Origin: Myxococcales bacterium
Lineage (GTDB): Bacteria > Myxococcota_A > UBA9042 > JABWCM01 > BTVJ01
Length of the DNA stretch: 44,003 nucleotides
Assembly (NCBI GenBank): GCA_045863395.1
Contig: BTVJ01000060.1
Coordinates: 1-44,003 of the forward strand
Direction of reading: 5' to 3'
Part shown: piece after piece, positions 1 to 44,003 of the stretch
Numbering within the stretch: position 1 is the first letter of the stretch
Layout of the letters: each line of letters starts with the position of its first letter
Program-made: the position numbers and the translations under genes
The notes under the pieces: model-generated
What the model was told of the DNA's origin: nothing
Database searches by the model: none
Seen by the model: the letters and a program-made list of their open reading frames with translations, nothing else

Positions 1-76
1 GACGGACCCCCGCGGAGTCCCGACGGACCCCCGCGGAGTCCCGACGGACCCCCGCGGAGTCCCGACGGACCCCCGC
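1..76. repeat. 21-bp tandem repeat GACGGACCCCCGCGGAGTCCC x3.6 (candidate replication-origin iterons)
   Basis: Exact copies at 1-21, 22-42 and 43-63, partial copy at 64-76; the array may extend beyond the window. Confidence 0.85.
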
Positions 77-702
77 CGAGACTCTCTTCGCGCGAAGCAA
101 GGAGCAAGGAGCAAGGAGTAAAACTCTCCGACGCCGACGCCGCGCGCGCACGCGAGGCCGGGCCGGGGTCGCCGCCGGAAGCCGGGCCGGAGCTCCTCGC
201 CGTCGTCGAGTCGCCCGAGCAGCCGCCCGACACGGCGCCGGTCTACCCGGAGCCTCCCAGGTCCTCGGCGCCCCCGGCGCCCCCGGCGCCTGAGCCCGAG
301 CAGCCCGTCCCCCGGGACCCCCGCTTCGCGGCGCTGCACCCGTTCGCGGAGCGGTGGCGCCCGGAGTCGCACTACCCCGAGACCGGCGACCAGGTCGTGA
401 GCTTCGCGGCCCGGGTCGAGCGGGAGCGTGGCCACCCCGTGGACTGGGCGCTGGTCGTGGAGCGCGCCAACGGCCGTGCCGGGCCGAGAGGGCGGAAGGT
501 CGAGAGCGCCAGCGCGCTGCTGCTGCGCTGGGTGGACACGGCGGACAAGGCCCGGGAGTTCGTGCCCGGGCAGGAGGCACAGCATGAGCGGCGCAACGGT
601 GCGCAGCCTGGCGGAGCTCCTGGACGGGTTCCGAAGCGGGAGCACACATGCGACTTCCCGAACGCCTGGGGAACCGCCCTCGACGCCCTCCCCCCCGGGT
701 AG
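1..702 (+). CDS. 5'-truncated phage replication initiator (lambda O-like position), carrying internal iteron repeats
   Basis: Frame 1 is open from base 1 to TAG at 700-702. It begins with (DGPPRSP)n encoded by 21-bp repeats, then a Pro-rich linker and a C-terminal helical region, and lies directly upstream of a DnaC-like ATPase. Confidence 0.6.
   Translation, partial: DGPPRSPDGPPRSPDGPPRSPDGPPPRLSSREARSKEQGVKLSDADAARAREAGPGSPPEAGPELLAVVESPEQPPDTAPVYPEPPRSSAPPAPPAPEPEQPVPRDPRFAALHPFAERWRPESHYPETGDQVVSFAARVERERGHPVDWALVVERANGRAGPRGRKVESASALLLRWVDTADKAREFVPGQEAQHERRNGAQPGGAPGRVPKREHTCDFPNAWGTALDALPPG
96..118. repeat. 7-bp tandem repeat AGCAAGG x3, purine-rich tract next to the iterons
   Basis: agcaaggagcaaggagcaaggag followed by taaaa. 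Confidence 0.7.
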
Positions 703-1471
703 GGCGGAGGTCACGGGCGACTTCCCGTGTCCGGGGCATGACGGCCAACCATGCGCCGGGCGGGTGCCGCTGCTACGGACACCGGGGGGCTATGAGGCCG
801 TCGGGGCGTGCAGCCTGGAGCAGCAACGCCGGACGGCGGAGCGCCTCGAAGCCTGCTTCGGTCTGGCGGACGCCGTAGTGCGCGACGAGGTGTTCCACGC
901 TCTGCGGACCATGCCCCGACGGTGTGCCGCTGGGGAGGACCCCGGGGGCAGGGTGAACGCCCGCGCCTTCGACGCCTGCGCCGCCATGCCGGCGGAGAGG
1001 CGGGGCGTGTGGCTGCTGGGCAACGTCGGTAGCGGCAAGTCGTTCCTGGCGTGGCACGCACTCGCCCGGCTCGTGACGCAGCACGGAGTGCGTGGGGTGT
1101 ACCTGACCGAGGCCATGCTCCGCGAGGCGTGGAGGGTCTACACCCGCAGCGAGGGGGACGACCCGTGGGCGTACCGCCTGCTCCGGGCGGTCGGCTGGCC
1201 GAAGCCGGATGGCCTGGCGCAGGTGATCATGCTCGACGAGTTCGGGTCGCTGCGCGAGGTCAGCCGCGCCGCGAACGACCTGCTCGACCACGTGGTGCAC
1301 ACGGCGCACGCGGCGGGCTGCATGATGCTCGTGACGAGCAACCGGGCCGGGCAGCAGTTGCTCGACGAGCGGGGCGACCGGGCGCTGTCGCGCATCCGCG
1401 AGATCTGCGGGGCGCCGATCACGCTCACCGGCGACTGGCGGGTCTCCATGCCCTCACGGGTGGCGACATGA
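584..1471 (+). CDS. DnaC/IstB-like AAA+ ATPase (helicase loader)
   Basis: Walker A WLLGNVGSGKS, Walker B IMLDEFG, LVTSN and RALSRI motifs, N-terminal Cys cluster; AGGAGG at 572-577 before ATG 584. Confidence 0.85.
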   Translation: MSGATVRSLAELLDGFRSGSTHATSRTPGEPPSTPSPPGRAEVTGDFPCPGHDGQPCAGRVPLLRTPGGYEAVGACSLEQQRRTAERLEACFGLADAVVRDEVFHALRTMPRRCAAGEDPGGRVNARAFDACAAMPAERRGVWLLGNVGSGKSFLAWHALARLVTQHGVRGVYLTEAMLREAWRVYTRSEGDDPWAYRLLRAVGWPKPDGLAQVIMLDEFGSLREVSRAANDLLDHVVHTAHAAGCMMLVTSNRAGQQLLDERGDRALSRIREICGAPITLTGDWRVSMPSRVAT

Positions 1472-1905
1472 GTCGGCTGAAGGCGGCGAGGGTACAGGTC
1501 GACGAGCGGGCGCTGGCCCTGGCTCGGCTGGGCGAGGACGGTGCACGGGAGGCCAGGCCGCGGTTCCGCTCGGTGGGGGCCGTCGCGACCTGGTACTTCG
1601 CGACGCAGCGTCGCCTCGGGGCGCCAAAGACATGGCTCGCGGCGACGACGGAGCTGCTGGCGCTCGGGTGCCACGTGGACGGCGGGGTCGGTTCCGTCAT
1701 CGAGGCGGACCTGGTGCTCGCGGCGGATGTGGAGGCGTGCCTCCCGGTGCCTCCCGGACCGCCCGGACCGGGTGCGGCGTGGCGCGCCTGGAGGAGGCGG
1801 TGGCCGCCCACGAGGAGGACCAGGCGTCAGGCGTGGCCGAGCGCGCCCACATCATGCTCGTCGAGGCCCTCACAGAGTGCGGCGTGGACCCGGACGCGAG
1901 CGTGA
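1468..1905 (+). CDS. Hypothetical protein, probably frameshifted near 1785
   Basis: ATGA overlap with the loader stop codon; GC-rich third positions until about 1790, after which coding bias moves to another frame. Confidence 0.45.
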   Translation: MSRLKAARVQVDERALALARLGEDGAREARPRFRSVGAVATWYFATQRRLGAPKTWLAATTELLALGCHVDGGVGSVIEADLVLAADVEACLPVPPGPPGPGAAWRAWRRRWPPTRRTRRQAWPSAPTSCSSRPSQSAAWTRTRA

Positions 1906-1918
1906 CGACCGTGCGGCC

Positions 1919-2332
1919 ATGCTGCGGCTCGTCGAGGACGCGCTCCGCTTCGCGCGCGCAGCGGAGGCCGATCTCTACTGCTACATCGAGGCGACGGCGG
2001 CATTCGCTGGCGGAGGGCGGACCATTGGGGCGAAGTCGGCGTTGTCCATCGGGCGCGGTGGCGGGCTCTGGGAGATGGCACTCGTCGCCCTCCGGGTGCC
2101 GCACGAGGTCGTCTCGCCGCAGCGCTGGCAGAAGGAGGTTGGCATCACGAAGGGGATGGCCGCCGACCCGAAGGCGCGGGCGCAGCAGATGGCGGGGAGG
2201 TTGTGGTCGGAGCAGGATTGGGGGCGCTCGAAGGCGGCTGCGGAGGGGCTCCGGGATGCGGCTCTCATCGCCGAGGCGGCTCGGCGGGCGCTTGGAGGGG
2301 GAGAGGGCGTGCAACGCAGAGGGAGCGTGTAG
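1919..2332 (+). CDS. RuvC-like Holliday junction resolvase, apparently lacking the N-terminal GIDPG motif
   Basis: YIE...SALSIGRGGGLWEMAL...VSPQRWQK...EGLRDAALIA pattern of phage RuvC-like proteins; no in-frame N-terminal catalytic Asp motif. Confidence 0.65.
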   Translation: MLRLVEDALRFARAAEADLYCYIEATAAFAGGGRTIGAKSALSIGRGGGLWEMALVALRVPHEVVSPQRWQKEVGITKGMAADPKARAQQMAGRLWSEQDWGRSKAAAEGLRDAALIAEAARRALGGGEGVQRRGSV

Positions 2333-2334
2333 CG

Positions 2335-3897
2335 ATGAGCGAGACAGTGGAGTGTGAGATGCCGGAGCGCGGCCAGCAGCAGGGCCAGGCACGTGGGGGG
2401 GAGGCGCTTGCCCCTCCCGGCGTGGAGCGGATCGCCGTCGTGCTCGGCGCTGGAGCTGGAGCCGGAGCCGACGACGACCCCGACGACTGTGGTGACGGAG
2501 ATGAGTGCGTGTGGCGCTTCTCCTCGCAGTTCGACGGCAACGAGGAGTGGATCGACGTGGAGGTGTGCGACAGGCCGTCCGGCTGGAGCGTCGAGGTTTG
2601 GCACGTGCGCGCAGGCAAGAACGGCGTCTCCGGCCTCGTCGGGGCGCCGCGGCGCATCGTGGTGCAGCGCGGGGGCGCTTCCGGGCCAGAGCTCGTGGGC
2701 GCTGAGCCCGCCGACCCCCTCGATCCAGAGGTTCTCCGCAACGACCTGGCCGAGGCGACAGCCCAGGTCATCGACCTCTGCAACGCCCTCGCGAGCATCG
2801 CGCGGCACCATGGCCTGCCGCCCGATGTGTCGCCCGAGGACATCGCGGATTACGCCATCGAGTACGCCAACATGCACGTGGACCGGGCGCACGAGATCGT
2901 GCGGACGTGCGGGGGCGAGCCGGGAGCGGACGGGTGGCGGGAGGCGCTGGCGCGGGTGGTGAAGGAGCGGGACCGTGCCACAGCCATCGTCGAGGCGGCT
3001 GGGCGCTCTGAGCGGGTCGTCTTGGGTCAGCTCTACGACGCGCTGGACCCTGGGGACCGAGAGCCTCTGTGGGATGCCGCGGCTCGGCTGCGGCGCGAGC
3101 GGGACGCGGCCACCGAGCAGCACTACCAGAGCCAGCAGGAGTTGTCCGCCGTCGTGAAGGAGCGAGACCACCTGCAAGGCGTTCGCACCGAGCAGGCGGC
3201 GAAGCTCCGGCGGCACCTGGAGGAGCTGGCGGAGCTTCGCGCGCAGCACGAGGACATCGTCGTGGTGCTCACGGCTGTCGAGCCGCACCTCACTGAGCGC
3301 CTTGTGGACGACCGTAGCGCTGGGATCGAGGACTGGGAGCTCGGGGTGGCAGCGGTGCTGGACCGCGTTTGGTCCGCCCTGGGTGCCCGCGTCGCGGCCG
3401 ATGTGGTCTGCAACGCGTGCGGAGCGGAGTTCGACCCCGAGAACGCCGATCCTGGGGGCCGCTGCCCGGACTGCGATGACGGTGTGCTCGAGCAGGCGGG
3501 TGGGACGCAACCGCGCGTGGCGCCCCCTGCCGCCCTCGCAGCCGAGGCGGACCGGCTGCACTTGCTCCTCGATGAGCGGGGCGTGGACATCCCTGGGAGC
3601 CTGGAGGCGAGCTACGTCCCCGGCGAGCCCGCGGTGCTGGCGCTCGTCGGCGTCGACGACCGGGTGTTGTTCGGGCCGGTGGACAAGGACATCCCGTTCA
3701 CGGTCAGTAACGGGGCCGCGGCGACGAGCCCCGCGTGCGCCGGCTTCGTGGTCGACGACGAGACTGGGGACACCTCGGGCTGCGCCTACGGCAACGCGCG
3801 CCGCGAGGGACGCGAGCTTCCGGATGACCTGGACGACTGCCCGGTGTGTCATGGGACCGGGTGGGAGCCGCAGGATGGGGAGGGTGAAGCTCCATGA
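2335..3897 (+). CDS. Hypothetical protein with coiled-coil region and Zn-ribbon-like motifs
   Basis: Long ORF with strong GC3 bias; CNACG..CPDC and CPVCHG motifs; ATGA coupling to the next gene. Confidence 0.65.
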   Translation: MSETVECEMPERGQQQGQARGGEALAPPGVERIAVVLGAGAGAGADDDPDDCGDGDECVWRFSSQFDGNEEWIDVEVCDRPSGWSVEVWHVRAGKNGVSGLVGAPRRIVVQRGGASGPELVGAEPADPLDPEVLRNDLAEATAQVIDLCNALASIARHHGLPPDVSPEDIADYAIEYANMHVDRAHEIVRTCGGEPGADGWREALARVVKERDRATAIVEAAGRSERVVLGQLYDALDPGDREPLWDAAARLRRERDAATEQHYQSQQELSAVVKERDHLQGVRTEQAAKLRRHLEELAELRAQHEDIVVVLTAVEPHLTERLVDDRSAGIEDWELGVAAVLDRVWSALGARVAADVVCNACGAEFDPENADPGGRCPDCDDGVLEQAGGTQPRVAPPAALAAEADRLHLLLDERGVDIPGSLEASYVPGEPAVLALVGVDDRVLFGPVDKDIPFTVSNGAAATSPACAGFVVDDETGDTSGCAYGNARREGRELPDDLDDCPVCHGTGWEPQDGEGEAP

Positions 3898-4463
3898 AGG
3901 CCCTGACCATCTGGCAGCCGTGGGCGAATGCGATCATGGTGGGCGCGAAGCCCGTCGAGAACCGCGAGTGGTTCCCGCCTAGTAGCGCCATCGGGACGTG
4001 GATCGCTATCCACGCCGGGAGCCACAAGTCGGACCCCGACGACATCGACTTCGTCCGAGGGGCGCTGGATGCGGAGCGCGCAGAGGGGCGGGCGATTCCT
4101 CCGATGCCTGTTGGACCACCGAGCGCGTTGCTGGGCGTCGCGTTCCTCGCTGCCGCGTACCGCCTCGAGGACGCGCCCGACGCACTGCGCAGGAGTCGAT
4201 GGTCGTTCGGCTCGGTGCTGTGGCACTTCACGGAGGTGCATCGGCTGCATGAGCCGATCCTCGGTGTGAGGGGTGCGCAGGGGCTGTGGACGGTCGAGGA
4301 CCACCACGCGGTCGTGCTCAGGTGCCGCCGCAAGTGGGGCTCCTGCGACGGCGACGTGCTCTGTGGGATGTGCGGTCGCCCCGCGCGCGAGCATGAGCGG
4401 GTCAAGGACTGCAACGACGGCGACGACGGCGACCCGCGCACCGACGGAGGCCACGCCCGATGA
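3894..4463 (+). CDS. ASCH domain protein
   Basis: MKALTIWQPWA..IMVGAKPVENREW...IAIHAG and RGAQGLW signature. Confidence 0.85.
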   Translation: MKALTIWQPWANAIMVGAKPVENREWFPPSSAIGTWIAIHAGSHKSDPDDIDFVRGALDAERAEGRAIPPMPVGPPSALLGVAFLAAAYRLEDAPDALRRSRWSFGSVLWHFTEVHRLHEPILGVRGAQGLWTVEDHHAVVLRCRRKWGSCDGDVLCGMCGRPAREHERVKDCNDGDDGDPRTDGGHAR

Positions 4464-5128
4464 ACATGCATACCGCCCTCTGGGCCGTGGTCGACACGGA
4501 GACGACGGGGCCCGACCCCGACACCGCCGCCATCGTCGAGGTGGCGGTCGCCTTGTTCCGCGGCGGCGAGCTGATCGAGCCGCCCCGTTCCTGGCTCCTG
4601 AACCCCGGCGAGCCCATCCCCGAGGACGCGATGGCGGTGCACGGCATCTCCAACGAGATGGTCGCCGGCGCGCCTCGCCTCGACGAGGCCCTTGGTGAGA
4701 TCTGCGCCGTCGTCGCGTCGGCGGACGTCATCGTCGGGTACAACGCGCTGCACTTCGACCTCCCCCTCCTGGCGCGCCTCGGGGGCTCGCGGTGGCTGGC
4801 GGCCATCGCCGGCAAGCCGGTGGTGGACCCCATCGTGATCGTCCGCCACGACGGCATCGGGCGCTACTGGAAGGGCCAGGGGCGCCACCGGCTCGGCAAC
4901 GTCTGCGAGCGATTCGGCATCGACGCCGACGGGGCGCACCGCGCCGGCGCCGACGTCGTGATGACCGGGCGCCTGCTCTGGAAGCTCGGGCCGCTCGCCG
5001 TTCGCGACGCTGGGCTCCCTGCTGACGTCCACGCCCTCGCGGCCGAGCTCGCGCGGCTCCAGGTGGGCCAGGAGGCCGACTACCAGGCGTACCGGGCGAG
5101 GATGGCCACGCAGGGGGGAGCGGCGTGA
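4460..5128 (+). CDS. DEDDh 3'-5' exonuclease (DnaQ/Pol III epsilon-like)
   Basis: ExoI VVDTETTG, ExoII VGYNALHFD, ExoIII HRAGADV; AVHGI motif. Confidence 0.92.
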   Translation: MNMHTALWAVVDTETTGPDPDTAAIVEVAVALFRGGELIEPPRSWLLNPGEPIPEDAMAVHGISNEMVAGAPRLDEALGEICAVVASADVIVGYNALHFDLPLLARLGGSRWLAAIAGKPVVDPIVIVRHDGIGRYWKGQGRHRLGNVCERFGIDADGAHRAGADVVMTGRLLWKLGPLAVRDAGLPADVHALAAELARLQVGQEADYQAYRARMATQGGAA

Positions 5129-5478
5129 AGGACCTGAACCAGAAGGAGTGCGGGGTGGAACTCCGCTCGACCGGCGACATCGTGCTTCGGGTGGGGCGCC
5201 AAGTCTTCAACGTTGCACGCCAGGACGCGCGCGCCCTCGGGCTCGCCACTGGCGCGCACCTGGGGTTGCGCCTTCTTCTGCTTCTTGTACCTCGGGCTCG
5301 TCGGTGGTGTCGACGATGGGAGGTGTCGTCTGGATACATGTCGTTCAGCCCTAGACGCAGCGCGGCCTTGCGTGACCATACGTGTCAGCCGCTGGCCCGA
5401 CATAGGCATGGATATGTCGCTGTCATGTGCCCCGATGTGTGCGCCGGTGCATCGAGAACGCAGGGGATACGCCAGTGA
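5125..5478 (+). CDS. Hypothetical protein
   Basis: GTGA coupling at both ends; codon bias convincing only in the first about 45 codons. Confidence 0.35.
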   Translation: MKDLNQKECGVELRSTGDIVLRVGRQVFNVARQDARALGLATGAHLGLRLLLLLVPRARRWCRRWEVSSGYMSFSPRRSAALRDHTCQPLARHRHGYVAVMCPDVCAGASRTQGIRQ

Positions 5479-6125
5479 GGCGGGCCATCACGCGGGAGAT
5501 GTACGACCGGCTGGTGACGGCCTTCCGTGCGGAGCCAGGCAGGTTCGCTGCCGCCGCCAAAGCGACCGGTTGCGACCCGCGCACGGCGAAGCGTGGGTGG
5601 GAGGATGGCTGGGAGTCGCAGCACCCGTGGGCCGTGGCGATCAAGAGCGTCGTGGAGCAGGACGCTCTCATAGCCCGGGCCAAGGTGCGCGAGCTGGCGG
5701 CGCAGGACGCGACGGACTCCCGAGCGGCCGAGGGCGCCTTGGTCCGCCGCGCGCGCGCCAACGTCGTCCACCTCCTGGAGGAGTCCGATGCGCTGATGCA
5801 GACCTACCCGGAGCTCGTGCGTGCTGCGGCGCAGAAGGTCCGCGAGCTGGCCGCGGGCGATGACATCGGCGCGGACGAGCTGCTCGGCCTGGCGGAGCGC
5901 ATCGTGAAGCTGCAGGGGCAGCTCGGCTCGACGATGGACCAGGTGATGCGCTTGGAGCGCAAGCTGCTTGGGGCGCCGGAGGAGGTCATCGGGGTGATGA
6001 CGGAGGCCGAGGTGCTGCTGGAGCTGGAGGCGGGCCGAGTCGCCCTGGAGCGGATGCGCCAGCGTCGTCGGCCCTCGGACGCTTCGGCTCGGGTGATCGA
6101 GATCGAGGGCGAGATCGAACCATAG
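5475..6125 (+). CDS. Putative terminase small subunit
   Basis: N-terminal HTH-like FAAAAKATGCDPRTAKRGW, helical body, upstream of the large terminase; GTG 5475 overlaps the previous stop. Confidence 0.6.
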   Translation: MRRAITREMYDRLVTAFRAEPGRFAAAAKATGCDPRTAKRGWEDGWESQHPWAVAIKSVVEQDALIARAKVRELAAQDATDSRAAEGALVRRARANVVHLLEESDALMQTYPELVRAAAQKVRELAAGDDIGADELLGLAERIVKLQGQLGSTMDQVMRLERKLLGAPEEVIGVMTEAEVLLELEAGRVALERMRQRRRPSDASARVIEIEGEIEP

Positions 6126-6135
6126 GAGGTGCGCG

Positions 6136-6348
6136 ATGGAGGTGATCGGCAGTGGGAGCTGGGGAGCCCTGGTGCGGGTCCGGAACACGCATCGGCGGTT
6201 CGGCCAGGTGGGATGGGCAGACGTGGCGGCTCGAGGAGGGGCTGGCGGCGGCGTAGGTGGCGTGATCGAGGTGCACGATCCGTCGTCGCGGGTAGTCGGC
6301 GTGGAGGCGCTGGGGACGCGGCTCGAGCGGATCCAGCAGGGGAGCTGA
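6136..6348 (+). CDS. Small hypothetical protein
   Basis: AGGAGG at 6124-6129, GC3-biased codons. Confidence 0.45.
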   Translation: MEVIGSGSWGALVRVRNTHRRFGQVGWADVAARGGAGGGVGGVIEVHDPSSRVVGVEALGTRLERIQQGS

Positions 6349-6448
6349 GCGGCGGGCGTGTGCGTGCCATGCGGGATGGTATCGTTGCGCCAGGGCACTT
6401 CCGCCGTCCACGGGAAGTGCAGGATCCGCCCCGATGAGGAGGTAGCCG

Positions 6449-8155
6449 TTGGTCACGCAGTCACCAGCCCCAGGCACGCACCCTCCAACCTCTCCCGGTT
6501 CACCCCCGGGCTCGCCGTCGCAGCTCGCCGTGATGGCACCGGCCAGCCCGGAGCTGGTGGCGGCGGCTCGGCGGGCGCGCCGGGCGCGGGCGACCATTGC
6601 GCGCGGCGACATCAACGAGTTCATCCACTTCGTGATGCGGGACCAGCAGACGGGGGCGCCTCTGCTGCAGCAGCCGATGCACGAGGAGTGGCATGCGCTC
6701 GCCGATGAGCACCAGAGGTTGGTGGTCTGGGGGCACGCGGAGAGCGGGAAGTCGCAGCAGATGGCCATCGGACGCATCCTGTTCGCGCTCGGGCAGAACC
6801 CGCGGCTGCGGTGCGCCATCATCTCGAACACGTCGGGCCCGAAGGGGCAGGCAACGAAGCTGCTGCGGTCGGTGGCGCAGTACATCGAGAGTTCGTCGGA
6901 GCTGCACGAGGTGTTCCCGGAGCTGCAGCCGTCGCCGCGGAAGTCGGACCCGTGGACGACGGAGGCGATCACGGTGGAGCGGCCGCCTGGGATCAACGAC
7001 CCGAGCGTGCAGCAGTGTGGGGCCTTCGGGTCCATCCTAGGCAGCCGCATCGACTTCCTCGTGGTGGATGACCTGCTCGACTGGACGAACACGCTGACGG
7101 AGCACCGGCGCAAGGCGGTGATCGGCTGGTTCCAGGCGAGCGTGTTGTCGCGCATGACGACGCGGAGCCGGGCCATCGTCATCGGCAACGCCTGGCACCC
7201 GGACGACCTGATGCACGTGCTGGAGCGACGTGGCTGGACCGCGCTGCGCTACCCGGTGCTGGACCCGAGCGGCGCCTCCAAGTGGCCTGAGCAGTGGCCG
7301 GAGGAGCGCATCGAGGCGAAGCGAATCGAACTGGGTCCGCTGGAGTTCGCGCGGCAGATGATGTGCTTGCCGCGCTCCGACGAGGACGCGCGCTTTCGGC
7401 GGGAGTGGATCGACCAGTGCATCGAGCGCGGCGAAGGCCTCGACCTGGTCGGCTCCGACGCGGAGGCCAGGCTGCCTGATGGCAGCGAGATCTGGACGGG
7501 CGTCGACCTTGCTGTCGGGCGCGACAAGAGCAAGAAGCACGCGAAGTCCGTGGTGTTCACCATCGCGATCCTGCCGGACAAGCTGCGGTCCCGTCGCGTG
7601 CTCGCCATCGAGGCCGGTCGCTGGACGGGGCCCGAGATCGTGGCGCGCATCCAGGCTGCGCACCAGGCGTTCGGGTCCATCGTGCAGGTCGAGAGCAACG
7701 CGGCGCAGCAGTACATCGTGGACTTCACGAAGGCGGAGGCGCGGATCCCCGTCCGGTCGTTCCACACGGGTCGCAACAAGCACGACCCCACCTACGGCGT
7801 CGAGAGCATCGCGGTCGAGATGTCGCGCGGGCAGTGGATCATCCCGAACCACACCGGGCAGTGCCACCCGGAGGTGCAGGCATGGATCGCGGACATGCTC
7901 TACTACCACCCCGAGTCCCACACCGGTGACTACCTGATGGCCTGCTGGATCGCGCGCGAGGGGGCGGACAAGGGCAAGCGGGCGTTCGCGTACCGGGTGG
8001 GGGCGGTGGACGACGGGTCGGAGGGGCTGTGGGACATCGATGGGGGCGGCGATGGCGCGGACCGATCCTGGAGGAGCCGAAGCCAGGAGGACGTTCAGGG
8101 GCAGGAGCTCTGGGGTGGCTTCGACTTCGACGAGCACGACGACTTCGGGGGCTGA
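6449..8155 (+). CDS. terL: Terminase large subunit
   Basis: Walker A GHAESGKS, Walker B GSRIDFLVVDD, IVIGNAWHPDD coupling motif, nuclease GVDLA, VESNAAQ and GDYLMA; GAGGAGG before the TTG start. Confidence 0.93.
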   Translation: MVTQSPAPGTHPPTSPGSPPGSPSQLAVMAPASPELVAAARRARRARATIARGDINEFIHFVMRDQQTGAPLLQQPMHEEWHALADEHQRLVVWGHAESGKSQQMAIGRILFALGQNPRLRCAIISNTSGPKGQATKLLRSVAQYIESSSELHEVFPELQPSPRKSDPWTTEAITVERPPGINDPSVQQCGAFGSILGSRIDFLVVDDLLDWTNTLTEHRRKAVIGWFQASVLSRMTTRSRAIVIGNAWHPDDLMHVLERRGWTALRYPVLDPSGASKWPEQWPEERIEAKRIELGPLEFARQMMCLPRSDEDARFRREWIDQCIERGEGLDLVGSDAEARLPDGSEIWTGVDLAVGRDKSKKHAKSVVFTIAILPDKLRSRRVLAIEAGRWTGPEIVARIQAAHQAFGSIVQVESNAAQQYIVDFTKAEARIPVRSFHTGRNKHDPTYGVESIAVEMSRGQWIIPNHTGQCHPEVQAWIADMLYYHPESHTGDYLMACWIAREGADKGKRAFAYRVGAVDDGSEGLWDIDGGGDGADRSWRSRSQEDVQGQELWGGFDFDEHDDFGG

Positions 8156-8181
8156 CGGCACCTGACGGCACCTGACAGCAC
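8152..8181. repeat. 10-bp tandem repeat CTGAC(G/A)GCAC x3 at the terL stop codon
   Basis: ctgacggcac ctgacggcac ctgacagcac. Confidence 0.75.
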
Positions 8182-8263
8182 CACAGCCACGCCACGGAGC
8201 GTCCCCCTTGCGCTCGATGGAGATGTCGGGGTACGCTCGTGACGTGACAATATGAGGTGCCCT

Positions 8264-8575
8264 ATGAGCTGGCCAGTCAAGGAAGCGGGACCCTTCGAAG
8301 AGATCAGCGGCGAGGTGGTCCTCGACTACCACACGCTCGGCTACCACCCCGGCGTCGTGTTCCGGGCTCACGAATTCCACTTCACCAACCTGGGCGCCGG
8401 GACGGCGAGCGTCTACGTCTGGGGGGCTGGCGGCGACTGGTCTGCGCACGGCAGCCCCGTGACCAACAACAGCGTGGTGCAGCTCGAAGGTGCGTCCCCA
8501 CGCTTCCGCTTCGTCTTCGCGGGCACCGGCGGCGCTGGCAAGGTCAGCGTCCGCAGCACGGCCCGCGGGTTCTGA
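8264..8575 (+). CDS. Small beta-rich hypothetical protein, possibly a virion protein
   Basis: GAGGT before ATG 8264, strong codon bias, located between terL and portal. Confidence 0.7.
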   Translation: MSWPVKEAGPFEEISGEVVLDYHTLGYHPGVVFRAHEFHFTNLGAGTASVYVWGAGGDWSAHGSPVTNNSVVQLEGASPRFRFVFAGTGGAGKVSVRSTARGF

Positions 8576-8584
8576 GGCGCGGCG

Positions 8585-10708
8585 GTGGCGGCGCTCTGCG
8601 AGCCGGGGCCCTTCACGCGGCTGCTGCACGACAGCGGCCTGCTCGGGGCCCTCCGCAAGGCCGAGGAGGATGGCAGCCGCGGCGCAGTCGGACCGCGAAG
8701 GGAGGCTGCCGGCCATCCGCGGCCGCAGCGCCCGGGGCCGTACATCGGGCCTCGGGGCGGTAAGTGGGCGGATCCAGAGCACACGATCCCATGGAAGCCT
8801 TCACAGGTGGACGATGGCGTCGCACTCGATGATGACGCCGATCCGAGTGAAGAACCAGGTTGCTCAGTACTGGTGACCGGATCTGAACCGCTCGGGCCCG
8901 TGAAGGCCCACATGACGGAGGACGAGGTACGCGAGGCCATCGGCGGGTGGCACGAGGAAATCGGCGTCATTTTTGGCCAAGACGGGAAGCAGCTTGCGCG
9001 AGCTACCAGCGGATCCAAGAGGAGGATTCGGTTCGACAAGGAGTCCATGACGAAGCTGCGAGACGTGGTGAAGGCCAATGGGTCTGTGAAGTTCCTGCAC
9101 AACCATCCATCCGGCCTGATGCTCTCGGGTGGAGACGTCGCGTTTGCTGTGAAGCTGAACATCCATGCCATCGAGAGCTGCAATCGCTTTGGAGATCAGT
9201 GGTGGGTGGAGCGTCCCAGGGACGGATGGACACCGCAAGCGGCGCTCAAGGGTGCACTGTTCCAGGTGGTCCGGGAGGAGGAGCGGGTCTCCTTCAACCG
9301 CGAGCGAGGGCTTGGCGGTGTTGCCGGCAAAGACTTCGTGCAGTACACTCAAGCAGAGGTGCTGGAACTCAACCGGCGAATCTCGGAGAAGGCCAAGAGC
9401 GATGACTGTCACGGACCACCACACTTTGCCGTCCGACATGCACCTGGGGTTGGTGTGCGGCGAGGACGGCTCCATGACGCTCGACGACGAGACTCCGCTG
9501 GATCGATACCCAGAGCTGGACACGGCGGAGAAGGCACTCAAGTTTCTCGCCGAGCGCAAGGCCAAGCTCAAGGAGATGCTGTCGGAAGTGGAGGCGACCG
9601 AGGCAAAGAACGTCCGCTAGACCGGCTCCGTCGCCTCCTCAGCCGCGAGAAGGGCGACGACATCAAGAAGGCTCAAGAGTTTCCCGACCTCCCGAACCCG
9701 CTCACCTTCACCGCTCTCCTCGAGCAGCTCAGAGCGAACGGCATCCTGGCTGAGGCATCCTCCGAGGGCCAGCAGGCCGCCGAGCAGGCCCCATCTGACA
9801 CCGCCGCCGGCTCGGCGACGCGCACCCGCCAGCACATCCCCCACAGCGCCCACCCGGTGAAGCTCGGTCCCCCGCCTGAGCCCAACCGGGCCGAGCACCC
9901 CTTCGTTGGCACCATCGAGTTCCAGGGGCTCGTCGTCGACGTCGAGAACAGGAAGGGCTCCTACCGCTCGGGCAAGAACGCCGACGGCACGCCATGGCGC
10001 GTGAAGATGCTCGCCCACTACGGGGAGATCCGTGGCACCGAGGGGACTGACGGGGACCCGCTCGACGCCTACGTAGGGGACAACGCCGACAGCAGCCTCG
10101 TCGTGGTCGTGCATCAGCGCGACCCCGAGACCAGGGAGTACGACGAGGACAAGGTGATGCTGGGCTTCGACTCGGCGGACGACGCCGTGCGCCTCTACCG
10201 GCGGCAGTATGACCGGCCCGGCTTCTACGAGAGCCACACCACCATGCCCATCGGCCAGCTCTGGCGATGGGTCCGCGACGAGCGCAACCACGGCCGCAAG
10301 GTCGTGAAGAAGGGAAGGACCATGAGCGACAACGTCATCAGCCTCCAGACCTGGACGGACCAGGTGCTCCAGAAGGGCAAGACCAACCTCGAGGATGCGG
10401 TCATCGAGGCGGAGCTTCGCAACGCGCTGCGACGGCACCTGCGCTGGAGGGAGGACACGCACAGCCCGGAGGTGTGCGCTCGACACTGCGCTGACGAGGT
10501 GATCACGCAGTATGCGATGCTGGACGCGACGAAGGTGATGCTGGCGAGCTACCTCGACCGGCGGGGGCCCGACGGCCTCTACGTGCAGGCCCTGGTGAGC
10601 CATCCCGCGATGGCGGCCGAGGTCCAGTCGGCGCGGGAGGCCATGGCGGCGCGCGCGCTGCTGGAGACCCACGGGCCGCAGTCGGCCTACGCCGTCAACG
10701 GGTACTGA
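8585..10708 (+). CDS. Multidomain putative head-packaged effector: shared leader + JAB/MPN domain + InPase-like domain
   Basis: Leader CEPGPFTRLLHDSG and GPYIGPRGGKWADPE; JAB motif E...HNHPSGLMLSGGD (about 8950-9260); FQGLVVDVEN.KGS.RSG...HYGEIRGTEGTDGDPLDAYVG...DEDKVMLGF resembles the phage inorganic-pyrophosphatase-like domain (about 9900-10290). Confidence 0.8.
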   Translation: MAALCEPGPFTRLLHDSGLLGALRKAEEDGSRGAVGPRREAAGHPRPQRPGPYIGPRGGKWADPEHTIPWKPSQVDDGVALDDDADPSEEPGCSVLVTGSEPLGPVKAHMTEDEVREAIGGWHEEIGVIFGQDGKQLARATSGSKRRIRFDKESMTKLRDVVKANGSVKFLHNHPSGLMLSGGDVAFAVKLNIHAIESCNRFGDQWWVERPRDGWTPQAALKGALFQVVREEERVSFNRERGLGGVAGKDFVQYTQAEVLELNRRISEKAKSDDCHGPPHFAVRHAPGVGVRRGRLHDARRRDSAGSIPRAGHGGEGTQVSRRAQGQAQGDAVGSGGDRGKERPLDRLRRLLSREKGDDIKKAQEFPDLPNPLTFTALLEQLRANGILAEASSEGQQAAEQAPSDTAAGSATRTRQHIPHSAHPVKLGPPPEPNRAEHPFVGTIEFQGLVVDVENRKGSYRSGKNADGTPWRVKMLAHYGEIRGTEGTDGDPLDAYVGDNADSSLVVVVHQRDPETREYDEDKVMLGFDSADDAVRLYRRQYDRPGFYESHTTMPIGQLWRWVRDERNHGRKVVKKGRTMSDNVISLQTWTDQVLQKGKTNLEDAVIEAELRNALRRHLRWREDTHSPEVCARHCADEVITQYAMLDATKVMLASYLDRRGPDGLYVQALVSHPAMAAEVQSAREAMAARALLETHGPQSAYAVNGY
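9402..9620 (+). CDS. Nested 72-aa gene in the +1 frame of the 8585 ORF (candidate partner/immunity protein)
   Basis: GGAGAAGG at 9385-9392, ATG 9402, TAG 9618-9620; third positions mostly G/C in this frame but not in the enclosing frame. Confidence 0.65.
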   Translation: MTVTDHHTLPSDMHLGLVCGEDGSMTLDDETPLDRYPELDTAEKALKFLAERKAKLKEMLSEVEATEAKNVR

Positions 10709-10724
10709 GCCCGAGGAGCAGCAG

Positions 10725-12338
10725 GTGGGCTGGATCCAGGATCTCTTCGAGAGGCGCAAGACGAAGCTGCAGAAGGCCGCGGAGACGACCGCGCCTGCTG
10801 TGCAGGCAGAGTCCACTCCGGCGCCCAAGGCGTGGGCCTTCGACCCGCAGCAGATGGCGTTCGTGTACGCCAGCGACGTGCCGACGGAGACGCACCCGGG
10901 CACCCTCGGTCTGCCCTACAGCACGCTCCTGGCCATGTCGCGGGTCCCGATCTTCGCGACGATCATCCAGACCCGCGTGAACCAGATGGCGGAGTTCTTC
11001 GTGCCGCGGTCGTCGCCGTACTCCGTGGGGTTCTGGGTTCGCCAGAGGGACCGCCAGGCAAAGCCGACCCCGGCGTCGCGACGGCGGGCGGCGGAGATCG
11101 AAGCGATGCTGCTGAGCGCGGGGGGGCGTCACGGCTACGGGGGGCTCGAACCGTCGGTGCGCGCGCTCGTGCGGGACGCGTTCATCTACGACCAGGCGAA
11201 CTTCGAGGTGCTCCGCACGCGTGGCGGGAAGCCCTGTGGGTTCGTCCCGGTGGATGCTGCCACGATCCGCCGGGCGCGTCCGTCGCGCGCGGCGCTGGAC
11301 GCCGGGCGTTGGGACCCGGAGCAGGCAGCCTACGTCCAGGTGGTCAACCAGCGCATCGTCAACGAGTACGGTCACGAGGAGATGGCCTGGGGCATCCGGC
11401 GGCCACGGACCTGGCTGTACGCGTCCGGCTACGGATACCCGGAGCTGGAAGAGCTGGTGCGCGTCACGACGAACCTGCTCAACGCCGACACCTACAACGC
11501 GACCAACTTCACCAACGGCATCCACGCGAGCACCATCCTGGCGGTGAAGAGCGCCATGGACCGCCCCATGTTCGAGTCGTTCCGCCGGAACCTCCAGGCG
11601 ATGATGACGGGGCCCCGCAACGCCAAGAAGACGCCCGTCGTGCAGCTCGACCCGAGCAACGACGCCAAGGAGGAGATCCAGGCGATCAACCTCTCGAGCA
11701 CGAACAAGGACATGGAGTTCTCGAACTGGCAGAACTACCTGATCAAGATGGCCCACGCGGTCTTCCAGATGGATGCGGCCGAGAACGGGTGGGTCTACGG
11801 CAATGAGGGTCAGAGCGGCAGCACCTTGAACCAGCGGGGGCCGTCTGAGCGGATCGACGCGAGCAAGGCGCGTGGCCTCCGGCCCGCCATCCGGTCGGTT
11901 CAGGGGTGGTTCAATGAGTGGCTGGTCTACCCCTACGACCCGGACTTCATGCTCGAACTGTCCGGCTACGACAGCATCACGGAGGCCGACAAGTTGGAGC
12001 TCGACGCCAAGAGCCTCAAGGCCTTCAAGACGGTCGACGAGGTCCGGGCGGAGCACGAGCTGCCGCCCATCGGCGGGGTTGCCGGGAACATGATCCTCGA
12101 CGCCGTGTACGCCCAGGCCTACCTGAAGCAGGACGCCGATGACGCTGCTGGCGATGACGACCCGCTTGGGGGCTACCTGGGGCAGGACATCGACGAGATG
12201 ACCATGAGCCTGGGCGCTGGGGTCGAGCAGCGTGTCAAGGACGGACGCCTGCTCACCAAGGGGCGCGGGCCTCGCGGGCGCTGGGTGCCCGTGCGGTCCG
12301 GGCAAGGGGTGCGCAGCTTCGTGGTCGAGGTGGACTGA
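10725..12338 (+). CDS. Portal protein
   Basis: IIQTRVNQ, FVPVDAATIR, GYGYPELE, DMEF..W..YLI and SKARGLRP motifs of SPO1/Twort-like portals; position after terL. Confidence 0.9.
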   Translation: MGWIQDLFERRKTKLQKAAETTAPAVQAESTPAPKAWAFDPQQMAFVYASDVPTETHPGTLGLPYSTLLAMSRVPIFATIIQTRVNQMAEFFVPRSSPYSVGFWVRQRDRQAKPTPASRRRAAEIEAMLLSAGGRHGYGGLEPSVRALVRDAFIYDQANFEVLRTRGGKPCGFVPVDAATIRRARPSRAALDAGRWDPEQAAYVQVVNQRIVNEYGHEEMAWGIRRPRTWLYASGYGYPELEELVRVTTNLLNADTYNATNFTNGIHASTILAVKSAMDRPMFESFRRNLQAMMTGPRNAKKTPVVQLDPSNDAKEEIQAINLSSTNKDMEFSNWQNYLIKMAHAVFQMDAAENGWVYGNEGQSGSTLNQRGPSERIDASKARGLRPAIRSVQGWFNEWLVYPYDPDFMLELSGYDSITEADKLELDAKSLKAFKTVDEVRAEHELPPIGGVAGNMILDAVYAQAYLKQDADDAAGDDDPLGGYLGQDIDEMTMSLGAGVEQRVKDGRLLTKGRGPRGRWVPVRSGQGVRSFVVEVD

Positions 12339-12592
12339 TGCGTGTGGTCGTCCAGGAGACCTTCCCGGGGGAGCTCTCGGGGCTCTCGCCAGAGTCTCTC
12401 CGCCGCCGCCTGGACCTTGGGTTGGCGGAGGCTCGGGGGCTCGTCATGGCGAAGGCGGGCGGCGCCCACACGGGGGAGCGCATGGAGGCGTTGGACGAGC
12501 TGACTGCGCTCCTCACGAGGGGCTACGAGCGGCGACTGAAGCAGCTCCGCGAGGACGTCTTGCGCGTGGCCGGCTCCGCGAGGACCTCTTGA
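12338..12592 (+). CDS. Small head-module hypothetical protein
   Basis: TGATG coupling to the portal gene; contains VMAKA. Confidence 0.6.
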   Translation: MRVVVQETFPGELSGLSPESLRRRLDLGLAEARGLVMAKAGGAHTGERMEALDELTALLTRGYERRLKQLREDVLRVAGSARTS

Positions 12593-12597
12593 CCGCG

Positions 12598-13935
12598 ATG
12601 CCGAGTCATGTCTCGGTGGACCACTTGGTCGACGAGGTCCTGCGCGTGACCCGCGCTCACCAGGATGCGTGGATGGTCGAGGTCCTCGGGGCAGCCCAGG
12701 CGGGGCTGGGGGCGGATCGGATCGGCGAGCTGGAGGCTGGCGGATACCTCGACGGGCGACATCTGGGGGGTGTCCGTGTGCCAGGCATGAAGGCGCTCAT
12801 TGACCCTTGGGCGTTCGCGCTCCTGATGGGCATTCTCGTTGCTCGTGCAGCCCCCGACGTGGTGCCGCGGATGAGGCGCTGGTCGCTCTCCGAGTGGGTG
12901 GACGAGGTGGACCAGGAGCTGGAGCGGCGGGAGGCTCCAGAGCCGGGGGCTGGGCGCCAGTCGCCCCCGGCAGAAGGAGCCGCGCCAGGCACGACATCAC
13001 CAGCCGCGGCCCATGCACCACCCCCACGGCATGAGGAGGCGGCGCCTGTGTCGCCGGCGCAAGCACCTTCACGTCCGGGAGGAGAGGCGGTGCAGTCTCC
13101 GCTGCCCGCGATGACGCCCCCTCCACCCGTGGAGCCTCTGCTGCCCCCTCCGCCTCCTTCTCCGCCGGGTCGTGGTGTTGCGCCTCCTCGGTCGCCGGCG
13201 AAGTCTCCATCGTCTCCCCAGCCCCCGCCCGGGGGCACGGCGCCACCCTCTCCGCCGGTGGAGCCCCCTCCGCCCCCCCCGCCTCCACCTTCGGGGGGTG
13301 GTGGTGGAGTCATCCCTGCGCCACCACCTGGGCTCGCCGACACCGAGCGGGAGGCTTGGATTCAGGCTCGCACCCGCGGCGGAGAGTACTGTCGCGGGCT
13401 CGGCAACGTGGTCGACGACGAGATGCGGACGCTCGTGAGAGAGCAGTGGGACGGGTGGAACATCGTCAAGGAGGCCGACGAGGACACGCGGCGCCGTGTG
13501 GTGGGGATCATCCAGCAGAAGACCGCGCAGGCCATCGAGGAGCGGCGAGACGCTGCGTGGCTGGCCGGCGAGCTGGGGGATGCCACGGGGGACTGGGCGC
13601 GCAATTGGGCGCGCATCGCGAGGACCGAGCTGCAGGGGGCCTACGTCGAGGGGGTCGTCATCGACGCGATCCGGCAGGAAGGGGCCGGTGCCCGGATCGC
13701 TCGGATCCCGGAGCCTGGGGCCTGTGAGCACTGCCGGCGCGTGTTCCTGGACGAAGCGGGGCGCCCACGCATCTTCACAGCCGAGGACCTGGTCAACAAC
13801 GGCACCAACGTGGGGCGGAAGGCGGCTGACTGGCGCGCAACGACGTGGCCGGTGCACCCGAACTGCGCCTGTGACGTGCAGGTGGTTCCTCCCGGCATGG
13901 AGTTCGACGCCAAGGGGCGGTTGGTGAAGGCATGA
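12598..13935 (+). CDS. MuF/SPP1 gp7-like head morphogenesis protein with Pro-rich linker
   Basis: WARIARTEL, GACEHC and HPNCAC motifs; ends ...GRLVKA. Confidence 0.85.
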   Translation: MPSHVSVDHLVDEVLRVTRAHQDAWMVEVLGAAQAGLGADRIGELEAGGYLDGRHLGGVRVPGMKALIDPWAFALLMGILVARAAPDVVPRMRRWSLSEWVDEVDQELERREAPEPGAGRQSPPAEGAAPGTTSPAAAHAPPPRHEEAAPVSPAQAPSRPGGEAVQSPLPAMTPPPPVEPLLPPPPPSPPGRGVAPPRSPAKSPSSPQPPPGGTAPPSPPVEPPPPPPPPPSGGGGGVIPAPPPGLADTEREAWIQARTRGGEYCRGLGNVVDDEMRTLVREQWDGWNIVKEADEDTRRRVVGIIQQKTAQAIEERRDAAWLAGELGDATGDWARNWARIARTELQGAYVEGVVIDAIRQEGAGARIARIPEPGACEHCRRVFLDEAGRPRIFTAEDLVNNGTNVGRKAADWRATTWPVHPNCACDVQVVPPGMEFDAKGRLVKA

Positions 13936-14153
13936 GTCGAGGCACAGCCAGCGGGCGACCTGACGTACCAAGGAACGTGCGCTGTACGACCTGTGACGCG
14001 GTGCTCGGGAACTGGGTCGATGGGCGGCTCATGATCCGCGTGCAGTCGCGCGCGCTGGTGGTGCAACCCACGGGGCAAGCCGAGGTGCGGTGTCACCACT
14101 GCAAGGGGAACGCTCTGCTACCGCTTTTCACAGCCGCGACACAAGGGGCTTGA
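13932..14153 (+). CDS. Small zinc-ribbon protein (Mu Com-like)
   Basis: VRCTTCDAVLG...VRCHHCK, 73 aa, ATGA coupling. Confidence 0.65.
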   Translation: MSRGTASGRPDVPRNVRCTTCDAVLGNWVDGRLMIRVQSRALVVQPTGQAEVRCHHCKGNALLPLFTAATQGA

Positions 14154-14178
14154 CCATATAGTGCAACTGTCGTAGGCT
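14150..14178 (+). promoter_or_regulatory. Sigma70-like promoter for the head operon
   Basis: TTGACC-17 nt-TAGGCT in an AT-rich patch upstream of the protease gene. Confidence 0.6.
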
Positions 14179-14191
14179 GACGTCCGAAACC

Positions 14192-14245
14192 GATGAGAGG
14201 CCCACAAGGGGCGCCGGTCGCAAGGCCAGCGCCCCTTTTTGTTTT
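14192..14245 (+). promoter_or_regulatory. Conserved leader hairpin, copy 1 (terminator/attenuator-like)
   Basis: AAGGGGCGC-C-GGTC-GCAA-GGCC-A-GCGCCCCTT followed by TTTGTTTT; related copies at 35523 and 42582. Confidence 0.7.
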
Positions 14246-14280
14246 CACGGACCTGACAGCATCGAGGGACCCGAGAGCCG

Positions 14281-15057
14281 ATGGCGAGCCTGACCCCACA
14301 CGTGATGCACCTCTGGGCCCCCTTCGACCTCGTCGAGAAGGGGGGCGAGGGCGAGGGTGCAGTCAAGCTCGGCCGGATCAAGGGCATCGCGTCGAGCGAG
14401 ACCCAGGATGCGGACGGCGAGGTCGTGGACCAGGCGGGCATCGACTGGAGCTTCTTCAAGTCCCATGGGAGAGGGGCGGTGACCCTCGAGCATCCGGTCG
14501 GCGTCTTCAACCTCATCGGCGAGGGCGTGGACGTGCGCCTCATCGACCTCGACGGCATACCGGCGACCGAGCTGGAGGCGGACCTCATCCTTACCGACCC
14601 CATCGGCCAAGCGGTCTGGGAGAAGGGGCGGGCCCTCAAGAAGGCAGGAGCCAGGACGAAGCTCGGGTTCAGCGTCGAGGGGCAGTGGCTCGAGAAGAAG
14701 GGCAACCGCATTACCAAGTCTCGGGTGACCTCCGTTGCCGTCAGTGCGGCGCCGAAGAACCCCCACACCTGGTGGGAGCCGATGGCGGCGTCCCTCCTGG
14801 CCGCGTTTCGCGGCGCTGCGGATCCTCGCGCGCTGTGGCGCGCCGAGGGCGTCGGCTACCCGGCCCAGGGGCAGGTCGTGACCGGCGGCCTCGCAGCCCT
14901 CGTCCCCCAGAGCATGCAAGGGTTCGACCCGAGGCTCCTCGAGGAGCTCACGAACGATGACCTGCTCGTGACCCGGGTGCTGCGGCAGTTGCCGCAGCTC
15001 TCCTGGTCTCAGGGCCAGAGCTTGATCGCGGACCTCCGCACCCGGATGGACGCCTGA
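14281..15057 (+). CDS. Prohead (maturation) protease
   Basis: IKGIASSETQDADGEVV, TLEH (His), GFSVEG (Ser) and VAVSAAPKNPHT motifs of HK97/herpes-fold proteases. Confidence 0.9.
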   Translation: MASLTPHVMHLWAPFDLVEKGGEGEGAVKLGRIKGIASSETQDADGEVVDQAGIDWSFFKSHGRGAVTLEHPVGVFNLIGEGVDVRLIDLDGIPATELEADLILTDPIGQAVWEKGRALKKAGARTKLGFSVEGQWLEKKGNRITKSRVTSVAVSAAPKNPHTWWEPMAASLLAAFRGAADPRALWRAEGVGYPAQGQVVTGGLAALVPQSMQGFDPRLLEELTNDDLLVTRVLRQLPQLSWSQGQSLIADLRTRMDA

Positions 15058-15071
15058 CGCGAGGGAGAGAG

Positions 15072-15773
15072 ATGAAGGCGAGCGAGCTGCGCAAGAGTCT
15101 GACGGACGCCAAGATCGCGACCGTCGAGATCGACCGGATGGTCGGGGCCCAGGTGGCCGCCGGGGCCATCGAGAACGACGAGGCTCCGGCGCCTTCGAGC
15201 CCCGTGAGCGACGAGCTGTTCAAGGCCGTGGACGCCGCGACCAACCAGCTTCGCAAGAGCATGGATGGAAGCCCCGCGGCTTCGCCGCAGCCGGCCGATG
15301 TCAGCCAGGCGCCCAAGGACGTCTCGGGCGGCGACATGAGCAAGGCCGTGGACGTCTTCGCCAAGGGAGCCGACGCCATCCTCCAGCAGGTGGGCGACCA
15401 GCACCGCACCCTCGCCGGCGGGTACCTGGCGCTGGGGCAGCTCAACCAGGCGATGGCGAAGGCGCTGACCGAGCAGGGTGAGCGCCTGGCCGCCCAGGAC
15501 GCGAAGCTCGACACCATCCTCAAGGCGCTGAGCCAGCCGGTTCCGCTTCGCTCCGTGACGGGGCTGACCACTGCGGTCCCGGCGCCTGGGGAGACGCCGA
15601 CGGGGCCCGCAAAGAGCACCCACGCAGCGGTCCTGCAGAAGGCGATGGGCGAGATGCAGAACCCTTCGACCACCATGGACCGCAGGCGTCAGCTCGCCTC
15701 GGCGGTGGCGCTGCTCGACTCCCACGGCGATCCCGCTGAGATCGCCGCCAGCTTCGGTATCACGGTCGGCTGA
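15072..15773 (+). CDS. Putative scaffolding protein
   Basis: Lies between protease and capsid, helical, with repeated ELRKS/ELFKA/QLRKS/DMSKA/VFAKG/AMAKA/TILKA/VLQKA motifs. Confidence 0.7.
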   Translation: MKASELRKSLTDAKIATVEIDRMVGAQVAAGAIENDEAPAPSSPVSDELFKAVDAATNQLRKSMDGSPAASPQPADVSQAPKDVSGGDMSKAVDVFAKGADAILQQVGDQHRTLAGGYLALGQLNQAMAKALTEQGERLAAQDAKLDTILKALSQPVPLRSVTGLTTAVPAPGETPTGPAKSTHAAVLQKAMGEMQNPSTTMDRRRQLASAVALLDSHGDPAEIAASFGITVG

Positions 15774-15829
15774 CGCAACACGTTCCGAGGGCGCGGCCGC
15801 CCATCGGCGAGGAGAAGGAGCGACACATC

Positions 15830-17290
15830 ATGGCAGACCTTGGCATCCTGTCGGACATCCAGAACGCGCAGCTCAACATCGGCGAGCTGCGCGATCTGAA
15901 CAAGGCGCTGCGGGCGAACGCGGCTGGCGACTTCCAGAAGGGCTCGGTCGGCTACCCCCAGCAGGGCGTCGGCTACACGGGCGACCTGGCGCCGCTCGTG
16001 CCGCAGTCCATCCAGGGCACGCTCGACTCGGCGACGTTCACCCTGGACCACATCGTGTTCTGGAAGCTCCTCGCGAAGAACGACGTCACCTCGACGCTGC
16101 ACGAGAGCAACCGGGTCAATCAGCACGGCATGATGGACCTCGACCCGTTCATCGCCGAGGGCGGCGTCGGGCCCCTGAGCGAGGCCGAGTACAAGCGGCG
16201 CGTCGTGCAGATCAAGTACCTGGCCGAGCACATCGAGCTGACAGACGTGGCGACCATGGTGGGCATCACGGGCCCCAACCGCTCTGCCCTGGCGCAGCGC
16301 ACGCTCAACGGCACGGCGGCCATCCTCGGCAAGCTGGAGAGGGCGCTGTTCAGCGCCGACTCCGACCTGAGCCCGCTCCACTTCGACGGCCTCTACAAGC
16401 AGATCCGCTCCGGGGCCCCCAACAACTACAAGGACAAGCGTGGCGCGCCGACCAGCCCGCAGGAGCTGATGGAGCGGCTCGCCATGACCGGCGCCAGCCC
16501 CAACTTCGGCTTCCCCACCCACGTGTTCGTCGAGCCGGCCGTCTTCTCTGCGCTCTCGCAGATCGCCACGTCCTACGGTCGGCACACGGAGATGGCCTCG
16601 GCCAACGGGGCGCAGGTGGTCTCCTTCGGGAACTCGGAGATCTACATCAACGGTCCCACGGGGCGTGTCCGCGTGCTCCCGGTCCCGCTGATGGCGCCGC
16701 CGCGGCAGCCCAACACGCAGGCGTTGGGGGCCAAGGCGCCCACGCTGAACCTGGGCATGCTCACCCCGTCGGTCGTGGCGGGCAGCAACCCCCTGTTCAC
16801 GGCGGGCGACGCCGGCGACTACTGGTACGTCCTCGTGGCCGTCGGCGACAAGGGGGTGAGCGCGCCCATCACGCTCGGAGCGGCCGCTTCCATCGGTGCC
16901 GGCGGGAAGTTCCGTCTCGACGTCGACGACTCCGGCGCGCCGACGAGCGGGGACAACTCCATCCGGTTCTACCGGCTGTTCCGGTCGCCGAAGAACGCCG
17001 CCAGCGCCAGCGCGGCATCCTGGTGCGGCTACTTCTCGCGGAACACGAGTGGCGCCGGCGGTGGCACGCGCATCGAGGACACGAACGCCGTCATCCCCAA
17101 CACGAGCCGGGTGTTCTCGGTGCAGCTCACCCCCGACGTGATGCGCTGGAACAAGCTGCTCGACTTCACGCGGCGCCCGCTGGCGCAGGTGCAGACGACC
17201 GTGCCCTTCCTCCTGCTTCTGTTCGGGGCCCTGGACGTCATGGTGCCCGAGAAGAACGACATCATGGACAACGTGTCCCTGACGCTCTGA
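15830..17290 (+). CDS. Major capsid protein (SPO1/Twort/A511-like)
   Basis: PLVPQSIQGTL..ATF...IVFWKLLAK..VTSTLHE, F.AEG, LF.ADS.LSPLHFDGLYKQI; AAGGAG RBS; canonical position. Confidence 0.9.
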   Translation: MADLGILSDIQNAQLNIGELRDLNKALRANAAGDFQKGSVGYPQQGVGYTGDLAPLVPQSIQGTLDSATFTLDHIVFWKLLAKNDVTSTLHESNRVNQHGMMDLDPFIAEGGVGPLSEAEYKRRVVQIKYLAEHIELTDVATMVGITGPNRSALAQRTLNGTAAILGKLERALFSADSDLSPLHFDGLYKQIRSGAPNNYKDKRGAPTSPQELMERLAMTGASPNFGFPTHVFVEPAVFSALSQIATSYGRHTEMASANGAQVVSFGNSEIYINGPTGRVRVLPVPLMAPPRQPNTQALGAKAPTLNLGMLTPSVVAGSNPLFTAGDAGDYWYVLVAVGDKGVSAPITLGAAASIGAGGKFRLDVDDSGAPTSGDNSIRFYRLFRSPKNAASASAASWCGYFSRNTSGAGGGTRIEDTNAVIPNTSRVFSVQLTPDVMRWNKLLDFTRRPLAQVQTTVPFLLLLFGALDVMVPEKNDIMDNVSLTL

Positions 17291-17328
17291 GACGTCGTGT
17301 CTCTGAGAGTCTGAGCCGGAAGGGTGAC

Positions 17329-17535
17329 ATGGAGCGGTGGCGGCACAAGACGTTGCGGAGCGTGAAGGTGCTCCTCGGCACCGAGGTCTATGACCTCGAC
17401 GCTGAGGGATACCTCGTCGCGCCGCCAAGCGCCGCAGCCACTGATGCGATGCGCGCCCACCCGAACTACGAAGAGCCGGTCCATCCCGCGCGGAGCGTCA
17501 ATGAGCCGGCGACGTCGCGTCGCGGTGGCAGGTAG
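17329..17535 (+). CDS. Small hypothetical protein
   Basis: ATG 17329 after GAAGGG; fills the gap after the capsid gene. Confidence 0.55.
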   Translation: MERWRHKTLRSVKVLLGTEVYDLDAEGYLVAPPSAAATDAMRAHPNYEEPVHPARSVNEPATSRRGGR

Positions 17536-17544
17536 GAGCAGACG

Positions 17545-19857
17545 ATGGACCCCATCACCAAAGAGCAAGCCGCTCGGGCTGACTTCGCGGACCCGACGGC
17601 GCGGGAGTTCCAGTACTACGAGCGACTGCGCCTCTCGGAGGTCATGCGGGAGTCGCTTGCGTCGCCTACCGTGGAGGCATTGGAGGCGACGGACGAGGCC
17701 GTGACGCTGAGTTCTCGCCCCATGGGTCCCGTGCAGGTCGAGATCGATGGCACGGCGCTGGTGGAGTGTCTCGCAGCGCCGCTGGGTGGGACCCCTGCGG
17801 TGTTGGTTGGCGCTGACTACCCGCTCGACCTGACGGGCACTCCCGGCGAGGCCATCTACGCTTCGGCCAGCCTCGGGCTCATCGTGGATGGCGAGGCTCT
17901 GCAGACGGCGACGCTGGAGGGCGAGCGTGCCAACACCGAGGGTGGCGCCGGGCCCTACGACTTGAGCGGTGAGGGGGCGGCCACCGTGGACGTGACCGTC
18001 AACGGCGGTGACCCCGTCACGGTCGAGATCGCGGCGCTCCCTGGCTACGCCGAGACGGAGACCGAGGGCCCCTGGGATGTGACGCCCGGAGGCACGGTGG
18101 AGTTCGTCGTCGACGGCGGTGTCGTGCCGATCACCGCGACCTTCAACGCCACCCCGGCTGTCCGCACCAGCGGCGCCATGGGCCCCTTCGACCTGGAGCC
18201 CGGGCAGTCCATCGTCCTGGAGGAGAACGGCGTCGAGCGCACCGCGTTGTTCGCCGCGACTGCCGCGGTCAAGACATCGCCGAACACGGGCCCGCACACC
18301 TTCGAGTCCGGCATGACGCTCAATGTCAGCGTCGATGGCGGAGAGGCCCAGACGGTGAGCTTCGGCGGGACCGCTGGCTACGCCACGTCGGCTGCTGGCC
18401 CGACGTGGAACCTGAGTGGTGGTGGCACGCTCATCTTCACACGCAACGGCGCCGAGCCGGGTGGGCCGGGTGATGTCACCGTGACGTTCGCGAACGAGGA
18501 CTTCGTGGACGCCAGCGCCGCGACCGCCGTCGAGATCGCGGCGAAGATCGGGGCGCACCCGTCCTTCATGGGGTCGGCGTGGTTCGTTCAGACGGTAGAC
18601 GGCGATACGAAGGTCCGTGTGTTCTCCGGCACCGAGGGCTCATCGTCTGCCGTCGCCGTGGGAGGGACCTTCGCCGCGACGCTGTCCTTCACGCCGACGG
18701 CCGGGACGGGCTTCGCGGCGGACATCGCCGCGGCGACGTCCAGCGAGGTCGCAGCCCGCCTGGACGCGATCTTGACGGGCGCATCGGCCGCGGCGTCGAT
18801 GGGCGGGGTGATGGCGATCACGTCCGACACGCGCGGCACCGGCTCCAGCATCGAGGTGTCCGCAGGGGCGACGGCGACGATGCTCGGGTTCTCCGCCACG
18901 CCGGCCGTCGGCACGGGCAACGTTGCCAACATCGACGCGGTGAGCGCGGCGGAGGTCGCAGATGCGCTCAACGTCGTGCTGGAGGACGCGACCGCAGAAG
19001 TCACGGAGACCGAGGCCGTGCGCATCACCACGGACCGCGCTGGCACCGGCCAGACCATCGAGGTCACGGGCGGGACGGCGAACGCCGTGCTCCAGTTCGC
19101 GACGGAGCTGGTCGCCGGCGAGGGGTTCGCGGAGGACGCTTCCGCTGCGGACGCAGCAGAGGTTGCGGCCGTCCTGGCGGACGCCGTGGGCCTGTCTGGG
19201 ACCGTGGCCATCATCAACAACAAGCCCCGCGTGCAGGGCAACATCTACGGTGCGGACGGGGAGGTGACCGTCACGGGCGGGACCGCGGCCGACACGTTCG
19301 CGTTCCAGGTGACGCTCGGCTCCGGTGTCGTCGACAACCTGGAGGCGGTGTCCGCCGAGGAAATCGAAGCCATCTTCGACGACGCGCTCGACGGTGTCGC
19401 GTTCGTGGCGCAGGGCGAGACGGGGCCCGTGCTGACCACGTACCGCTTCGGCACGGGCGCGAGCCTGGAGCTCGTCGGCGCAGCCTTCCTCGCAGAGGTG
19501 GGCTGGGTCGACTCCGCCGGCGTGGGCAACGTCGCTGACCTGTCCGCGGTCACGGCTGACGAGGCCAAGGCGGTCATCGAGGACGAGATCTCCGGCGTCG
19601 TAGTGGATGCCGACGCCGACCACCTGTCCATCGCGACCGTCTCGACGGGCCCAGATGCCACGCTCGCAGTGGGCGAGGCGTCCGACGCGGCCTTCGGCCT
19701 GGAGGGCGAGGCGCAGGGCGAGGAGAGCGGCGGCGAGATCTCCGTGCCAGCGGGGCGGTTCTACGTCTCCCCCGCCGAGTCCACCCAGGTCCGCCTGCCG
19801 GTCGGCACGGTCGACGGCACTCTCGTGACGGTGAAGTACGCGGCGATGCCAGCGTAG
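17545..19857 (+). CDS. Acidic repetitive virion protein (decoration/fibre-like), paralog A
   Basis: Repeated GxGNVAx[IL]xAV[ST]AxE units; N- and C-termini shared with the next gene. Confidence 0.75.
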   Translation: MDPITKEQAARADFADPTAREFQYYERLRLSEVMRESLASPTVEALEATDEAVTLSSRPMGPVQVEIDGTALVECLAAPLGGTPAVLVGADYPLDLTGTPGEAIYASASLGLIVDGEALQTATLEGERANTEGGAGPYDLSGEGAATVDVTVNGGDPVTVEIAALPGYAETETEGPWDVTPGGTVEFVVDGGVVPITATFNATPAVRTSGAMGPFDLEPGQSIVLEENGVERTALFAATAAVKTSPNTGPHTFESGMTLNVSVDGGEAQTVSFGGTAGYATSAAGPTWNLSGGGTLIFTRNGAEPGGPGDVTVTFANEDFVDASAATAVEIAAKIGAHPSFMGSAWFVQTVDGDTKVRVFSGTEGSSSAVAVGGTFAATLSFTPTAGTGFAADIAAATSSEVAARLDAILTGASAAASMGGVMAITSDTRGTGSSIEVSAGATATMLGFSATPAVGTGNVANIDAVSAAEVADALNVVLEDATAEVTETEAVRITTDRAGTGQTIEVTGGTANAVLQFATELVAGEGFAEDASAADAAEVAAVLADAVGLSGTVAIINNKPRVQGNIYGADGEVTVTGGTAADTFAFQVTLGSGVVDNLEAVSAEEIEAIFDDALDGVAFVAQGETGPVLTTYRFGTGASLELVGAAFLAEVGWVDSAGVGNVADLSAVTADEAKAVIEDEISGVVVDADADHLSIATVSTGPDATLAVGEASDAAFGLEGEAQGEESGGEISVPAGRFYVSPAESTQVRLPVGTVDGTLVTVKYAAMPA

Positions 19858-19868
19858 GAGGCTGACCC

Positions 19869-21482
19869 GTGCCACAGCTCAACTCACTGACTCAGCAGCA
19901 GGCCGCGCACGGCGACGATACCAGCGCGGTCAACCGGGCGCTGCAGCCCTTCGAGCGCATCCGCTACCTGGAGTCGGCGCGGGACAATGCGCGGGCCCCC
20001 ACGTCGGAGACACTCGGCGCCGTCGATGGGGCCGTCACCCTGACCCGCACGCCCCTCGGACCGGTCATGGCCGAGATCGCCGGAGCACGGCTCGATGAGC
20101 ACCTGGCGATGCCCACGGCGGCGGGCGTTCCGGCCGAGCTCGTCGGCAACGCCTTCCCGCTCGACCTGGAGCCAGGGGACCAGGTCGTCCTCTCGGTCAA
20201 CGGCGCCGCCGCGCAGAGCGCGACGTTCACCGCGACTGCTGCTCAGAGCGTCGCGGCGGAGGCGCCGCCCTATGACTTGGAGCCTGACGACACGCTGACC
20301 CTGGCAGTCGACGGCGGCGCCCCCCAGACGGCCACGTTCACTGCCGGCCCGGCCGAGGTTACGTCAGGGGCCGAGCCCTACGCCCTGATCCCTGGAGACT
20401 CTCTGACCGTCAAGGTCAACGACGGGGCAGCACAGACAGTCGTGTTCGAGGGGACTCAGGGGCTCGCGCTCTCAGCCCCTGGCCCGTGGGACCTCACCGG
20501 CGGCGGCACCCTGACAGTCGCGGTCGATGGCGGAGCCCCGATCGAGGTGAACTACGTCAACGGTGACTTCGGCGACCCTGCCGTCGCTACCGCCAACGAG
20601 GTCGCGGCGAAGATCGTTGGTGCTGTCGATGACGTCGAGGTGCTCGTGGGGAGCGACGACACCATCCGGGTGCAGTCGCCCACCTACGGGTCAGGGTCCG
20701 CCGTCGCAGTCGCCGGGACGCTGGCAGCGACCATCGGATGGACGCCCACCGCCGGGACCGGGTCGGCGGCCGACCTGGCCGCCGCATCTGCCGTCGAGGT
20801 CGCAGCGCGGATCAGCGCCGCACTCGAAGGGGCCTCAGCGGCCGATGACGCAGGGGCCGTGACGATCACGACCGACCGACGGGGGACGTCCGCCGCGGTG
20901 GAGGTCACCGGCGGGTCGGCCAACGCAGCGCTGGGGTTCGCCACCGACCCGGAGACCGGGACTGGCAACGTCGCGGACATCGACGCCGTCACCGCTGAGG
21001 AGGTGGTCGAGATCTGCGACGGCGCCTACGACGCCACCGTGGTCGTTGACCTCCACGAGGGGGCTCCCCGCTTCACCACCGGCCACCGTGGCAGCGATGC
21101 CTTGTTGGAGTTCGGCGGCGCCGCCAAGGCGGTGCTCGACCCTCCGGATGCGGAGGGGACCGGCAACGTCGCGGACATCGACGCAGTCACCGCTGAGGAA
21201 GCCAAGGCGGTCATCGAGGGGCTCTCTGGCGTCGAAGTGGACGACGGCGAGGCTGCGCTGACGATCCGCACGACGTCGGGCGGGACCACCTCGGTGCTGC
21301 TGTCCACGTCGAACGCCCGCTTCGGATTGCCCACGGCGGTCGCTCAGGGGGCGGGTGGCGGTCTGGACGTGCAGGCCGGGCGGTTCTACATCAACCCGGC
21401 GGCCCCGCGGGTCCTGCACCTGCACTCCGGCGTCGACGACGGCACCGCTGTGCGTGTCAAGTACGCTGCGCTGCCGGTCTGA
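19869..21482 (+). CDS. Acidic repetitive virion protein (decoration/fibre-like), paralog B
   Basis: GTGNVADIDAVTAEE repeats; AGRFY...DGT.V.VKYAA C-terminus as in paralog A. Confidence 0.75.
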   Translation: MPQLNSLTQQQAAHGDDTSAVNRALQPFERIRYLESARDNARAPTSETLGAVDGAVTLTRTPLGPVMAEIAGARLDEHLAMPTAAGVPAELVGNAFPLDLEPGDQVVLSVNGAAAQSATFTATAAQSVAAEAPPYDLEPDDTLTLAVDGGAPQTATFTAGPAEVTSGAEPYALIPGDSLTVKVNDGAAQTVVFEGTQGLALSAPGPWDLTGGGTLTVAVDGGAPIEVNYVNGDFGDPAVATANEVAAKIVGAVDDVEVLVGSDDTIRVQSPTYGSGSAVAVAGTLAATIGWTPTAGTGSAADLAAASAVEVAARISAALEGASAADDAGAVTITTDRRGTSAAVEVTGGSANAALGFATDPETGTGNVADIDAVTAEEVVEICDGAYDATVVVDLHEGAPRFTTGHRGSDALLEFGGAAKAVLDPPDAEGTGNVADIDAVTAEEAKAVIEGLSGVEVDDGEAALTIRTTSGGTTSVLLSTSNARFGLPTAVAQGAGGGLDVQAGRFYINPAAPRVLHLHSGVDDGTAVRVKYAALPV

Positions 21483-21500
21483 GCCGAGGAGGGTCTGCTC

Positions 21501-22262
21501 GTGGCGCTGACCGAAGTCCTCACACCTGATTGGCTCAAGCGCCGCTTCCTCGTCGGCATCGACCTGACGGACGACAACCGGGACCCATACCCGGACGAGC
21601 TGTTCGAGCACGCGATTGCAGGTGCCGTTGGGGTCCTGGAGGCGGAGCTGGACCTCGTGCTGCATGATATCGTGCAGGTCAACGATGAGCGGAAGGACCT
21701 CCAGGACTCCGACTTCGAGGGCTTCTACCTGCTGCACCTCAATCAGCGCCCCGTTCGGGAGGTCACCAAGTTGGCGGTGCGCTTCGGGAACTTCCCAGAG
21801 ACGGAGCTCCCCCTGTCGTGGGCACAGGTGGCGACGCCTCTGGCCGGTCAGATACAGATCATGCCTGGCCCTGACGGCATCGCGTCGTGGTCCTTCTCTG
21901 GCTCGGCGCTGTTGTTCGGTGGCGGGGCCCTGACCAACCGGTCCTACACCCCAGGGTGGTGGCGGGTCTCGTACAAGGCGGGCTACGACGGTGAGGAGCA
22001 CCCGGTGCCGGCGGAGATCATCGATGCCATCGGGCTCGTCGCCGCGCTGCTGCCACTCGACACGGCCGGCGACTTGATCGTTGGCGCGGGCATCGCCAGC
22101 AAGTCCGTCTCCATCGACGGGTTGGGCTCGACCATCAACACCACCAGCTCCGCGACGAACAGCGGCTACGGGGCCAGGTCTGGCCAGTATCAGGACCGGC
22201 TGAAGATGACGCTGAAGGCCATCCGGCGGCGCTACCGCCCTCTCAACATGGCGGTGATGTGA
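21501..22262 (+). CDS. Putative head-tail adaptor (neck) protein
   Basis: GAGIASKSVSIDG..STINTTSSATNSGYGAR motif seen in SPO1/Twort-like neck proteins; position. Confidence 0.7.
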   Translation: MALTEVLTPDWLKRRFLVGIDLTDDNRDPYPDELFEHAIAGAVGVLEAELDLVLHDIVQVNDERKDLQDSDFEGFYLLHLNQRPVREVTKLAVRFGNFPETELPLSWAQVATPLAGQIQIMPGPDGIASWSFSGSALLFGGGALTNRSYTPGWWRVSYKAGYDGEEHPVPAEIIDAIGLVAALLPLDTAGDLIVGAGIASKSVSIDGLGSTINTTSSATNSGYGARSGQYQDRLKMTLKAIRRRYRPLNMAVM

Positions 22263-23083
22263 TGCTCCTGCCGGGCCTCAAGCCGAAGAAGCTGGAGCCG
22301 CGCGTTGACTTCGCGCCCGTCGAGCTCAGGAAGGAGCTCTGGGCAAAGGGCCTGCGGTTGCGCTGGGAGATGGCGGCAGAGTGCCCCTGCGGGCGGCTGC
22401 TCACTGCGGGCGGCATCACCGGAGGCACGCGGGAGAAGCGCACGGACTGCCCGGGCTGTAAGGGCCTGGGGCGCATCTATCACTCGGCTCAGGTCGTGCC
22501 GGGGATCGTGTCGAGCGCCGACACGAAACCCGAGCGGTTCGCTCTCTACGGAGATCTCGCCCACGGAATGGTTCGGCTCACGCTGCTGCCCGAGCACATG
22601 CCGACCTTCCTCGACCGCTTCACGGTGCTCGACAGCGTCCTCGTGTACACGGAGGTGCGGACCCGCAAGGCGACCGTCGAGTCTCTTCGCTATCCGGTCG
22701 TGACTCGGACTCTGGCTCTCGGCACGGTGGACAACCCGGAGACCCGCGAGGACGTCACCGTAGGCGTGCTGTACGCGGCCAAGGCGAGCGCCGACGGCGT
22801 CCTCGTCGTCGATCTGCAGGGGCACCCGGTCGTACTGCGCCAGGACGTGGACTTCTTCGTGACGCAGGCTGGGAGCATCGACTGGACGCCAGGAGATGCG
22901 CTCGGAACCGCGCCGGAGGCCGGTGCGCAGTATGCGATGCACTACTACGCCCACCCGGTCTACGTGGTGCGGAGCAATCCGTATGGCTTCCGGGACACGG
23001 TCGTCAAGACCAAGGGAGTCGCCGAGGTGGTGAATCTACCGGTGCATGCCGACTGCTGGTTCGACTTCCTGGGGGAAGGCTGA
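22262..23083 (+). CDS. Putative head-closure/neck protein
   Basis: WE.AAECPC...DCPGCKGLG motif; position after the adaptor. Confidence 0.65.
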   Translation: MLLPGLKPKKLEPRVDFAPVELRKELWAKGLRLRWEMAAECPCGRLLTAGGITGGTREKRTDCPGCKGLGRIYHSAQVVPGIVSSADTKPERFALYGDLAHGMVRLTLLPEHMPTFLDRFTVLDSVLVYTEVRTRKATVESLRYPVVTRTLALGTVDNPETREDVTVGVLYAAKASADGVLVVDLQGHPVVLRQDVDFFVTQAGSIDWTPGDALGTAPEAGAQYAMHYYAHPVYVVRSNPYGFRDTVVKTKGVAEVVNLPVHADCWFDFLGEG

Positions 23084-23814
23084 TGGCAGCGCCCCGCATC
23101 GATCTGGTCGCAATCGCCGGGCTGCGACCTTCGGACCGGCGCCAGCGCATGCGCGCCATCGGGCAGGTCATCCAGCGTGACTGGAAGGCCGAGGCGGACG
23201 CTGCGCTGCGGAGCTTTCGGGGCGTGTACAAGAAGAACATCGTGCTCCAGGAGGCCACCGACCGCCACGTCCGAATCGAGCTGAAGGGGACGCGCCCCAA
23301 CATGGCCGAGCAGGGCATGGGCGCTGGCGGCGTGGGTACGGAGGGGCCCTACGACATCCGCCGGTTCGTGCTCAAGGCGGGCACCAAGAGCCTCAAGCAG
23401 GGCAAGAAGGGGCTCTACTTGAACGTGCCCTTCGGCTACTCGTTGGCGGACGTGCGCGCTCTCGGCGGTGCAGAGACCGCCAAGGCAGCGAAGGCGCTAG
23501 CTCCCAGCGGCAGCCGCATCGACATCGACGCGGTGAGGCGGTTCATCCGCGCGCACGGCCGGAGCGATTACTTCGCGCGATCCGGTGCACGCGTAGCGTG
23601 GGGCGGGCGCCTGGGAGTCGGCGCTCCCGCTCGCCTTGTGGGTCTCATCCGGTACGAGAAGACCTACGCGCGGGCGACTCAGAACTCGCCCTTCATGACC
23701 TGGCGCCGCATGTCCGAGGGCGGCAAGCCATGGATGCACCCGGGCCTCAAGGGTCATCACCTGGCCCGCCGCGTCCTGGCCAGAGTCCCACAGATCGTAG
23801 CGATGGTGTCCTAG
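23083..23814 (+). CDS. Putative neck/tail-completion protein
   Basis: Basic protein with YLNVPF and FMTWRRMS...WMHPG motifs; coupled to neighbouring genes. Confidence 0.6.
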   Translation: MAAPRIDLVAIAGLRPSDRRQRMRAIGQVIQRDWKAEADAALRSFRGVYKKNIVLQEATDRHVRIELKGTRPNMAEQGMGAGGVGTEGPYDIRRFVLKAGTKSLKQGKKGLYLNVPFGYSLADVRALGGAETAKAAKALAPSGSRIDIDAVRRFIRAHGRSDYFARSGARVAWGGRLGVGAPARLVGLIRYEKTYARATQNSPFMTWRRMSEGGKPWMHPGLKGHHLARRVLARVPQIVAMVS

Positions 23815-24426
23815 ATGTTCGACATGTTCACCCTGCTGGCGCTGCAAGACGGATGGGCGCGGCTCGCCGCTGACGGGGCCGCGTTCCGTGCGCTGTTCGC
23901 CCACATGCCCATCGAGGAGGGCCTGCTCGATGAGTGGCACGGGAAGCTGGCCCCCGGAGGAGCTCCGGATGCTGTGAGCTTCCGGGCGGCGTGGGCCCCT
24001 GGCGCCGAGCCGCCACCGGTGGTGGTCGTGCAGCTCCTGGAGGAGCCCCTCGAGAAGGACTGCCTGGCCTACTCGGGCGGCATCGTGGATGGACGCGAGC
24101 AGATCGAGATGGCGCTCAAGGAGACGGCGGTCGTGACCATCTATGCTCAGCACCAGGAGCTGCTGCGGGCGCTGCATGTCGTCGTGAGGAGCATCCTGGT
24201 CAGCGCCTTCAAGTGGTTCATCGAGGTTGGCTATGAGTCGCTCGACTACGCCGGTGGTGGTGACATCCAGCCCGAGCGCGACCTGATGCCGGAGGACCTG
24301 GGCATCTATGTGCGCACTCAGCGCTGGGTGGCCATCAGCAAGCCCGTGCTGGGGACCTTCGACGTGGACCCAGGCAAGCCATGGAGAGTGCGCGCGGCCC
24401 CGGTGGGCGGCGGCGTGACCCTATAG
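23815..24426 (+). CDS. Putative tail terminator protein
   Basis: Position immediately before the sheath gene, about 200 aa, strong codon bias. Confidence 0.55.
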   Translation: MFDMFTLLALQDGWARLAADGAAFRALFAHMPIEEGLLDEWHGKLAPGGAPDAVSFRAAWAPGAEPPPVVVVQLLEEPLEKDCLAYSGGIVDGREQIEMALKETAVVTIYAQHQELLRALHVVVRSILVSAFKWFIEVGYESLDYAGGGDIQPERDLMPEDLGIYVRTQRWVAISKPVLGTFDVDPGKPWRVRAAPVGGGVTL

Positions 24427-24435
24427 GAGGAAGAG

Positions 24436-26472
24436 ATGGCAGGCGGCATCATGATCAACGGCTCCATCCGGCGTGCGCCGGGCATCCCCGGGCGCATCGA
24501 CGCGTCCGCGCTCAACGCGCTCACCCCGGAGGTGGGTGTCATCGCCGTGCTCGCCGACATCGACTTCCTCCCGCAGGCCGCACCGGTCGTGGCCACGTCC
24601 CGGTCGGGGCTCGTGGCGCTCGCGCCCGACGACCGGGAGGTGCGACTGATGGGCCGGCTCCTGTACGAAGCGGCCCGCGACGCCAAGGTGCAGGGCTCGC
24701 CTGGTGCGGTGGTGCTGGTCTCTCCGACGGCCACGACGCAGGCGCAGGCGACCCTGATGGACGATGATGGTGCGCCAAGCGTCGTCGTCAGATCGCGCGC
24801 CTGGGGCCCCCGTGGGAACAAGCTCTGGGTGCGCGCCGTCGAGGGGCAGACCAACCCCGATGCCCTCGATGTGACGCTGGCGCGCCCCGGAATGCCTACC
24901 GAGACGTTCGCATCCGTCGGGTACCTGCCCGTGATGGACGTCTGGTACGATGGCGGTCACCCAAGCACCATGGACGTGACGCTCGAAGTCACCGGCGGGA
25001 CTCTGACGGTCCGCCAGACGGTGGACGTGCCGTCGACTCCTGGCCAGGTCTCGAATGACTCTCTGGCCTTCGACGGCGCGATCACATTCACCCCGCTCGA
25101 GCTGACGAGCAACACCGATGACGTGATCCTGGGAGTCACGGTGACTGGCACGCGCAAGGCCACCGGCACCGTTGGTTCGGAGACGCTCACGTGGATCAAC
25201 GGTGACATGGCGCCCAAGACCACGGCGCACGCGTACATCGACGCCTCGCTCACCGTGACGAATGAGCCCATCGAGGGTGGCGGCGGGGCGTACACGGACC
25301 CGATCCGCATGGAGTGGAATGCCTTCGCCCTCGTGAAGGCCGACTACCCCACCGCGCAAGCAGCGGCCGACCGCATCAACGCGTTCACCCACCGCGGCTA
25401 CCACGCCGACCTCCGCACCGCGCGGGCTGCGGCGATTCCGCTCGATGAGCTCGATGAGCTCGCGGTCGGGTCCATCGTGGACGAGCCGCAGGAGGGGCCT
25501 GCCTTCGCCCGGACGGTCACGGCGCACCTGTGGGCGCTCATCGCCGACCTGGCCGGTTCGTCGTTGGCGGAGGTGACCCGGGCCTCCAACGCGGTGGCGC
25601 GTCCGGCTGAGGTGTCGCTGGTCTACTGCGCCGGTGGGACCAGGACCACCCCGAACGGGACGGCATGGGACGCCGCCTTCACGGCGCTCCGTACCCGCGA
25701 CGTCAACATCATCGTGCCCCTGTCGGGCGATGCGACCGTGCACGCCAAGGCGAGCGCGCACTGCAAGTACATGGCCGGTGACGGCGAGCTGGAGTGCCAG
25801 GCATGGGTCGGCGCTGCGACCAACGAGACGCTCGCCCAGCTCGGGACGCGGGCTCGAAACCTCGACGCCTTCCTCGTCTGGGGCATCGTGGGCCAGGAGG
25901 CCCAGGTGGATCACCCAGACGGTGACCTGGTGTGGATCGACCCGGCCCACCTCGCGCTCATGCTCGCCGGTATCCAGGCGAGCACGCCGGGCGGGACGCC
26001 GCTGACTCGCAAGCGCCCGAACGTGCTCGACGTGCGCAACCACAGCTCCTGGGATGCTTTCCGAGACCGCGAGGCCGTCATCAAGGCGGGACTCATCGCC
26101 GTCGAGCGGCACCCCCGTGGGTTGCGGGTGCTGCGCTCGGTGACGACCCACCTCCAGGACGACAACCCGGTCCTCGTCGAGGGGTCCTCCGTCGAGTCCG
26201 CCTGCCTGGCGATCCGCGCGCTGCGCGCGCGGTTGGACGTGCGCATCGGCGATCCGGCCATTGCGGGGACCGCGACGCGCATCAAGGCCACGGCCCTGTC
26301 CGTGCTCGAGGAGATGGTGCTCGACGGCACCATCAAGGCCTACGACAAGGCCAGCGTCGACGTCATCGACAAGGGAGACCGCTTCGATCTCGTCGTCGCC
26401 GTCGCGGTCACCGAGCCCATCAACTTCATCCCGATCACGCTCGGGATCGTGCGGATCGCCCAGGCCGCGTAA
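24436..26472 (+). CDS. Tail sheath protein
   Basis: 678 aa; SRAWGPRGN, C-terminal RVLRSVTT and EPINFIPIT motifs; precedes the tube gene. Confidence 0.88.
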   Translation: MAGGIMINGSIRRAPGIPGRIDASALNALTPEVGVIAVLADIDFLPQAAPVVATSRSGLVALAPDDREVRLMGRLLYEAARDAKVQGSPGAVVLVSPTATTQAQATLMDDDGAPSVVVRSRAWGPRGNKLWVRAVEGQTNPDALDVTLARPGMPTETFASVGYLPVMDVWYDGGHPSTMDVTLEVTGGTLTVRQTVDVPSTPGQVSNDSLAFDGAITFTPLELTSNTDDVILGVTVTGTRKATGTVGSETLTWINGDMAPKTTAHAYIDASLTVTNEPIEGGGGAYTDPIRMEWNAFALVKADYPTAQAAADRINAFTHRGYHADLRTARAAAIPLDELDELAVGSIVDEPQEGPAFARTVTAHLWALIADLAGSSLAEVTRASNAVARPAEVSLVYCAGGTRTTPNGTAWDAAFTALRTRDVNIIVPLSGDATVHAKASAHCKYMAGDGELECQAWVGAATNETLAQLGTRARNLDAFLVWGIVGQEAQVDHPDGDLVWIDPAHLALMLAGIQASTPGGTPLTRKRPNVLDVRNHSSWDAFRDREAVIKAGLIAVERHPRGLRVLRSVTTHLQDDNPVLVEGSSVESACLAIRALRARLDVRIGDPAIAGTATRIKATALSVLEEMVLDGTIKAYDKASVDVIDKGDRFDLVVAVAVTEPINFIPITLGIVRIAQAA

Positions 26473-26484
26473 GGGAGGTGTGAG

Positions 26485-26910
26485 ATGGCTCTGCAGCGAG
26501 CGGTGAGCGGCGCGCGCGCCAAGGTGCTCATCAACAACCAGGAGGTGGGGTGGGCGACGGGCGTCGACATCACGGAGACCATCGACCAGCTCCCGGTGGA
26601 GGTCCTCGGCGAGATCGACGTGGTCGAGCATGAGCCCAACCGGCGGACCGTGACGGTCTCGGTCAGGGCCATCCGGATTCTGAAGAAGTCGGCGCAGGCG
26701 ATGGGGATCTGGCCTCGCGGAGAGACCGCCGACGTCATCAACTTCCCGCCCATGGACCTCATGGTCTACGACGTCGTGGGCAACGCCCCTATCGACCGGG
26801 TCACCGGCGTCAAGGCCAACTCGAGGCAGCTCTCCCTCGACCGGGCCGGCCTGTACGCCACCAACGCCACGTTCGTGGCGCGTCGCATCTACGACGAGCA
26901 GGAGTCCTGA
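26485..26910 (+). CDS. Tail tube protein
   Basis: 141 aa, SGARAKVLIN..EVGWATGV...PVEVLGEI..VEH; follows the sheath gene. Confidence 0.82.
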   Translation: MALQRAVSGARAKVLINNQEVGWATGVDITETIDQLPVEVLGEIDVVEHEPNRRTVTVSVRAIRILKKSAQAMGIWPRGETADVINFPPMDLMVYDVVGNAPIDRVTGVKANSRQLSLDRAGLYATNATFVARRIYDEQES

Positions 26911-27446
26911 TGCTGACACAGACGACAGGCGGCGCCCCGGCGCGCCACGAACCTCAGCGCGTCCTCGACCTGACCGGGCTCGCTCGGGAGGCGGCGGTCG
27001 CTGAGACGGGCGCGACGGAGACCCCGCTCGTGCCCCGTTCTCGTTCCATCGCGATCCGCTATCGGGACCCCGAGGGCCGCTGGCACGAAGGCACCGTCAC
27101 CTCGGTCATCCTCGGCGGCGAAGGGCGCATCCAGCTCGGCGTGCTCTGCGCGAAGCTCGCCCGGGCGCCGTGGGGGACCCTGCCCCCGGCGCTGCAATCG
27201 CGCGCCTACCAGCTCGCCGTATGCACGCTGCAGCTCCAGGAGCCGCCCGAATGGCTGCTGCGGTGGCTCCAAGAGGACGACGACCTGCTGGCCGAGGTCT
27301 ACCTGGCCCTGGAGGACCACGAACGTGGCTACTTTCGCCGCGGCGACGGAGAGGGCGCGGAGGCTGCGCGCCGGACCGACGTGGTGGTACGCCCGCTGGA
27401 CACGGCCGCCGGTGCGGCCGTGTCCAAGCGACCCGACGCAGGCTGA
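26910..27446 (+). CDS. Tail assembly chaperone
   Basis: Between tube and tape measure; PPEWL motif; contains a TTT-CGC candidate shift site. Confidence 0.7.
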   Translation: MLTQTTGGAPARHEPQRVLDLTGLAREAAVAETGATETPLVPRSRSIAIRYRDPEGRWHEGTVTSVILGGEGRIQLGVLCAKLARAPWGTLPPALQSRAYQLAVCTLQLQEPPEWLLRWLQEDDDLLAEVYLALEDHERGYFRRGDGEGAEAARRTDVVVRPLDTAAGAAVSKRPDAG

Positions 27447-27624
27447 TCTCGCGCCGGCTGACACCCTGACCCTGGGGCTGTTGCGTCTGCCCGAGAAGCA
27501 GTGGCAGGTGCTCCAGAACCACCTCGTCTCTCGCGACGAGACGGGGGCCCTCGTCACCGGCGACCCGGTGGTCGATGCCTGGGAGAGGGAGGCCATGGCT
27601 AGAGTCATGGCGGAGGACGAGTAG
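27334..27624 (+). CDS. Frameshift-accessed C-terminal extension of the tail chaperone (+1 frame)
   Basis: Overlapping open +1 frame ending ...TGDPVVDAWEREAMARVMAEDE just before the tape measure gene. Confidence 0.6.
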   Translation, partial: FAAATERARRLRAGPTWWYARWTRPPVRPCPSDPTQADLAPADTLTLGLLRLPEKQWQVLQNHLVSRDETGALVTGDPVVDAWEREAMARVMAEDE

Positions 27625-27627
27625 ACC

Positions 27628-29454
27628 GTGTCCACGGAAGCTCACCGTACAGTCATCGAGGTCGACGCGCTCACCGACGCGGCGCATCGGAAGCTCGACA
27701 AACTCCAGGCGAAGCTCGACCGCATCATCCAGCGTGGCGGGCACATCTTGGGCCGCGGACGCGGCGGAGGTGCGGGCGGGGGCGTCGGAGCGCCGGCAGG
27801 CGGAGCAGCGTCGCCACCTGGTGGGGGAGATGGCGGCGCGGGGCCGGGCGGCGGTGGAGGCGGCGGTGGAGGCGCTGGCGCCCCCGGGGCCGGGCCCGGT
27901 GCGCCGCCGGGTGGGGCCGGGTCGAGGCCAGGTGGGGGCAACCGCGGTGCGGCGGGAGGGGGAGGAGGGCCTGGGCCTGGGCCTGGGCCTGGGCCTGGGC
28001 CGGGGCCGGGCGGAGGGCCGGGGCCGGGCGGAGGGCCGGGGCCGGGCGGAGGGCCGGGCGGAGGGCCTGGGCCTGGGCCGGGGCGGGGAGGCGGCGAACC
28101 GTCGGGTACGAGCCGGAGCCAGCGGCTTGCGATGGCGGCCATCGGTGGTGGCTCCTTGTTCGCTCACAGCGTGATCAGTGCGGGTTCGGGCATCGCACAG
28201 GCGGGCCTCGGCGAGAGCTACGCAACAAGCGTACCCGAGGCTATCAGGGCTCACGGAGCGATGCAGGCAGCGAAGATTCAAGGCGCTGGCTCCATGGTAG
28301 CGGGTGGATTGACCGCAGGAGGCATGTACCTTGGATCGATCATCCCCGGACTCGGCACCACCGCCGGAGGTGCTATCGGGTCGGTACTTGGCAATATTGC
28401 TATATCCATCGCCAATTTGTTCGGTAAAGAAAAGGAGCATATAGCAAACGTTGCGGCAAGCGCGTTCAGCCAGCGCATCCAGCTTGCGCAGCGCAAGGCC
28501 GGCATCGAGCGCCAGACCACCCTCGCGTCGCACATGGGCTTCGGCGTCGACCTGGCCACTGCGGCAAAGTACGGCTTCGGCCCCGAGGAAGCAGCGGCCC
28601 AGGGGCTCGCATACGCGCAGGCGGTCGGACACCGCGGACGCAAGGCCAACATCTACGCGCTACTGCGAACTGGCGCGTCCATGGGTGCCATCGCTGGCTA
28701 CGAGGGTCTCCGTGCGCGTGGCGCTGGGGGACGCGGAGGCAGCGTGACGACTGTGCTGGGGCTTGCCAAGAGCCAGGGGCTCTACGGCTCCAAGGCAGAC
28801 GAGTTTGTGTCGACGCTGACAGGTGCGGCACAAACGCTCGGGCAGCAGGGCATCACGTCCGACATGGGTCGGTATGAGACCGCGCTCGCCAGCATGGCTG
28901 CGAGCCCTGGGCTTTCGGAGGCCGGGCTGCGATTGCCGCGGTACGTGGCTGGACTCGCAGGGGTGGCCGGCGGAGCGCGTAAGCAGCTCACGTCCGGGTT
29001 CGCTGGTTACGCTGAGGCGAAGGTGCTCGCCCACGCGCTGGCCCAGGGCAAGTCGCTCAAGGGGGCGATGAAGGTCATAGATACAATGGATCCGCTCGCC
29101 ATCAACAAGGCGATTGGCGGTGGGATCGCGGCCGAGATGGCGTATGCAGACATGGGTGCTCCCATCAGTGAGGCAGAGGCGCTCGCGAAGGGACTCTCCG
29201 CGGTGTCTCCGCCGGACGGCGTCGCTGGAATGTACGCTCGCACCCCCAAGCTGGCCGCCCAACAAGCGGGCTACGACGCGGCGCGAATCAACGGCATGAC
29301 CCATGACAATGCCTCCGAAGCTCTTCGGCTCCAGAACATGATGGTGACCAAGCTCGACGAAATCGGTGCGACGCTCAGCGAGGGCTGGATAAAGGGCCTC
29401 CTCACGAAGATGGACGAGATAGCGGATGAGATTCGGGGCATGACGAACCCATGA
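27628..29454 (+). CDS. Tape measure protein with Gly/Pro-rich insert
   Basis: Ala/Gly-rich helical protein after the chaperones; 608 aa. Confidence 0.75.
   Translation: MSTEAHRTVIEVDALTDAAHRKLDKLQAKLDRIIQRGGHILGRGRGGGAGGGVGAPAGGAASPPGGGDGGAGPGGGGGGGGGAGAPGAGPGAPPGGAGSRPGGGNRGAAGGGGGPGPGPGPGPGPGPGGGPGPGGGPGPGGGPGGGPGPGPGRGGGEPSGTSRSQRLAMAAIGGGSLFAHSVISAGSGIAQAGLGESYATSVPEAIRAHGAMQAAKIQGAGSMVAGGLTAGGMYLGSIIPGLGTTAGGAIGSVLGNIAISIANLFGKEKEHIANVAASAFSQRIQLAQRKAGIERQTTLASHMGFGVDLATAAKYGFGPEEAAAQGLAYAQAVGHRGRKANIYALLRTGASMGAIAGYEGLRARGAGGRGGSVTTVLGLAKSQGLYGSKADEFVSTLTGAAQTLGQQGITSDMGRYETALASMAASPGLSEAGLRLPRYVAGLAGVAGGARKQLTSGFAGYAEAKVLAHALAQGKSLKGAMKVIDTMDPLAINKAIGGGIAAEMAYADMGAPISEAEALAKGLSAVSPPDGVAGMYARTPKLAAQQAGYDAARINGMTHDNASEALRLQNMMVTKLDEIGATLSEGWIKGLLTKMDEIADEIRGMTNP
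27955..28090. repeat. GGGCCT/GGGCCG hexamer and GGGCCGGGCGGA-type repeats encoding (GP)n/GPGG
   Basis: Directly visible low-complexity tandem repeats. Confidence 0.85.
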
Positions 29455-31169
29455 TCCCCGACCTGCCACAGCCCCGTAGCACCCCCGAGAGTCTCCGCGT
29501 CGAGATCCACTCTCACCCCGACGAGGCCCCTCTCGGAGGTCTGGACGATGTCACTGATTGGGTGCAGGCGGTCTCTTGGAGCGCATCGACCACCGCGCCC
29601 TGGGGGCAAGCGAGCTTGACACTCCAGATGCCGATGTCCGACTGGCCGCGGCACTTGCCGAAGCCGGGAGACTGGCTGGTGATTCGCGGGGCCGCTGGGG
29701 CAGCGCTCTGGTGGGGGCGAGTGCAGACGACGACGCCGCGGTTGGAGGTGGTCGGCGGGGCGATCCAGAGCGCGACGGTGGAGGTGCAGGCCGTGTCGTG
29801 GCTGGACGACTGCGCGAACGTGGTGGTCCAGGTCGGGCAGGGGTTGACGCCCGACCCCATGCGGATGAGCCTGGTCGACGCGACGACGTGGGGGGCGTTG
29901 ATCGAGACGTTCACGTCTCTGGCGGAGACGGCGCCGGGTGTCGCGCTCCAGAGTCTGCTCCAGACGTTGCAGATCATGTATCTCCCACCAACCTTGGGCG
30001 GCCTCCCCTTGGGTCAGGCGATCCAGGTAGCCCATGACGAGGCCACCGGCAAGACCTTCGCGCCGACGCGCGTCGTCGAGGCGGTGCCGGCGCGGTACTG
30101 GCGTGGTTTTGCCGCCGGGCGTGGGCTTGGTGACACCGCGACATCGGTTCGGGACCTCATCGCGGGGACCTGGGGCGTCGACGGCGCCTTGGTGGAGCTG
30201 TTCCCGTCGCTCGAGGCCTTCGGGACCTTCGTGTCACCACCGCCCCCGCCAGATCTGACAACGTCGGAAGCCCTTCAGCCTTCGCCAATCCCGTTCAGCT
30301 ATGGCAAGCTCACAGGCAGCAAGTACGATCCCAAGGCGGCCAAGATAGACATCGAGAAGGCACGCACCATCCCGCGGCGTCAAGTGGCGCGCGGACTTGG
30401 AGCCGCGCTCAAGCGCAATCCGACACTCGTGTACCGCATGCGGCCCGTCCGTGTGTTCTCGCTGTCCGAGGTCCCCAAGAATCCGGCGGACATCGATCCG
30501 ACGCTCTTCAAGGACCCGACGTGGGCCCACGATGGAGACTCCGGGTTCACCCACATTCCCCTCACCGACATCGAGCGGCTGTCGTGGACCTGGTCTGAGC
30601 AGCGCCGTGCCACAGCCGTTGTCATCGACCCGCTGCTGGGTATGGTGCCCGCAGCACGGTTCATGCAAGAGCTCGACCTGCCGATCATCGACAGGGAGGG
30701 TGTGGCGAAGCACGGCTACCGCCCGCTGGAGGTGCGGTGGCCATACATCCCGCCCGCGACCGAGGCGGCGCCCCCGCACATGGCCTACGTAAAGTCCATC
30801 GCCTACCTGGCGCTGACGCAACAGGTCGGAGGAGAGCAGCGCGGTGAGGGCAGGTTCAGCGGGCGGTTCAACACGGACCTCCAGGCGGGACAGACCTTCG
30901 CAGTTGATCTGTCCCTGAGTGCGCCCGTGCTCACGGGGCCATCCAAGGTGCAGTCCGACGGTCGATTCCACGGCTACATCCGAGCGGTGACTCACAGCAT
31001 TCGCGTGGAGCCGAAGGGGCGGCGCGTGGCTCGCACGGATGTAGCCTTCGAGCATGCCGTGCTCCATCTGGCCAACGCTGGTGCACTGGAGCTGCTGATC
31101 GGAACGTTTCTCACTTCCATCCCTGGCACGGAACCAAAGGCAGGCAAAATGCTGAAGGCGAAGGAGTGA
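29451..31169 (+). CDS. Putative baseplate hub protein
   Basis: Position after the tape measure; DVTDWVQAVSWS, PGDWLVI and C-terminal GYIRAVTHS motifs typical of hub/late-control proteins. Confidence 0.6.
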   Translation: MIPDLPQPRSTPESLRVEIHSHPDEAPLGGLDDVTDWVQAVSWSASTTAPWGQASLTLQMPMSDWPRHLPKPGDWLVIRGAAGAALWWGRVQTTTPRLEVVGGAIQSATVEVQAVSWLDDCANVVVQVGQGLTPDPMRMSLVDATTWGALIETFTSLAETAPGVALQSLLQTLQIMYLPPTLGGLPLGQAIQVAHDEATGKTFAPTRVVEAVPARYWRGFAAGRGLGDTATSVRDLIAGTWGVDGALVELFPSLEAFGTFVSPPPPPDLTTSEALQPSPIPFSYGKLTGSKYDPKAAKIDIEKARTIPRRQVARGLGAALKRNPTLVYRMRPVRVFSLSEVPKNPADIDPTLFKDPTWAHDGDSGFTHIPLTDIERLSWTWSEQRRATAVVIDPLLGMVPAARFMQELDLPIIDREGVAKHGYRPLEVRWPYIPPATEAAPPHMAYVKSIAYLALTQQVGGEQRGEGRFSGRFNTDLQAGQTFAVDLSLSAPVLTGPSKVQSDGRFHGYIRAVTHSIRVEPKGRRVARTDVAFEHAVLHLANAGALELLIGTFLTSIPGTEPKAGKMLKAKE

Positions 31170-31172
31170 CAG

Positions 31173-31913
31173 ATGGGCCGGACCGCGCCGCTCAAGCGCG
31201 ACCTGAACGTGATCGAGGTCCACGTGCGTCGCCAGCGCTCGGCTCTCGGTGCTCCGGTCGTCGACTGCTGGGACCCCTACTCCTCCCGGAGCTGGCGTGG
31301 GGTCCCTCTCCTGAGCGCTGGCGGTGGGGTGCGCTCAGCCGTCGGGATCCCTATCTCGGAGGACCCGCTGGCGAGTGTACCTTCTCCCGTCGTCACTGGG
31401 GCCCGCGCGCTGATCCTCTTGCGCGACGGCATCGACGCCGTGTGCTGCCTCGGACTCTACCACGATGAGCGGGCCGTGCCGCTGCTCCCCGAGGCCCCGG
31501 AGCCCCCCCCGGACGCCGACCGCCTCCCGCAGCCCAGCGTGCGAGACGCCTACGTGCTTCGCGCCGGCTCCCTGGTCACCATCGACGCGATGGGCCGCGT
31601 CACGGTCGATGCGACGCAGGCCGTCGCCCCCGAGGTGCGCATCCAGCTCCCGCCCACGGGGACGCTGCGGATCTCGCGGGGTGGGGTGGCGACCGCCCGT
31701 CCCGCGCTTGCAGCGCCCGTCACCCAGCAGCTCGATGCGCTCAAGGCGGCCGTGGAAGCACTGACGGCCTGGGCGCAGGCGCTCAAGGTCGTCGTGACGA
31801 CCGGGGCGCAGACCCCGGACTCGGCAGCGGCAGCGGCGGCAGTGCCCAAGGTCCCCGCCACGCCTCCGCTGGCGTCGGCAGCCGTGCAGGTGCCGGCCGA
31901 CGTGGACCCGTAG
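31173..31913 (+). CDS. Putative baseplate spike (gpV-like) protein
   Basis: Follows the hub; N-terminal OB-like region then beta-rich GSLVTIDAMGRVTVDA. Confidence 0.55.
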   Translation: MGRTAPLKRDLNVIEVHVRRQRSALGAPVVDCWDPYSSRSWRGVPLLSAGGGVRSAVGIPISEDPLASVPSPVVTGARALILLRDGIDAVCCLGLYHDERAVPLLPEAPEPPPDADRLPQPSVRDAYVLRAGSLVTIDAMGRVTVDATQAVAPEVRIQLPPTGTLRISRGGVATARPALAAPVTQQLDALKAAVEALTAWAQALKVVVTTGAQTPDSAAAAAAVPKVPATPPLASAAVQVPADVDP

Positions 31914-32077
31914 GAGTGCTGCCTCGACGCGCCAGGGCAAGGGGTTCGGGTGCCCGGCAGCGTGGTGGGCGGCGCAGAGGTGGGCGTTGGCGAAGGGGCG
32001 AGGGTGGCGCGTGACTCGAGGAGCGGTGCGGGAGCGGTGCGGGAGCTGCCCCGCGGGGGCCCGCTGCCCGCCGCCCC

Positions 32078-32275
32078 CTACGGTGGGTCGATGCCCGCTT
32101 GCTTGAAGATGGCCCGCGTGAGGCCCCGGCCGAGCGTATTGCGCGGGTGCGGGACCGTGACCGTGTTCGGCCGCTCTGGGTGCCGGTACTGGTGATGCGA
32201 TCCGCTCACGCGGTCCAGGCTCCATCCGTGCACCTTCAGGATGCCGATAACCTCATGACTGCTGTATGACTCAAT
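32078..32275 (-). CDS. hicA: HicA-family mRNA interferase toxin (orphan, ATT start)
   Basis: (I)ESYSSHEVIGILKVHGW..DRVSGSHHQYRHP...VTVPHP...L..G..RAIFKQAG; intact GSH catalytic motif. Confidence 0.85.
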   Translation of the reverse strand: MESYSSHEVIGILKVHGWSLDRVSGSHHQYRHPERPNTVTVPHPRNTLGRGLTRAIFKQAGIDPP

Positions 32276-32311
32276 GTGTGCATTGATACACACTTGATCG
32301 CGGACCGTCAA
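32274..32311 (-). promoter_or_regulatory. hicA promoter with overlapping inverted repeat
   Basis: Minus strand TTGACG-17 nt-TATCAA(T); TGTGT-N8-ACACA inverted repeat spans the -10 element. Confidence 0.6.
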
Positions 32312-32507
32312 GCGGAATCGTGCGCACGAATGCGCACTGATGTGGGGCGGGCGGATGGTCGGGAGCGAGCGAGCGCGGCGCGGGTCAGCGCGAGGGGCGG
32401 ACGGGAGCGGGGAGCGGGCCAGAGCGGAGTGGTCTAGCCTGCCGCTTCGTCGTCCGGCCCCGCATCAGGTCCTCCCCACCCGCACCCAAGGAAGTCCCAT
32501 ACTCTTC

Positions 32508-32897
32508 GTGACGCACCCCGATGACCGGGACGAGGAGCTGTCGCGGAACGGCTTCCCGACCGTCGTCGAGTGGCGCTCCTTCCTCGAGGCGTGGTGGGCG
32601 ACGCTCGGCCCCAGGGTGGTCGGGAGCGAGCGGCTGGTCTCGATGTGCGACAGGCAGGCGGTGCTCGGACCGTTCCTCGGTACGGGCACCGAGCGAAGCA
32701 GGCGCACGAAGCTCGGGATCCTCGTGACGCAGCGGACGGACCTGGTCGAGGAGGTGTTCGCGTCACCGGGCGCGAGCGAGGGACGGGGAGGGGACGAGCG
32801 ACGCGGCTTCCACGTGCGGATCGAGCGGTGCCGCGACCGCAAGTACAAGATCTCCATGTATCGCCTGGTCCGTGTCGTGCCGGCCCCAGCGGACTGA
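32508..32897 (+). CDS. Hypothetical protein (possible winged-helix-like DNA-binding domain)
   Basis: GC3-biased frame from GTG 32508; W..F..AWW...LG.G.ERS..TKLG pattern reminiscent of phage primase/helicase C-termini (weak recall). Confidence 0.5.
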   Translation: MTHPDDRDEELSRNGFPTVVEWRSFLEAWWATLGPRVVGSERLVSMCDRQAVLGPFLGTGTERSRRTKLGILVTQRTDLVEEVFASPGASEGRGGDERRGFHVRIERCRDRKYKISMYRLVRVVPAPAD

Positions 32898-32947
32898 GCG
32901 GTGAGCGGCGTACCGATGGTCCCTTTCCTCGCGGCGCCCATGGCCAT

Positions 32948-33610
32948 ATGATGGCGGACATGGGCACTCCGAACCACACCTGCACACCGGAGCCGGGCCC
33001 CTTCACCCGGCTCCTGCATGACAGCGGGATGCTCGATCTGCTGACCCACACGGAGGGGGCGGTCCCGCCACAGCCTGCGCAAATCGAAGGGCCCTTTGCG
33101 CGTCTCCTGCGGGAGCTCGCGTTGGAGAAGGGCAAGGGCAAGGACGACGGCAAGGGCACGCCGTACAACCGGCACCGTGGGCGGCTCCGTCGGGAGGGGG
33201 TGGTCTACGAAGGGCCGCGAGGAGGGCGGTACGCCGACCCGGAGCGCAAGATCTCGCTCAAGCGCAACGAGGGCGAGGCGAAGGAGCGTTCCGAGGCGGG
33301 GTCCAGGCCGGACCCGAAGGGGCCCCACGACTCTGTGTCCAAGCACGATCCCGAGCAAAGGCCGGACCAGTGGAAGCTCGGCTCCCACAAGTCGGTCACC
33401 ACGTGGCGCAATCAGATGGCGAAGCGAGGCTGGACGCCCAGGCAGATCGCAGAAGCCATATACATGGGTGAACGGTCTCCCGCGGCAAACAAGGTCAACA
33501 AGGGCAACTCGGCCTCTCGCTACGTGCATCCGACGACGGGAAGGCGGGTCATCGTCGATGATGTCACCCAGGAGGTGCTCCATGTCTCAGCCGAAGCATT
33601 CCAAGAGTGA
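32948..33610 (+). CDS. Shared-leader effector with C-terminal colicin E5-like ribonuclease domain
   Basis: Leader EPGPFTRLLHDSG, LALEKG and GPRGGRYADPE; C-terminus NQMAKRGWTPRQI...A.RY...VIVDDVTQEVLHVS aligns by eye with colicin E5 QMPERGWT...ATVY...VVVNDRTGEVTQIS. Confidence 0.75.
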   Translation: MMADMGTPNHTCTPEPGPFTRLLHDSGMLDLLTHTEGAVPPQPAQIEGPFARLLRELALEKGKGKDDGKGTPYNRHRGRLRREGVVYEGPRGGRYADPERKISLKRNEGEAKERSEAGSRPDPKGPHDSVSKHDPEQRPDQWKLGSHKSVTTWRNQMAKRGWTPRQIAEAIYMGERSPAANKVNKGNSASRYVHPTTGRRVIVDDVTQEVLHVSAEAFQE

Positions 33611-33887
33611 GAGCGTCATCGTGTACGTGCAGCTTCTGAACGAGGGGACCGAGGTCTATCGGCCCGCCTTGGCAGCGCCTACCAGTCCGACCACGGCTAC
33701 CATCTTGGTGCCGAAGAACTATGATCCTGAGGACGAAGAGTGGGAGTTCAAGCCAGGCACGATGGTTCGGCTCGAACTCCGGAAGTTGGGTGGCGAGAAG
33801 GACTACCACTGGAAGTACGGCTATATCTCGGGCCCCTTCGTGTGGGTCATGGTCGCCGTCGCCGATGTGAAGGAGCCGCGAGGGTGA
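33582..33887 (+). CDS. Putative immunity protein for the E5-like toxin
   Basis: AGGAGG at 33570-33575, ATG 33582, overlaps the toxin 3' end by 29 nt; acidic core VYVQLLNEGTEVYRP...YDPEDEEWEFKPG. Confidence 0.65.
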   Translation: MSQPKHSKSESVIVYVQLLNEGTEVYRPALAAPTSPTTATILVPKNYDPEDEEWEFKPGTMVRLELRKLGGEKDYHWKYGYISGPFVWVMVAVADVKEPRG

Positions 33888-33919
33888 GGTTTCAGCCGAC
33901 TCTCCGCAGGAGGTGACCC

Positions 33920-35485
33920 ATGGCCTTCGACCCATTCCGCCCCGTCAAGTACCTGCTCCGGGTGGAGTCCACCCTCTCCGGTCTGGTGTCCGCCGGACTT
34001 GGGGACATCGGCGGGCGTGCCATCGAGCTGCCGCTCGTGTCGTCGATCTCCCGGAGCCGGGTGGAGGCCACAACGCTGACTTGGACGCTGAGTGCTGAGC
34101 CATTCCGCGAACCGTCTGGGCTCCGCGAGGAGGAGATCACCCTCTCGGGGCGCTCTGGCCTCACGCCTCGTCTCGGCGCGGATCGCCAGGGGGCGCTGCT
34201 CTATGGGACGGGGCCCGAGCTGTTCCAGGAGCTCGAGGAGTTCCTTCGCTCCTACCAGAGCCGGATCAAACGAGCCTACGCAGAAGGCACGGTGGACGGG
34301 ATCCGGCTGGTGTTCTCCGCGCCCTGGGAAGGCATCGACGTGTACGTCGAGCCAGGTCAGGTACGTTGGGTTCGGGAAGTCGGCGCGTCACGGCACTCCT
34401 ACGCCTGGACGCTCACGCTTCGGGCGTATGGAGACGCCACGCCGGGCCCCTTCGACATCTTCGAGGCGGCGCGCTCCGTCGCCAACTACGTGCGCAAGGT
34501 GGTCAACAGCGTCACGGCCTACATCGCGCTGGGGACCAGGTACGCCAAGGAGGTGAACAGCGTCGGTGACGCCTTCCGCGGGATCATCTGGTCGGGGGTC
34601 TCGATGATGACGGAGGTGCGCAACGCCATCGGGGAGCTCAGCCGTGCGGTGCGCATGCCACAGGCGGTCGTAGAGGACGCGTTCCGGGTGGCCGAGCAGG
34701 CGACCCTTGCTGCCTACGACGCCTACACCGCGATCCCCGGTGTACCCACAGCCGCTGGCCGCCGCGCGTTCGTGGATGCGCTCGAGACGCTTGGGGATGC
34801 TCGGCGCTCGGCGCTCGAAGCGCTCGGTGCCTCGAGGCTGGATGGCAGCGCGTCGGCGACCCACGACCAGCTCCGAGGCACGACGTCGGCGGCGCTCATG
34901 GCTGGCTCAGGGGCGGACTCCGCAGCGCCGGGTCCGGTCACGACCCACGTCCTGTCGGCAGGCGAGACCCTGCACGACGTCGCCCAAGCCTACCTTGGCG
35001 ACGCCGAGCGGTGGCCGGATGTCGCGGTCGCCAACGGCCTTCCGGACCCCTATCACATGGCGTCTGGCGCCCAGCTCGTACCCGGGACCGTGCTCATCAT
35101 CCCGACCGCAGCAGTGCCTCCATCAGCGGATCATCGCACCGACCTTCTGCTCTCGCCGAGCGGAGATCTCGTCGTCGCTGGAAGCGACCTCGCCGTCGTC
35201 TCTGGGCTCGACAACCTCCTGCAGGCGCTGTCGGTGCGGTTGCGCACGGAGCGCGGTGAGTCGCCGTGGCCGGCCTACGGTGTCGAGCCGATGGTGGGCG
35301 ACTCGCTCCGCACCACCGCCGTCGCCACCGCCGTAGCGTCGGTGCGGTCGCAGGCACTTGCGGACCCGCGTGTGTCGATGGTGCAGCGGACGGGGGTACA
35401 AGACCGGGGCGATGCGATCCTGGTGGAGTGCGACGTGGTCCCGGTGACGGGGACCGCCTTCACGGTGCTGGCGGCCGTGGCGTAG
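33920..35485 (+). CDS. Baseplate protein: LysM domain fused to a gp25/W-like wedge domain
   Basis: THVLSAGETLHDVAQAYLGDAERWPDVAVANGL (LysM); GDLV...DLAVVSGLDNLLQAL..RL.TERG...PAYG...ADPRV (gp25-like). Confidence 0.75.
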   Translation: MAFDPFRPVKYLLRVESTLSGLVSAGLGDIGGRAIELPLVSSISRSRVEATTLTWTLSAEPFREPSGLREEEITLSGRSGLTPRLGADRQGALLYGTGPELFQELEEFLRSYQSRIKRAYAEGTVDGIRLVFSAPWEGIDVYVEPGQVRWVREVGASRHSYAWTLTLRAYGDATPGPFDIFEAARSVANYVRKVVNSVTAYIALGTRYAKEVNSVGDAFRGIIWSGVSMMTEVRNAIGELSRAVRMPQAVVEDAFRVAEQATLAAYDAYTAIPGVPTAAGRRAFVDALETLGDARRSALEALGASRLDGSASATHDQLRGTTSAALMAGSGADSAAPGPVTTHVLSAGETLHDVAQAYLGDAERWPDVAVANGLPDPYHMASGAQLVPGTVLIIPTAAVPPSADHRTDLLLSPSGDLVVAGSDLAVVSGLDNLLQALSVRLRTERGESPWPAYGVEPMVGDSLRTTAVATAVASVRSQALADPRVSMVQRTGVQDRGDAILVECDVVPVTGTAFTVLAAVA

Positions 35486-35487
35486 CA

Positions 35488-35517
35488 TTGCCATCGCGAT
35501 TGCAATGGCCATATACT
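35488..35517 (+). promoter_or_regulatory. Sigma70-like promoter with overlapping palindrome
   Basis: TTGCCA-18 nt-TATACT; near-perfect palindrome ATTGCcATCGCGATtGCAAT. Confidence 0.65.
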
Positions 35518-35522
35518 GTCAC

Positions 35523-35570
35523 GATGAGGCCCACGAAGGGGCGCAGACCGAGAGGTCGGCGCCCCTTCGT
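35523..35570 (+). promoter_or_regulatory. Conserved leader hairpin, copy 2
   Basis: GATGAGGCCC-ACGAAGGGGCGC-A-GACC-GAGA-GGTC-G-GCGCCCCTTCGT. Confidence 0.7.
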
Positions 35571-35587
35571 CGTTCTGAAGGACAAGC

Positions 35588-36970
35588 ATGCCGCTCTCCT
35601 CGTACACGCCGAGCACCAAGGCCGAGGCCCGCGACCGGATGATGGCGCGCGTCGTTGGCGGCGCCGGTCCCTTGGACGACGTCACGGAGGGGGGCGTCGC
35701 CTACACCCTCCTCGATGCAGTTGGCGAGGAGGTGGAGGCGATCGAGTTCCGCCAGTGGCGGTTCGTGCGGGCGTACTCCTTCGAGGACGCCGTCGGTGAG
35801 GAGCTGGACGAACGCGCGGCGCAGCTCCCACCCGGGAAGCTGCGGCCGCAGCGGCTCGGCCCGACGGTCGCCACGGCACAGGCCCTCCGGATCACCCGGG
35901 CCAACCCTGCTGGGGCCCTGACCCTTCCTGCCGGCGCGCTCTGCCGGAGCTCGGTCACCGGGCGATCCTACCGCATCGTGGGTGCTGTGGACCTGGCCGA
36001 CGGCGTGGCCGTCCACCCTATGCTCGTCACCATCTCGGCGCTCGAGCCCGGCTCGGTGGGTTCTGCTGCCACCGGGACGATTGACCAGATCGATGGCTTC
36101 CAGGTCCAGGTCATCAACGAGAAGCCCCTGGTGGGGCACGACACCGAGGCCGACGTCAGCTTCCGCCAGCGGTGTCTGCTCTACCTGTCGAGCCTCGGGG
36201 GCCTCCAGGCGGCGGCGCTGCGCCTCCTGGCGCTGTCGTTCGTGTCGGCTGACGGTGTGCGGCTCCAGCACGCGAAGGTGTACGAGACGCCGTTCGCGCC
36301 GGCCTACGCAGAGCTGATCGTCGATGATGGAACGGGGATGGGCGCGTGGGCGCGACCGGGTCTACCCTACGAGGGCACAGCTCCTCCCGGGGGACAGTCC
36401 CTGCTCTGGTCCGATGGGCCGGCCAAGACCGAACCGCGGATCTACGTCGGCGGCGCGCTCGTCGCCAAGGGCTGGCTCCCCGTCGAGGAGCAGGGCCAGG
36501 TCTTCCTCGAGGTTGCATTGGCCGGGGGTGCGTCATGGCGCACCGAGGTGGACGAGGTCTACACCGGGCCCATCGCCGAGCTTCAGGCCGTCGTCAACGG
36601 CTCGACGACGGACCCACTCGACGACCCAGGGCACCGGACCTGCGGCGGACGGGTGCGCGTGGTTGCACCAGTGGTCCAGCAGGTCAAGGAGAAGCTGCTC
36701 CTGAACCTGCAGACCGGCGCGGACGCCGACGCGGCGAAAGAGTCGCTCCGGGCCATCGCCGAGGCGCACTACCGAGCGCTCGGCCCGGGCGAGCCGCGCC
36801 TGCTGGCGCCGTACATCGCAGCGCTCATGGGGGAAGCGCGGGTGCGAAACCTCCGGGTGGTGGATGGCACCACACTGCTCCCCGCCGGCGACTTGTATCC
36901 ATTCGGACCTGAGGCGCACCGCGCGGAGCTGCGCCTCTCCGAGCTGACCTTCGGCCAGATCCTGGAGTAG
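35588..36970 (+). CDS. Baseplate J-like wedge protein
   Basis: DVTEGGVAYTLLDAVGEE, DAVGEELDERA, ALEPGSVG and GHDTEADVSFRQR motifs. Confidence 0.85.
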   Translation: MPLSSYTPSTKAEARDRMMARVVGGAGPLDDVTEGGVAYTLLDAVGEEVEAIEFRQWRFVRAYSFEDAVGEELDERAAQLPPGKLRPQRLGPTVATAQALRITRANPAGALTLPAGALCRSSVTGRSYRIVGAVDLADGVAVHPMLVTISALEPGSVGSAATGTIDQIDGFQVQVINEKPLVGHDTEADVSFRQRCLLYLSSLGGLQAAALRLLALSFVSADGVRLQHAKVYETPFAPAYAELIVDDGTGMGAWARPGLPYEGTAPPGGQSLLWSDGPAKTEPRIYVGGALVAKGWLPVEEQGQVFLEVALAGGASWRTEVDEVYTGPIAELQAVVNGSTTDPLDDPGHRTCGGRVRVVAPVVQQVKEKLLLNLQTGADADAAKESLRAIAEAHYRALGPGEPRLLAPYIAALMGEARVRNLRVVDGTTLLPAGDLYPFGPEAHRAELRLSELTFGQILE

Positions 36971-36973
36971 ACG

Positions 36974-38182
36974 ATGGAGAAGCTCATCACACAGGTCGGC
37001 GAGCGCCTGGACCGTGGCGACCTTCATGCCCTCCAGGACCTCGTCTACGAGTACCTCGGCCGGGTCCTGGGAGGCGTGCTGGGCCCCGGCTCAGGCGTGC
37101 TCACGGTGCCGAGCATCGATATCTTGCCGTTTTTTAGGCTCGGGCTCGGCGAGGCGCTGCTCCTGACAACGGTGCCGGGTGGCTCCCACGGGCGCCTGCC
37201 GACGGGGCGCCTGGTCCGATACGACCCGACCCTTCCAGGCCAGGACACGGAGGTGGACCTCTCGGGGTTCGTGGGAGTGCCGACCTTCATCTGGGCGCGC
37301 GCCGTGACGGGACCGATGGACTCGGACACGCGTCGTGCCTGGGACATCGACTCGCAGAGCGAGGAGGTCGTCTCCATGACGACGCGGCTCCGCGAGCGCG
37401 TGGAGTGGTCCGCGGGGCACACGAAGCCGGTGGGAGACGGGTGGTTTCAGGCCGCGCGCGTCGGGGGGTGGCTGGGCAGCGTCCCTGTGGTCGTCTGGAT
37501 TCACGCCTGGGACCGCACGCAGGACGGGCAGAGCAGTGCGACGCAGGCCAGGGCGCTCATGGCTGTAGCCGGGTTGCCTGGCGACCACACGTGGCTCGGG
37601 CTGGGAGCGGTCGTGCAAGCGGCGCTGCGGGCATTGGGCCGGATCCATGACACGGCCGAAGGTGTGGAGTGGTACAAGGCGCCCCCGCGAGGGCTCAAGC
37701 AGGTAGACGCGGCGCTTACTCGGTTGGAGGCGTCGCGGAGGCTGGCTGTCGAGAGCGCCGTGTTGATTCCATCGGACCAATTCTTGTCGGGGATCTTCGG
37801 TCTCACATTCTTCCCAGGCACGTATCCAGGTGGCCAAGTGTACATCCCAATTCGCGAGCCGGCGGGCCGCGTGCTCGTCTCAGTGGACGTATCCGCTCAT
37901 GTGGATGCCACGGCTCCGCAAGAGCCCGACGACGACAACACAATCGCTGTCAAGCTACTGCGCATTGACACGGTGTCTGAAGAGATAGTCGCTGCGTCAG
38001 ATGAGGTGACGTGGCTCGGCGCCAACGACGCCGACGCTCCGAGCGTCAAGACAGTGGTTCCCTCCGGTGGCTCCTATGTGTTTGCCGCCAACGAGGGGCT
38101 GTGGCTCAGAGCCATCATGACGAACGGTGGCAATGCGGCGACACTGAAGATCAAGCACGTCACCGCCAACTTCGGAGCCTGA
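36974..38182 (+). CDS. Putative baseplate/tail-fibre-associated protein
   Basis: GERLD..DL..LQ N-terminus; C-terminal third less GC-rich (possible swapped receptor-binding part); follows baseplate J. Confidence 0.55.
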   Translation: MEKLITQVGERLDRGDLHALQDLVYEYLGRVLGGVLGPGSGVLTVPSIDILPFFRLGLGEALLLTTVPGGSHGRLPTGRLVRYDPTLPGQDTEVDLSGFVGVPTFIWARAVTGPMDSDTRRAWDIDSQSEEVVSMTTRLRERVEWSAGHTKPVGDGWFQAARVGGWLGSVPVVVWIHAWDRTQDGQSSATQARALMAVAGLPGDHTWLGLGAVVQAALRALGRIHDTAEGVEWYKAPPRGLKQVDAALTRLEASRRLAVESAVLIPSDQFLSGIFGLTFFPGTYPGGQVYIPIREPAGRVLVSVDVSAHVDATAPQEPDDDNTIAVKLLRIDTVSEEIVAASDEVTWLGANDADAPSVKTVVPSGGSYVFAANEGLWLRAIMTNGGNAATLKIKHVTANFGA

Positions 38183-38186
38183 GCCC

Positions 38187-39482
38187 GTGATCATGAAGTG
38201 CGAGCCTGGGCCCTTCACGCGGCTCCTGCACGAGAGTGGGCTGCTCGAGGCCATCCGGCGCAGGGAGATCGCTACGCTCGCGAAGGGCACGGCCGCCCCT
38301 GCCGACCCCGTAGAGGACCCGCTCGTGCGCATCGTCCGCGAGGCCATCTTGCGCGAGCTGCGGAAGGGTCGGGGTGGATCCGAGAGCGACGAAGTCGGCA
38401 GGCGTCGAGAGCACCATGGGCCCTACCTGGGACCGCGGGGTGGGAAGTACGCCGATCCGGAACTTACGCGCTCGTGGAAGGAACCTGATTCCTTGGTGCG
38501 AATGTCTGCCACGGACCAGAAGTCGTCGGACGAAGCTGGGGAGGACGATCTTCCTCCCCCCGTCTTTGCCATGCGCGGCGACATGACACCTGTTGGTCCG
38601 GTTACGGCTGACATGAACCGCACGCAAGTAGAACGGGTGATCTGCTCCAGCGATGTCGAAATCGTCGTCGCCTTCGACTCGAAGGGCAAGCAGATATTTC
38701 GGGCGACCAACAACGATCCGTGGAGCTGCGAGTTCGATACCGATTGGATCGATGCGGAAGTTGAGGATCTGGTTCACAATCACCCGACTGGGTCGTGCCC
38801 ATCGCCTGGAGACATTCTCGCACAGATCCAGGTCCACGCGAAACGACACCGTGTGGTCGTAAGTGTTGACAACGGCAACGGCAAGGTACTGACGAGGGTG
38901 TGGGTGGTCCATTGCCCGCCTGGAAGTATCGAGGATTGGATGGCGCCGCTTACGAAGGCAGAGGAACTGGCGCGCCGCACGGCGAGCGGAAGAGCTGCGG
39001 AGACCGCAGGCGTTCGCGGGGTTCGGAACCTGGAACGGTGGAAGAGAGCCCATCCTCGTGAGTGGGTCGCCACCTTGAACGTTCACATGCTTCGAAACTA
39101 TACTGCCCTGGGGCTGACGATCACGGAGGAGGCCCATGAGTCCATCAAAGAGGGACAGCCGCATCCGGCTGAGCAGCAAGTGGATTTTCCATCCCACTCC
39201 TTTGCCGACGCCGAAGCAAGCGCGCCTGGAGCGGGAAGCCTTCGAGGAGATGGCTGCCAAGCACCGCAAGTGGCTCGAGGACCGAGCCAAGGCGGCGAAG
39301 ACGGAAGCCGTGGGGAATTCGAAGGCCCCCTGACCCGCCTCGTCCGCTCCTGCTTCCGCAAGGCGACTCCGCCCGACCCCTCGGAGCTCCCGACCCCTCT
39401 CACGTTCACCGCCATCTTCGAGCAGCTCCGGGCCCAGGGCATCCTGCCCCAGGGCGGAGCCTCGTCACGCAGCGCGAGGTAG
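38187..39482 (+). CDS. Shared-leader effector with JAB/MPN domain (paralog of the 8585 N-terminal half)
   Basis: CEPGPFTRLLHESG, ELRKG, GPYLGPRGGKYADPE; E...HNHPTGSCPSPGD; C-terminal LPTPLTFTAIFEQLRAQGIL. The start may be ATG 38193. Confidence 0.8.
   Translation: MIMKCEPGPFTRLLHESGLLEAIRRREIATLAKGTAAPADPVEDPLVRIVREAILRELRKGRGGSESDEVGRRREHHGPYLGPRGGKYADPELTRSWKEPDSLVRMSATDQKSSDEAGEDDLPPPVFAMRGDMTPVGPVTADMNRTQVERVICSSDVEIVVAFDSKGKQIFRATNNDPWSCEFDTDWIDAEVEDLVHNHPTGSCPSPGDILAQIQVHAKRHRVVVSVDNGNGKVLTRVWVVHCPPGSIEDWMAPLTKAEELARRTASGRAAETAGVRGVRNLERWKRAHPREWVATLNVHMLRNYTALGLTITEEAHESIKEGQPHPAEQQVDFPSHSFADAEASAPGAGSLRGDGCQAPQVARGPSQGGEDGSRGEFEGPLTRLVRSCFRKATPPDPSELPTPLTFTAIFEQLRAQGILPQGGASSRSAR
39136..39333 (+). 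CDS. Nested 65-aa gene in the +1 frame of the 38187 ORF (candidate partner/immunity protein)
   Basis: GGAGGAGG at 39125-39132, ATG 39136, TGA 39331-39333; GC3 bias favours this frame. Confidence 0.65.
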   Translation: MSPSKRDSRIRLSSKWIFHPTPLPTPKQARLEREAFEEMAAKHRKWLEDRAKAAKTEAVGNSKAP

Positions 39483-39485
39483 TTC

Positions 39486-40559
39486 ATGGCCACCCCGATT
39501 GCCCAGGCCGGCAACGACATCGCGACCACAGAGGCGAGCCTCCCGCAAGCGGCGGTGGCCCTCGCGGGCGCCGGCAACGATCCCGACGGTCTCCCGATCA
39601 CGGGCTACCTATGGACGTTGCTCTACAAGCCTGACGGCTCCAATGCAGCCTTGACCAACGCCACGACGCCCACTCCGACCGTGGGGCCCATCGACGTCGC
39701 GGGCAACTACCGCGTCTTCCTCCAGGTCCGTACCGAGGACAACCGTGTGAGCGAAGGCAACCCGCGCCTCGCGCCCGCGTCGGCCTTCGTGCACATCCGT
39801 GTGTCCGGACGCTACACCGGCCTTGAGCGGATGGCGACGGGGGAGCGGGACCACACGAGCCGCAGCAACGCCGTGGTCGACCAGGTGGAGCTTCTGCGAC
39901 GCGACCTCGACGACCAGAGGATCGTGGACCATGACACCGTCGCGACCGGAGCGCAGTTGAATGTGCTGGTCGGAGGCGGTTCGACGAACCTGCACACGCA
40001 CCCACTGAAGCCCCACACCATCGCGGAGCACACCGACACGACGGCCACCGGAGCGCAGCTCAACGAACTCGTCGGCGGCGGGCCGACGGAACTGCACAAG
40101 CACCGGATCCAGGACCACTGGAGCGACACGGTGGTCACAGTGCCCATCCGCCCCGACGTCACGTTTCTTCCCGGGGGGCTCCAGAAGCCCGACGAGACCA
40201 ACCCAGCCCTTTTCGTCCTGTTCATCGACATCCCAATTCGAGTCGACGCATGGCGATTGATGATGCGGGACGCTGGGAAGGTCCCGAGCGGTCAGTACTA
40301 CCGCTTCCGCCTGGTTGAGGCTACGGTCCAGCAGTATCTCGTGGGTGACTACAGCGGTTCTGTCGCTCTAGCCACGCTGGATGTGATCCCGGTGGCGGGG
40401 AACCACAAGGCAGGGATTGCGGGATTGACGCTGCCAACCCCATATGTCTGCGCCCCCGGGCGCTACTTGTGCGTCGAGATGCTTCGCGGGCCGAGCGGGG
40501 ACGACGACGAACTCGGCGACACGATCACCTCGCAGGTCGTCTACACCCGGGTGCAGTAG
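39486..40559 (+). CDS. Virion fibre-like protein with N-terminal PKD/Ig-like domain and HxH repeats
   Basis: NDPDG.PITGYLWTL..KPDGS.A.L...DVAGNYRVFLQV; two ATGAQLNxLVGGGxTxLHxH repeats. Confidence 0.65.
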   Translation: MATPIAQAGNDIATTEASLPQAAVALAGAGNDPDGLPITGYLWTLLYKPDGSNAALTNATTPTPTVGPIDVAGNYRVFLQVRTEDNRVSEGNPRLAPASAFVHIRVSGRYTGLERMATGERDHTSRSNAVVDQVELLRRDLDDQRIVDHDTVATGAQLNVLVGGGSTNLHTHPLKPHTIAEHTDTTATGAQLNELVGGGPTELHKHRIQDHWSDTVVTVPIRPDVTFLPGGLQKPDETNPALFVLFIDIPIRVDAWRLMMRDAGKVPSGQYYRFRLVEATVQQYLVGDYSGSVALATLDVIPVAGNHKAGIAGLTLPTPYVCAPGRYLCVEMLRGPSGDDDELGDTITSQVVYTRVQ

Positions 40560-40560
40560 C

Positions 40561-41136
40561 ATGGAGCGGGGCTACGGATCCCCCTCGTCCATGGGCGCGC
40601 AGGGGAACGTTGACGGCCAAGGAGTCCTGGTGCCCTTTGATTGGGGCTACGGCTCTCCGTCTGCGCTCGACGGCGGCGATACCGGGTACGGTGCTCCGTG
40701 GAGCGATGAAGCCCTGTCCATGGGCGCATACGTCCTCCACCCCGCGGGCGCCTTGCCGGACGACGGCGGCGTGATCGTGGAGCTGGGCGGATCCTGGGAG
40801 TCCGTCCCCCACCTCGTTCGATTGCTGGCAACCTCCGGCGCCGCCTTCCCTCCCGGTCGCACGTGCCATGGCGGCGTCGCTGGCAGGGGCGTCGATGTCG
40901 TTCCCGTGTTCGGTGGCGCTGTTCTCCGATTCGTCCTCCCGCCGTGTCCGCCCGGGCGATACGACATCGAGATCACCTACGGAGGCGTTGTCGTGATCGT
41001 CCCTGGAGCGATACGGGTGCAACGGCGGCTTCGTCCGGGAGCGACCTACCGGCTCCGGGCGAACCTGACGGCCCTGTTCGCTGCAGGACCACGACACCCA
41101 GGCGAGGAGGAGCTGCTGCCCGGGGGAGTGACGTGA
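40561..41136 (+). CDS. Hypothetical structural protein (Ig/IPT-like C-terminus)
   Basis: GYGSP repeats; DDGG.IVELGG and LRFVLPPCPPGRYDIEIT. Confidence 0.55.
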   Translation: MERGYGSPSSMGAQGNVDGQGVLVPFDWGYGSPSALDGGDTGYGAPWSDEALSMGAYVLHPAGALPDDGGVIVELGGSWESVPHLVRLLATSGAAFPPGRTCHGGVAGRGVDVVPVFGGAVLRFVLPPCPPGRYDIEITYGGVVVIVPGAIRVQRRLRPGATYRLRANLTALFAAGPRHPGEEELLPGGVT

Positions 41137-41209
41137 CGCTGCACGAGGCCCAGCAACTGCGCCGCCTGCCGATGGTGCGCGCCGATCGGGAAGTGCCGGA
41201 GGTGCTGTT

Positions 41210-42541
41210 GTGACCGCAGAGGCCCTCGATCTGCTGACAGTAGCGCTGATCGGGGATGGTCTGCCCCTCGATGGCTGGACGATGACCGCCCCCGAGGGCG
41301 CAGCATCAGTGACGGTCGTTCTCGCCTTCGCCATCGACGGAGGCGTGGCGCTGCGTGTCCACCCGGAGCTGACCCCGGGTGCGACATACCTCGTAGATGG
41401 ACCGGCGGCGGCGGACGTGACCGTCGGTCCGCTCCTGGCGCCTGCGTCCCACCGGGGCTTTCCGCGACCCCCATTCGCGGCGCTGACCCAGGCGCTGGGC
41501 GGCGAGGTAGACGAGCTCTCCGGGGAGCCCGCTACCCTGCTGCTCCGGGATGCCATACCGGGCGACTCCAGGCTGCTCGTCGAGTCCACGCTGCGCTTCC
41601 CCTCCGAGGGAGCGGCTTGGGTGGGCCCCTACCGTGTCGCGTACACGTCGCGTACCGACGGCGCTCTCCACGGGAGCACCTGGCCCGACCACGCCTACCG
41701 GACGATCTCGGCCCGCACGGTGGTGGCGCTCGAACTGAGGTCCGCTGACTTGCCGGTTGCGCTCTCCCGCATCGAACGAGCGCGCCGCGAGACGCTGATC
41801 CACCGATGTCCGGACGCCGCCCTCGACGGGCTCGCGCAGCTCCATGGGGCCCCGCGGCCGCCGGGCTTTCCTCGTGCCGGCTGGCGCCACGCATTGCACG
41901 CGGTAGCCTACGGTCGTCGCGGCGTACCAGGTACAACGTTCGCCGTCATCCGCGCGGCTCTGGCGCATCGTGAGTCGACGTTCTCGGTGGTACTGGATCC
42001 CGGAGCGTCGAGTGCCCTTGTGCGTGCCGACGGGGCGCCGCCCTGGTCTCCCGCCTTGGCCGGAAGGTGGTTCGTGGTGGACGAGCATGTGCTGTTTGTC
42101 CGGGAGGTGGATGAGGACCACCTGTACCTGGTGCCCACGGGCAACGCCTGGTGGTCGGCCCCGTGGTGGGCGACGGCCGACGCTCCGGTCCAGGCCGAGG
42201 CGTCGCTGCTCCCGTTTCGCCTCCACGAGCGCGTCCCTGCTCGGGGGCATGCGGGAGAGCCTGGGGTGCTGGAGCTCGTGCTCTACGAGGATGCGGTCGG
42301 GACCCCACCCCCGACGTATCTCTTGGACGACGGTCAGGCGCGCCCAGCGGGCCAGCCCTTCGGCGGGCACCTGCTCGAGGACGCTGTCGAAGAGACCGGG
42401 GATCCCATGGGGCTTGGGCCACATCCGCCCTACCTGTTTGGTGAGGATCTGGTGTCGGGGCCCTTCACCCATGTGCTGACGTCGATGCTGCCTCCCGGCT
42501 ATCGCGTGGTCGCACGGTTGGGCACGCCGGGACGCGTCTGA
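41210..42541 (+). CDS. Putative baseplate wedge/tail protein
   Basis: Long GC3-biased ORF; LDGLAQLHG.PRP motif reminiscent of P2 gpI-like wedge proteins. Confidence 0.5.
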   Translation: MTAEALDLLTVALIGDGLPLDGWTMTAPEGAASVTVVLAFAIDGGVALRVHPELTPGATYLVDGPAAADVTVGPLLAPASHRGFPRPPFAALTQALGGEVDELSGEPATLLLRDAIPGDSRLLVESTLRFPSEGAAWVGPYRVAYTSRTDGALHGSTWPDHAYRTISARTVVALELRSADLPVALSRIERARRETLIHRCPDAALDGLAQLHGAPRPPGFPRAGWRHALHAVAYGRRGVPGTTFAVIRAALAHRESTFSVVLDPGASSALVRADGAPPWSPALAGRWFVVDEHVLFVREVDEDHLYLVPTGNAWWSAPWWATADAPVQAEASLLPFRLHERVPARGHAGEPGVLELVLYEDAVGTPPPTYLLDDGQARPAGQPFGGHLLEDAVEETGDPMGLGPHPPYLFGEDLVSGPFTHVLTSMLPPGYRVVARLGTPGRV

Positions 42542-42547
42542 GCGCCC

Positions 42548-42627
42548 TTGTGGCGTCATGCCAATATATGGCACAATACATGATCAAGCGGCCACAAGAG
42601 GTGCTGGTCCGGTTGACCGCCTTCTGT
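42548..42627 (+). promoter_or_regulatory. Candidate lysis promoter with palindrome and degenerate leader hairpin, copy 3
   Basis: TTGTGG-18 nt-CACAAT; TGCCA-ATATA-TGGCA; then GGCCACAAGAGGTGC-T-GGTC-CGGTT-GACC-GCCTTCTGT. Confidence 0.45.
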
Positions 42628-42650
42628 ACCGCCTTGGGCAGGGTGCACTC

Positions 42651-43376
42651 ATGATCGACCAGGCCGTCATGGTCAACGGGCGCGCGCAGGTGGGGCCCGC
42701 AGGCATGCGCATCATCCAGGGGGCGCCGTTCACCGGTCGCCAGCGCCGCGCCTCGGACGTGACGCAGGTCGTGGTCCACGAGTCCGTCACACGTTCAGCG
42801 GCATCCACCGAGGCCGTCCTGCGCAAGCGGAACCTCAGCGTCCATCTGATGGTCGTCCCCACCGGCGAGGTCCAGCAGCACGGGGACCTTGGACGCCTGC
42901 GTCTCGTCCACGCTGCCGGCCAGAACGGTCCGTCGGTGGGGATCGAGGTGGTCAACCCCTATTATCCGGGGATCCGCGACAGGATCGGCCTGTCAACTTG
43001 GAAGAGGGTGCTGAAGGCCGCCTGGGCGCACAAGGGACGTTACCTCGTCCCCACCCCGGCGCAGGCCGAGGCCACCGCGCAGCTCATCGCGTGGCTTACG
43101 TCCCCCGCCTCGACGCTGGGCATCCCGCGCGTCTGGCCTGGCGTCCTGAACGGGCACCTGCGGATGGGGCCGCTAACCGGCGTGGAGCCGCGGGGACCGG
43201 GCGTCTGGGCCCACCACTACACAGCGCACGCGGACGGGGCCTGGCCGGTGCTGTACGCGTGGCTCCGCATCGAGGCTCGGCTGGCCGCTGACGTCGCCTA
43301 CGAGCAGGCGTGCCTGCTCGCGGAGCAGTGCACGAAGGGCTGGGTCACACTGCCGAGTGCAGCAACCGCGGCCTGA
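42651..43376 (+). CDS. Endolysin, N-acetylmuramoyl-L-alanine amidase (Amidase_2 type)
   Basis: VVVHES, LSVHLMV...GEVQQ, HAAGQNGPSVGIEVVN, C-terminal H...H.D; ATG 42651 preferred because 42558-42650 looks like promoter/leader. Confidence 0.85.
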   Translation: MIDQAVMVNGRAQVGPAGMRIIQGAPFTGRQRRASDVTQVVVHESVTRSAASTEAVLRKRNLSVHLMVVPTGEVQQHGDLGRLRLVHAAGQNGPSVGIEVVNPYYPGIRDRIGLSTWKRVLKAAWAHKGRYLVPTPAQAEATAQLIAWLTSPASTLGIPRVWPGVLNGHLRMGPLTGVEPRGPGVWAHHYTAHADGAWPVLYAWLRIEARLAADVAYEQACLLAEQCTKGWVTLPSAATAA

Positions 43377-43397
43377 GCCGCAGGGAGGAGGAGATGG

Positions 43398-43619
43398 ATG
43401 GACGGCACGGAGGCATGGGTGGGGGCGGTCGCGTCGGCGGCCGTGGCCGGGATGCTGGGGCTCGGGCGCATGTGGATCCGTGCCCGACGCCAGGCATCCC
43501 GAGAGCGCACGCTGGTCGAGCTGGTCGAGGCCGGAGTGCCGCCGCGGGAGGCGCGCCGCTTGCTGCGGGACACCGGACGCACGCCAGGGGTGGAGACCGA
43601 CAGCTCGACGAGCGAGTGA
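43398..43619 (+). CDS. Holin-like small membrane protein
   Basis: GGAGGAGGAG RBS; one N-terminal hydrophobic segment followed by a basic tail; next to the endolysin. Confidence 0.5.
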   Translation: MDGTEAWVGAVASAAVAGMLGLGRMWIRARRQASRERTLVELVEAGVPPREARRLLRDTGRTPGVETDSSTSE

Positions 43620-43927
43620 TGGGGTGGGGCGCGGCGGTGGCGGCGATGGCGGCCGTGCTGCTGGCCATCCTCGGGAGCGCATCGGGGGGCTGCGCCGCCT
43701 CGGGCACCGCCAGCCTGGGCACGGCCTGCACGCTGAGCTGGGAGAGCGTACCGGGCGACGCCCGGGTCACCGGGACCGGCGCCTGTCGCCTCCCCCCGGG
43801 CCTCGCGGCCGTCGCGCCTCACGGCACGGAGCCGCTGCTCGAGCTGACGTGTACGGCGCGTTCGCCCTGGGCGGCGAGCTGGATGCAGGGGGCGCGGACC
43901 GCAGGGGCAGATGCGCTCGGGGACTGA
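43619..43927 (+). CDS. Putative lipoprotein (spanin-like position)
   Basis: Hydrophobic signal followed by ASGG-C lipobox-like Cys; TGATG coupling. Confidence 0.45.
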   Translation: MGWGAAVAAMAAVLLAILGSASGGCAASGTASLGTACTLSWESVPGDARVTGTGACRLPPGLAAVAPHGTEPLLELTCTARSPWAASWMQGARTAGADALGD

Positions 43928-43939
43928 CCCCCGCACGAT

Positions 43940-44003
43940 GGCAGGGTGGAGCAGCGCGGTAGCTCGCCGGGCTCATACCCCGGAGGCCGTCGGTTCGACC
44001 CCG
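43940..44003 (+). tRNA. tRNA-Met (CAT), initiator-like, 3' end cut by the window edge
   Basis: D arm TGGAGCAGCGCGGTAGCTC, anticodon arm CCGGG-CTCATAC-CCCGG with three consecutive G-C pairs, T arm GTCGG-TTCGACC-CCG. Confidence 0.85.

Follow-up and report, generated by a model that had tools for sequence, protein, structure and literature searches.

A leader shared by three late genes of an uncultured phage contains a widespread junction peptide and may target injected effectors to the head

Introduction

Why three genes scattered over the late region of one phage should begin with the same short peptide and then continue into different proteins is the question raised by the window analyzed here, a 44,003-nucleotide stretch of contig BTVJ01000060.1. 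A first-pass annotation had proposed that these genes form a polymorphic effector system packaged in the virion. Phage polyvalent proteins (Iyer, Burroughs, Anand, de Souza and Aravind 2017, PMC5512222) are predicted to be packaged, delivered with the DNA and proteolytically processed. Few phage weapons are as large or as poorly understood, and ideas on how they are cut and loaded have so far been guesses. A capsid targeting sequence directs the internal proteins of T4 to the scaffolding core (Rao and Black 2010, PMC3012670), and an N-terminal packaging signal of 30 residues in P1 DarB suffices for packaging a reporter (PMC9024508). Temperate phages carry MuF polymorphic toxins, and 89.4% of 191 such toxin genes were followed by a small ORF that was interpreted as an immunity gene (Jamet et al. 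2017, PMC5576092).

New here are a concrete candidate cut site and a 22-residue tag common to at least 807 protein clusters, which the present comparison ties to the prohead protease and not to peptidases within the proteins themselves. The same tag was also found on free-standing genes. If it is sufficient for loading, it would offer a handle for packaging chosen proteins in phage heads and a simple sequence rule for injected effectors in metagenomes.

Results

The window covers the late-gene module of an uncultured phage with a contractile tail: it contains genes for terminase, portal, protease, capsid, sheath and baseplate, all on the + strand like every feature described below, in agreement with the structural setting first proposed. 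Translations and protein alignment bore out the common leader EPGPFTRLLH[DE]SG[LM]L on three dispersed ORFs, P0001 (8585..10708, 707 aa), P0002 (32948..33610, 220 aa) and P0003 (38187..39482, 431 aa). After the leader helix, each of the three has one of ALRK|A, ALEK|G and ELRK|G, followed by [PV]Y.GPRGG[KR][WY]ADPE, beyond which the cargo differs, being RadC/JAB-like plus InPase in P0001, colicin-E5-like in P0002 and a second JAB-like domain in P0003. Within the 45-nt leader core, the P0003 copy differs from that of P0001 at 5 bases (4 synonymous) and the P0002 copy at 6 bases (5 synonymous). The likeness at the DNA level, with changes mostly at third positions, was thus real (9 of 11 differences synonymous), and since the differences are mostly synonymous, the leader peptide is under purifying selection and not a fresh DNA copy. 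The cargo was also less GC-rich than the leaders, as had been noted (0.60-0.61 versus 0.69-0.75), and the internal helices EGPFARLL, EDPLVRIV, ERPLDRLR and EGPLTRLV were present in the translations.

A short N-terminal sequence common to diverse proteins was therefore present in all three, with no sequence relation to the T4 signal. When the 8.77-Mb assembly was searched with a leader profile, the matches were these three genes only (next E 0.03), and the first leader helix had zero relatives in any sequence set searched. The GPRGG half, in contrast, occurs widely before varied polyvalent-protein domains. The first-pass description of the leader as unrecognized consequently holds for the first helix and fails for the GPRGG half, which belongs to a widespread junction motif of polyvalent proteins; judged by its sequence relatives, the leader is a composite of a private first helix and this widespread half.

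P0001 lies between terminase and portal. Its leader helix (aa 1-25, 8585..8659) ends in a putative protease site, LRK|A, and is followed by the junction motif GPYIGPRGGKWADPEHTIPWK (8735..8797, profile score 57.7 bits), a RadC/JAB-like domain with HNHPSG...S..D (8867..9400), a linker, and a second helix, ERPLDRLRRLL...IKK|A, that continues into PLTFTALLEQLRANGIL. This last segment (9620..9790) is shared with the P0003 C-terminus and had no relatives in IMG/VR. Next come an InPase domain (PF18823, aa 442-563, 9908..10273, E 1e-37, 129.5 bits against a gathering score of 26.8) and a 120-aa C-terminal domain, so that one polypeptide may carry two effector domains, InPase and JAB-like (the latter at an hhalign probability of 80%). 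InPase was found in 461 phage records and matched the C-terminus of a portal (PDB 9b41) at E 6e-18; on the basis of the phage record annotations, this portal fusion and the account given in PMC5512222, it is a known virion module.

One recognizable cargo domain each was found in P0002 and P0003. P0002, directly upstream of the baseplate hub, consists of the leader, a second helix EGPFARLLRELALEK|G, the junction motif VVYEGPRGGRYADPERKISLK (33200..33262) and a colicin-E5-like domain (aa 154-215), which scored 29.0 bits against the Pfam cut-off of 25 for Colicin_E5 (PF12106, E 1.3e-6) and matched PDB colicin E5 directly only weakly (E 0.38). An immunity-like gene of 101 aa with an AGGAGG ribosome-binding site (33582..33887) overlaps the end of the toxin gene in the +1 frame; it had no family match in the profile libraries searched. 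Compared with the contig of a close relative, 32503-33280, including the P0002 leader, was 98.7% identical, 33280-33855 was alignable in patches only, and the flank was 91% identical. The high-identity block stops at 33280, 18 codons past the GPRGG core. The putative toxin-immunity cassette behind the P0002 junction is, by this comparison, the part diverging fastest.

P0003, flanked by a baseplate gene on one side and a fibre-like, PKD-bearing gene on the other, comprises the leader, a second helix, the junction motif GPYLGPRGGKYADPELTRSWK (38418..38480), the JAB-like domain, a linker and a helix with FRK|A, followed by PLTFTAIFEQLRAQGIL. The JAB-like parts of P0001 and P0003 are paralogs (26% identity, E 7e-14), and both carry HNHP[ST]G..x..S..D, in which the spacing of H and S is one residue shorter than in the canonical metal site E...H-x-H-x7-S-x2-D. 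They had zero Pfam matches even at E 10, were aligned to a Pfam-verified RadC domain with an hhalign probability of 80% (E 1e-5), and gave a poor, unusable AF2 model (pLDDT 45). Of the cargo identities first suggested, InPase and the colicin-E5-like domain were recovered by profile; the JAB domain would be RadC-like, an assignment resting on the motif and this single profile match.

Each cargo is followed by a small gene in the +1 frame (9402-9620, 33582-33887 and 39136-39333), as the first-pass annotation had it, and two of the three sit within the long ORFs. The gene embedded in the P0001 linker (9402..9620) encodes 72 aa, and that in the P0003 linker (39136..39333), with the ribosome-binding site GGAGGAGG, encodes 65 aa. 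The host frame is open throughout both, and neither matched HNH or another family in the profile libraries searched. GC at codon positions 1/2/3 of 9402..9620 was 0.63/0.36/0.86 in its own frame and 0.86/0.64/0.36 in the host frame. In ShiLan/HNH, an out-of-frame gene is likewise hidden in an open host frame (PMC11855218). The likeness is that of a small gene one base out of frame with the host frame stop-free across it; here, however, the embedded genes encode 65-72 aa without HNH and come after each JAB-like domain, where an immunity or partner gene would be expected.

The long ORFs of P0001 and P0003 could instead be gene-calling artefacts, each made up of two or three genes (leader-JAB, small gene, downstream module) with the host frame open by chance in 70% GC DNA. 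The host frame over the embedded genes is indeed non-coding-like (GC3 0.36 and 0.53), and in 18% and 27% of synonymous resampling trials it stayed free of stops by chance. However, no stop codon closes the JAB reading frame, and therefore the ribosome must read through; coding GC3 (0.87-0.92) resumes in the host frame right past the embedded gene; and near the downstream modules the sole candidates for an in-frame start, GTG 9455 and GTG 39270, do not appear usable. We thus regard split genes as unlikely.

The head genes follow P0001. The portal (10725..12338) has an N-terminal LQK|A site and a C-terminal tail, LLTK|GRGPRGRW, that resembles a worn junction. An 84-aa protein (12338..12592) belongs to a family also fused, as a long leader, to the N-terminus of many cargo proteins in the lineage, and matches one such cargo gene (L022) at E 5e-8. 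The next gene (12598..13935) encodes a portal-adjacent head-protein domain, which we take to be MuF-like from its position and its C-x2-C...HPxCxC signature; it had no match in Pfam, NCBIfam, PHROGs or PDB, and it ends in ...GRLVKA*, exactly a junction-type site. Two of the three leader genes lie among baseplate and fibre genes and not among these head genes, a placement that counts against a head location of their products.

The proposal that LxK sites are targets of the prohead protease found comparative support. The protease itself (14281..15057, phrog_1028) has an N-terminal VEK|G site, and in relatives' proteases h-x-K|[AGS] was located about 10 aa ahead of the catalytic core in 11 of 12. 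The scaffold candidate (15072..15773) contains 8 h-x-K-[AGS] sites where 1.0 was expected, and 0 of 2000 shuffles had as many. The scaffolds of all 8 relatives gave the same picture (8-12 sites versus 1.0-2.0 expected, 0 of 2000 shuffles each), so that sites in scaffold proteins are enriched 7-10 times. In the major capsid protein (15830..17290), both h-x-K-[AG] sites fall within the first 38 residues; its LNK|AL is kept as L[NR]K|AL at the N-terminus by all 8 relatives, and 62 homologs show hardly any variation at A26 and L27. LxK-type sites are very probably, on this pattern of conservation, those of the prohead protease. Such sites also exceeded expectation in P0001 (5 versus 1.65, p 0.027) and P0003 (4 versus 0.8, p 0.0035); the 2 sites in P0002 (0.57 expected, p 0.12) were not significant.

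The strongly conserved junction peptide GP[FY]IGPRGGKWADPxHTIPWKE spans 22 residues. Of 154 pattern matches in IMG/VR, 124 were confirmed, GTDB genomes added 6 loci, and removal of near-duplicates left 119 motif copies in 80 ORFs. An exhaustive profile search returned 807 cluster representatives at E<=1e-3 (559 at E<=1e-10). Every one of the best 150 of these 807 carried 2-5 copies, the first of which was <30 aa from the protein start in 46 of the 150. [LIVMFWY]xK[AGS] ended <=6 aa before the motif in 105 of the 119 copies and in 291 of 334 copies in a second set; the site is thus adjacent to the peptide in relatives, and 16-27 residues from it in the genes of the window. A 48-position junction profile gave 57.7, 50.3 and 41.1 bits for the three genes, partly by construction because their sequences are in the profile, and all other matches in the window had E >=0.68.

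Pfam domains, detected in 46 of the 80 motif ORFs, were those of the polyvalent-protein set: InPase (15), ddrB-ParB (12), SNF2 (9), Zeta_toxin (4), Topoisom_I (3) and ART-PolyVal (2), and further RadC, PRTase, SAM lyase, RelA_SpoT, GGDEF, DarA_C, LPD1 and Mom. The motif separates the modules of Iyer-type polyvalent proteins whose genes adjoin a homolog of this phage's portal gene. Within 5 kb of the motif at 81 loci, homologs of the portal (50), the MuF-like domain (52), the protease (16) and the capsid protein (11) were found, the MuF-like homolog often inside the giant ORF itself. The junction peptide is covered by no Pfam model, was described nowhere in the literature searched, and occurred in no cultured phage among those searched; a search of the text of PMC5512222 yielded no junction peptide. 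The junction alone had no predicted fold, which fits the expectation for a linear motif.

Discussion

We consider it somewhat probable, from sequence comparison, that the shared N-terminus is a capsid-targeting and processing leader of head-packaged, injected effectors that have been detached from their usual carrier. The three effector proteins would be late products that enter the procapsid, where the prohead protease trims them, and that are probably ejected with the DNA into the next host. The leader would comprise one or two amphipathic helices, E-x-P-[FL]-x-R-L-[LV]..., a hydrophobic-x-K|[AG] closing each helix and cut there by the HK97-type protease, and the linear junction peptide. Phages of a large uncultured lineage have giant polyvalent proteins, encoded next to the portal, whose modules are set apart by this site and peptide; in this phage, cargo modules may have split off the carrier and scattered over three positions of the late operon, each retaining its own junction. 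The GPRGG peptide could have as its partner either a protease exosite or a site in the head interior at which it docks. It is cutting, head location, injection and this binding partner that we infer.

In a broader version, possible but doubtful, h-x-K|[AGS] plus the GPRGG peptide would be a universal, portable tag for cargo in a large uncultured phage lineage. All junctions would be cleaved by the prohead protease, leaving the peptide at the new N-terminus of every released module. There it would serve for docking onto a conserved component of the head, comparable to the way in which the cargo-loading peptides of encapsulins attach to HK97-fold shells. Such a tag would allow the loading and injection of any enzyme, encoded either within a giant polyprotein or as a free late-operon gene, and the small genes overprinted on linkers would be dedicated inhibitors silencing the cargo in the producing cell.

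The genes might also be unpackaged late morons, toxin-immunity pairs or host-takeover enzymes acting in the producing cell, their common N-terminus being a mere recombination cassette boundary. The identity breakpoint 18 codons past the GPRGG core, the lower GC of cargo than of leader, as for imported cassettes, and the E5-like gene with its immunity-like neighbour all agree with this. Against it, phages that differ widely in sequence have kept the peptide at the protein level, and the base differences among the leader copies are synonymous in 9 of 11 cases, which together argue for a function of the peptide itself; moreover, a pure gene boundary does not explain a motif occurring up to 5 times within single proteins. 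We therefore hold this explanation to be improbable.

Less probable still is loading into the tube or baseplate, with the leader acting like the N-terminal loading signals of contractile injection systems. The positions of P0002 upstream of the baseplate hub and of P0003 between baseplate and fibre-like genes would suit it, but P0001 lies between terminase and portal, relatives of the motif adjoin portal, protease and capsid genes and not tail genes, and the sites before the motif match those of head proteins. The T4 gene alt also has baseplate genes close by, and its product is nevertheless packaged in the head (Iyer 2017, PMC5512222).

That the JAB-like domains, present in two of the three window proteins, are deubiquitinase-like processing enzymes cutting after the Gly-Gly of GPRGG|K, where R-G-G followed by K resembles the ubiquitin C-terminus, is very improbable, since only 1 of 80 motif ORFs of relatives has a RadC/JAB domain, which is thus not the general junction enzyme. 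Additionally, RadC-type JAB domains have been argued to lack the ubiquitin-tail groove and to act on nucleic acids (Iyer 2017, PMC5512222).

Returning to a head-targeting leader, the genes resemble polyvalent proteins as described in PMC5512222 in their InPase, putative RadC-type JAB and BECR-fold RNase modules and in their location among portal, terminase and other virion genes. The processors named there are zincin-like metallopeptidases, whereas the candidate here is the prohead protease acting at h-x-K|[AGS], and the genes here are short and separate, with one or two cargo domains and a common leader. With the T4 and P1 signals (PMC3012670, PMC9024508) they share a short conserved N-terminal sequence on otherwise diverse proteins, which in T4 and P1 is a signal of injected anti-host proteins and here would be one. 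There is no sequence similarity, however; the leader here is longer and bipartite (a helix with a site plus the 22-residue peptide), its function is inferred, and the same element recurs between modules inside relatives' proteins.

In the MuF toxins of PMC5576092, likewise, a carrier associated with the phage head forms the N-terminus, the C-terminal toxin varies, and a small ORF lies downstream, and P0002 shows the last two; the available text of that source has no mention of a conserved motif, cleavage, linker, boundary or junction. The claim that the carrier is not MuF is true for this phage only, because here the portal-adjacent MuF-like domain is a separate gene (12598-13935) absent from all three leader proteins, whereas the giant polyvalent motif proteins of relatives begin with it. 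A constant N-terminus, varied cargo and small downstream genes agree with the idea of polymorphic toxins, but only the E5-like cargo can be recognized as a toxin and has an immunity-like gene beside it. The JAB-like and InPase domains belong to the enzyme modules that polyvalent proteins commonly direct against the host and are not polymorphic toxins of the classic type. Motifs that demarcate the toxin part of polymorphic toxins, for example VENN in CdiA and PxxxxDPxGL in Rhs, are similar in being short conserved peptides behind which cargo and immunity diversify, and differ in sequence, delivery machine and presumed protease. P0003 was 98% conserved in the close relative, with no cargo turnover there.

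The phage locus, its shared leader and the cargo

The window is an entire contig (C60) of an 8.77-Mb assembly of 186 contigs, its GC content is about 70%, and every convincing gene lies on the + strand. The genes recognised on that strand by family scan include an exonuclease (4460-5128), the large terminase (6449-8155), the portal (10725-12338), the prohead protease (14281-15057), the major capsid protein (15830-17290), the tail sheath (24436-26472), the baseplate hub (33920-35485), a baseplate wedge or J-like protein (35588-36970), a PKD-bearing protein (39486-40559) and an amidase (42558-43376), and the window represents the late genes of a phage with a contractile tail. Among GenBank phages, the head module had no near-DNA match, and tblastn with P0003, one of the three leader-bearing genes, matched nothing. 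A capsid protein 98% identical to that of the window (P0155) is encoded on further public contigs, which reach 27,950 bases in length and show that very close relatives of this phage exist.

The first-pass annotation had described three ORFs with one N-terminus, P0001 (8585-10708), P0002 (32948-33610) and P0003 (38187-39482), and their translations agree with that description. Upon alignment, all three share C-EPGPFTRLLH[DE]SG[LM]L, followed by hydrophobic-x-K-[AG] (LRKA, LEKG and LRKG) and then by [PV]Y.GPRGG[KR][WY]ADPE. In the 45-nt core of the leader, 9 of 11 base differences between copies were synonymous by manual count. A leader profile found no fourth copy within the 8.77-Mb assembly. 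The 107-aa gene directly upstream of P0001 (8252-8575) contains VKEAGPFEEISG, whose faint likeness to EPGPF of the leader is probably due to chance.

Behind the leader, the InPase cargo was identified with an E-value of 1e-37 in the family scan, and the Colicin_E5 cargo scored 29 bits, above the cut-off of 25. The two JAB-like blocks are paralogs (E 7e-14 to each other), both contain HNHP[ST]G...S..D, and they align at 80% probability with the Pfam-verified RadC domain of a relative, while having no Pfam match of their own. A homologue search of the JAB part at near lengths only (97-312 aa) gave none at E<=0.001 among 166 candidates, and an AF2 model of a JAB-like block was unusable (pLDDT 45). 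The ESM Atlas returned only unnamed clusters for this part; the nearest named ones, Phage_min_cap2 (0.87), Prok-JAB (0.83) and RadC (0.82), serve as leads only.

While the observations of the first-pass annotation hold, its interpretation of the genes as virion-packaged effectors is supported in part. The leader would act as a capsid-targeting and processing signal for effectors that are packaged in the head and injected, a reading towards which we lean slightly. Its logic is closest to that of the T4 capsid targeting sequence (PMC3012670) and of the P1 DarB signal (PMC9024508), and its content is closest to polyvalent proteins (Iyer et al. 2017) and MuF toxins (PMC5576092).

A composite leader with a widespread junction

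On sequence comparison the leader is composite, with a first helix for which the searches gave no relatives and a second half that is widespread. A word search of 5.8 billion proteins with the first helix returned the query itself alone, no relatives were found in IMG/VR or GTDB genomes, and 22 of 22 pattern matches in JGI metagenomes were chance matches in unrelated ORFs. A second shared module (PLTFTALLEQLRA.GIL) had no relatives in IMG/VR.

The second half, which we call the junction, was confirmed in 124 of 154 pattern matches from IMG/VR, and six further loci were found in MAGs, from Lentisphaeria, Sedimentisphaerales, Myxococcales and Planctomycetota as well as from one unclassified proteobacterium. 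Without near-duplicates, these two sources gave 119 copies in 80 ORFs, with the consensus L-x-K-[AGS]-G-(G)-P-[FY]-I-G-P-R-G-G-K-W-A-D-[PA]-x-H-T-I-P-W-K-E, in which PRGG[KR][YW]AD was preset by the search pattern and the flanks were free, followed by a linker rich in K, G and P. Searching 1.84 billion cluster representatives with a junction profile yielded 807 proteins at E<=1e-3 (559 at E<=1e-10); the best 150 of the 807 contain 2-5 copies each and are 260-3135 aa long (median 1062).

The isolated junction showed no predicted secondary structure (pLDDT 65), its profile matched nothing in the PDB, and no Pfam model covers it. It had no match in GenBank phages, which is weak evidence because the queries were short and a low-complexity filter was applied. 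A complex prediction of the junction peptide (121 rows) with the capsid protein (62-row alignment) scored 0.00 in a run without controls and is neutral either way. Text searches of the published literature for motif strings found no description of the junction; a supplementary domain of Iyer et al. 2017 could cover the motif. We regard this widespread tag, together with its candidate cut site, as the most useful product of the analysis.

Carriers of the junction and kinds of N-terminus

Pfam domains were assigned to 46 of the 80 junction ORFs, and the set corresponds to the polyvalent-protein repertoire of Iyer et al. 2017. InPase was found in 15 of the 80 ORFs, ddrB-ParB in 12, SNF2 helicase in 9, Zeta_toxin in 4, Topoisom_I in 3 and ART-PolyVal in 2, with RadC, PRTase, SAM lyase, RelA_SpoT, GGDEF, DarA_C, LPD1, PAP2, PAPS reductase and Mom being rarer. 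In some giant ORFs (L071 636-6155, L078 417-6206 and L083 924-6164), the SNF2 modules are split by domains of the intein or homing-endonuclease type (Hom_end, LAGLIDADG_3 and Hint_2).

At 81 junction loci, tblastn with the window proteins was used to look for homologs no more than 5 kb away from the motif. Portal homologs were found at 50/81 loci, homologs of the portal-adjacent domain (12598-13935) at 52/81, of the protease at 16/81 and of the capsid protein at 11/81. The portal-adjacent domain, which we take to be MuF-like from its position and a C-x2-C...HPxCxC signature, had no match to support that label in Pfam, PHROGs, NCBIfam or a PDB profile search. In relatives the giant ORF often starts with this domain, and the window gene ends in ...GRLVKA* at the exact point where relatives run on into GPYIGPRGG, so that the window phage looks like a version with the cargo removed from its carrier. 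In the closest relative, the giant ORF that lies upstream of the cargo gene (L022 1-4734) ends in ...FSDIVHKALR*, again a junction-type site, and the gene after it opens with a long leader and a junction. The C-terminal tail of the window portal (12255-12290, aa 510-522) reads LLTK|GRGPRGRWVPV and resembles a decayed junction; it looks as if cargo had formerly been fused to the portal.

Among the best 150 junction proteins, fewer than 30 aa precede the first junction in 46, where it follows a short M...h-x-x-h-x-K-[AGS]; in 24 it lies at 30-110 aa, and 25 open with the long leader, a conserved domain of about 90 aa (MRLxLEATPxEL...). The cargo of long-leader proteins varies, comprising GGDEF with GNAT, LPD1, SNF2, ART and InPase. 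This domain (MRLxLEATPxEL.. / M+V.LQE..PGEF; seen in the window and at L048 780-1043, L063 3550-3885, L037 3695-3934 and other loci) occurs in two forms, N-terminal to the cargo in many giant proteins and as a free small gene between portal and carrier. In the window it stands alone as an 84-aa gene (12338-12592) with the portal on one side and the MuF-like gene on the other, similar to a relative's cargo gene at E 5e-8, and relatives commonly have free copies of 80-112 aa in this position. It had no significant match in Pfam and none in PHROGs or NCBIfam. We also considered the window leader as a relative of the long leader and claim no homology (hhalign probability 0.1% without the motif; BLASTP E 1.3).

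At 12544-12591, an 18-nt direct repeat (CTCCGCGAGGAC[G/C]TCTTG) is found in two copies 29 nt apart; it is translated as LREDVL where the 84-aa gene ends and as LREDLL in the reading frame of the MuF-like gene that follows. It could be a trace of the two genes having split or fused, although the free long-leader gene is itself common among relatives.

Sequence change past the junction in a relative

The segment 32300-40600 was present in 20 runs from 9 studies, and the P0002 and P0003 loci were compared with a relative's 23.8-kb contig from run X9 (the same pieces occur in run X14). From 32503 to 33280, a stretch that includes P0002 from its leader up to the 18th codon after the GPRGG core, there were 10 differences in 778 bases. 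The following 33280-33855, with the E5-like domain and its small gene, aligned in patches of about 89% identity; segments of 87, 129 and 85 bases were replaced by 66, 126 and 40, and 70 more bases had diverged. Identity was 91% over 33855-37112 and 98.2% over 38208-40600, which holds all of P0003. Given these conserved flanks, the toxin-immunity cassette is, as far as the alignment goes, the fastest-changing part, with the break just past the junction. No turnover was seen at P0003 in this contig.

A break at this place is compatible with the genes being unpackaged morons and the leader a mere recombination boundary, an alternative that we regard as unlikely, since most base differences among the three leader copies are synonymous and the junction recurs up to 5 times inside single proteins.

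In the same contig, the 469 bases before P0003 (37738-38208) are replaced by 567 others; they form the C-terminal end of gene 36974-38182, and the replacement looks as if the tip of a baseplate or fibre protein had been exchanged. Depth holes also occur in the aligned contigs, for example in X6 at 38948-39224.

Small genes in the +1 frame

GC by codon position bore out the small partner genes reported earlier, with a +1-frame coding signal behind each cargo. The one behind the E5-like domain (33582-33887) is an ordinary overlapping gene with an AGGAGG ribosome-binding site. Those behind the JAB-like domains (9402-9620, and 39136-39333 with GGAGGAGG) sit within long ORFs and show no significant likeness to each other (E 2.5). 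Across them the base pattern of the host frame is non-coding (GC3 0.36 and 0.53), yet the frame contains no stop codon, and past them coding GC3 of 0.87-0.92 is restored at once. The frame may be open there by chance, as it was in 18% and 27% of synonymous resampling trials. That the long ORFs are mis-called fusions is improbable: the non-coding pattern would fit, but no usable in-frame start was found near the modules downstream of the embedded genes. The simplest reading is that an inter-module linker of a polyprotein has been overprinted by the small gene, for which the HNH gene reported to be hidden in the ShiLan insertion (PMC11855218) is a precedent.

The h-x-K-[AGS] site in head proteins and cargo

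In 105/119 copies, and in 291/334 copies of an independent set, the junction is preceded by a [LIVMFWY]-x-K-[AGS] site whose end lies no more than 6 residues away. HK97-type proteases cut after lysine. The window scaffold has 8 such sites against 1.0 expected, and those of 8/8 relatives have 8-12 against 1.0-2.0, a number reached by 0/2000 shuffles in each case. The capsid protein has only two sites, both within its first 38 residues, and L[NR]K|AL at its N-terminus is conserved in 8/8 relatives and across 62 homologs. A site lies about 10 residues ahead of the catalytic core of the protease in 11/12 relatives, and the portal has one site at either end. Sites number 4 in P0003 (0.8 expected, p 0.0035), 5 in P0001 (1.65 expected, p 0.027) and 2 in P0002 (0.57 expected, not significant). 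From this distribution we infer cutting at h-x-K-[AGS] sites.

Most tail and replication proteins have 0-1 sites, a few have 2-3, and none is significantly above expectation. Loading of the cargo into the tail instead of the head is very unlikely; P0002 and P0003 lie near baseplate genes, but the junctions of relatives are close to portal, protease and capsid genes, and the sites ahead of them match those of head proteins. Cutting at GG by the JAB-like domains is scarcely credible, as only 1 of the 80 junction ORFs has a RadC/JAB domain.

The C-terminal part of the protease (14281-15057; GGLAALVPQSMQG) and aa 52-64 of the capsid protein (GDLAPLVPQSIQG), which directly follow the propeptide, have a short motif in common, perhaps a contact that both use in assembly. 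Both proteins of the closest IMG/VR relative (L022) likewise share such a motif, PLVPQSLEAT.

Follow-up and report, generated by a model that had tools for sequence, protein, structure and literature searches.

A +1-frame gene nested behind the JAB domain of a phage head-region polyprotein, a candidate inhibitor gene inside its own effector gene

The locus and its enclosing polyprotein

The window, by which we mean the whole stretch of DNA analysed, is one complete contig (C60) of 44,003 bases from a parent assembly of 8.8 Mb with 71% GC. Domain and family matches to a terminase, a portal, a head protease, a major head protein and a sheath identify a tailed phage on it, with no host DNA at its flanks. 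Between the terminase and portal genes, the position of a head or packaging module, lies a long open reading frame (ORF1) with the module order leader, GPxIGPRGGKWAD motif, JAB domain, overlap linker, conserved tail module, InPase domain and a final segment of 128 aa. The features of this locus are as follows.

8585..10708, +, enclosing ORF (ORF1), a head-region polyprotein of 707 aa; GTG start with GAGG 6 nt upstream
8597..8662, +, leader motif EPGPFTRLLHDSG, common to three genes of the window and ending in a putative protease site, L-R-K-A, where cleavage may occur
8735..8797, +, GPxIGPRGGKWAD motif, with which many units in related polyproteins begin
8894..9400, +, JAB/MPN domain with intact metal site (E22, H69, H71, S78 and D81 in domain numbering)
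9385..9392, +, ribosome-binding-site-like GGAGAAGG, 9 nt before the nested ATG
9401..9613, +, shadow stretch of the enclosing frame, rich in R, G and A, on the same DNA as the nested gene; putative linker
9402..9620, +, nested +1-frame gene, 72 aa, a predicted JAB inhibitor (codon signal and complex model)
9614..9752, +, resumed enclosing frame, a P-L-x-R-L motif and then the PLTFTA..EQLRA.GIL module, which also occurs in the second JAB gene
9662-9673, +, putative protease site I-K-K-A within the resumed frame
9908..10273, +, InPase domain (PF18823, E 9.7e-38)
10322..10708, +, in-frame ATG with SD-like AAGGGAAGGA, directly 3' of a V-K-K-G site, and the segment that follows
14281..15057, +, head maturation protease (phrog_1028, E 7.8e-24), the candidate enzyme for the hydrophobic-x-K-[AGS] sites

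ORF1 thus carries two conflict-related enzyme domains, JAB and InPase PF18823, on one chain, and its InPase part also matches PHROGs families of minor head and virion structural proteins. No MuF domain was matched in ORF1 or in the second JAB gene (ORF2, below) by domain and family searches. The GPxIGPRGGKWAD motif is probably a targeting or ejection tag, and the segment from 10322 to 10708 is probably a once-separate gene that became fused in frame.

The ORF1 frame is free of stops from 8576 to 10706, hence no stop follows the JAB domain, and the stretch from JAB to InPase contains no SD-led start in this frame at either JAB locus of the window. The enclosing frame would therefore be read through into the next conserved module as a polyprotein. 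In that module (9686-9752), identity between the two loci by codon position of the enclosing frame is 17/23, 21/22 and 14/22.

Short sites of the form hydrophobic-x-K-[AGS] suggest how such a chain could be processed. One lies within 16 aa upstream of 280 of 306 GPxIGPRGGKWAD motifs, against a background of 9.6%, and a scaffold-like gene (15072-15773) has eight in 233 aa. They are frequent in scaffold, protease, capsid and portal, and also in sheath and terminase. Judged from this distribution in the sequences, they may well be sites of the head protease. In Twort-like phages head proteins are cleaved after Lys, for which our literature search returned no confirmation. Head proteases of phages cut internal proteins at short motifs, according to the accessible text of a published account (PMC10052503).

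A nested gene in the +1 frame

The earlier note had described a complete gene within ORF1, and each element that it named is present: GGAGAAGG, the ATG at 9402, a +1 frame with a 72-aa product, and a TAG (9618-9620) that sits inside the P-L-D codons (ccg cTA Gac) of the enclosing frame. The ribosome-binding site is modest: 13 nt separate its GGAG from the ATG, and it is the AAGG, at 9 nt, that is well spaced. No sigma-70-like promoter was found from 8200 to 10900. The 72-aa protein is a called gene in the Atlas and in the protein collection, in both cases from this sequence only.

The contrast in codon use on which the note relied is also borne out. Across the overlap, the nested frame has a GC3 of 0.86 and the enclosing frame one of 0.36. 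Between 9402 and 9620, a codon model trained on 2917 host genes prefers the +1 frame by 120 bits, a value that is not reached in any of 8301 73-codon windows from 27 other phage genes (control maximum 64 bits), and +1-frame ORFs of at least 60 aa with an ATG and an SD score positive in 0/7 cases in other phage genes and in 21/357 in host genes. Upstream of the nested ATG, the +1 frame has no stop as far back as 9159 and contains a further ATG at 9165; the coding signal begins only at about 9400. The observation of a nested gene is confirmed as real and beyond chance.

The note had cautioned that a shadow frame is often stop-free by chance, and rightly so. Among 73-codon windows of real genes, the -1 shadow is free of stops in 0.67 of the 22,496 host windows and in 0.44 of the 128 phage windows; overall, the chance openness of the shadow frame spans 0.44-0.70. 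The open enclosing frame is thus no evidence in itself, and the case for read-through needs other arguments.

An indel in the assembly, which is of metagenomic origin, could have produced the same picture. Contigs from three DNA runs, belonging to three studies not marked as the source, list no indel or substitution in 9172-9904. Their coverage of the overlap consists of pieces, none of which spans the whole gene alone: zero-difference pieces cover 9172-9536 and 9508-10370 in run X6, 9199-9561 and 9543-9904 in run X9, and 9292-9491 and 9559-9889 in run X7. That assembly frameshifts or a chance ORF mimic the nesting is largely refuted, given the identical contigs, the +120 bits and the recurrence of the layout described below; the failure to find a homolog of the 72-aa protein speaks on its side, and we leave it a probability close to nil. 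One X6 contig matches 8599-8797 and 9689-9748 with 900 other bases between them, compared with 891 here, so that the cassette appears swapped; only its length is known, and the difference is a multiple of three, which keeps the frame. In one RNA run, a single contig of 385 nt (9382-9766) contains the entire nested gene. It is a weak hint of expression and attests presence only, as DNA may occur in such a library.

A second nested gene in the window

The leader and GPxIGPRGGKWAD motif of ORF1 recur in two further genes, both located among the tail genes.

38187..39482, +, second JAB gene (ORF2), 431 aa, with leader, motif and tail as in ORF1
about 38595-39134, +, JAB domain of ORF2
39136..39333, +, second nested +1-frame gene, 65 aa, with GGAGGAGG at 39125-39132 (a strong SD)
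32951..33610, +, third gene (ORF3), same leader and motif, with a colicin E5-like RNase domain at its end (PF12106, E 3.2e-6) and a normal stop
33582..33887, +, small +1-frame gene overlapping the end of ORF3

From its position, the small gene at the end of ORF3 is probably an immunity gene in the ordinary arrangement. In ORF2 the layout of ORF1 returns. The nested TGA falls within P-L-T codons, matching the position of the stop in the P-L-x-R-L motif of locus 1, and the overlap lengths differ between the two loci, yet the phase returns at the same motif. The second coding signal amounts to +40 bits, a value reached by 0.8% of 8490 control windows. The +1 frame of locus 2 has a stop at 39115, 21 nt before the nested ATG. 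Both loci have ATGA at the nested start, with the TGA in the third frame; since an A follows the ATG in 6 of 22 phage starts, its occurrence at two of two loci is only suggestive.

The two nested proteins (72 and 65 aa) do not align significantly (E 2.5). Similarity across the overlap is stronger for the translations of the enclosing frame (P 0.002) than for the nested ones (P 0.079), the two frames not being independent. Identity by codon position (20/37, 13/37 and 24/38) lies at the 95th percentile of realigned shuffles or exceeds it by very little. The overlapped main-frame stretch had been proposed to act as a disposable linker, and a linker role seems plausible; the greater likeness of the enclosing translations is a poor fit to a purely disposable one.

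Recurrence in related phages

We surveyed 34 JAB matches in 33 fetched loci, some of which are duplicates. The JAB domain ends its gene in 29 of the 34, and 26 of these genes stop 99-131 aa after HNHP; of the remainder, one is cut by a contig end and four are internal (L054, L057 and two in L077). The nested ATGs of loci 1 and 2 lie 101 and 120 codons after HNHP, which is where JAB genes normally stop. In the relatives with a terminal JAB, a small gene or the leader of the next polyprotein begins at once after the domain (the leader of the next virion polyprotein in L015, L059, L068, L075 and L080), and several relatives have an ATGA in which the stop of the JAB gene and the start of the following one overlap.

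Two viral loci with an internal JAB, L054 and L057, show the same layout as the window: a +1 ORF covers the post-JAB stretch, GC3 flips between the frames (44/92 and 36/80), and hydrophobic-x-K sites lie nearby. Their +1 ATG lies 25-35 codons before the coding signal. L077, with its two internal JABs, has no nested ORF. The host-trained codon model was also used to look for +1 signals in 41 polyprotein ORFs, which comprise 43,967 codons from 24 loci with a GC content of 58% or more. Seventeen peaks exceed 20 bits. Those of at least 35 bits are the post-JAB sites of the two window loci, L054 and L057, together with one ORF in L022; all others reach at most 28. The nested ORF of L022 encodes 113 aa. 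Codon models trained on the loci themselves detected neither window locus and were set aside for the host-trained scan.

A profile of ORF1 and ORF2 retrieved 419 proteins at E <=0.001 which, among the 150 matches listed, are long and built of GPxIGPRGGKWAD-led units. Sixteen of 149 such database proteins carry 19 JABs, and 11 of the 19 are followed by shadow-like sequence at p<0.05 where about one would be expected, in a set that is not an unbiased sample because the search profile favours long motif-bearing proteins. The other eight are followed by no significant shadow stretch. Fifteen of the 16 proteins were judged by protein composition; the remaining one, P0029, is L054, for which DNA is available, and its place among the 11 serves as a positive control.

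Other searches returned little. Neither ORF2 nor P0046 as query matched a viral locus, the JAB domain matched no cultured phage, and the best 20 of 475 matches to P0022 were all to its InPase part. Two pattern scans of viral contigs gave 0 and 0 stretches, and those of metagenomes gave eight, all unrelated. The homolog search found no other copy in the same genome, and 61 genomes gave only G000 and one weak match; that for ORF2 found only itself.

These loci bear on whether the long frame has any role. The JAB, its partner and the module behind them may be three distinct genes, in which a mutation, neutral or damaging, removed the stop of the JAB gene, the read-through product being irrelevant. 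Chance leaves the shadow open about half the time or more, the loss of one base explains the layout, and the ATG at 10322 illustrates that fused parts may retain their own starts. Against this, an in-frame SD-led start is missing for the conserved tail and for InPase, two loci with overlaps of different length regain the phase at one and the same motif, L054 and L057 share the layout, and the swapped cassette of X6 keeps the frame. We consider such a history unlikely.

The JAB domain and its predicted complex

The JAB domain belongs to the JAB/MPN (JAMM) superfamily, with both the metal motif and the MPN fold. Its motif (E...HxH...SxxD) is invariant in 25 of 25 aligned sequences. The structure model (pLDDT 86.2) has as its top PDB fold match JAMM1 of P. 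furiosus (probability 1.00, E 2.4e-4), matches RadC (2qlc) as well, and in a viral library finds RadC-like and minor capsid proteins. No JAB-type Pfam match was obtained for ORF1 or ORF2. RadC was matched by one of 14 relatives (E 0.084), and the JAB profile matched RadC in the PDB at E 0.011. The odds between a nucleic-acid target and a peptidase are about even.

Structure co-prediction of the 72-aa protein with the JAB domain, which the earlier note had suggested, turned out in favour of a complex, with a score of 0.87 against 0.02 for the best control. The score mark is reached by 116 of 157 solved pairs and by 2 of 215 mismatched pairs, a calibration that is only rough here because our inputs comprised our own alignments, hand-picked partner rows and a zinc ion. 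Likeness to solved JAMM-substrate complexes could add to the score, though no PDB sequence resembles the partner. Binding at the active site had been predicted before the run. Repeated runs agree in at least 90% of contacts, with a partner pLDDT of at least 77. In the model, a partner strand (22-34) lies in the cleft, where residues 24-26 pair with JAB residues 45-47, and a helix (39-67) rests against JAB helix 118-133; all five catalytic residues are among those contacted. JAMM deubiquitinases bind the tail of their substrate as an added strand beside the metal, and the modelled partner strand appears to be placed like that tail.

The model supports binding of the 72-aa protein across the JAB active site, and from this an inhibitory, immunity-type role may follow. 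A real nested gene could also encode a JAB-binding folding chaperone, activator, substrate or adaptor. Compatible with such a function are the large modelled interface with its helix outside the active site, and the post-JAB leaders of the five loci named above, which could tether the JAB for packaging. Coverage of all five catalytic residues in the model argues for inhibition instead, as does the reasoning, in the accessible text of PMC5576092, that small genes after phage head toxins are immunity genes. A non-inhibitory role seems to us rather unlikely.

Likeness of the nested proteins to other partners

As a query against proteins 39-126 aa long, the 72-aa protein retrieved itself alone; it matched no Atlas feature and no structure above TM 0.46, and an alignment of partners matched no PDB sequence. 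A profile of 19 partners of terminal JABs placed neither nested ORF of the window in the top 12 of 585 window domains and likewise failed to rank the nested ORFs of L054 and L057; its sensitivity was such that a left-out partner came at rank 1 in 7 of 19 cases. Summed pairwise similarity to these partners was weak for the four nested ORFs (P 0.126, 0.073, 0.056 and 0.159). Many partners have a few hydrophobic residues, Asp-Asp and Pro-x-Tyr (hydrophobic-DD-x-E-x-x-P-x-Y), and the 72-aa protein looks similar by eye. As the profile failed on the nested ORFs, this shared look is a visual lead only.

In L071-L073 a similar-looking peptide is fused in frame. The fold of this natural fusion in L071, with a tail pLDDT below 50, speaks neither for nor against docking. 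A programmed +1 frameshift could give a comparable product in the window, namely a JAB carrying its own inhibitor as a C-terminal tail, and the fused peptides, the +1 frame open from well upstream and the early ATGs of L054 and L057 are in keeping with it. At both window loci, on the other hand, an SD and an ATG stand exactly where the coding signal starts, the second SD being strong, and at locus 2 a +1 stop lies just ahead of the ATG. We regard this mechanism as very improbable.

Proposed origin and mechanism

We favour the reading, with a probability of roughly 0.7, that the inhibitor gene of a JAB effector lies nested in the linker of its own effector within a head polyprotein, and that the arrangement arose by gene fusion. 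The earlier proposal of a partner gene inside its effector has so far held up: there is no indel, the layout occurs at the second JAB and on two unrelated viral contigs, the nested start lies where JABs normally stop, and a complex is modelled.

On this reading, the ORF1 polyprotein would be packed into the prohead, the head protease would cleave it behind hydrophobic-x-Lys sites, and the pieces, JAB enzyme and pyrophosphatase, would be delivered to the next host. Both frames would be read from one mRNA region, with the 72-aa product translated from its own +1 start. Its strand would lie across the JAB metal site and its helix would pack on the JAB, so that the enzyme would be inactive in the phage-producing cell, where the short product would stay. 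Cleavage would leave the JAB with a short shadow tail, the shadow stretch forming a linker up to the next cut site.

As for its origin, a JAB gene may have been joined to the module behind it when the partner gene came to be read through in its -1 shadow frame. The loss of one base just before an ATGA stop-start overlap would be a sufficient route, and GC-rich DNA often leaves the -1 shadow stop-free. This would explain how an enzyme came to be placed in the middle of a polyprotein with its inhibitor still adjacent.

Relation to known systems

To our knowledge, nested genes whose products bind the product of the enclosing gene are rare, and spanins are the standard phage example. In lambda Rz/Rz1, the larger gene contains the whole of the smaller one, which is read in the +1 frame over a flexible linker, and their products bind each other. 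Pairs of this kind occur embedded, overlapped or separated, and the accessible text considers the reading through of a lost stop as a route (PMC6139136). The gene at 9402-9620 shares the feature of a small +1-frame gene wholly inside a larger one. Rz/Rz1 are membrane lysis proteins, whereas the present pair would be a putative effector enzyme and a predicted inhibitor, and the enclosing gene continues into more domains. No spanin family was matched in the domain and family searches of the window, and given this and the head-module context the pair is not classed as a spanin.

MuF toxins share the location in the head module and the succession of an enzyme domain and, at once, a small ORF, which directly follows the toxin in 89.4% of 191 muf toxin genes in the accessible text of PMC5576092. 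Unlike them, ORF1 has no MuF domain, it carries its enzyme in the interior of the chain and not at the C-terminus, and its small gene is nested where theirs is downstream. Phage polyvalent proteins are multi-domain, are thought to be packaged and injected, and include InPase and RadC-like JAB among their listed domains; the accessible text describes neither a nested partner or inhibitor nor repeated units of cut site plus tag (PMC5512222). Tox-JAB-1 and Tox-JAB-2, with Imm65 and Imm-NTF2-2, combine a JAB toxin with a neighbouring immunity gene, and nuclease activity has been proposed for them in the part of PMC3482391 that is accessible. ORF1 differs from these in having no Pfam match to those clades, no RHS delivery and a short strand-plus-helix partner that matches no family. 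The present JABs or their partners may already appear in the supplements of PMC3482391 and PMC5512222. The JAMM deubiquitinases (P. furiosus JAMM1, PDB 5ld9 and 5lda) have the same fold and metal motif as the present JAB; unlike their substrates, the 72-aa partner is not ubiquitin-like, and the TM-score of the JAB to JAMM1, by query, is 0.43.

No description of a toxin-immunity-like pair nested in an effector polyprotein was found in searches of a literature collection with few subscription journals. Taken together, our comparisons indicate a real and repeated arrangement that resembles Rz/Rz1 in layout and MuF toxin-immunity pairs in logic.

A wider conjecture, possible but doubtful, is that a group of uncultured phages assembles its virion polyproteins from swappable dual-coding cassettes, in which one frame would encode an enzyme with its linker and the +1 frame a short active-site plug for that enzyme, expressed alone in the resting lysogen. 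The plugs would then be an undescribed class of JAB inhibitors that mimic the substrate tail, and similar nested genes might be hidden in many annotated polyproteins, also after other domains, as in L022. If the plugs do mimic a substrate tail, the JAB family would be a peptidase, possibly acting against bacterial ubiquitin-like defences, and not a RadC-like nuclease. Gene callers must drop one of two overlapping frames, so such nested genes are likely missed in many genomes. The nested partners offer short candidate inhibitors for the phage JAB family, with which the nuclease-or-peptidase question for RadC-like JABs becomes directly testable.

A second JAB gene and a shared leader

In addition to the JAB gene that encloses the nested gene at 9402-9620, the window carries another, which likewise encloses a small gene; phase and stop position agree between the two nested genes.

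38187-39482, + strand: second JAB gene, carrying a nested +1-frame gene at 39136-39333
8597-8655, 32990-33040 and 38199-38257: leader EPGPFTRLLHDSG, common to three genes
32951-33887, + strand: colicin E5-like RNase gene followed by an immunity-gene candidate, with leader and tag (the GPxIGPRGGKWAD-type motif that starts polyprotein units) as in the JAB genes

Along with the shared leader, a repeated [ED]xP[LF]xR[LI][LV]R motif is seen ahead of hydrophobic-x-K sites, which are putative head-protease cut sites. The small gene after the colicin E5-like RNase gene is probably its immunity gene, and a database protein, P0083, is a variant of the RNase gene product with a leader of identical type and a diverged toxin part. 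Loose ends in the DNA sequencing runs X7 and X9 suggest that related phages hold further loci with this leader.

Nested and fused frames at other loci

Overlapping frames and in-frame additions were also observed in the window and in fetched loci with related polyproteins or JAB domains (L-numbers).

L022:3104-3445: 113-aa +1-frame ORF with an SD-like sequence, inside a 2665-codon polyprotein frame
L036:3-566: +1-frame ORF overlapping an intein-like stretch in a helicase-like polyprotein
Window 10322-10708, + strand: in-frame ATG with SD, directly 3' of a putative cut site

The L022 ORF lies directly 3' of an L-Q-K-G site rather than of a JAB, and had no match in PHROG. The product of the L036 ORF appears similar to a DUF559-type endonuclease, and the stretch that the ORF overlaps may be an intein.

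From its sequence, 10322-10708 looks like a once-separate gene that is now fused in frame. In L071-L073 the JAB domain is followed, in frame, by an SD, an ATG and a 37-aa acidic tail (L071:2200-2355), possibly a partner fused in frame; in the predicted structure of the L071 protein, the tail was not folded onto the JAB domain. At L015:6504, L059:3480, L068:3468, L075:3549 and L080:3464, another long protein begins after the JAB stop with an N-terminal leader peptide, which precedes a K-A/F or similar junction and an HPRD/HRRD-type tag.

Elsewhere in the window, three tandem copies of a short ctgacggcacc-like unit, each about 11 nt long, lie at the terminase stop (8150-8180), and 43374-43942 matches C2:246755-247324, a host contig of the same assembly, at 78% at the DNA level.

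Follow-up and report, generated by a model that had tools for sequence, protein, structure and literature searches.

A putative inhibitor gene nested in the +1 frame behind the JAB-type effector domain of a phage polyvalent protein

Leader genes and reading frames of the contig

The window analyzed here is a 44,003-nucleotide stretch of DNA comprising an entire 44-kb contig (C60) of an 8.8-Mb genome with 71% GC content, on which Pfam and PHROG matches identify virion genes of a contractile-tailed phage (terminase, portal, head protease, major head protein, sheath and baseplate J). Three genes of its forward strand, A (8585 to 10708), C (32951 to 33610) and B (38187 to 39482), share an N-terminal leader (EPGPFTRLLH) followed by a GPRGG(K/R)(Y/W)ADP tag, and the window carries three cargo versions on this one leader. 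No counterpart of these leader and tag genes was found on the remaining contigs of the genome, and the full EPGPFTRLL leader matched no locus among viral contigs, genome contigs or two related genomes, a variant of C (P0086) being the sole further protein that bears it.

Several other features of the contig were recorded. Its left end (1 to 80) holds a 21-base head-to-tail repeat in at least three copies. Its right end (43900 to 44003) is a cut tRNA-like sequence for which ARAGORN called no tRNA; a 56-base part of it shows 86% likeness to a site on contig C35, and the final 340 bases show 80% likeness to C2:246986-247324. These features could point to an integration site or to a related element. 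The gene behind the portal (12352 to 13935) has a proline-rich middle and a Cys/His-containing C-terminal part, which we take to be reminiscent of MuF-type head proteins, and gave no Pfam or PHROG match. In a putative tape-measure gene, a Gly-Pro repeat region (27734 to 28174) yields a 146-aa +1 ORF that outscores the host frame and is probably a repeat artefact.

Gene B encodes 431 aa comprising the leader, the GPRGG tag, a JAB domain, the read-through of a nested gene and a tail. It is paralogous to A at both ends, was called as a single protein in three records, sits among baseplate and tail genes and contains only one enzymatic domain. The leader (38196 to 38369), delimited by alignment of the three family members, contains the EPGPFTRLL helix and two hydrophobic-x-K-G motifs (LAKG and LRKG), and by analogy would be a capsid-targeting propeptide with prohead-protease sites. 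The tag (38418 to 38459), GPY(I/L)GPRGGK(Y/W)ADP, recurs ahead of cargo domains in polyvalent proteins on many phage contigs. The tail (39321 to 39482) reads EGPLTRLV..FRKA..PLTFTAIFEQLRAQGIL in the host frame, shares 49% identity with the tail of A and has a GC3 of 0.92; an in-frame start codon of its own was sought in it and none was found. Word searches (237 to 755 aa and 30 to 236 aa) and viral contigs yielded no relatives of the B host protein, nor did they recover the cassettes that replace its middle in sequencing runs X7 and X15. Three apparent tail relatives (L069, L098 and L099) were chance matches only, and in the sequences compared no phage outside this group has so far shown the constant tail. 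At the other end of the gene (38187 to 38207), runs X13 and X14 (P0003) carry different first residues of B and different upstream DNA, joining the window sequence at 38208, which reads as modularity of the B locus at its 5' end as well.

The motif hydrophobic-x-K-(A/G/S) occurs four times in B (0.78 expected), five times in A (1.48 expected), eight times in the putative scaffold (0.99 expected) and four times in the protease, is absent from most tail genes and directly precedes the GPRGG tag in many other phages. Its enrichment spans the protease, the putative scaffold and the leader family (14281 to 17290, 8585 to 10708 and 38187 to 39482). We regard it as a candidate prohead-protease site, with targeting propeptides posited by analogy with SPN3US and T4. 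The SPN3US prohead-protease motif itself is given as A-X-E (PMC10052503), unlike the K motif seen here.

At the end of the JAB domain of B, the host codons T-E-E write a Shine-Dalgarno sequence, GGAGGAGG (39125 to 39132), in the same arrangement as in loci where a JAB domain is terminal (e.g. L083). The ORF that follows (39136 to 39333; ATG at 39136, TGA at 39331 to 39333) begins at the final JAB codons, lies in the +1 frame relative to the 431-aa ORF and encodes 65 aa. A previous reading of this DNA from sequence alone (hereafter the sequence-only reading) had described this Shine-Dalgarno sequence, start, length and frame right after the JAB domain, and every coordinate was confirmed.

Across the overlap the coding signal is carried by the +1 frame in both paralogs, the host frame behaving as its shadow. 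In the nested frame GC3 reaches 0.80 for B and 0.86 for A, against 0.53 (B) and 0.36 (A) in the host frame, and codon log-likelihoods per codon are +0.075 against -0.257 in B and +0.33 against -0.526 in A. The 130 control windows, taken from 23 other phage genes, averaged +0.27 for frame 0 and -0.42 for +1, with the +1 frame ahead in a single window; 27.8 kb of control genes contained only two nested ORFs of at least 50 aa with a Shine-Dalgarno sequence and ATG, scoring -0.51 and -0.32. The signal of B is modest and weakest over its first 22 codons, and a 65-codon open +1 frame is not rare by stop density (about 0.22), so that it is the coding signature, not mere openness of the frame, that sets this ORF apart from chance. 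The nested ORF of B is thus very likely a real gene. Homolog searches with its product returned one 98% variant (A59V, changing TEA to TEV), which a 1812-base contig carries as a called gene, and nothing else; its best neighbor in the protein atlas scored 0.78, below use, with low recognition (1458). A viral-contig match (L182) was a chance hit within an unrelated 983-aa ORF, and predicted folding around the nested start was uninformative (z 0.06).

Paralog A, located between terminase and portal, encodes 707 aa (leader, tag, JAB, read-through, tail, InPase [PF18823] and a C-terminal part) and thus joins several conflict domains, JAB and InPase, in one chain among virion genes. Its nested +1 gene (9402 to 9620; 72 aa, or 48 aa from the ATG at 9474, which has a clearer Shine-Dalgarno sequence) is gene-called on two contigs. 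A and B share 29% identity, and the nested proteins bear no significant likeness to each other (BLASTP E 2.5), in agreement with the sequence-only reading, although the TEA that it found common to both is a chance match, the variant having TEV. That reading had also placed both stops at the same spot of the same motif: both do straddle a leucine codon and the next base in P-L-(T/D)-R-L, but the stop of A is TAG rather than TGA. In B the stop is formed where the constant tail uses ordinary CTG-A codons; its position is largely determined by the tail, and any +1 ORF entering the tail would end there. The TAG of A lies across L-D and requires a CTA codon, which accounts for 11 of 865 leucine codons in the other genes of the phage and suggests selection. 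Two points of that reading, the TEA likeness and the stop placement in B, carry less weight than it gave them.

Gene C combines the same leader and tag with a terminal Colicin_E5-type RNase (PF12106, E 1.3e-6, above cut-off) and is tailless. It is followed by a 101-aa gene (33582 to 33887), without Pfam or PHROG match, whose start lies in the +1 frame inside the last codons of C. By its gene order, C with this small gene is the ordinary, non-nested form of the toxin-partner layout.

The JAB domain and its predicted partner

Residues 132 to 316 of B (38580 to 39134) contain the E...HxH-x6/7-S-xx-D metal site of JAB/JAMM proteins (E158, H197, H199, S206 and D209), with E, HNHP and D invariant in all 20 rows of an alignment of relatives. 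The structural model reached a pLDDT of 78.5 with this alignment, compared to only 40 from the single sequence. In VIA-align comparisons the top 19 rows were all JAB/MPN proteins, led by PfJAMM1 (5ld9) with a middling Z of 8.7 (rmsd 3.8, 106 aligned residues), with RadC (Z 6.8), a DNA deaminase (5.5) and other deaminases below; Foldseek returned weak but concordant matches, its top three being JAMM1 (E 0.008 to 0.014). Atlas neighbors fell in Phage_min_cap2, Prok-JAB, RadC and DUF4329 clusters at 0.81 to 0.85, that is, below 0.9. No Pfam family, Tox-JAB-2, RadC and Prok-JAB included, exceeded its cut-off for the JAB domains of the window, and the RadC profile was touched weakly by two of the 20 relatives (E 0.037). 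On motif, alignment and model, we conclude that this region is a JAB domain. Its substrate may be an isopeptide bond or a nucleic acid; toxin JAB clades elsewhere have been argued to be nucleases rather than peptidases (PMC3482391). In the literature covered, no demonstration of toxicity was found for the present clade.

We then predicted how this domain, supplied with its 20-row alignment, would pair with the 65-aa protein in the presence of zinc. The complex score was 0.85 (0.85, 0.85 and 0.83 in separate runs), compared to 0.00 for the best of three controls. Among solved complexes 116 of 157 pass the mark applied to this score, as do 2 of 215 mismatched pairs; these figures are only roughly valid here, and according to the documentation of the tool 7 of 44 blind-picked neighbor pairs also pass. 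Contacts agreed between runs to at least 97%, with a partner pLDDT of at least 78.

The nested protein is predicted to have an extended N-terminal part followed by an amphipathic helix. On its side the predicted interface consists of residues 7 to 24 and one face of the helix (29 to 54); on the JAB side it includes all five catalytic residues (E27, H66, H68, S75 and D78 in domain numbering), and the contacts of lowest predicted error place the nested helix on the C-terminal helices of the domain. Among solved structures no relative of the JAB domain closer than RadC (E 0.02) was found, which makes a memorized like complex unlikely. In these models, the nested protein would be a partner of the JAB domain, and we consider such binding likely.

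Partner genes, cassette exchange and recurrence of the layout

The loci fetched for comparison contained 89 JAB modules, reducing to 32 distinct ones (26 terminal, five internal and one cut off). Terminal JAB proteins stop 86 to 149 residues past HNHP, a range that includes the position of the nested ATG of B (+120), and their next ORF begins within 30 bases, often with its Shine-Dalgarno sequence inside the last codons. Within 30 bases, an ORF of at most 100 aa follows 24 of 30 terminal JAB genes; for other long genes in these loci the figure is 22 of 73 (Fisher p 6.5e-6). This count used a separate redundancy filter and a lenient start rule, and it includes related, non-independent loci. These partner ORFs belong to several unrelated small families, and neither nested protein resembled any of the 26 terminal-JAB partners (best E 0.1 to 0.2, in a small set). 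A similar layout has been described for MuF toxins, in which a small ORF interpreted as an immunity gene follows the toxin gene in 89.4% of 191 genes (PMC5576092). Behind several terminal JABs (L076, L077, L079 and L090) we noted one 69- to 112-aa, Cys/His-containing partner family (mutual E 1e-9 to 1e-16), a candidate for an unnamed immunity family.

Natural variation at B was compared in four runs, X13, X14, X7 and X15, the last an RNA run whose coverage leaves out the nested ORF; gaps in the coverage of these runs carry no weight as evidence of absence. X13 and X14 bear the cassette of the window (proteins P0003 and P0002), and within the overlap these two proteins differ by two host changes silent in the nested frame and one nested change silent in the host frame, with stops in neither; these codon changes were worked by hand and are too few for statistics. 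In X7 and X15 a different sequence is joined to the tail at 39321; neither frame has a stop in the 30 bases visible, which encode a charged stretch in +1 and reach the same TGA. By hand count, the 30 bases of X7 have G/C at 9 of 10 third positions in the +1 frame versus 2 of 10 in the host frame. Furthermore, X7 departs from the window sequence right behind the GPRGG tag, at 38458, where its loose end, read by hand, continues in frame. The swappable middle is thus bounded by 38458 on the left and 39321 on the right, with both junctions seen in X7 and that at 39321 in X15, a constant carrier with an exchangeable cassette of the kind that defines polymorphic toxins. With 30 letters each on separate contigs, the simplest reading of these data suggests that cargo and nested gene are exchanged as a unit.

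Taken together, the position of the nested gene, equal to that of the small coupled gene of terminal JABs, the predicted interface over the active site and the joint exchange argue for a cognate partner. They support the proposal of the sequence-only reading that the nested proteins are cargo-specific partners, probably cognate immunity proteins, the immunity function itself being what we infer from these three lines.

At 68 viral loci, large polyvalent proteins have modules that bear the GPRGG tag, and a leader-JAB profile recovered 419 proteins at E 0.001 or better. A longer form, GPY(I/L)GPRGGKWADxxHTIPW, is repeated at the starts of cargo domains (L001-L068, L100-L104 and P0006-P0154). The tag is possibly an ejection signal; it matched no Pfam or PHROG family in the window and does not appear in the available text of PMC5512222.

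Beyond the window, six internal JAB domains came with DNA. A nested ORF follows two of them (L072 and L103), with one additional candidate of 68 aa (L163), and the expectation that homologous loci would share the nested layout was borne out to that extent, whereas L058, the first copy in L090 and L085 have internal JABs without a nested partner. With three of six lacking one, a partner is not always needed. The ORFs of L072 and L103 are homologous +1 ORFs of 65 and 63 aa with Shine-Dalgarno sequence and ATG (E 3e-10); GC3 is 0.89 to 0.91 in the linker part, and the stop again lies across CTG-A. The two linkers are 58% identical, compared to 30% just behind, and host-synonymous change falls from 33/80 to 8/35 across the overlap, a difference that is not significant (p 0.09). 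Among other cargoes, one of four internal zeta-like kinases, a label based on reading of the P-loop motif, is followed by a nested +1 ORF (L101), as is a domain pair in L030 and L059 that we take to be GGDEF-like. In L002 (1152 to 1445), a helicase-like domain is followed by a K-G site and, directly after it, by a 97-aa nested +1 gene with a strong Shine-Dalgarno sequence, over which the host frame is clearly a shadow.

A scan of 64 GPRGG ORFs (68,334 aa) gave three true +1 candidates and zero +2 candidates; rows that proved to be the ends of upstream genes were dropped, comprising three of six in this set and four of five +1 rows in 99 other ORFs. A residue-composition test flagged both linkers of the window, missed L072 and L103 and did not distinguish shadows from ordinary G/A/R/P linkers, so that the shadow-like linkers it detected behind 11 of 20 JAB modules for which there is no DNA are a hint only. 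By these comparisons the nested layout recurs and is not universal. That polyvalent proteins routinely hide +1 cognate inhibitor genes in "disordered linkers", as cassettes set between the GPRGG tag and a protease site and translated through as spacer, is a generalization for which we judge the case slightly short of even. Were it to hold, L072, L103, L101, L030 and L059, with their linkers behind JAB, zeta-like kinase or GGDEF modules, would be further cases, as would the shadow-like linkers after 11 of 20 JAB modules, and current annotation would be overlooking inhibitor genes.

Proposed mechanism and known systems

We propose that gene B carries a JAB effector and its cognate inhibitor within a head-packaged polyvalent protein, with a functional read-through to the tail, and on balance consider this full model probable. 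The nested ORF would be the inhibitor (immunity) gene for the JAB domain directly upstream, and the two would have been acquired as a single toxin-partner cassette of the MuF-JAB type, placed mid-chain. As the JAB domain is stopless, ribosomes in the host frame would pass through the inhibitor gene as a spacer to reach the conserved tail and, in A, the InPase too, whereas others would use the internal GGAGG-ATG to produce the 65-aa +1 protein. This protein is predicted to bind the JAB domain, covering the metal site with residues 7 to 24 and placing its helix against the C-terminal helices, and once bound would silence the enzyme in the producing cell. The polyprotein would enter the prohead and be cleaved at hydrophobic-x-K-(A/G/S) sites, and the JAB domain would be injected into the next cell. 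The two frames, the coding bias, the JAB fold and motif, the partner position and the exchange of the cassette can be read directly from the DNA and its translations.

Several alternatives share part of this evidence. The nested protein could be real and bind the JAB domain, yet act as a co-packaged chaperone or cofactor, or as a peptide substrate of the enzyme, instead of an antidote; the predicted pose at the active site would suit a substrate equally well, and several internal JABs do without a partner. However, JAB partners form many unrelated small families that vary with the cargo, as immunity genes do (PMC5576092), and the sister gene C has an RNase with the same coupling to a small gene, which leaves a non-antidote role rather unlikely. 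One could also regard the locus as an ordinary toxin-immunity pair in which the toxin stop was accidentally lost, making read-through and tail functionless and the nesting a by-product. The -1 shadow of a GC-rich gene is indeed often open (stop density 0.010 per codon for the genes of this phage; 0.05 to 0.19 for this protein), and the Gly/Ala/Arg/Gln-rich spacer that the host frame forms over the overlap looks junk-like. Nevertheless, A and B, at 29% identity and with unrelated nested proteins, both remain in frame into a tail that is 49% identical between them and has a GC3 of 0.92. Variant P0003 retains the open host frame, the InPase part of A has no good start of its own (its first in-frame GTG, at 9857, lacks a Shine-Dalgarno sequence), and JAB and InPase are joined in one chain in P0012. 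Given the chance of the host frame staying open beneath the nested protein (0.05 to 0.19 in B, 0.14 in A), its in-frame rejoining of that tail and the lack of a start in the tail of B, we conclude that the host frame has been kept, and we think accidental stop loss an unlikely account.

The remaining alternatives concern the +1 frame itself. Programmed frameshifting could give access to it without a start of its own, producing a JAB-inhibitor fusion as an inactive form; phages employ programmed frameshifts in virion genes, and the two frames meet exactly at the end of the JAB domain. Against this stand the strong Shine-Dalgarno sequence and ATG, written as in terminal JAB loci that have a separate partner, and the lack of any slippery run, by eye, common to A and B at the junction; we hold frameshifting to be very improbable. 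Least credible to us is a chance ORF within a low-complexity linker. It would accord with the frequency of stop-free +1 stretches of this length (about 0.22), the lack of homologs and the low atlas recognition (1458), but is at odds with the +1 codon bias in both paralogs and the swapped variant, with the partner position and with the complex score of 0.85 versus 0.00. We therefore retain the model of a JAB effector with a nested cognate inhibitor. If it is correct, apparent low-complexity linkers of polyvalent proteins would be shadows of missed genes, the natural inhibitor would offer a handle on an uncharacterized JAB clade, and the locus would be a natural entanglement of toxin and antitoxin genes with exchangeable parts.

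Two known arrangements place one gene inside another. The lambda Rz/Rz1 embedded spanins include a fully +1-nested phage gene whose product binds that of the host gene and serves lysis; there, the host frame encodes a working domain over the overlap, whereas in B it would be a passive spacer. Rpn gene-within-gene toxin-antitoxin systems, reportedly also the subject of a preprint by Zhong et al., similarly produce an antitoxin from an internal start in the toxin gene, which specifically binds and inhibits the toxin (PMC10400984). RpnS, however, is in frame, corresponds to the toxin's own C-terminal part and belongs to a bacterial defense gene (PMC10400984); in contrast, the nested ORF of B lies in +1, shares no sequence with the host protein and resides in a phage virion gene.

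MuF polymorphic toxins (Jamet et al. 2017, PMC5576092) resemble the present genes in their head-associated phage carrier, variable effector and small ORF as immunity gene, and the JAB domain described here is kin to the terminal JABs of MuF-type layouts. They differ in that the N-terminal part of A, B and C showed no MuF domain in Pfam or PHROG, the carrier being a short leader with the GPRGG tag. Of the three genes, just C has the MuF layout of a C-terminal toxin followed by a small ORF; A and B place the small ORF equivalently, but their host frame runs on. Polyvalent proteins (Iyer et al. 2017, PMC5512222) are likewise multi-domain, virion-packaged conflict proteins with InPase (PF18823) and JAB/RadC-type parts, of which P1 DarA and DdrB are processed before packaging; in its available text neither a nested partner gene nor a GPRGG-type tag was found. 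Toxin JABs described in 2012 (PMC3482391) share the JAB fold with E, HxH, S and D, act as toxins and have immunity genes, but their partners (Imm65 and Imm-NTF2-2) lie downstream, and the present domain has no Pfam match to those families.

In the openly accessible literature searched, we found no report of a virion polyprotein in which an internal effector domain is followed by an inhibitor gene nested out of frame. Toxin-like domains placed mid-chain leave no room for a downstream immunity gene, and protection of the producer is not addressed in the literature covered; an out-of-frame nested inhibitor would solve this problem for mid-chain effectors. Each part of such an arrangement has precedent, in MuF pairs, in polyvalent proteins, in RpnS and in Rz/Rz1.
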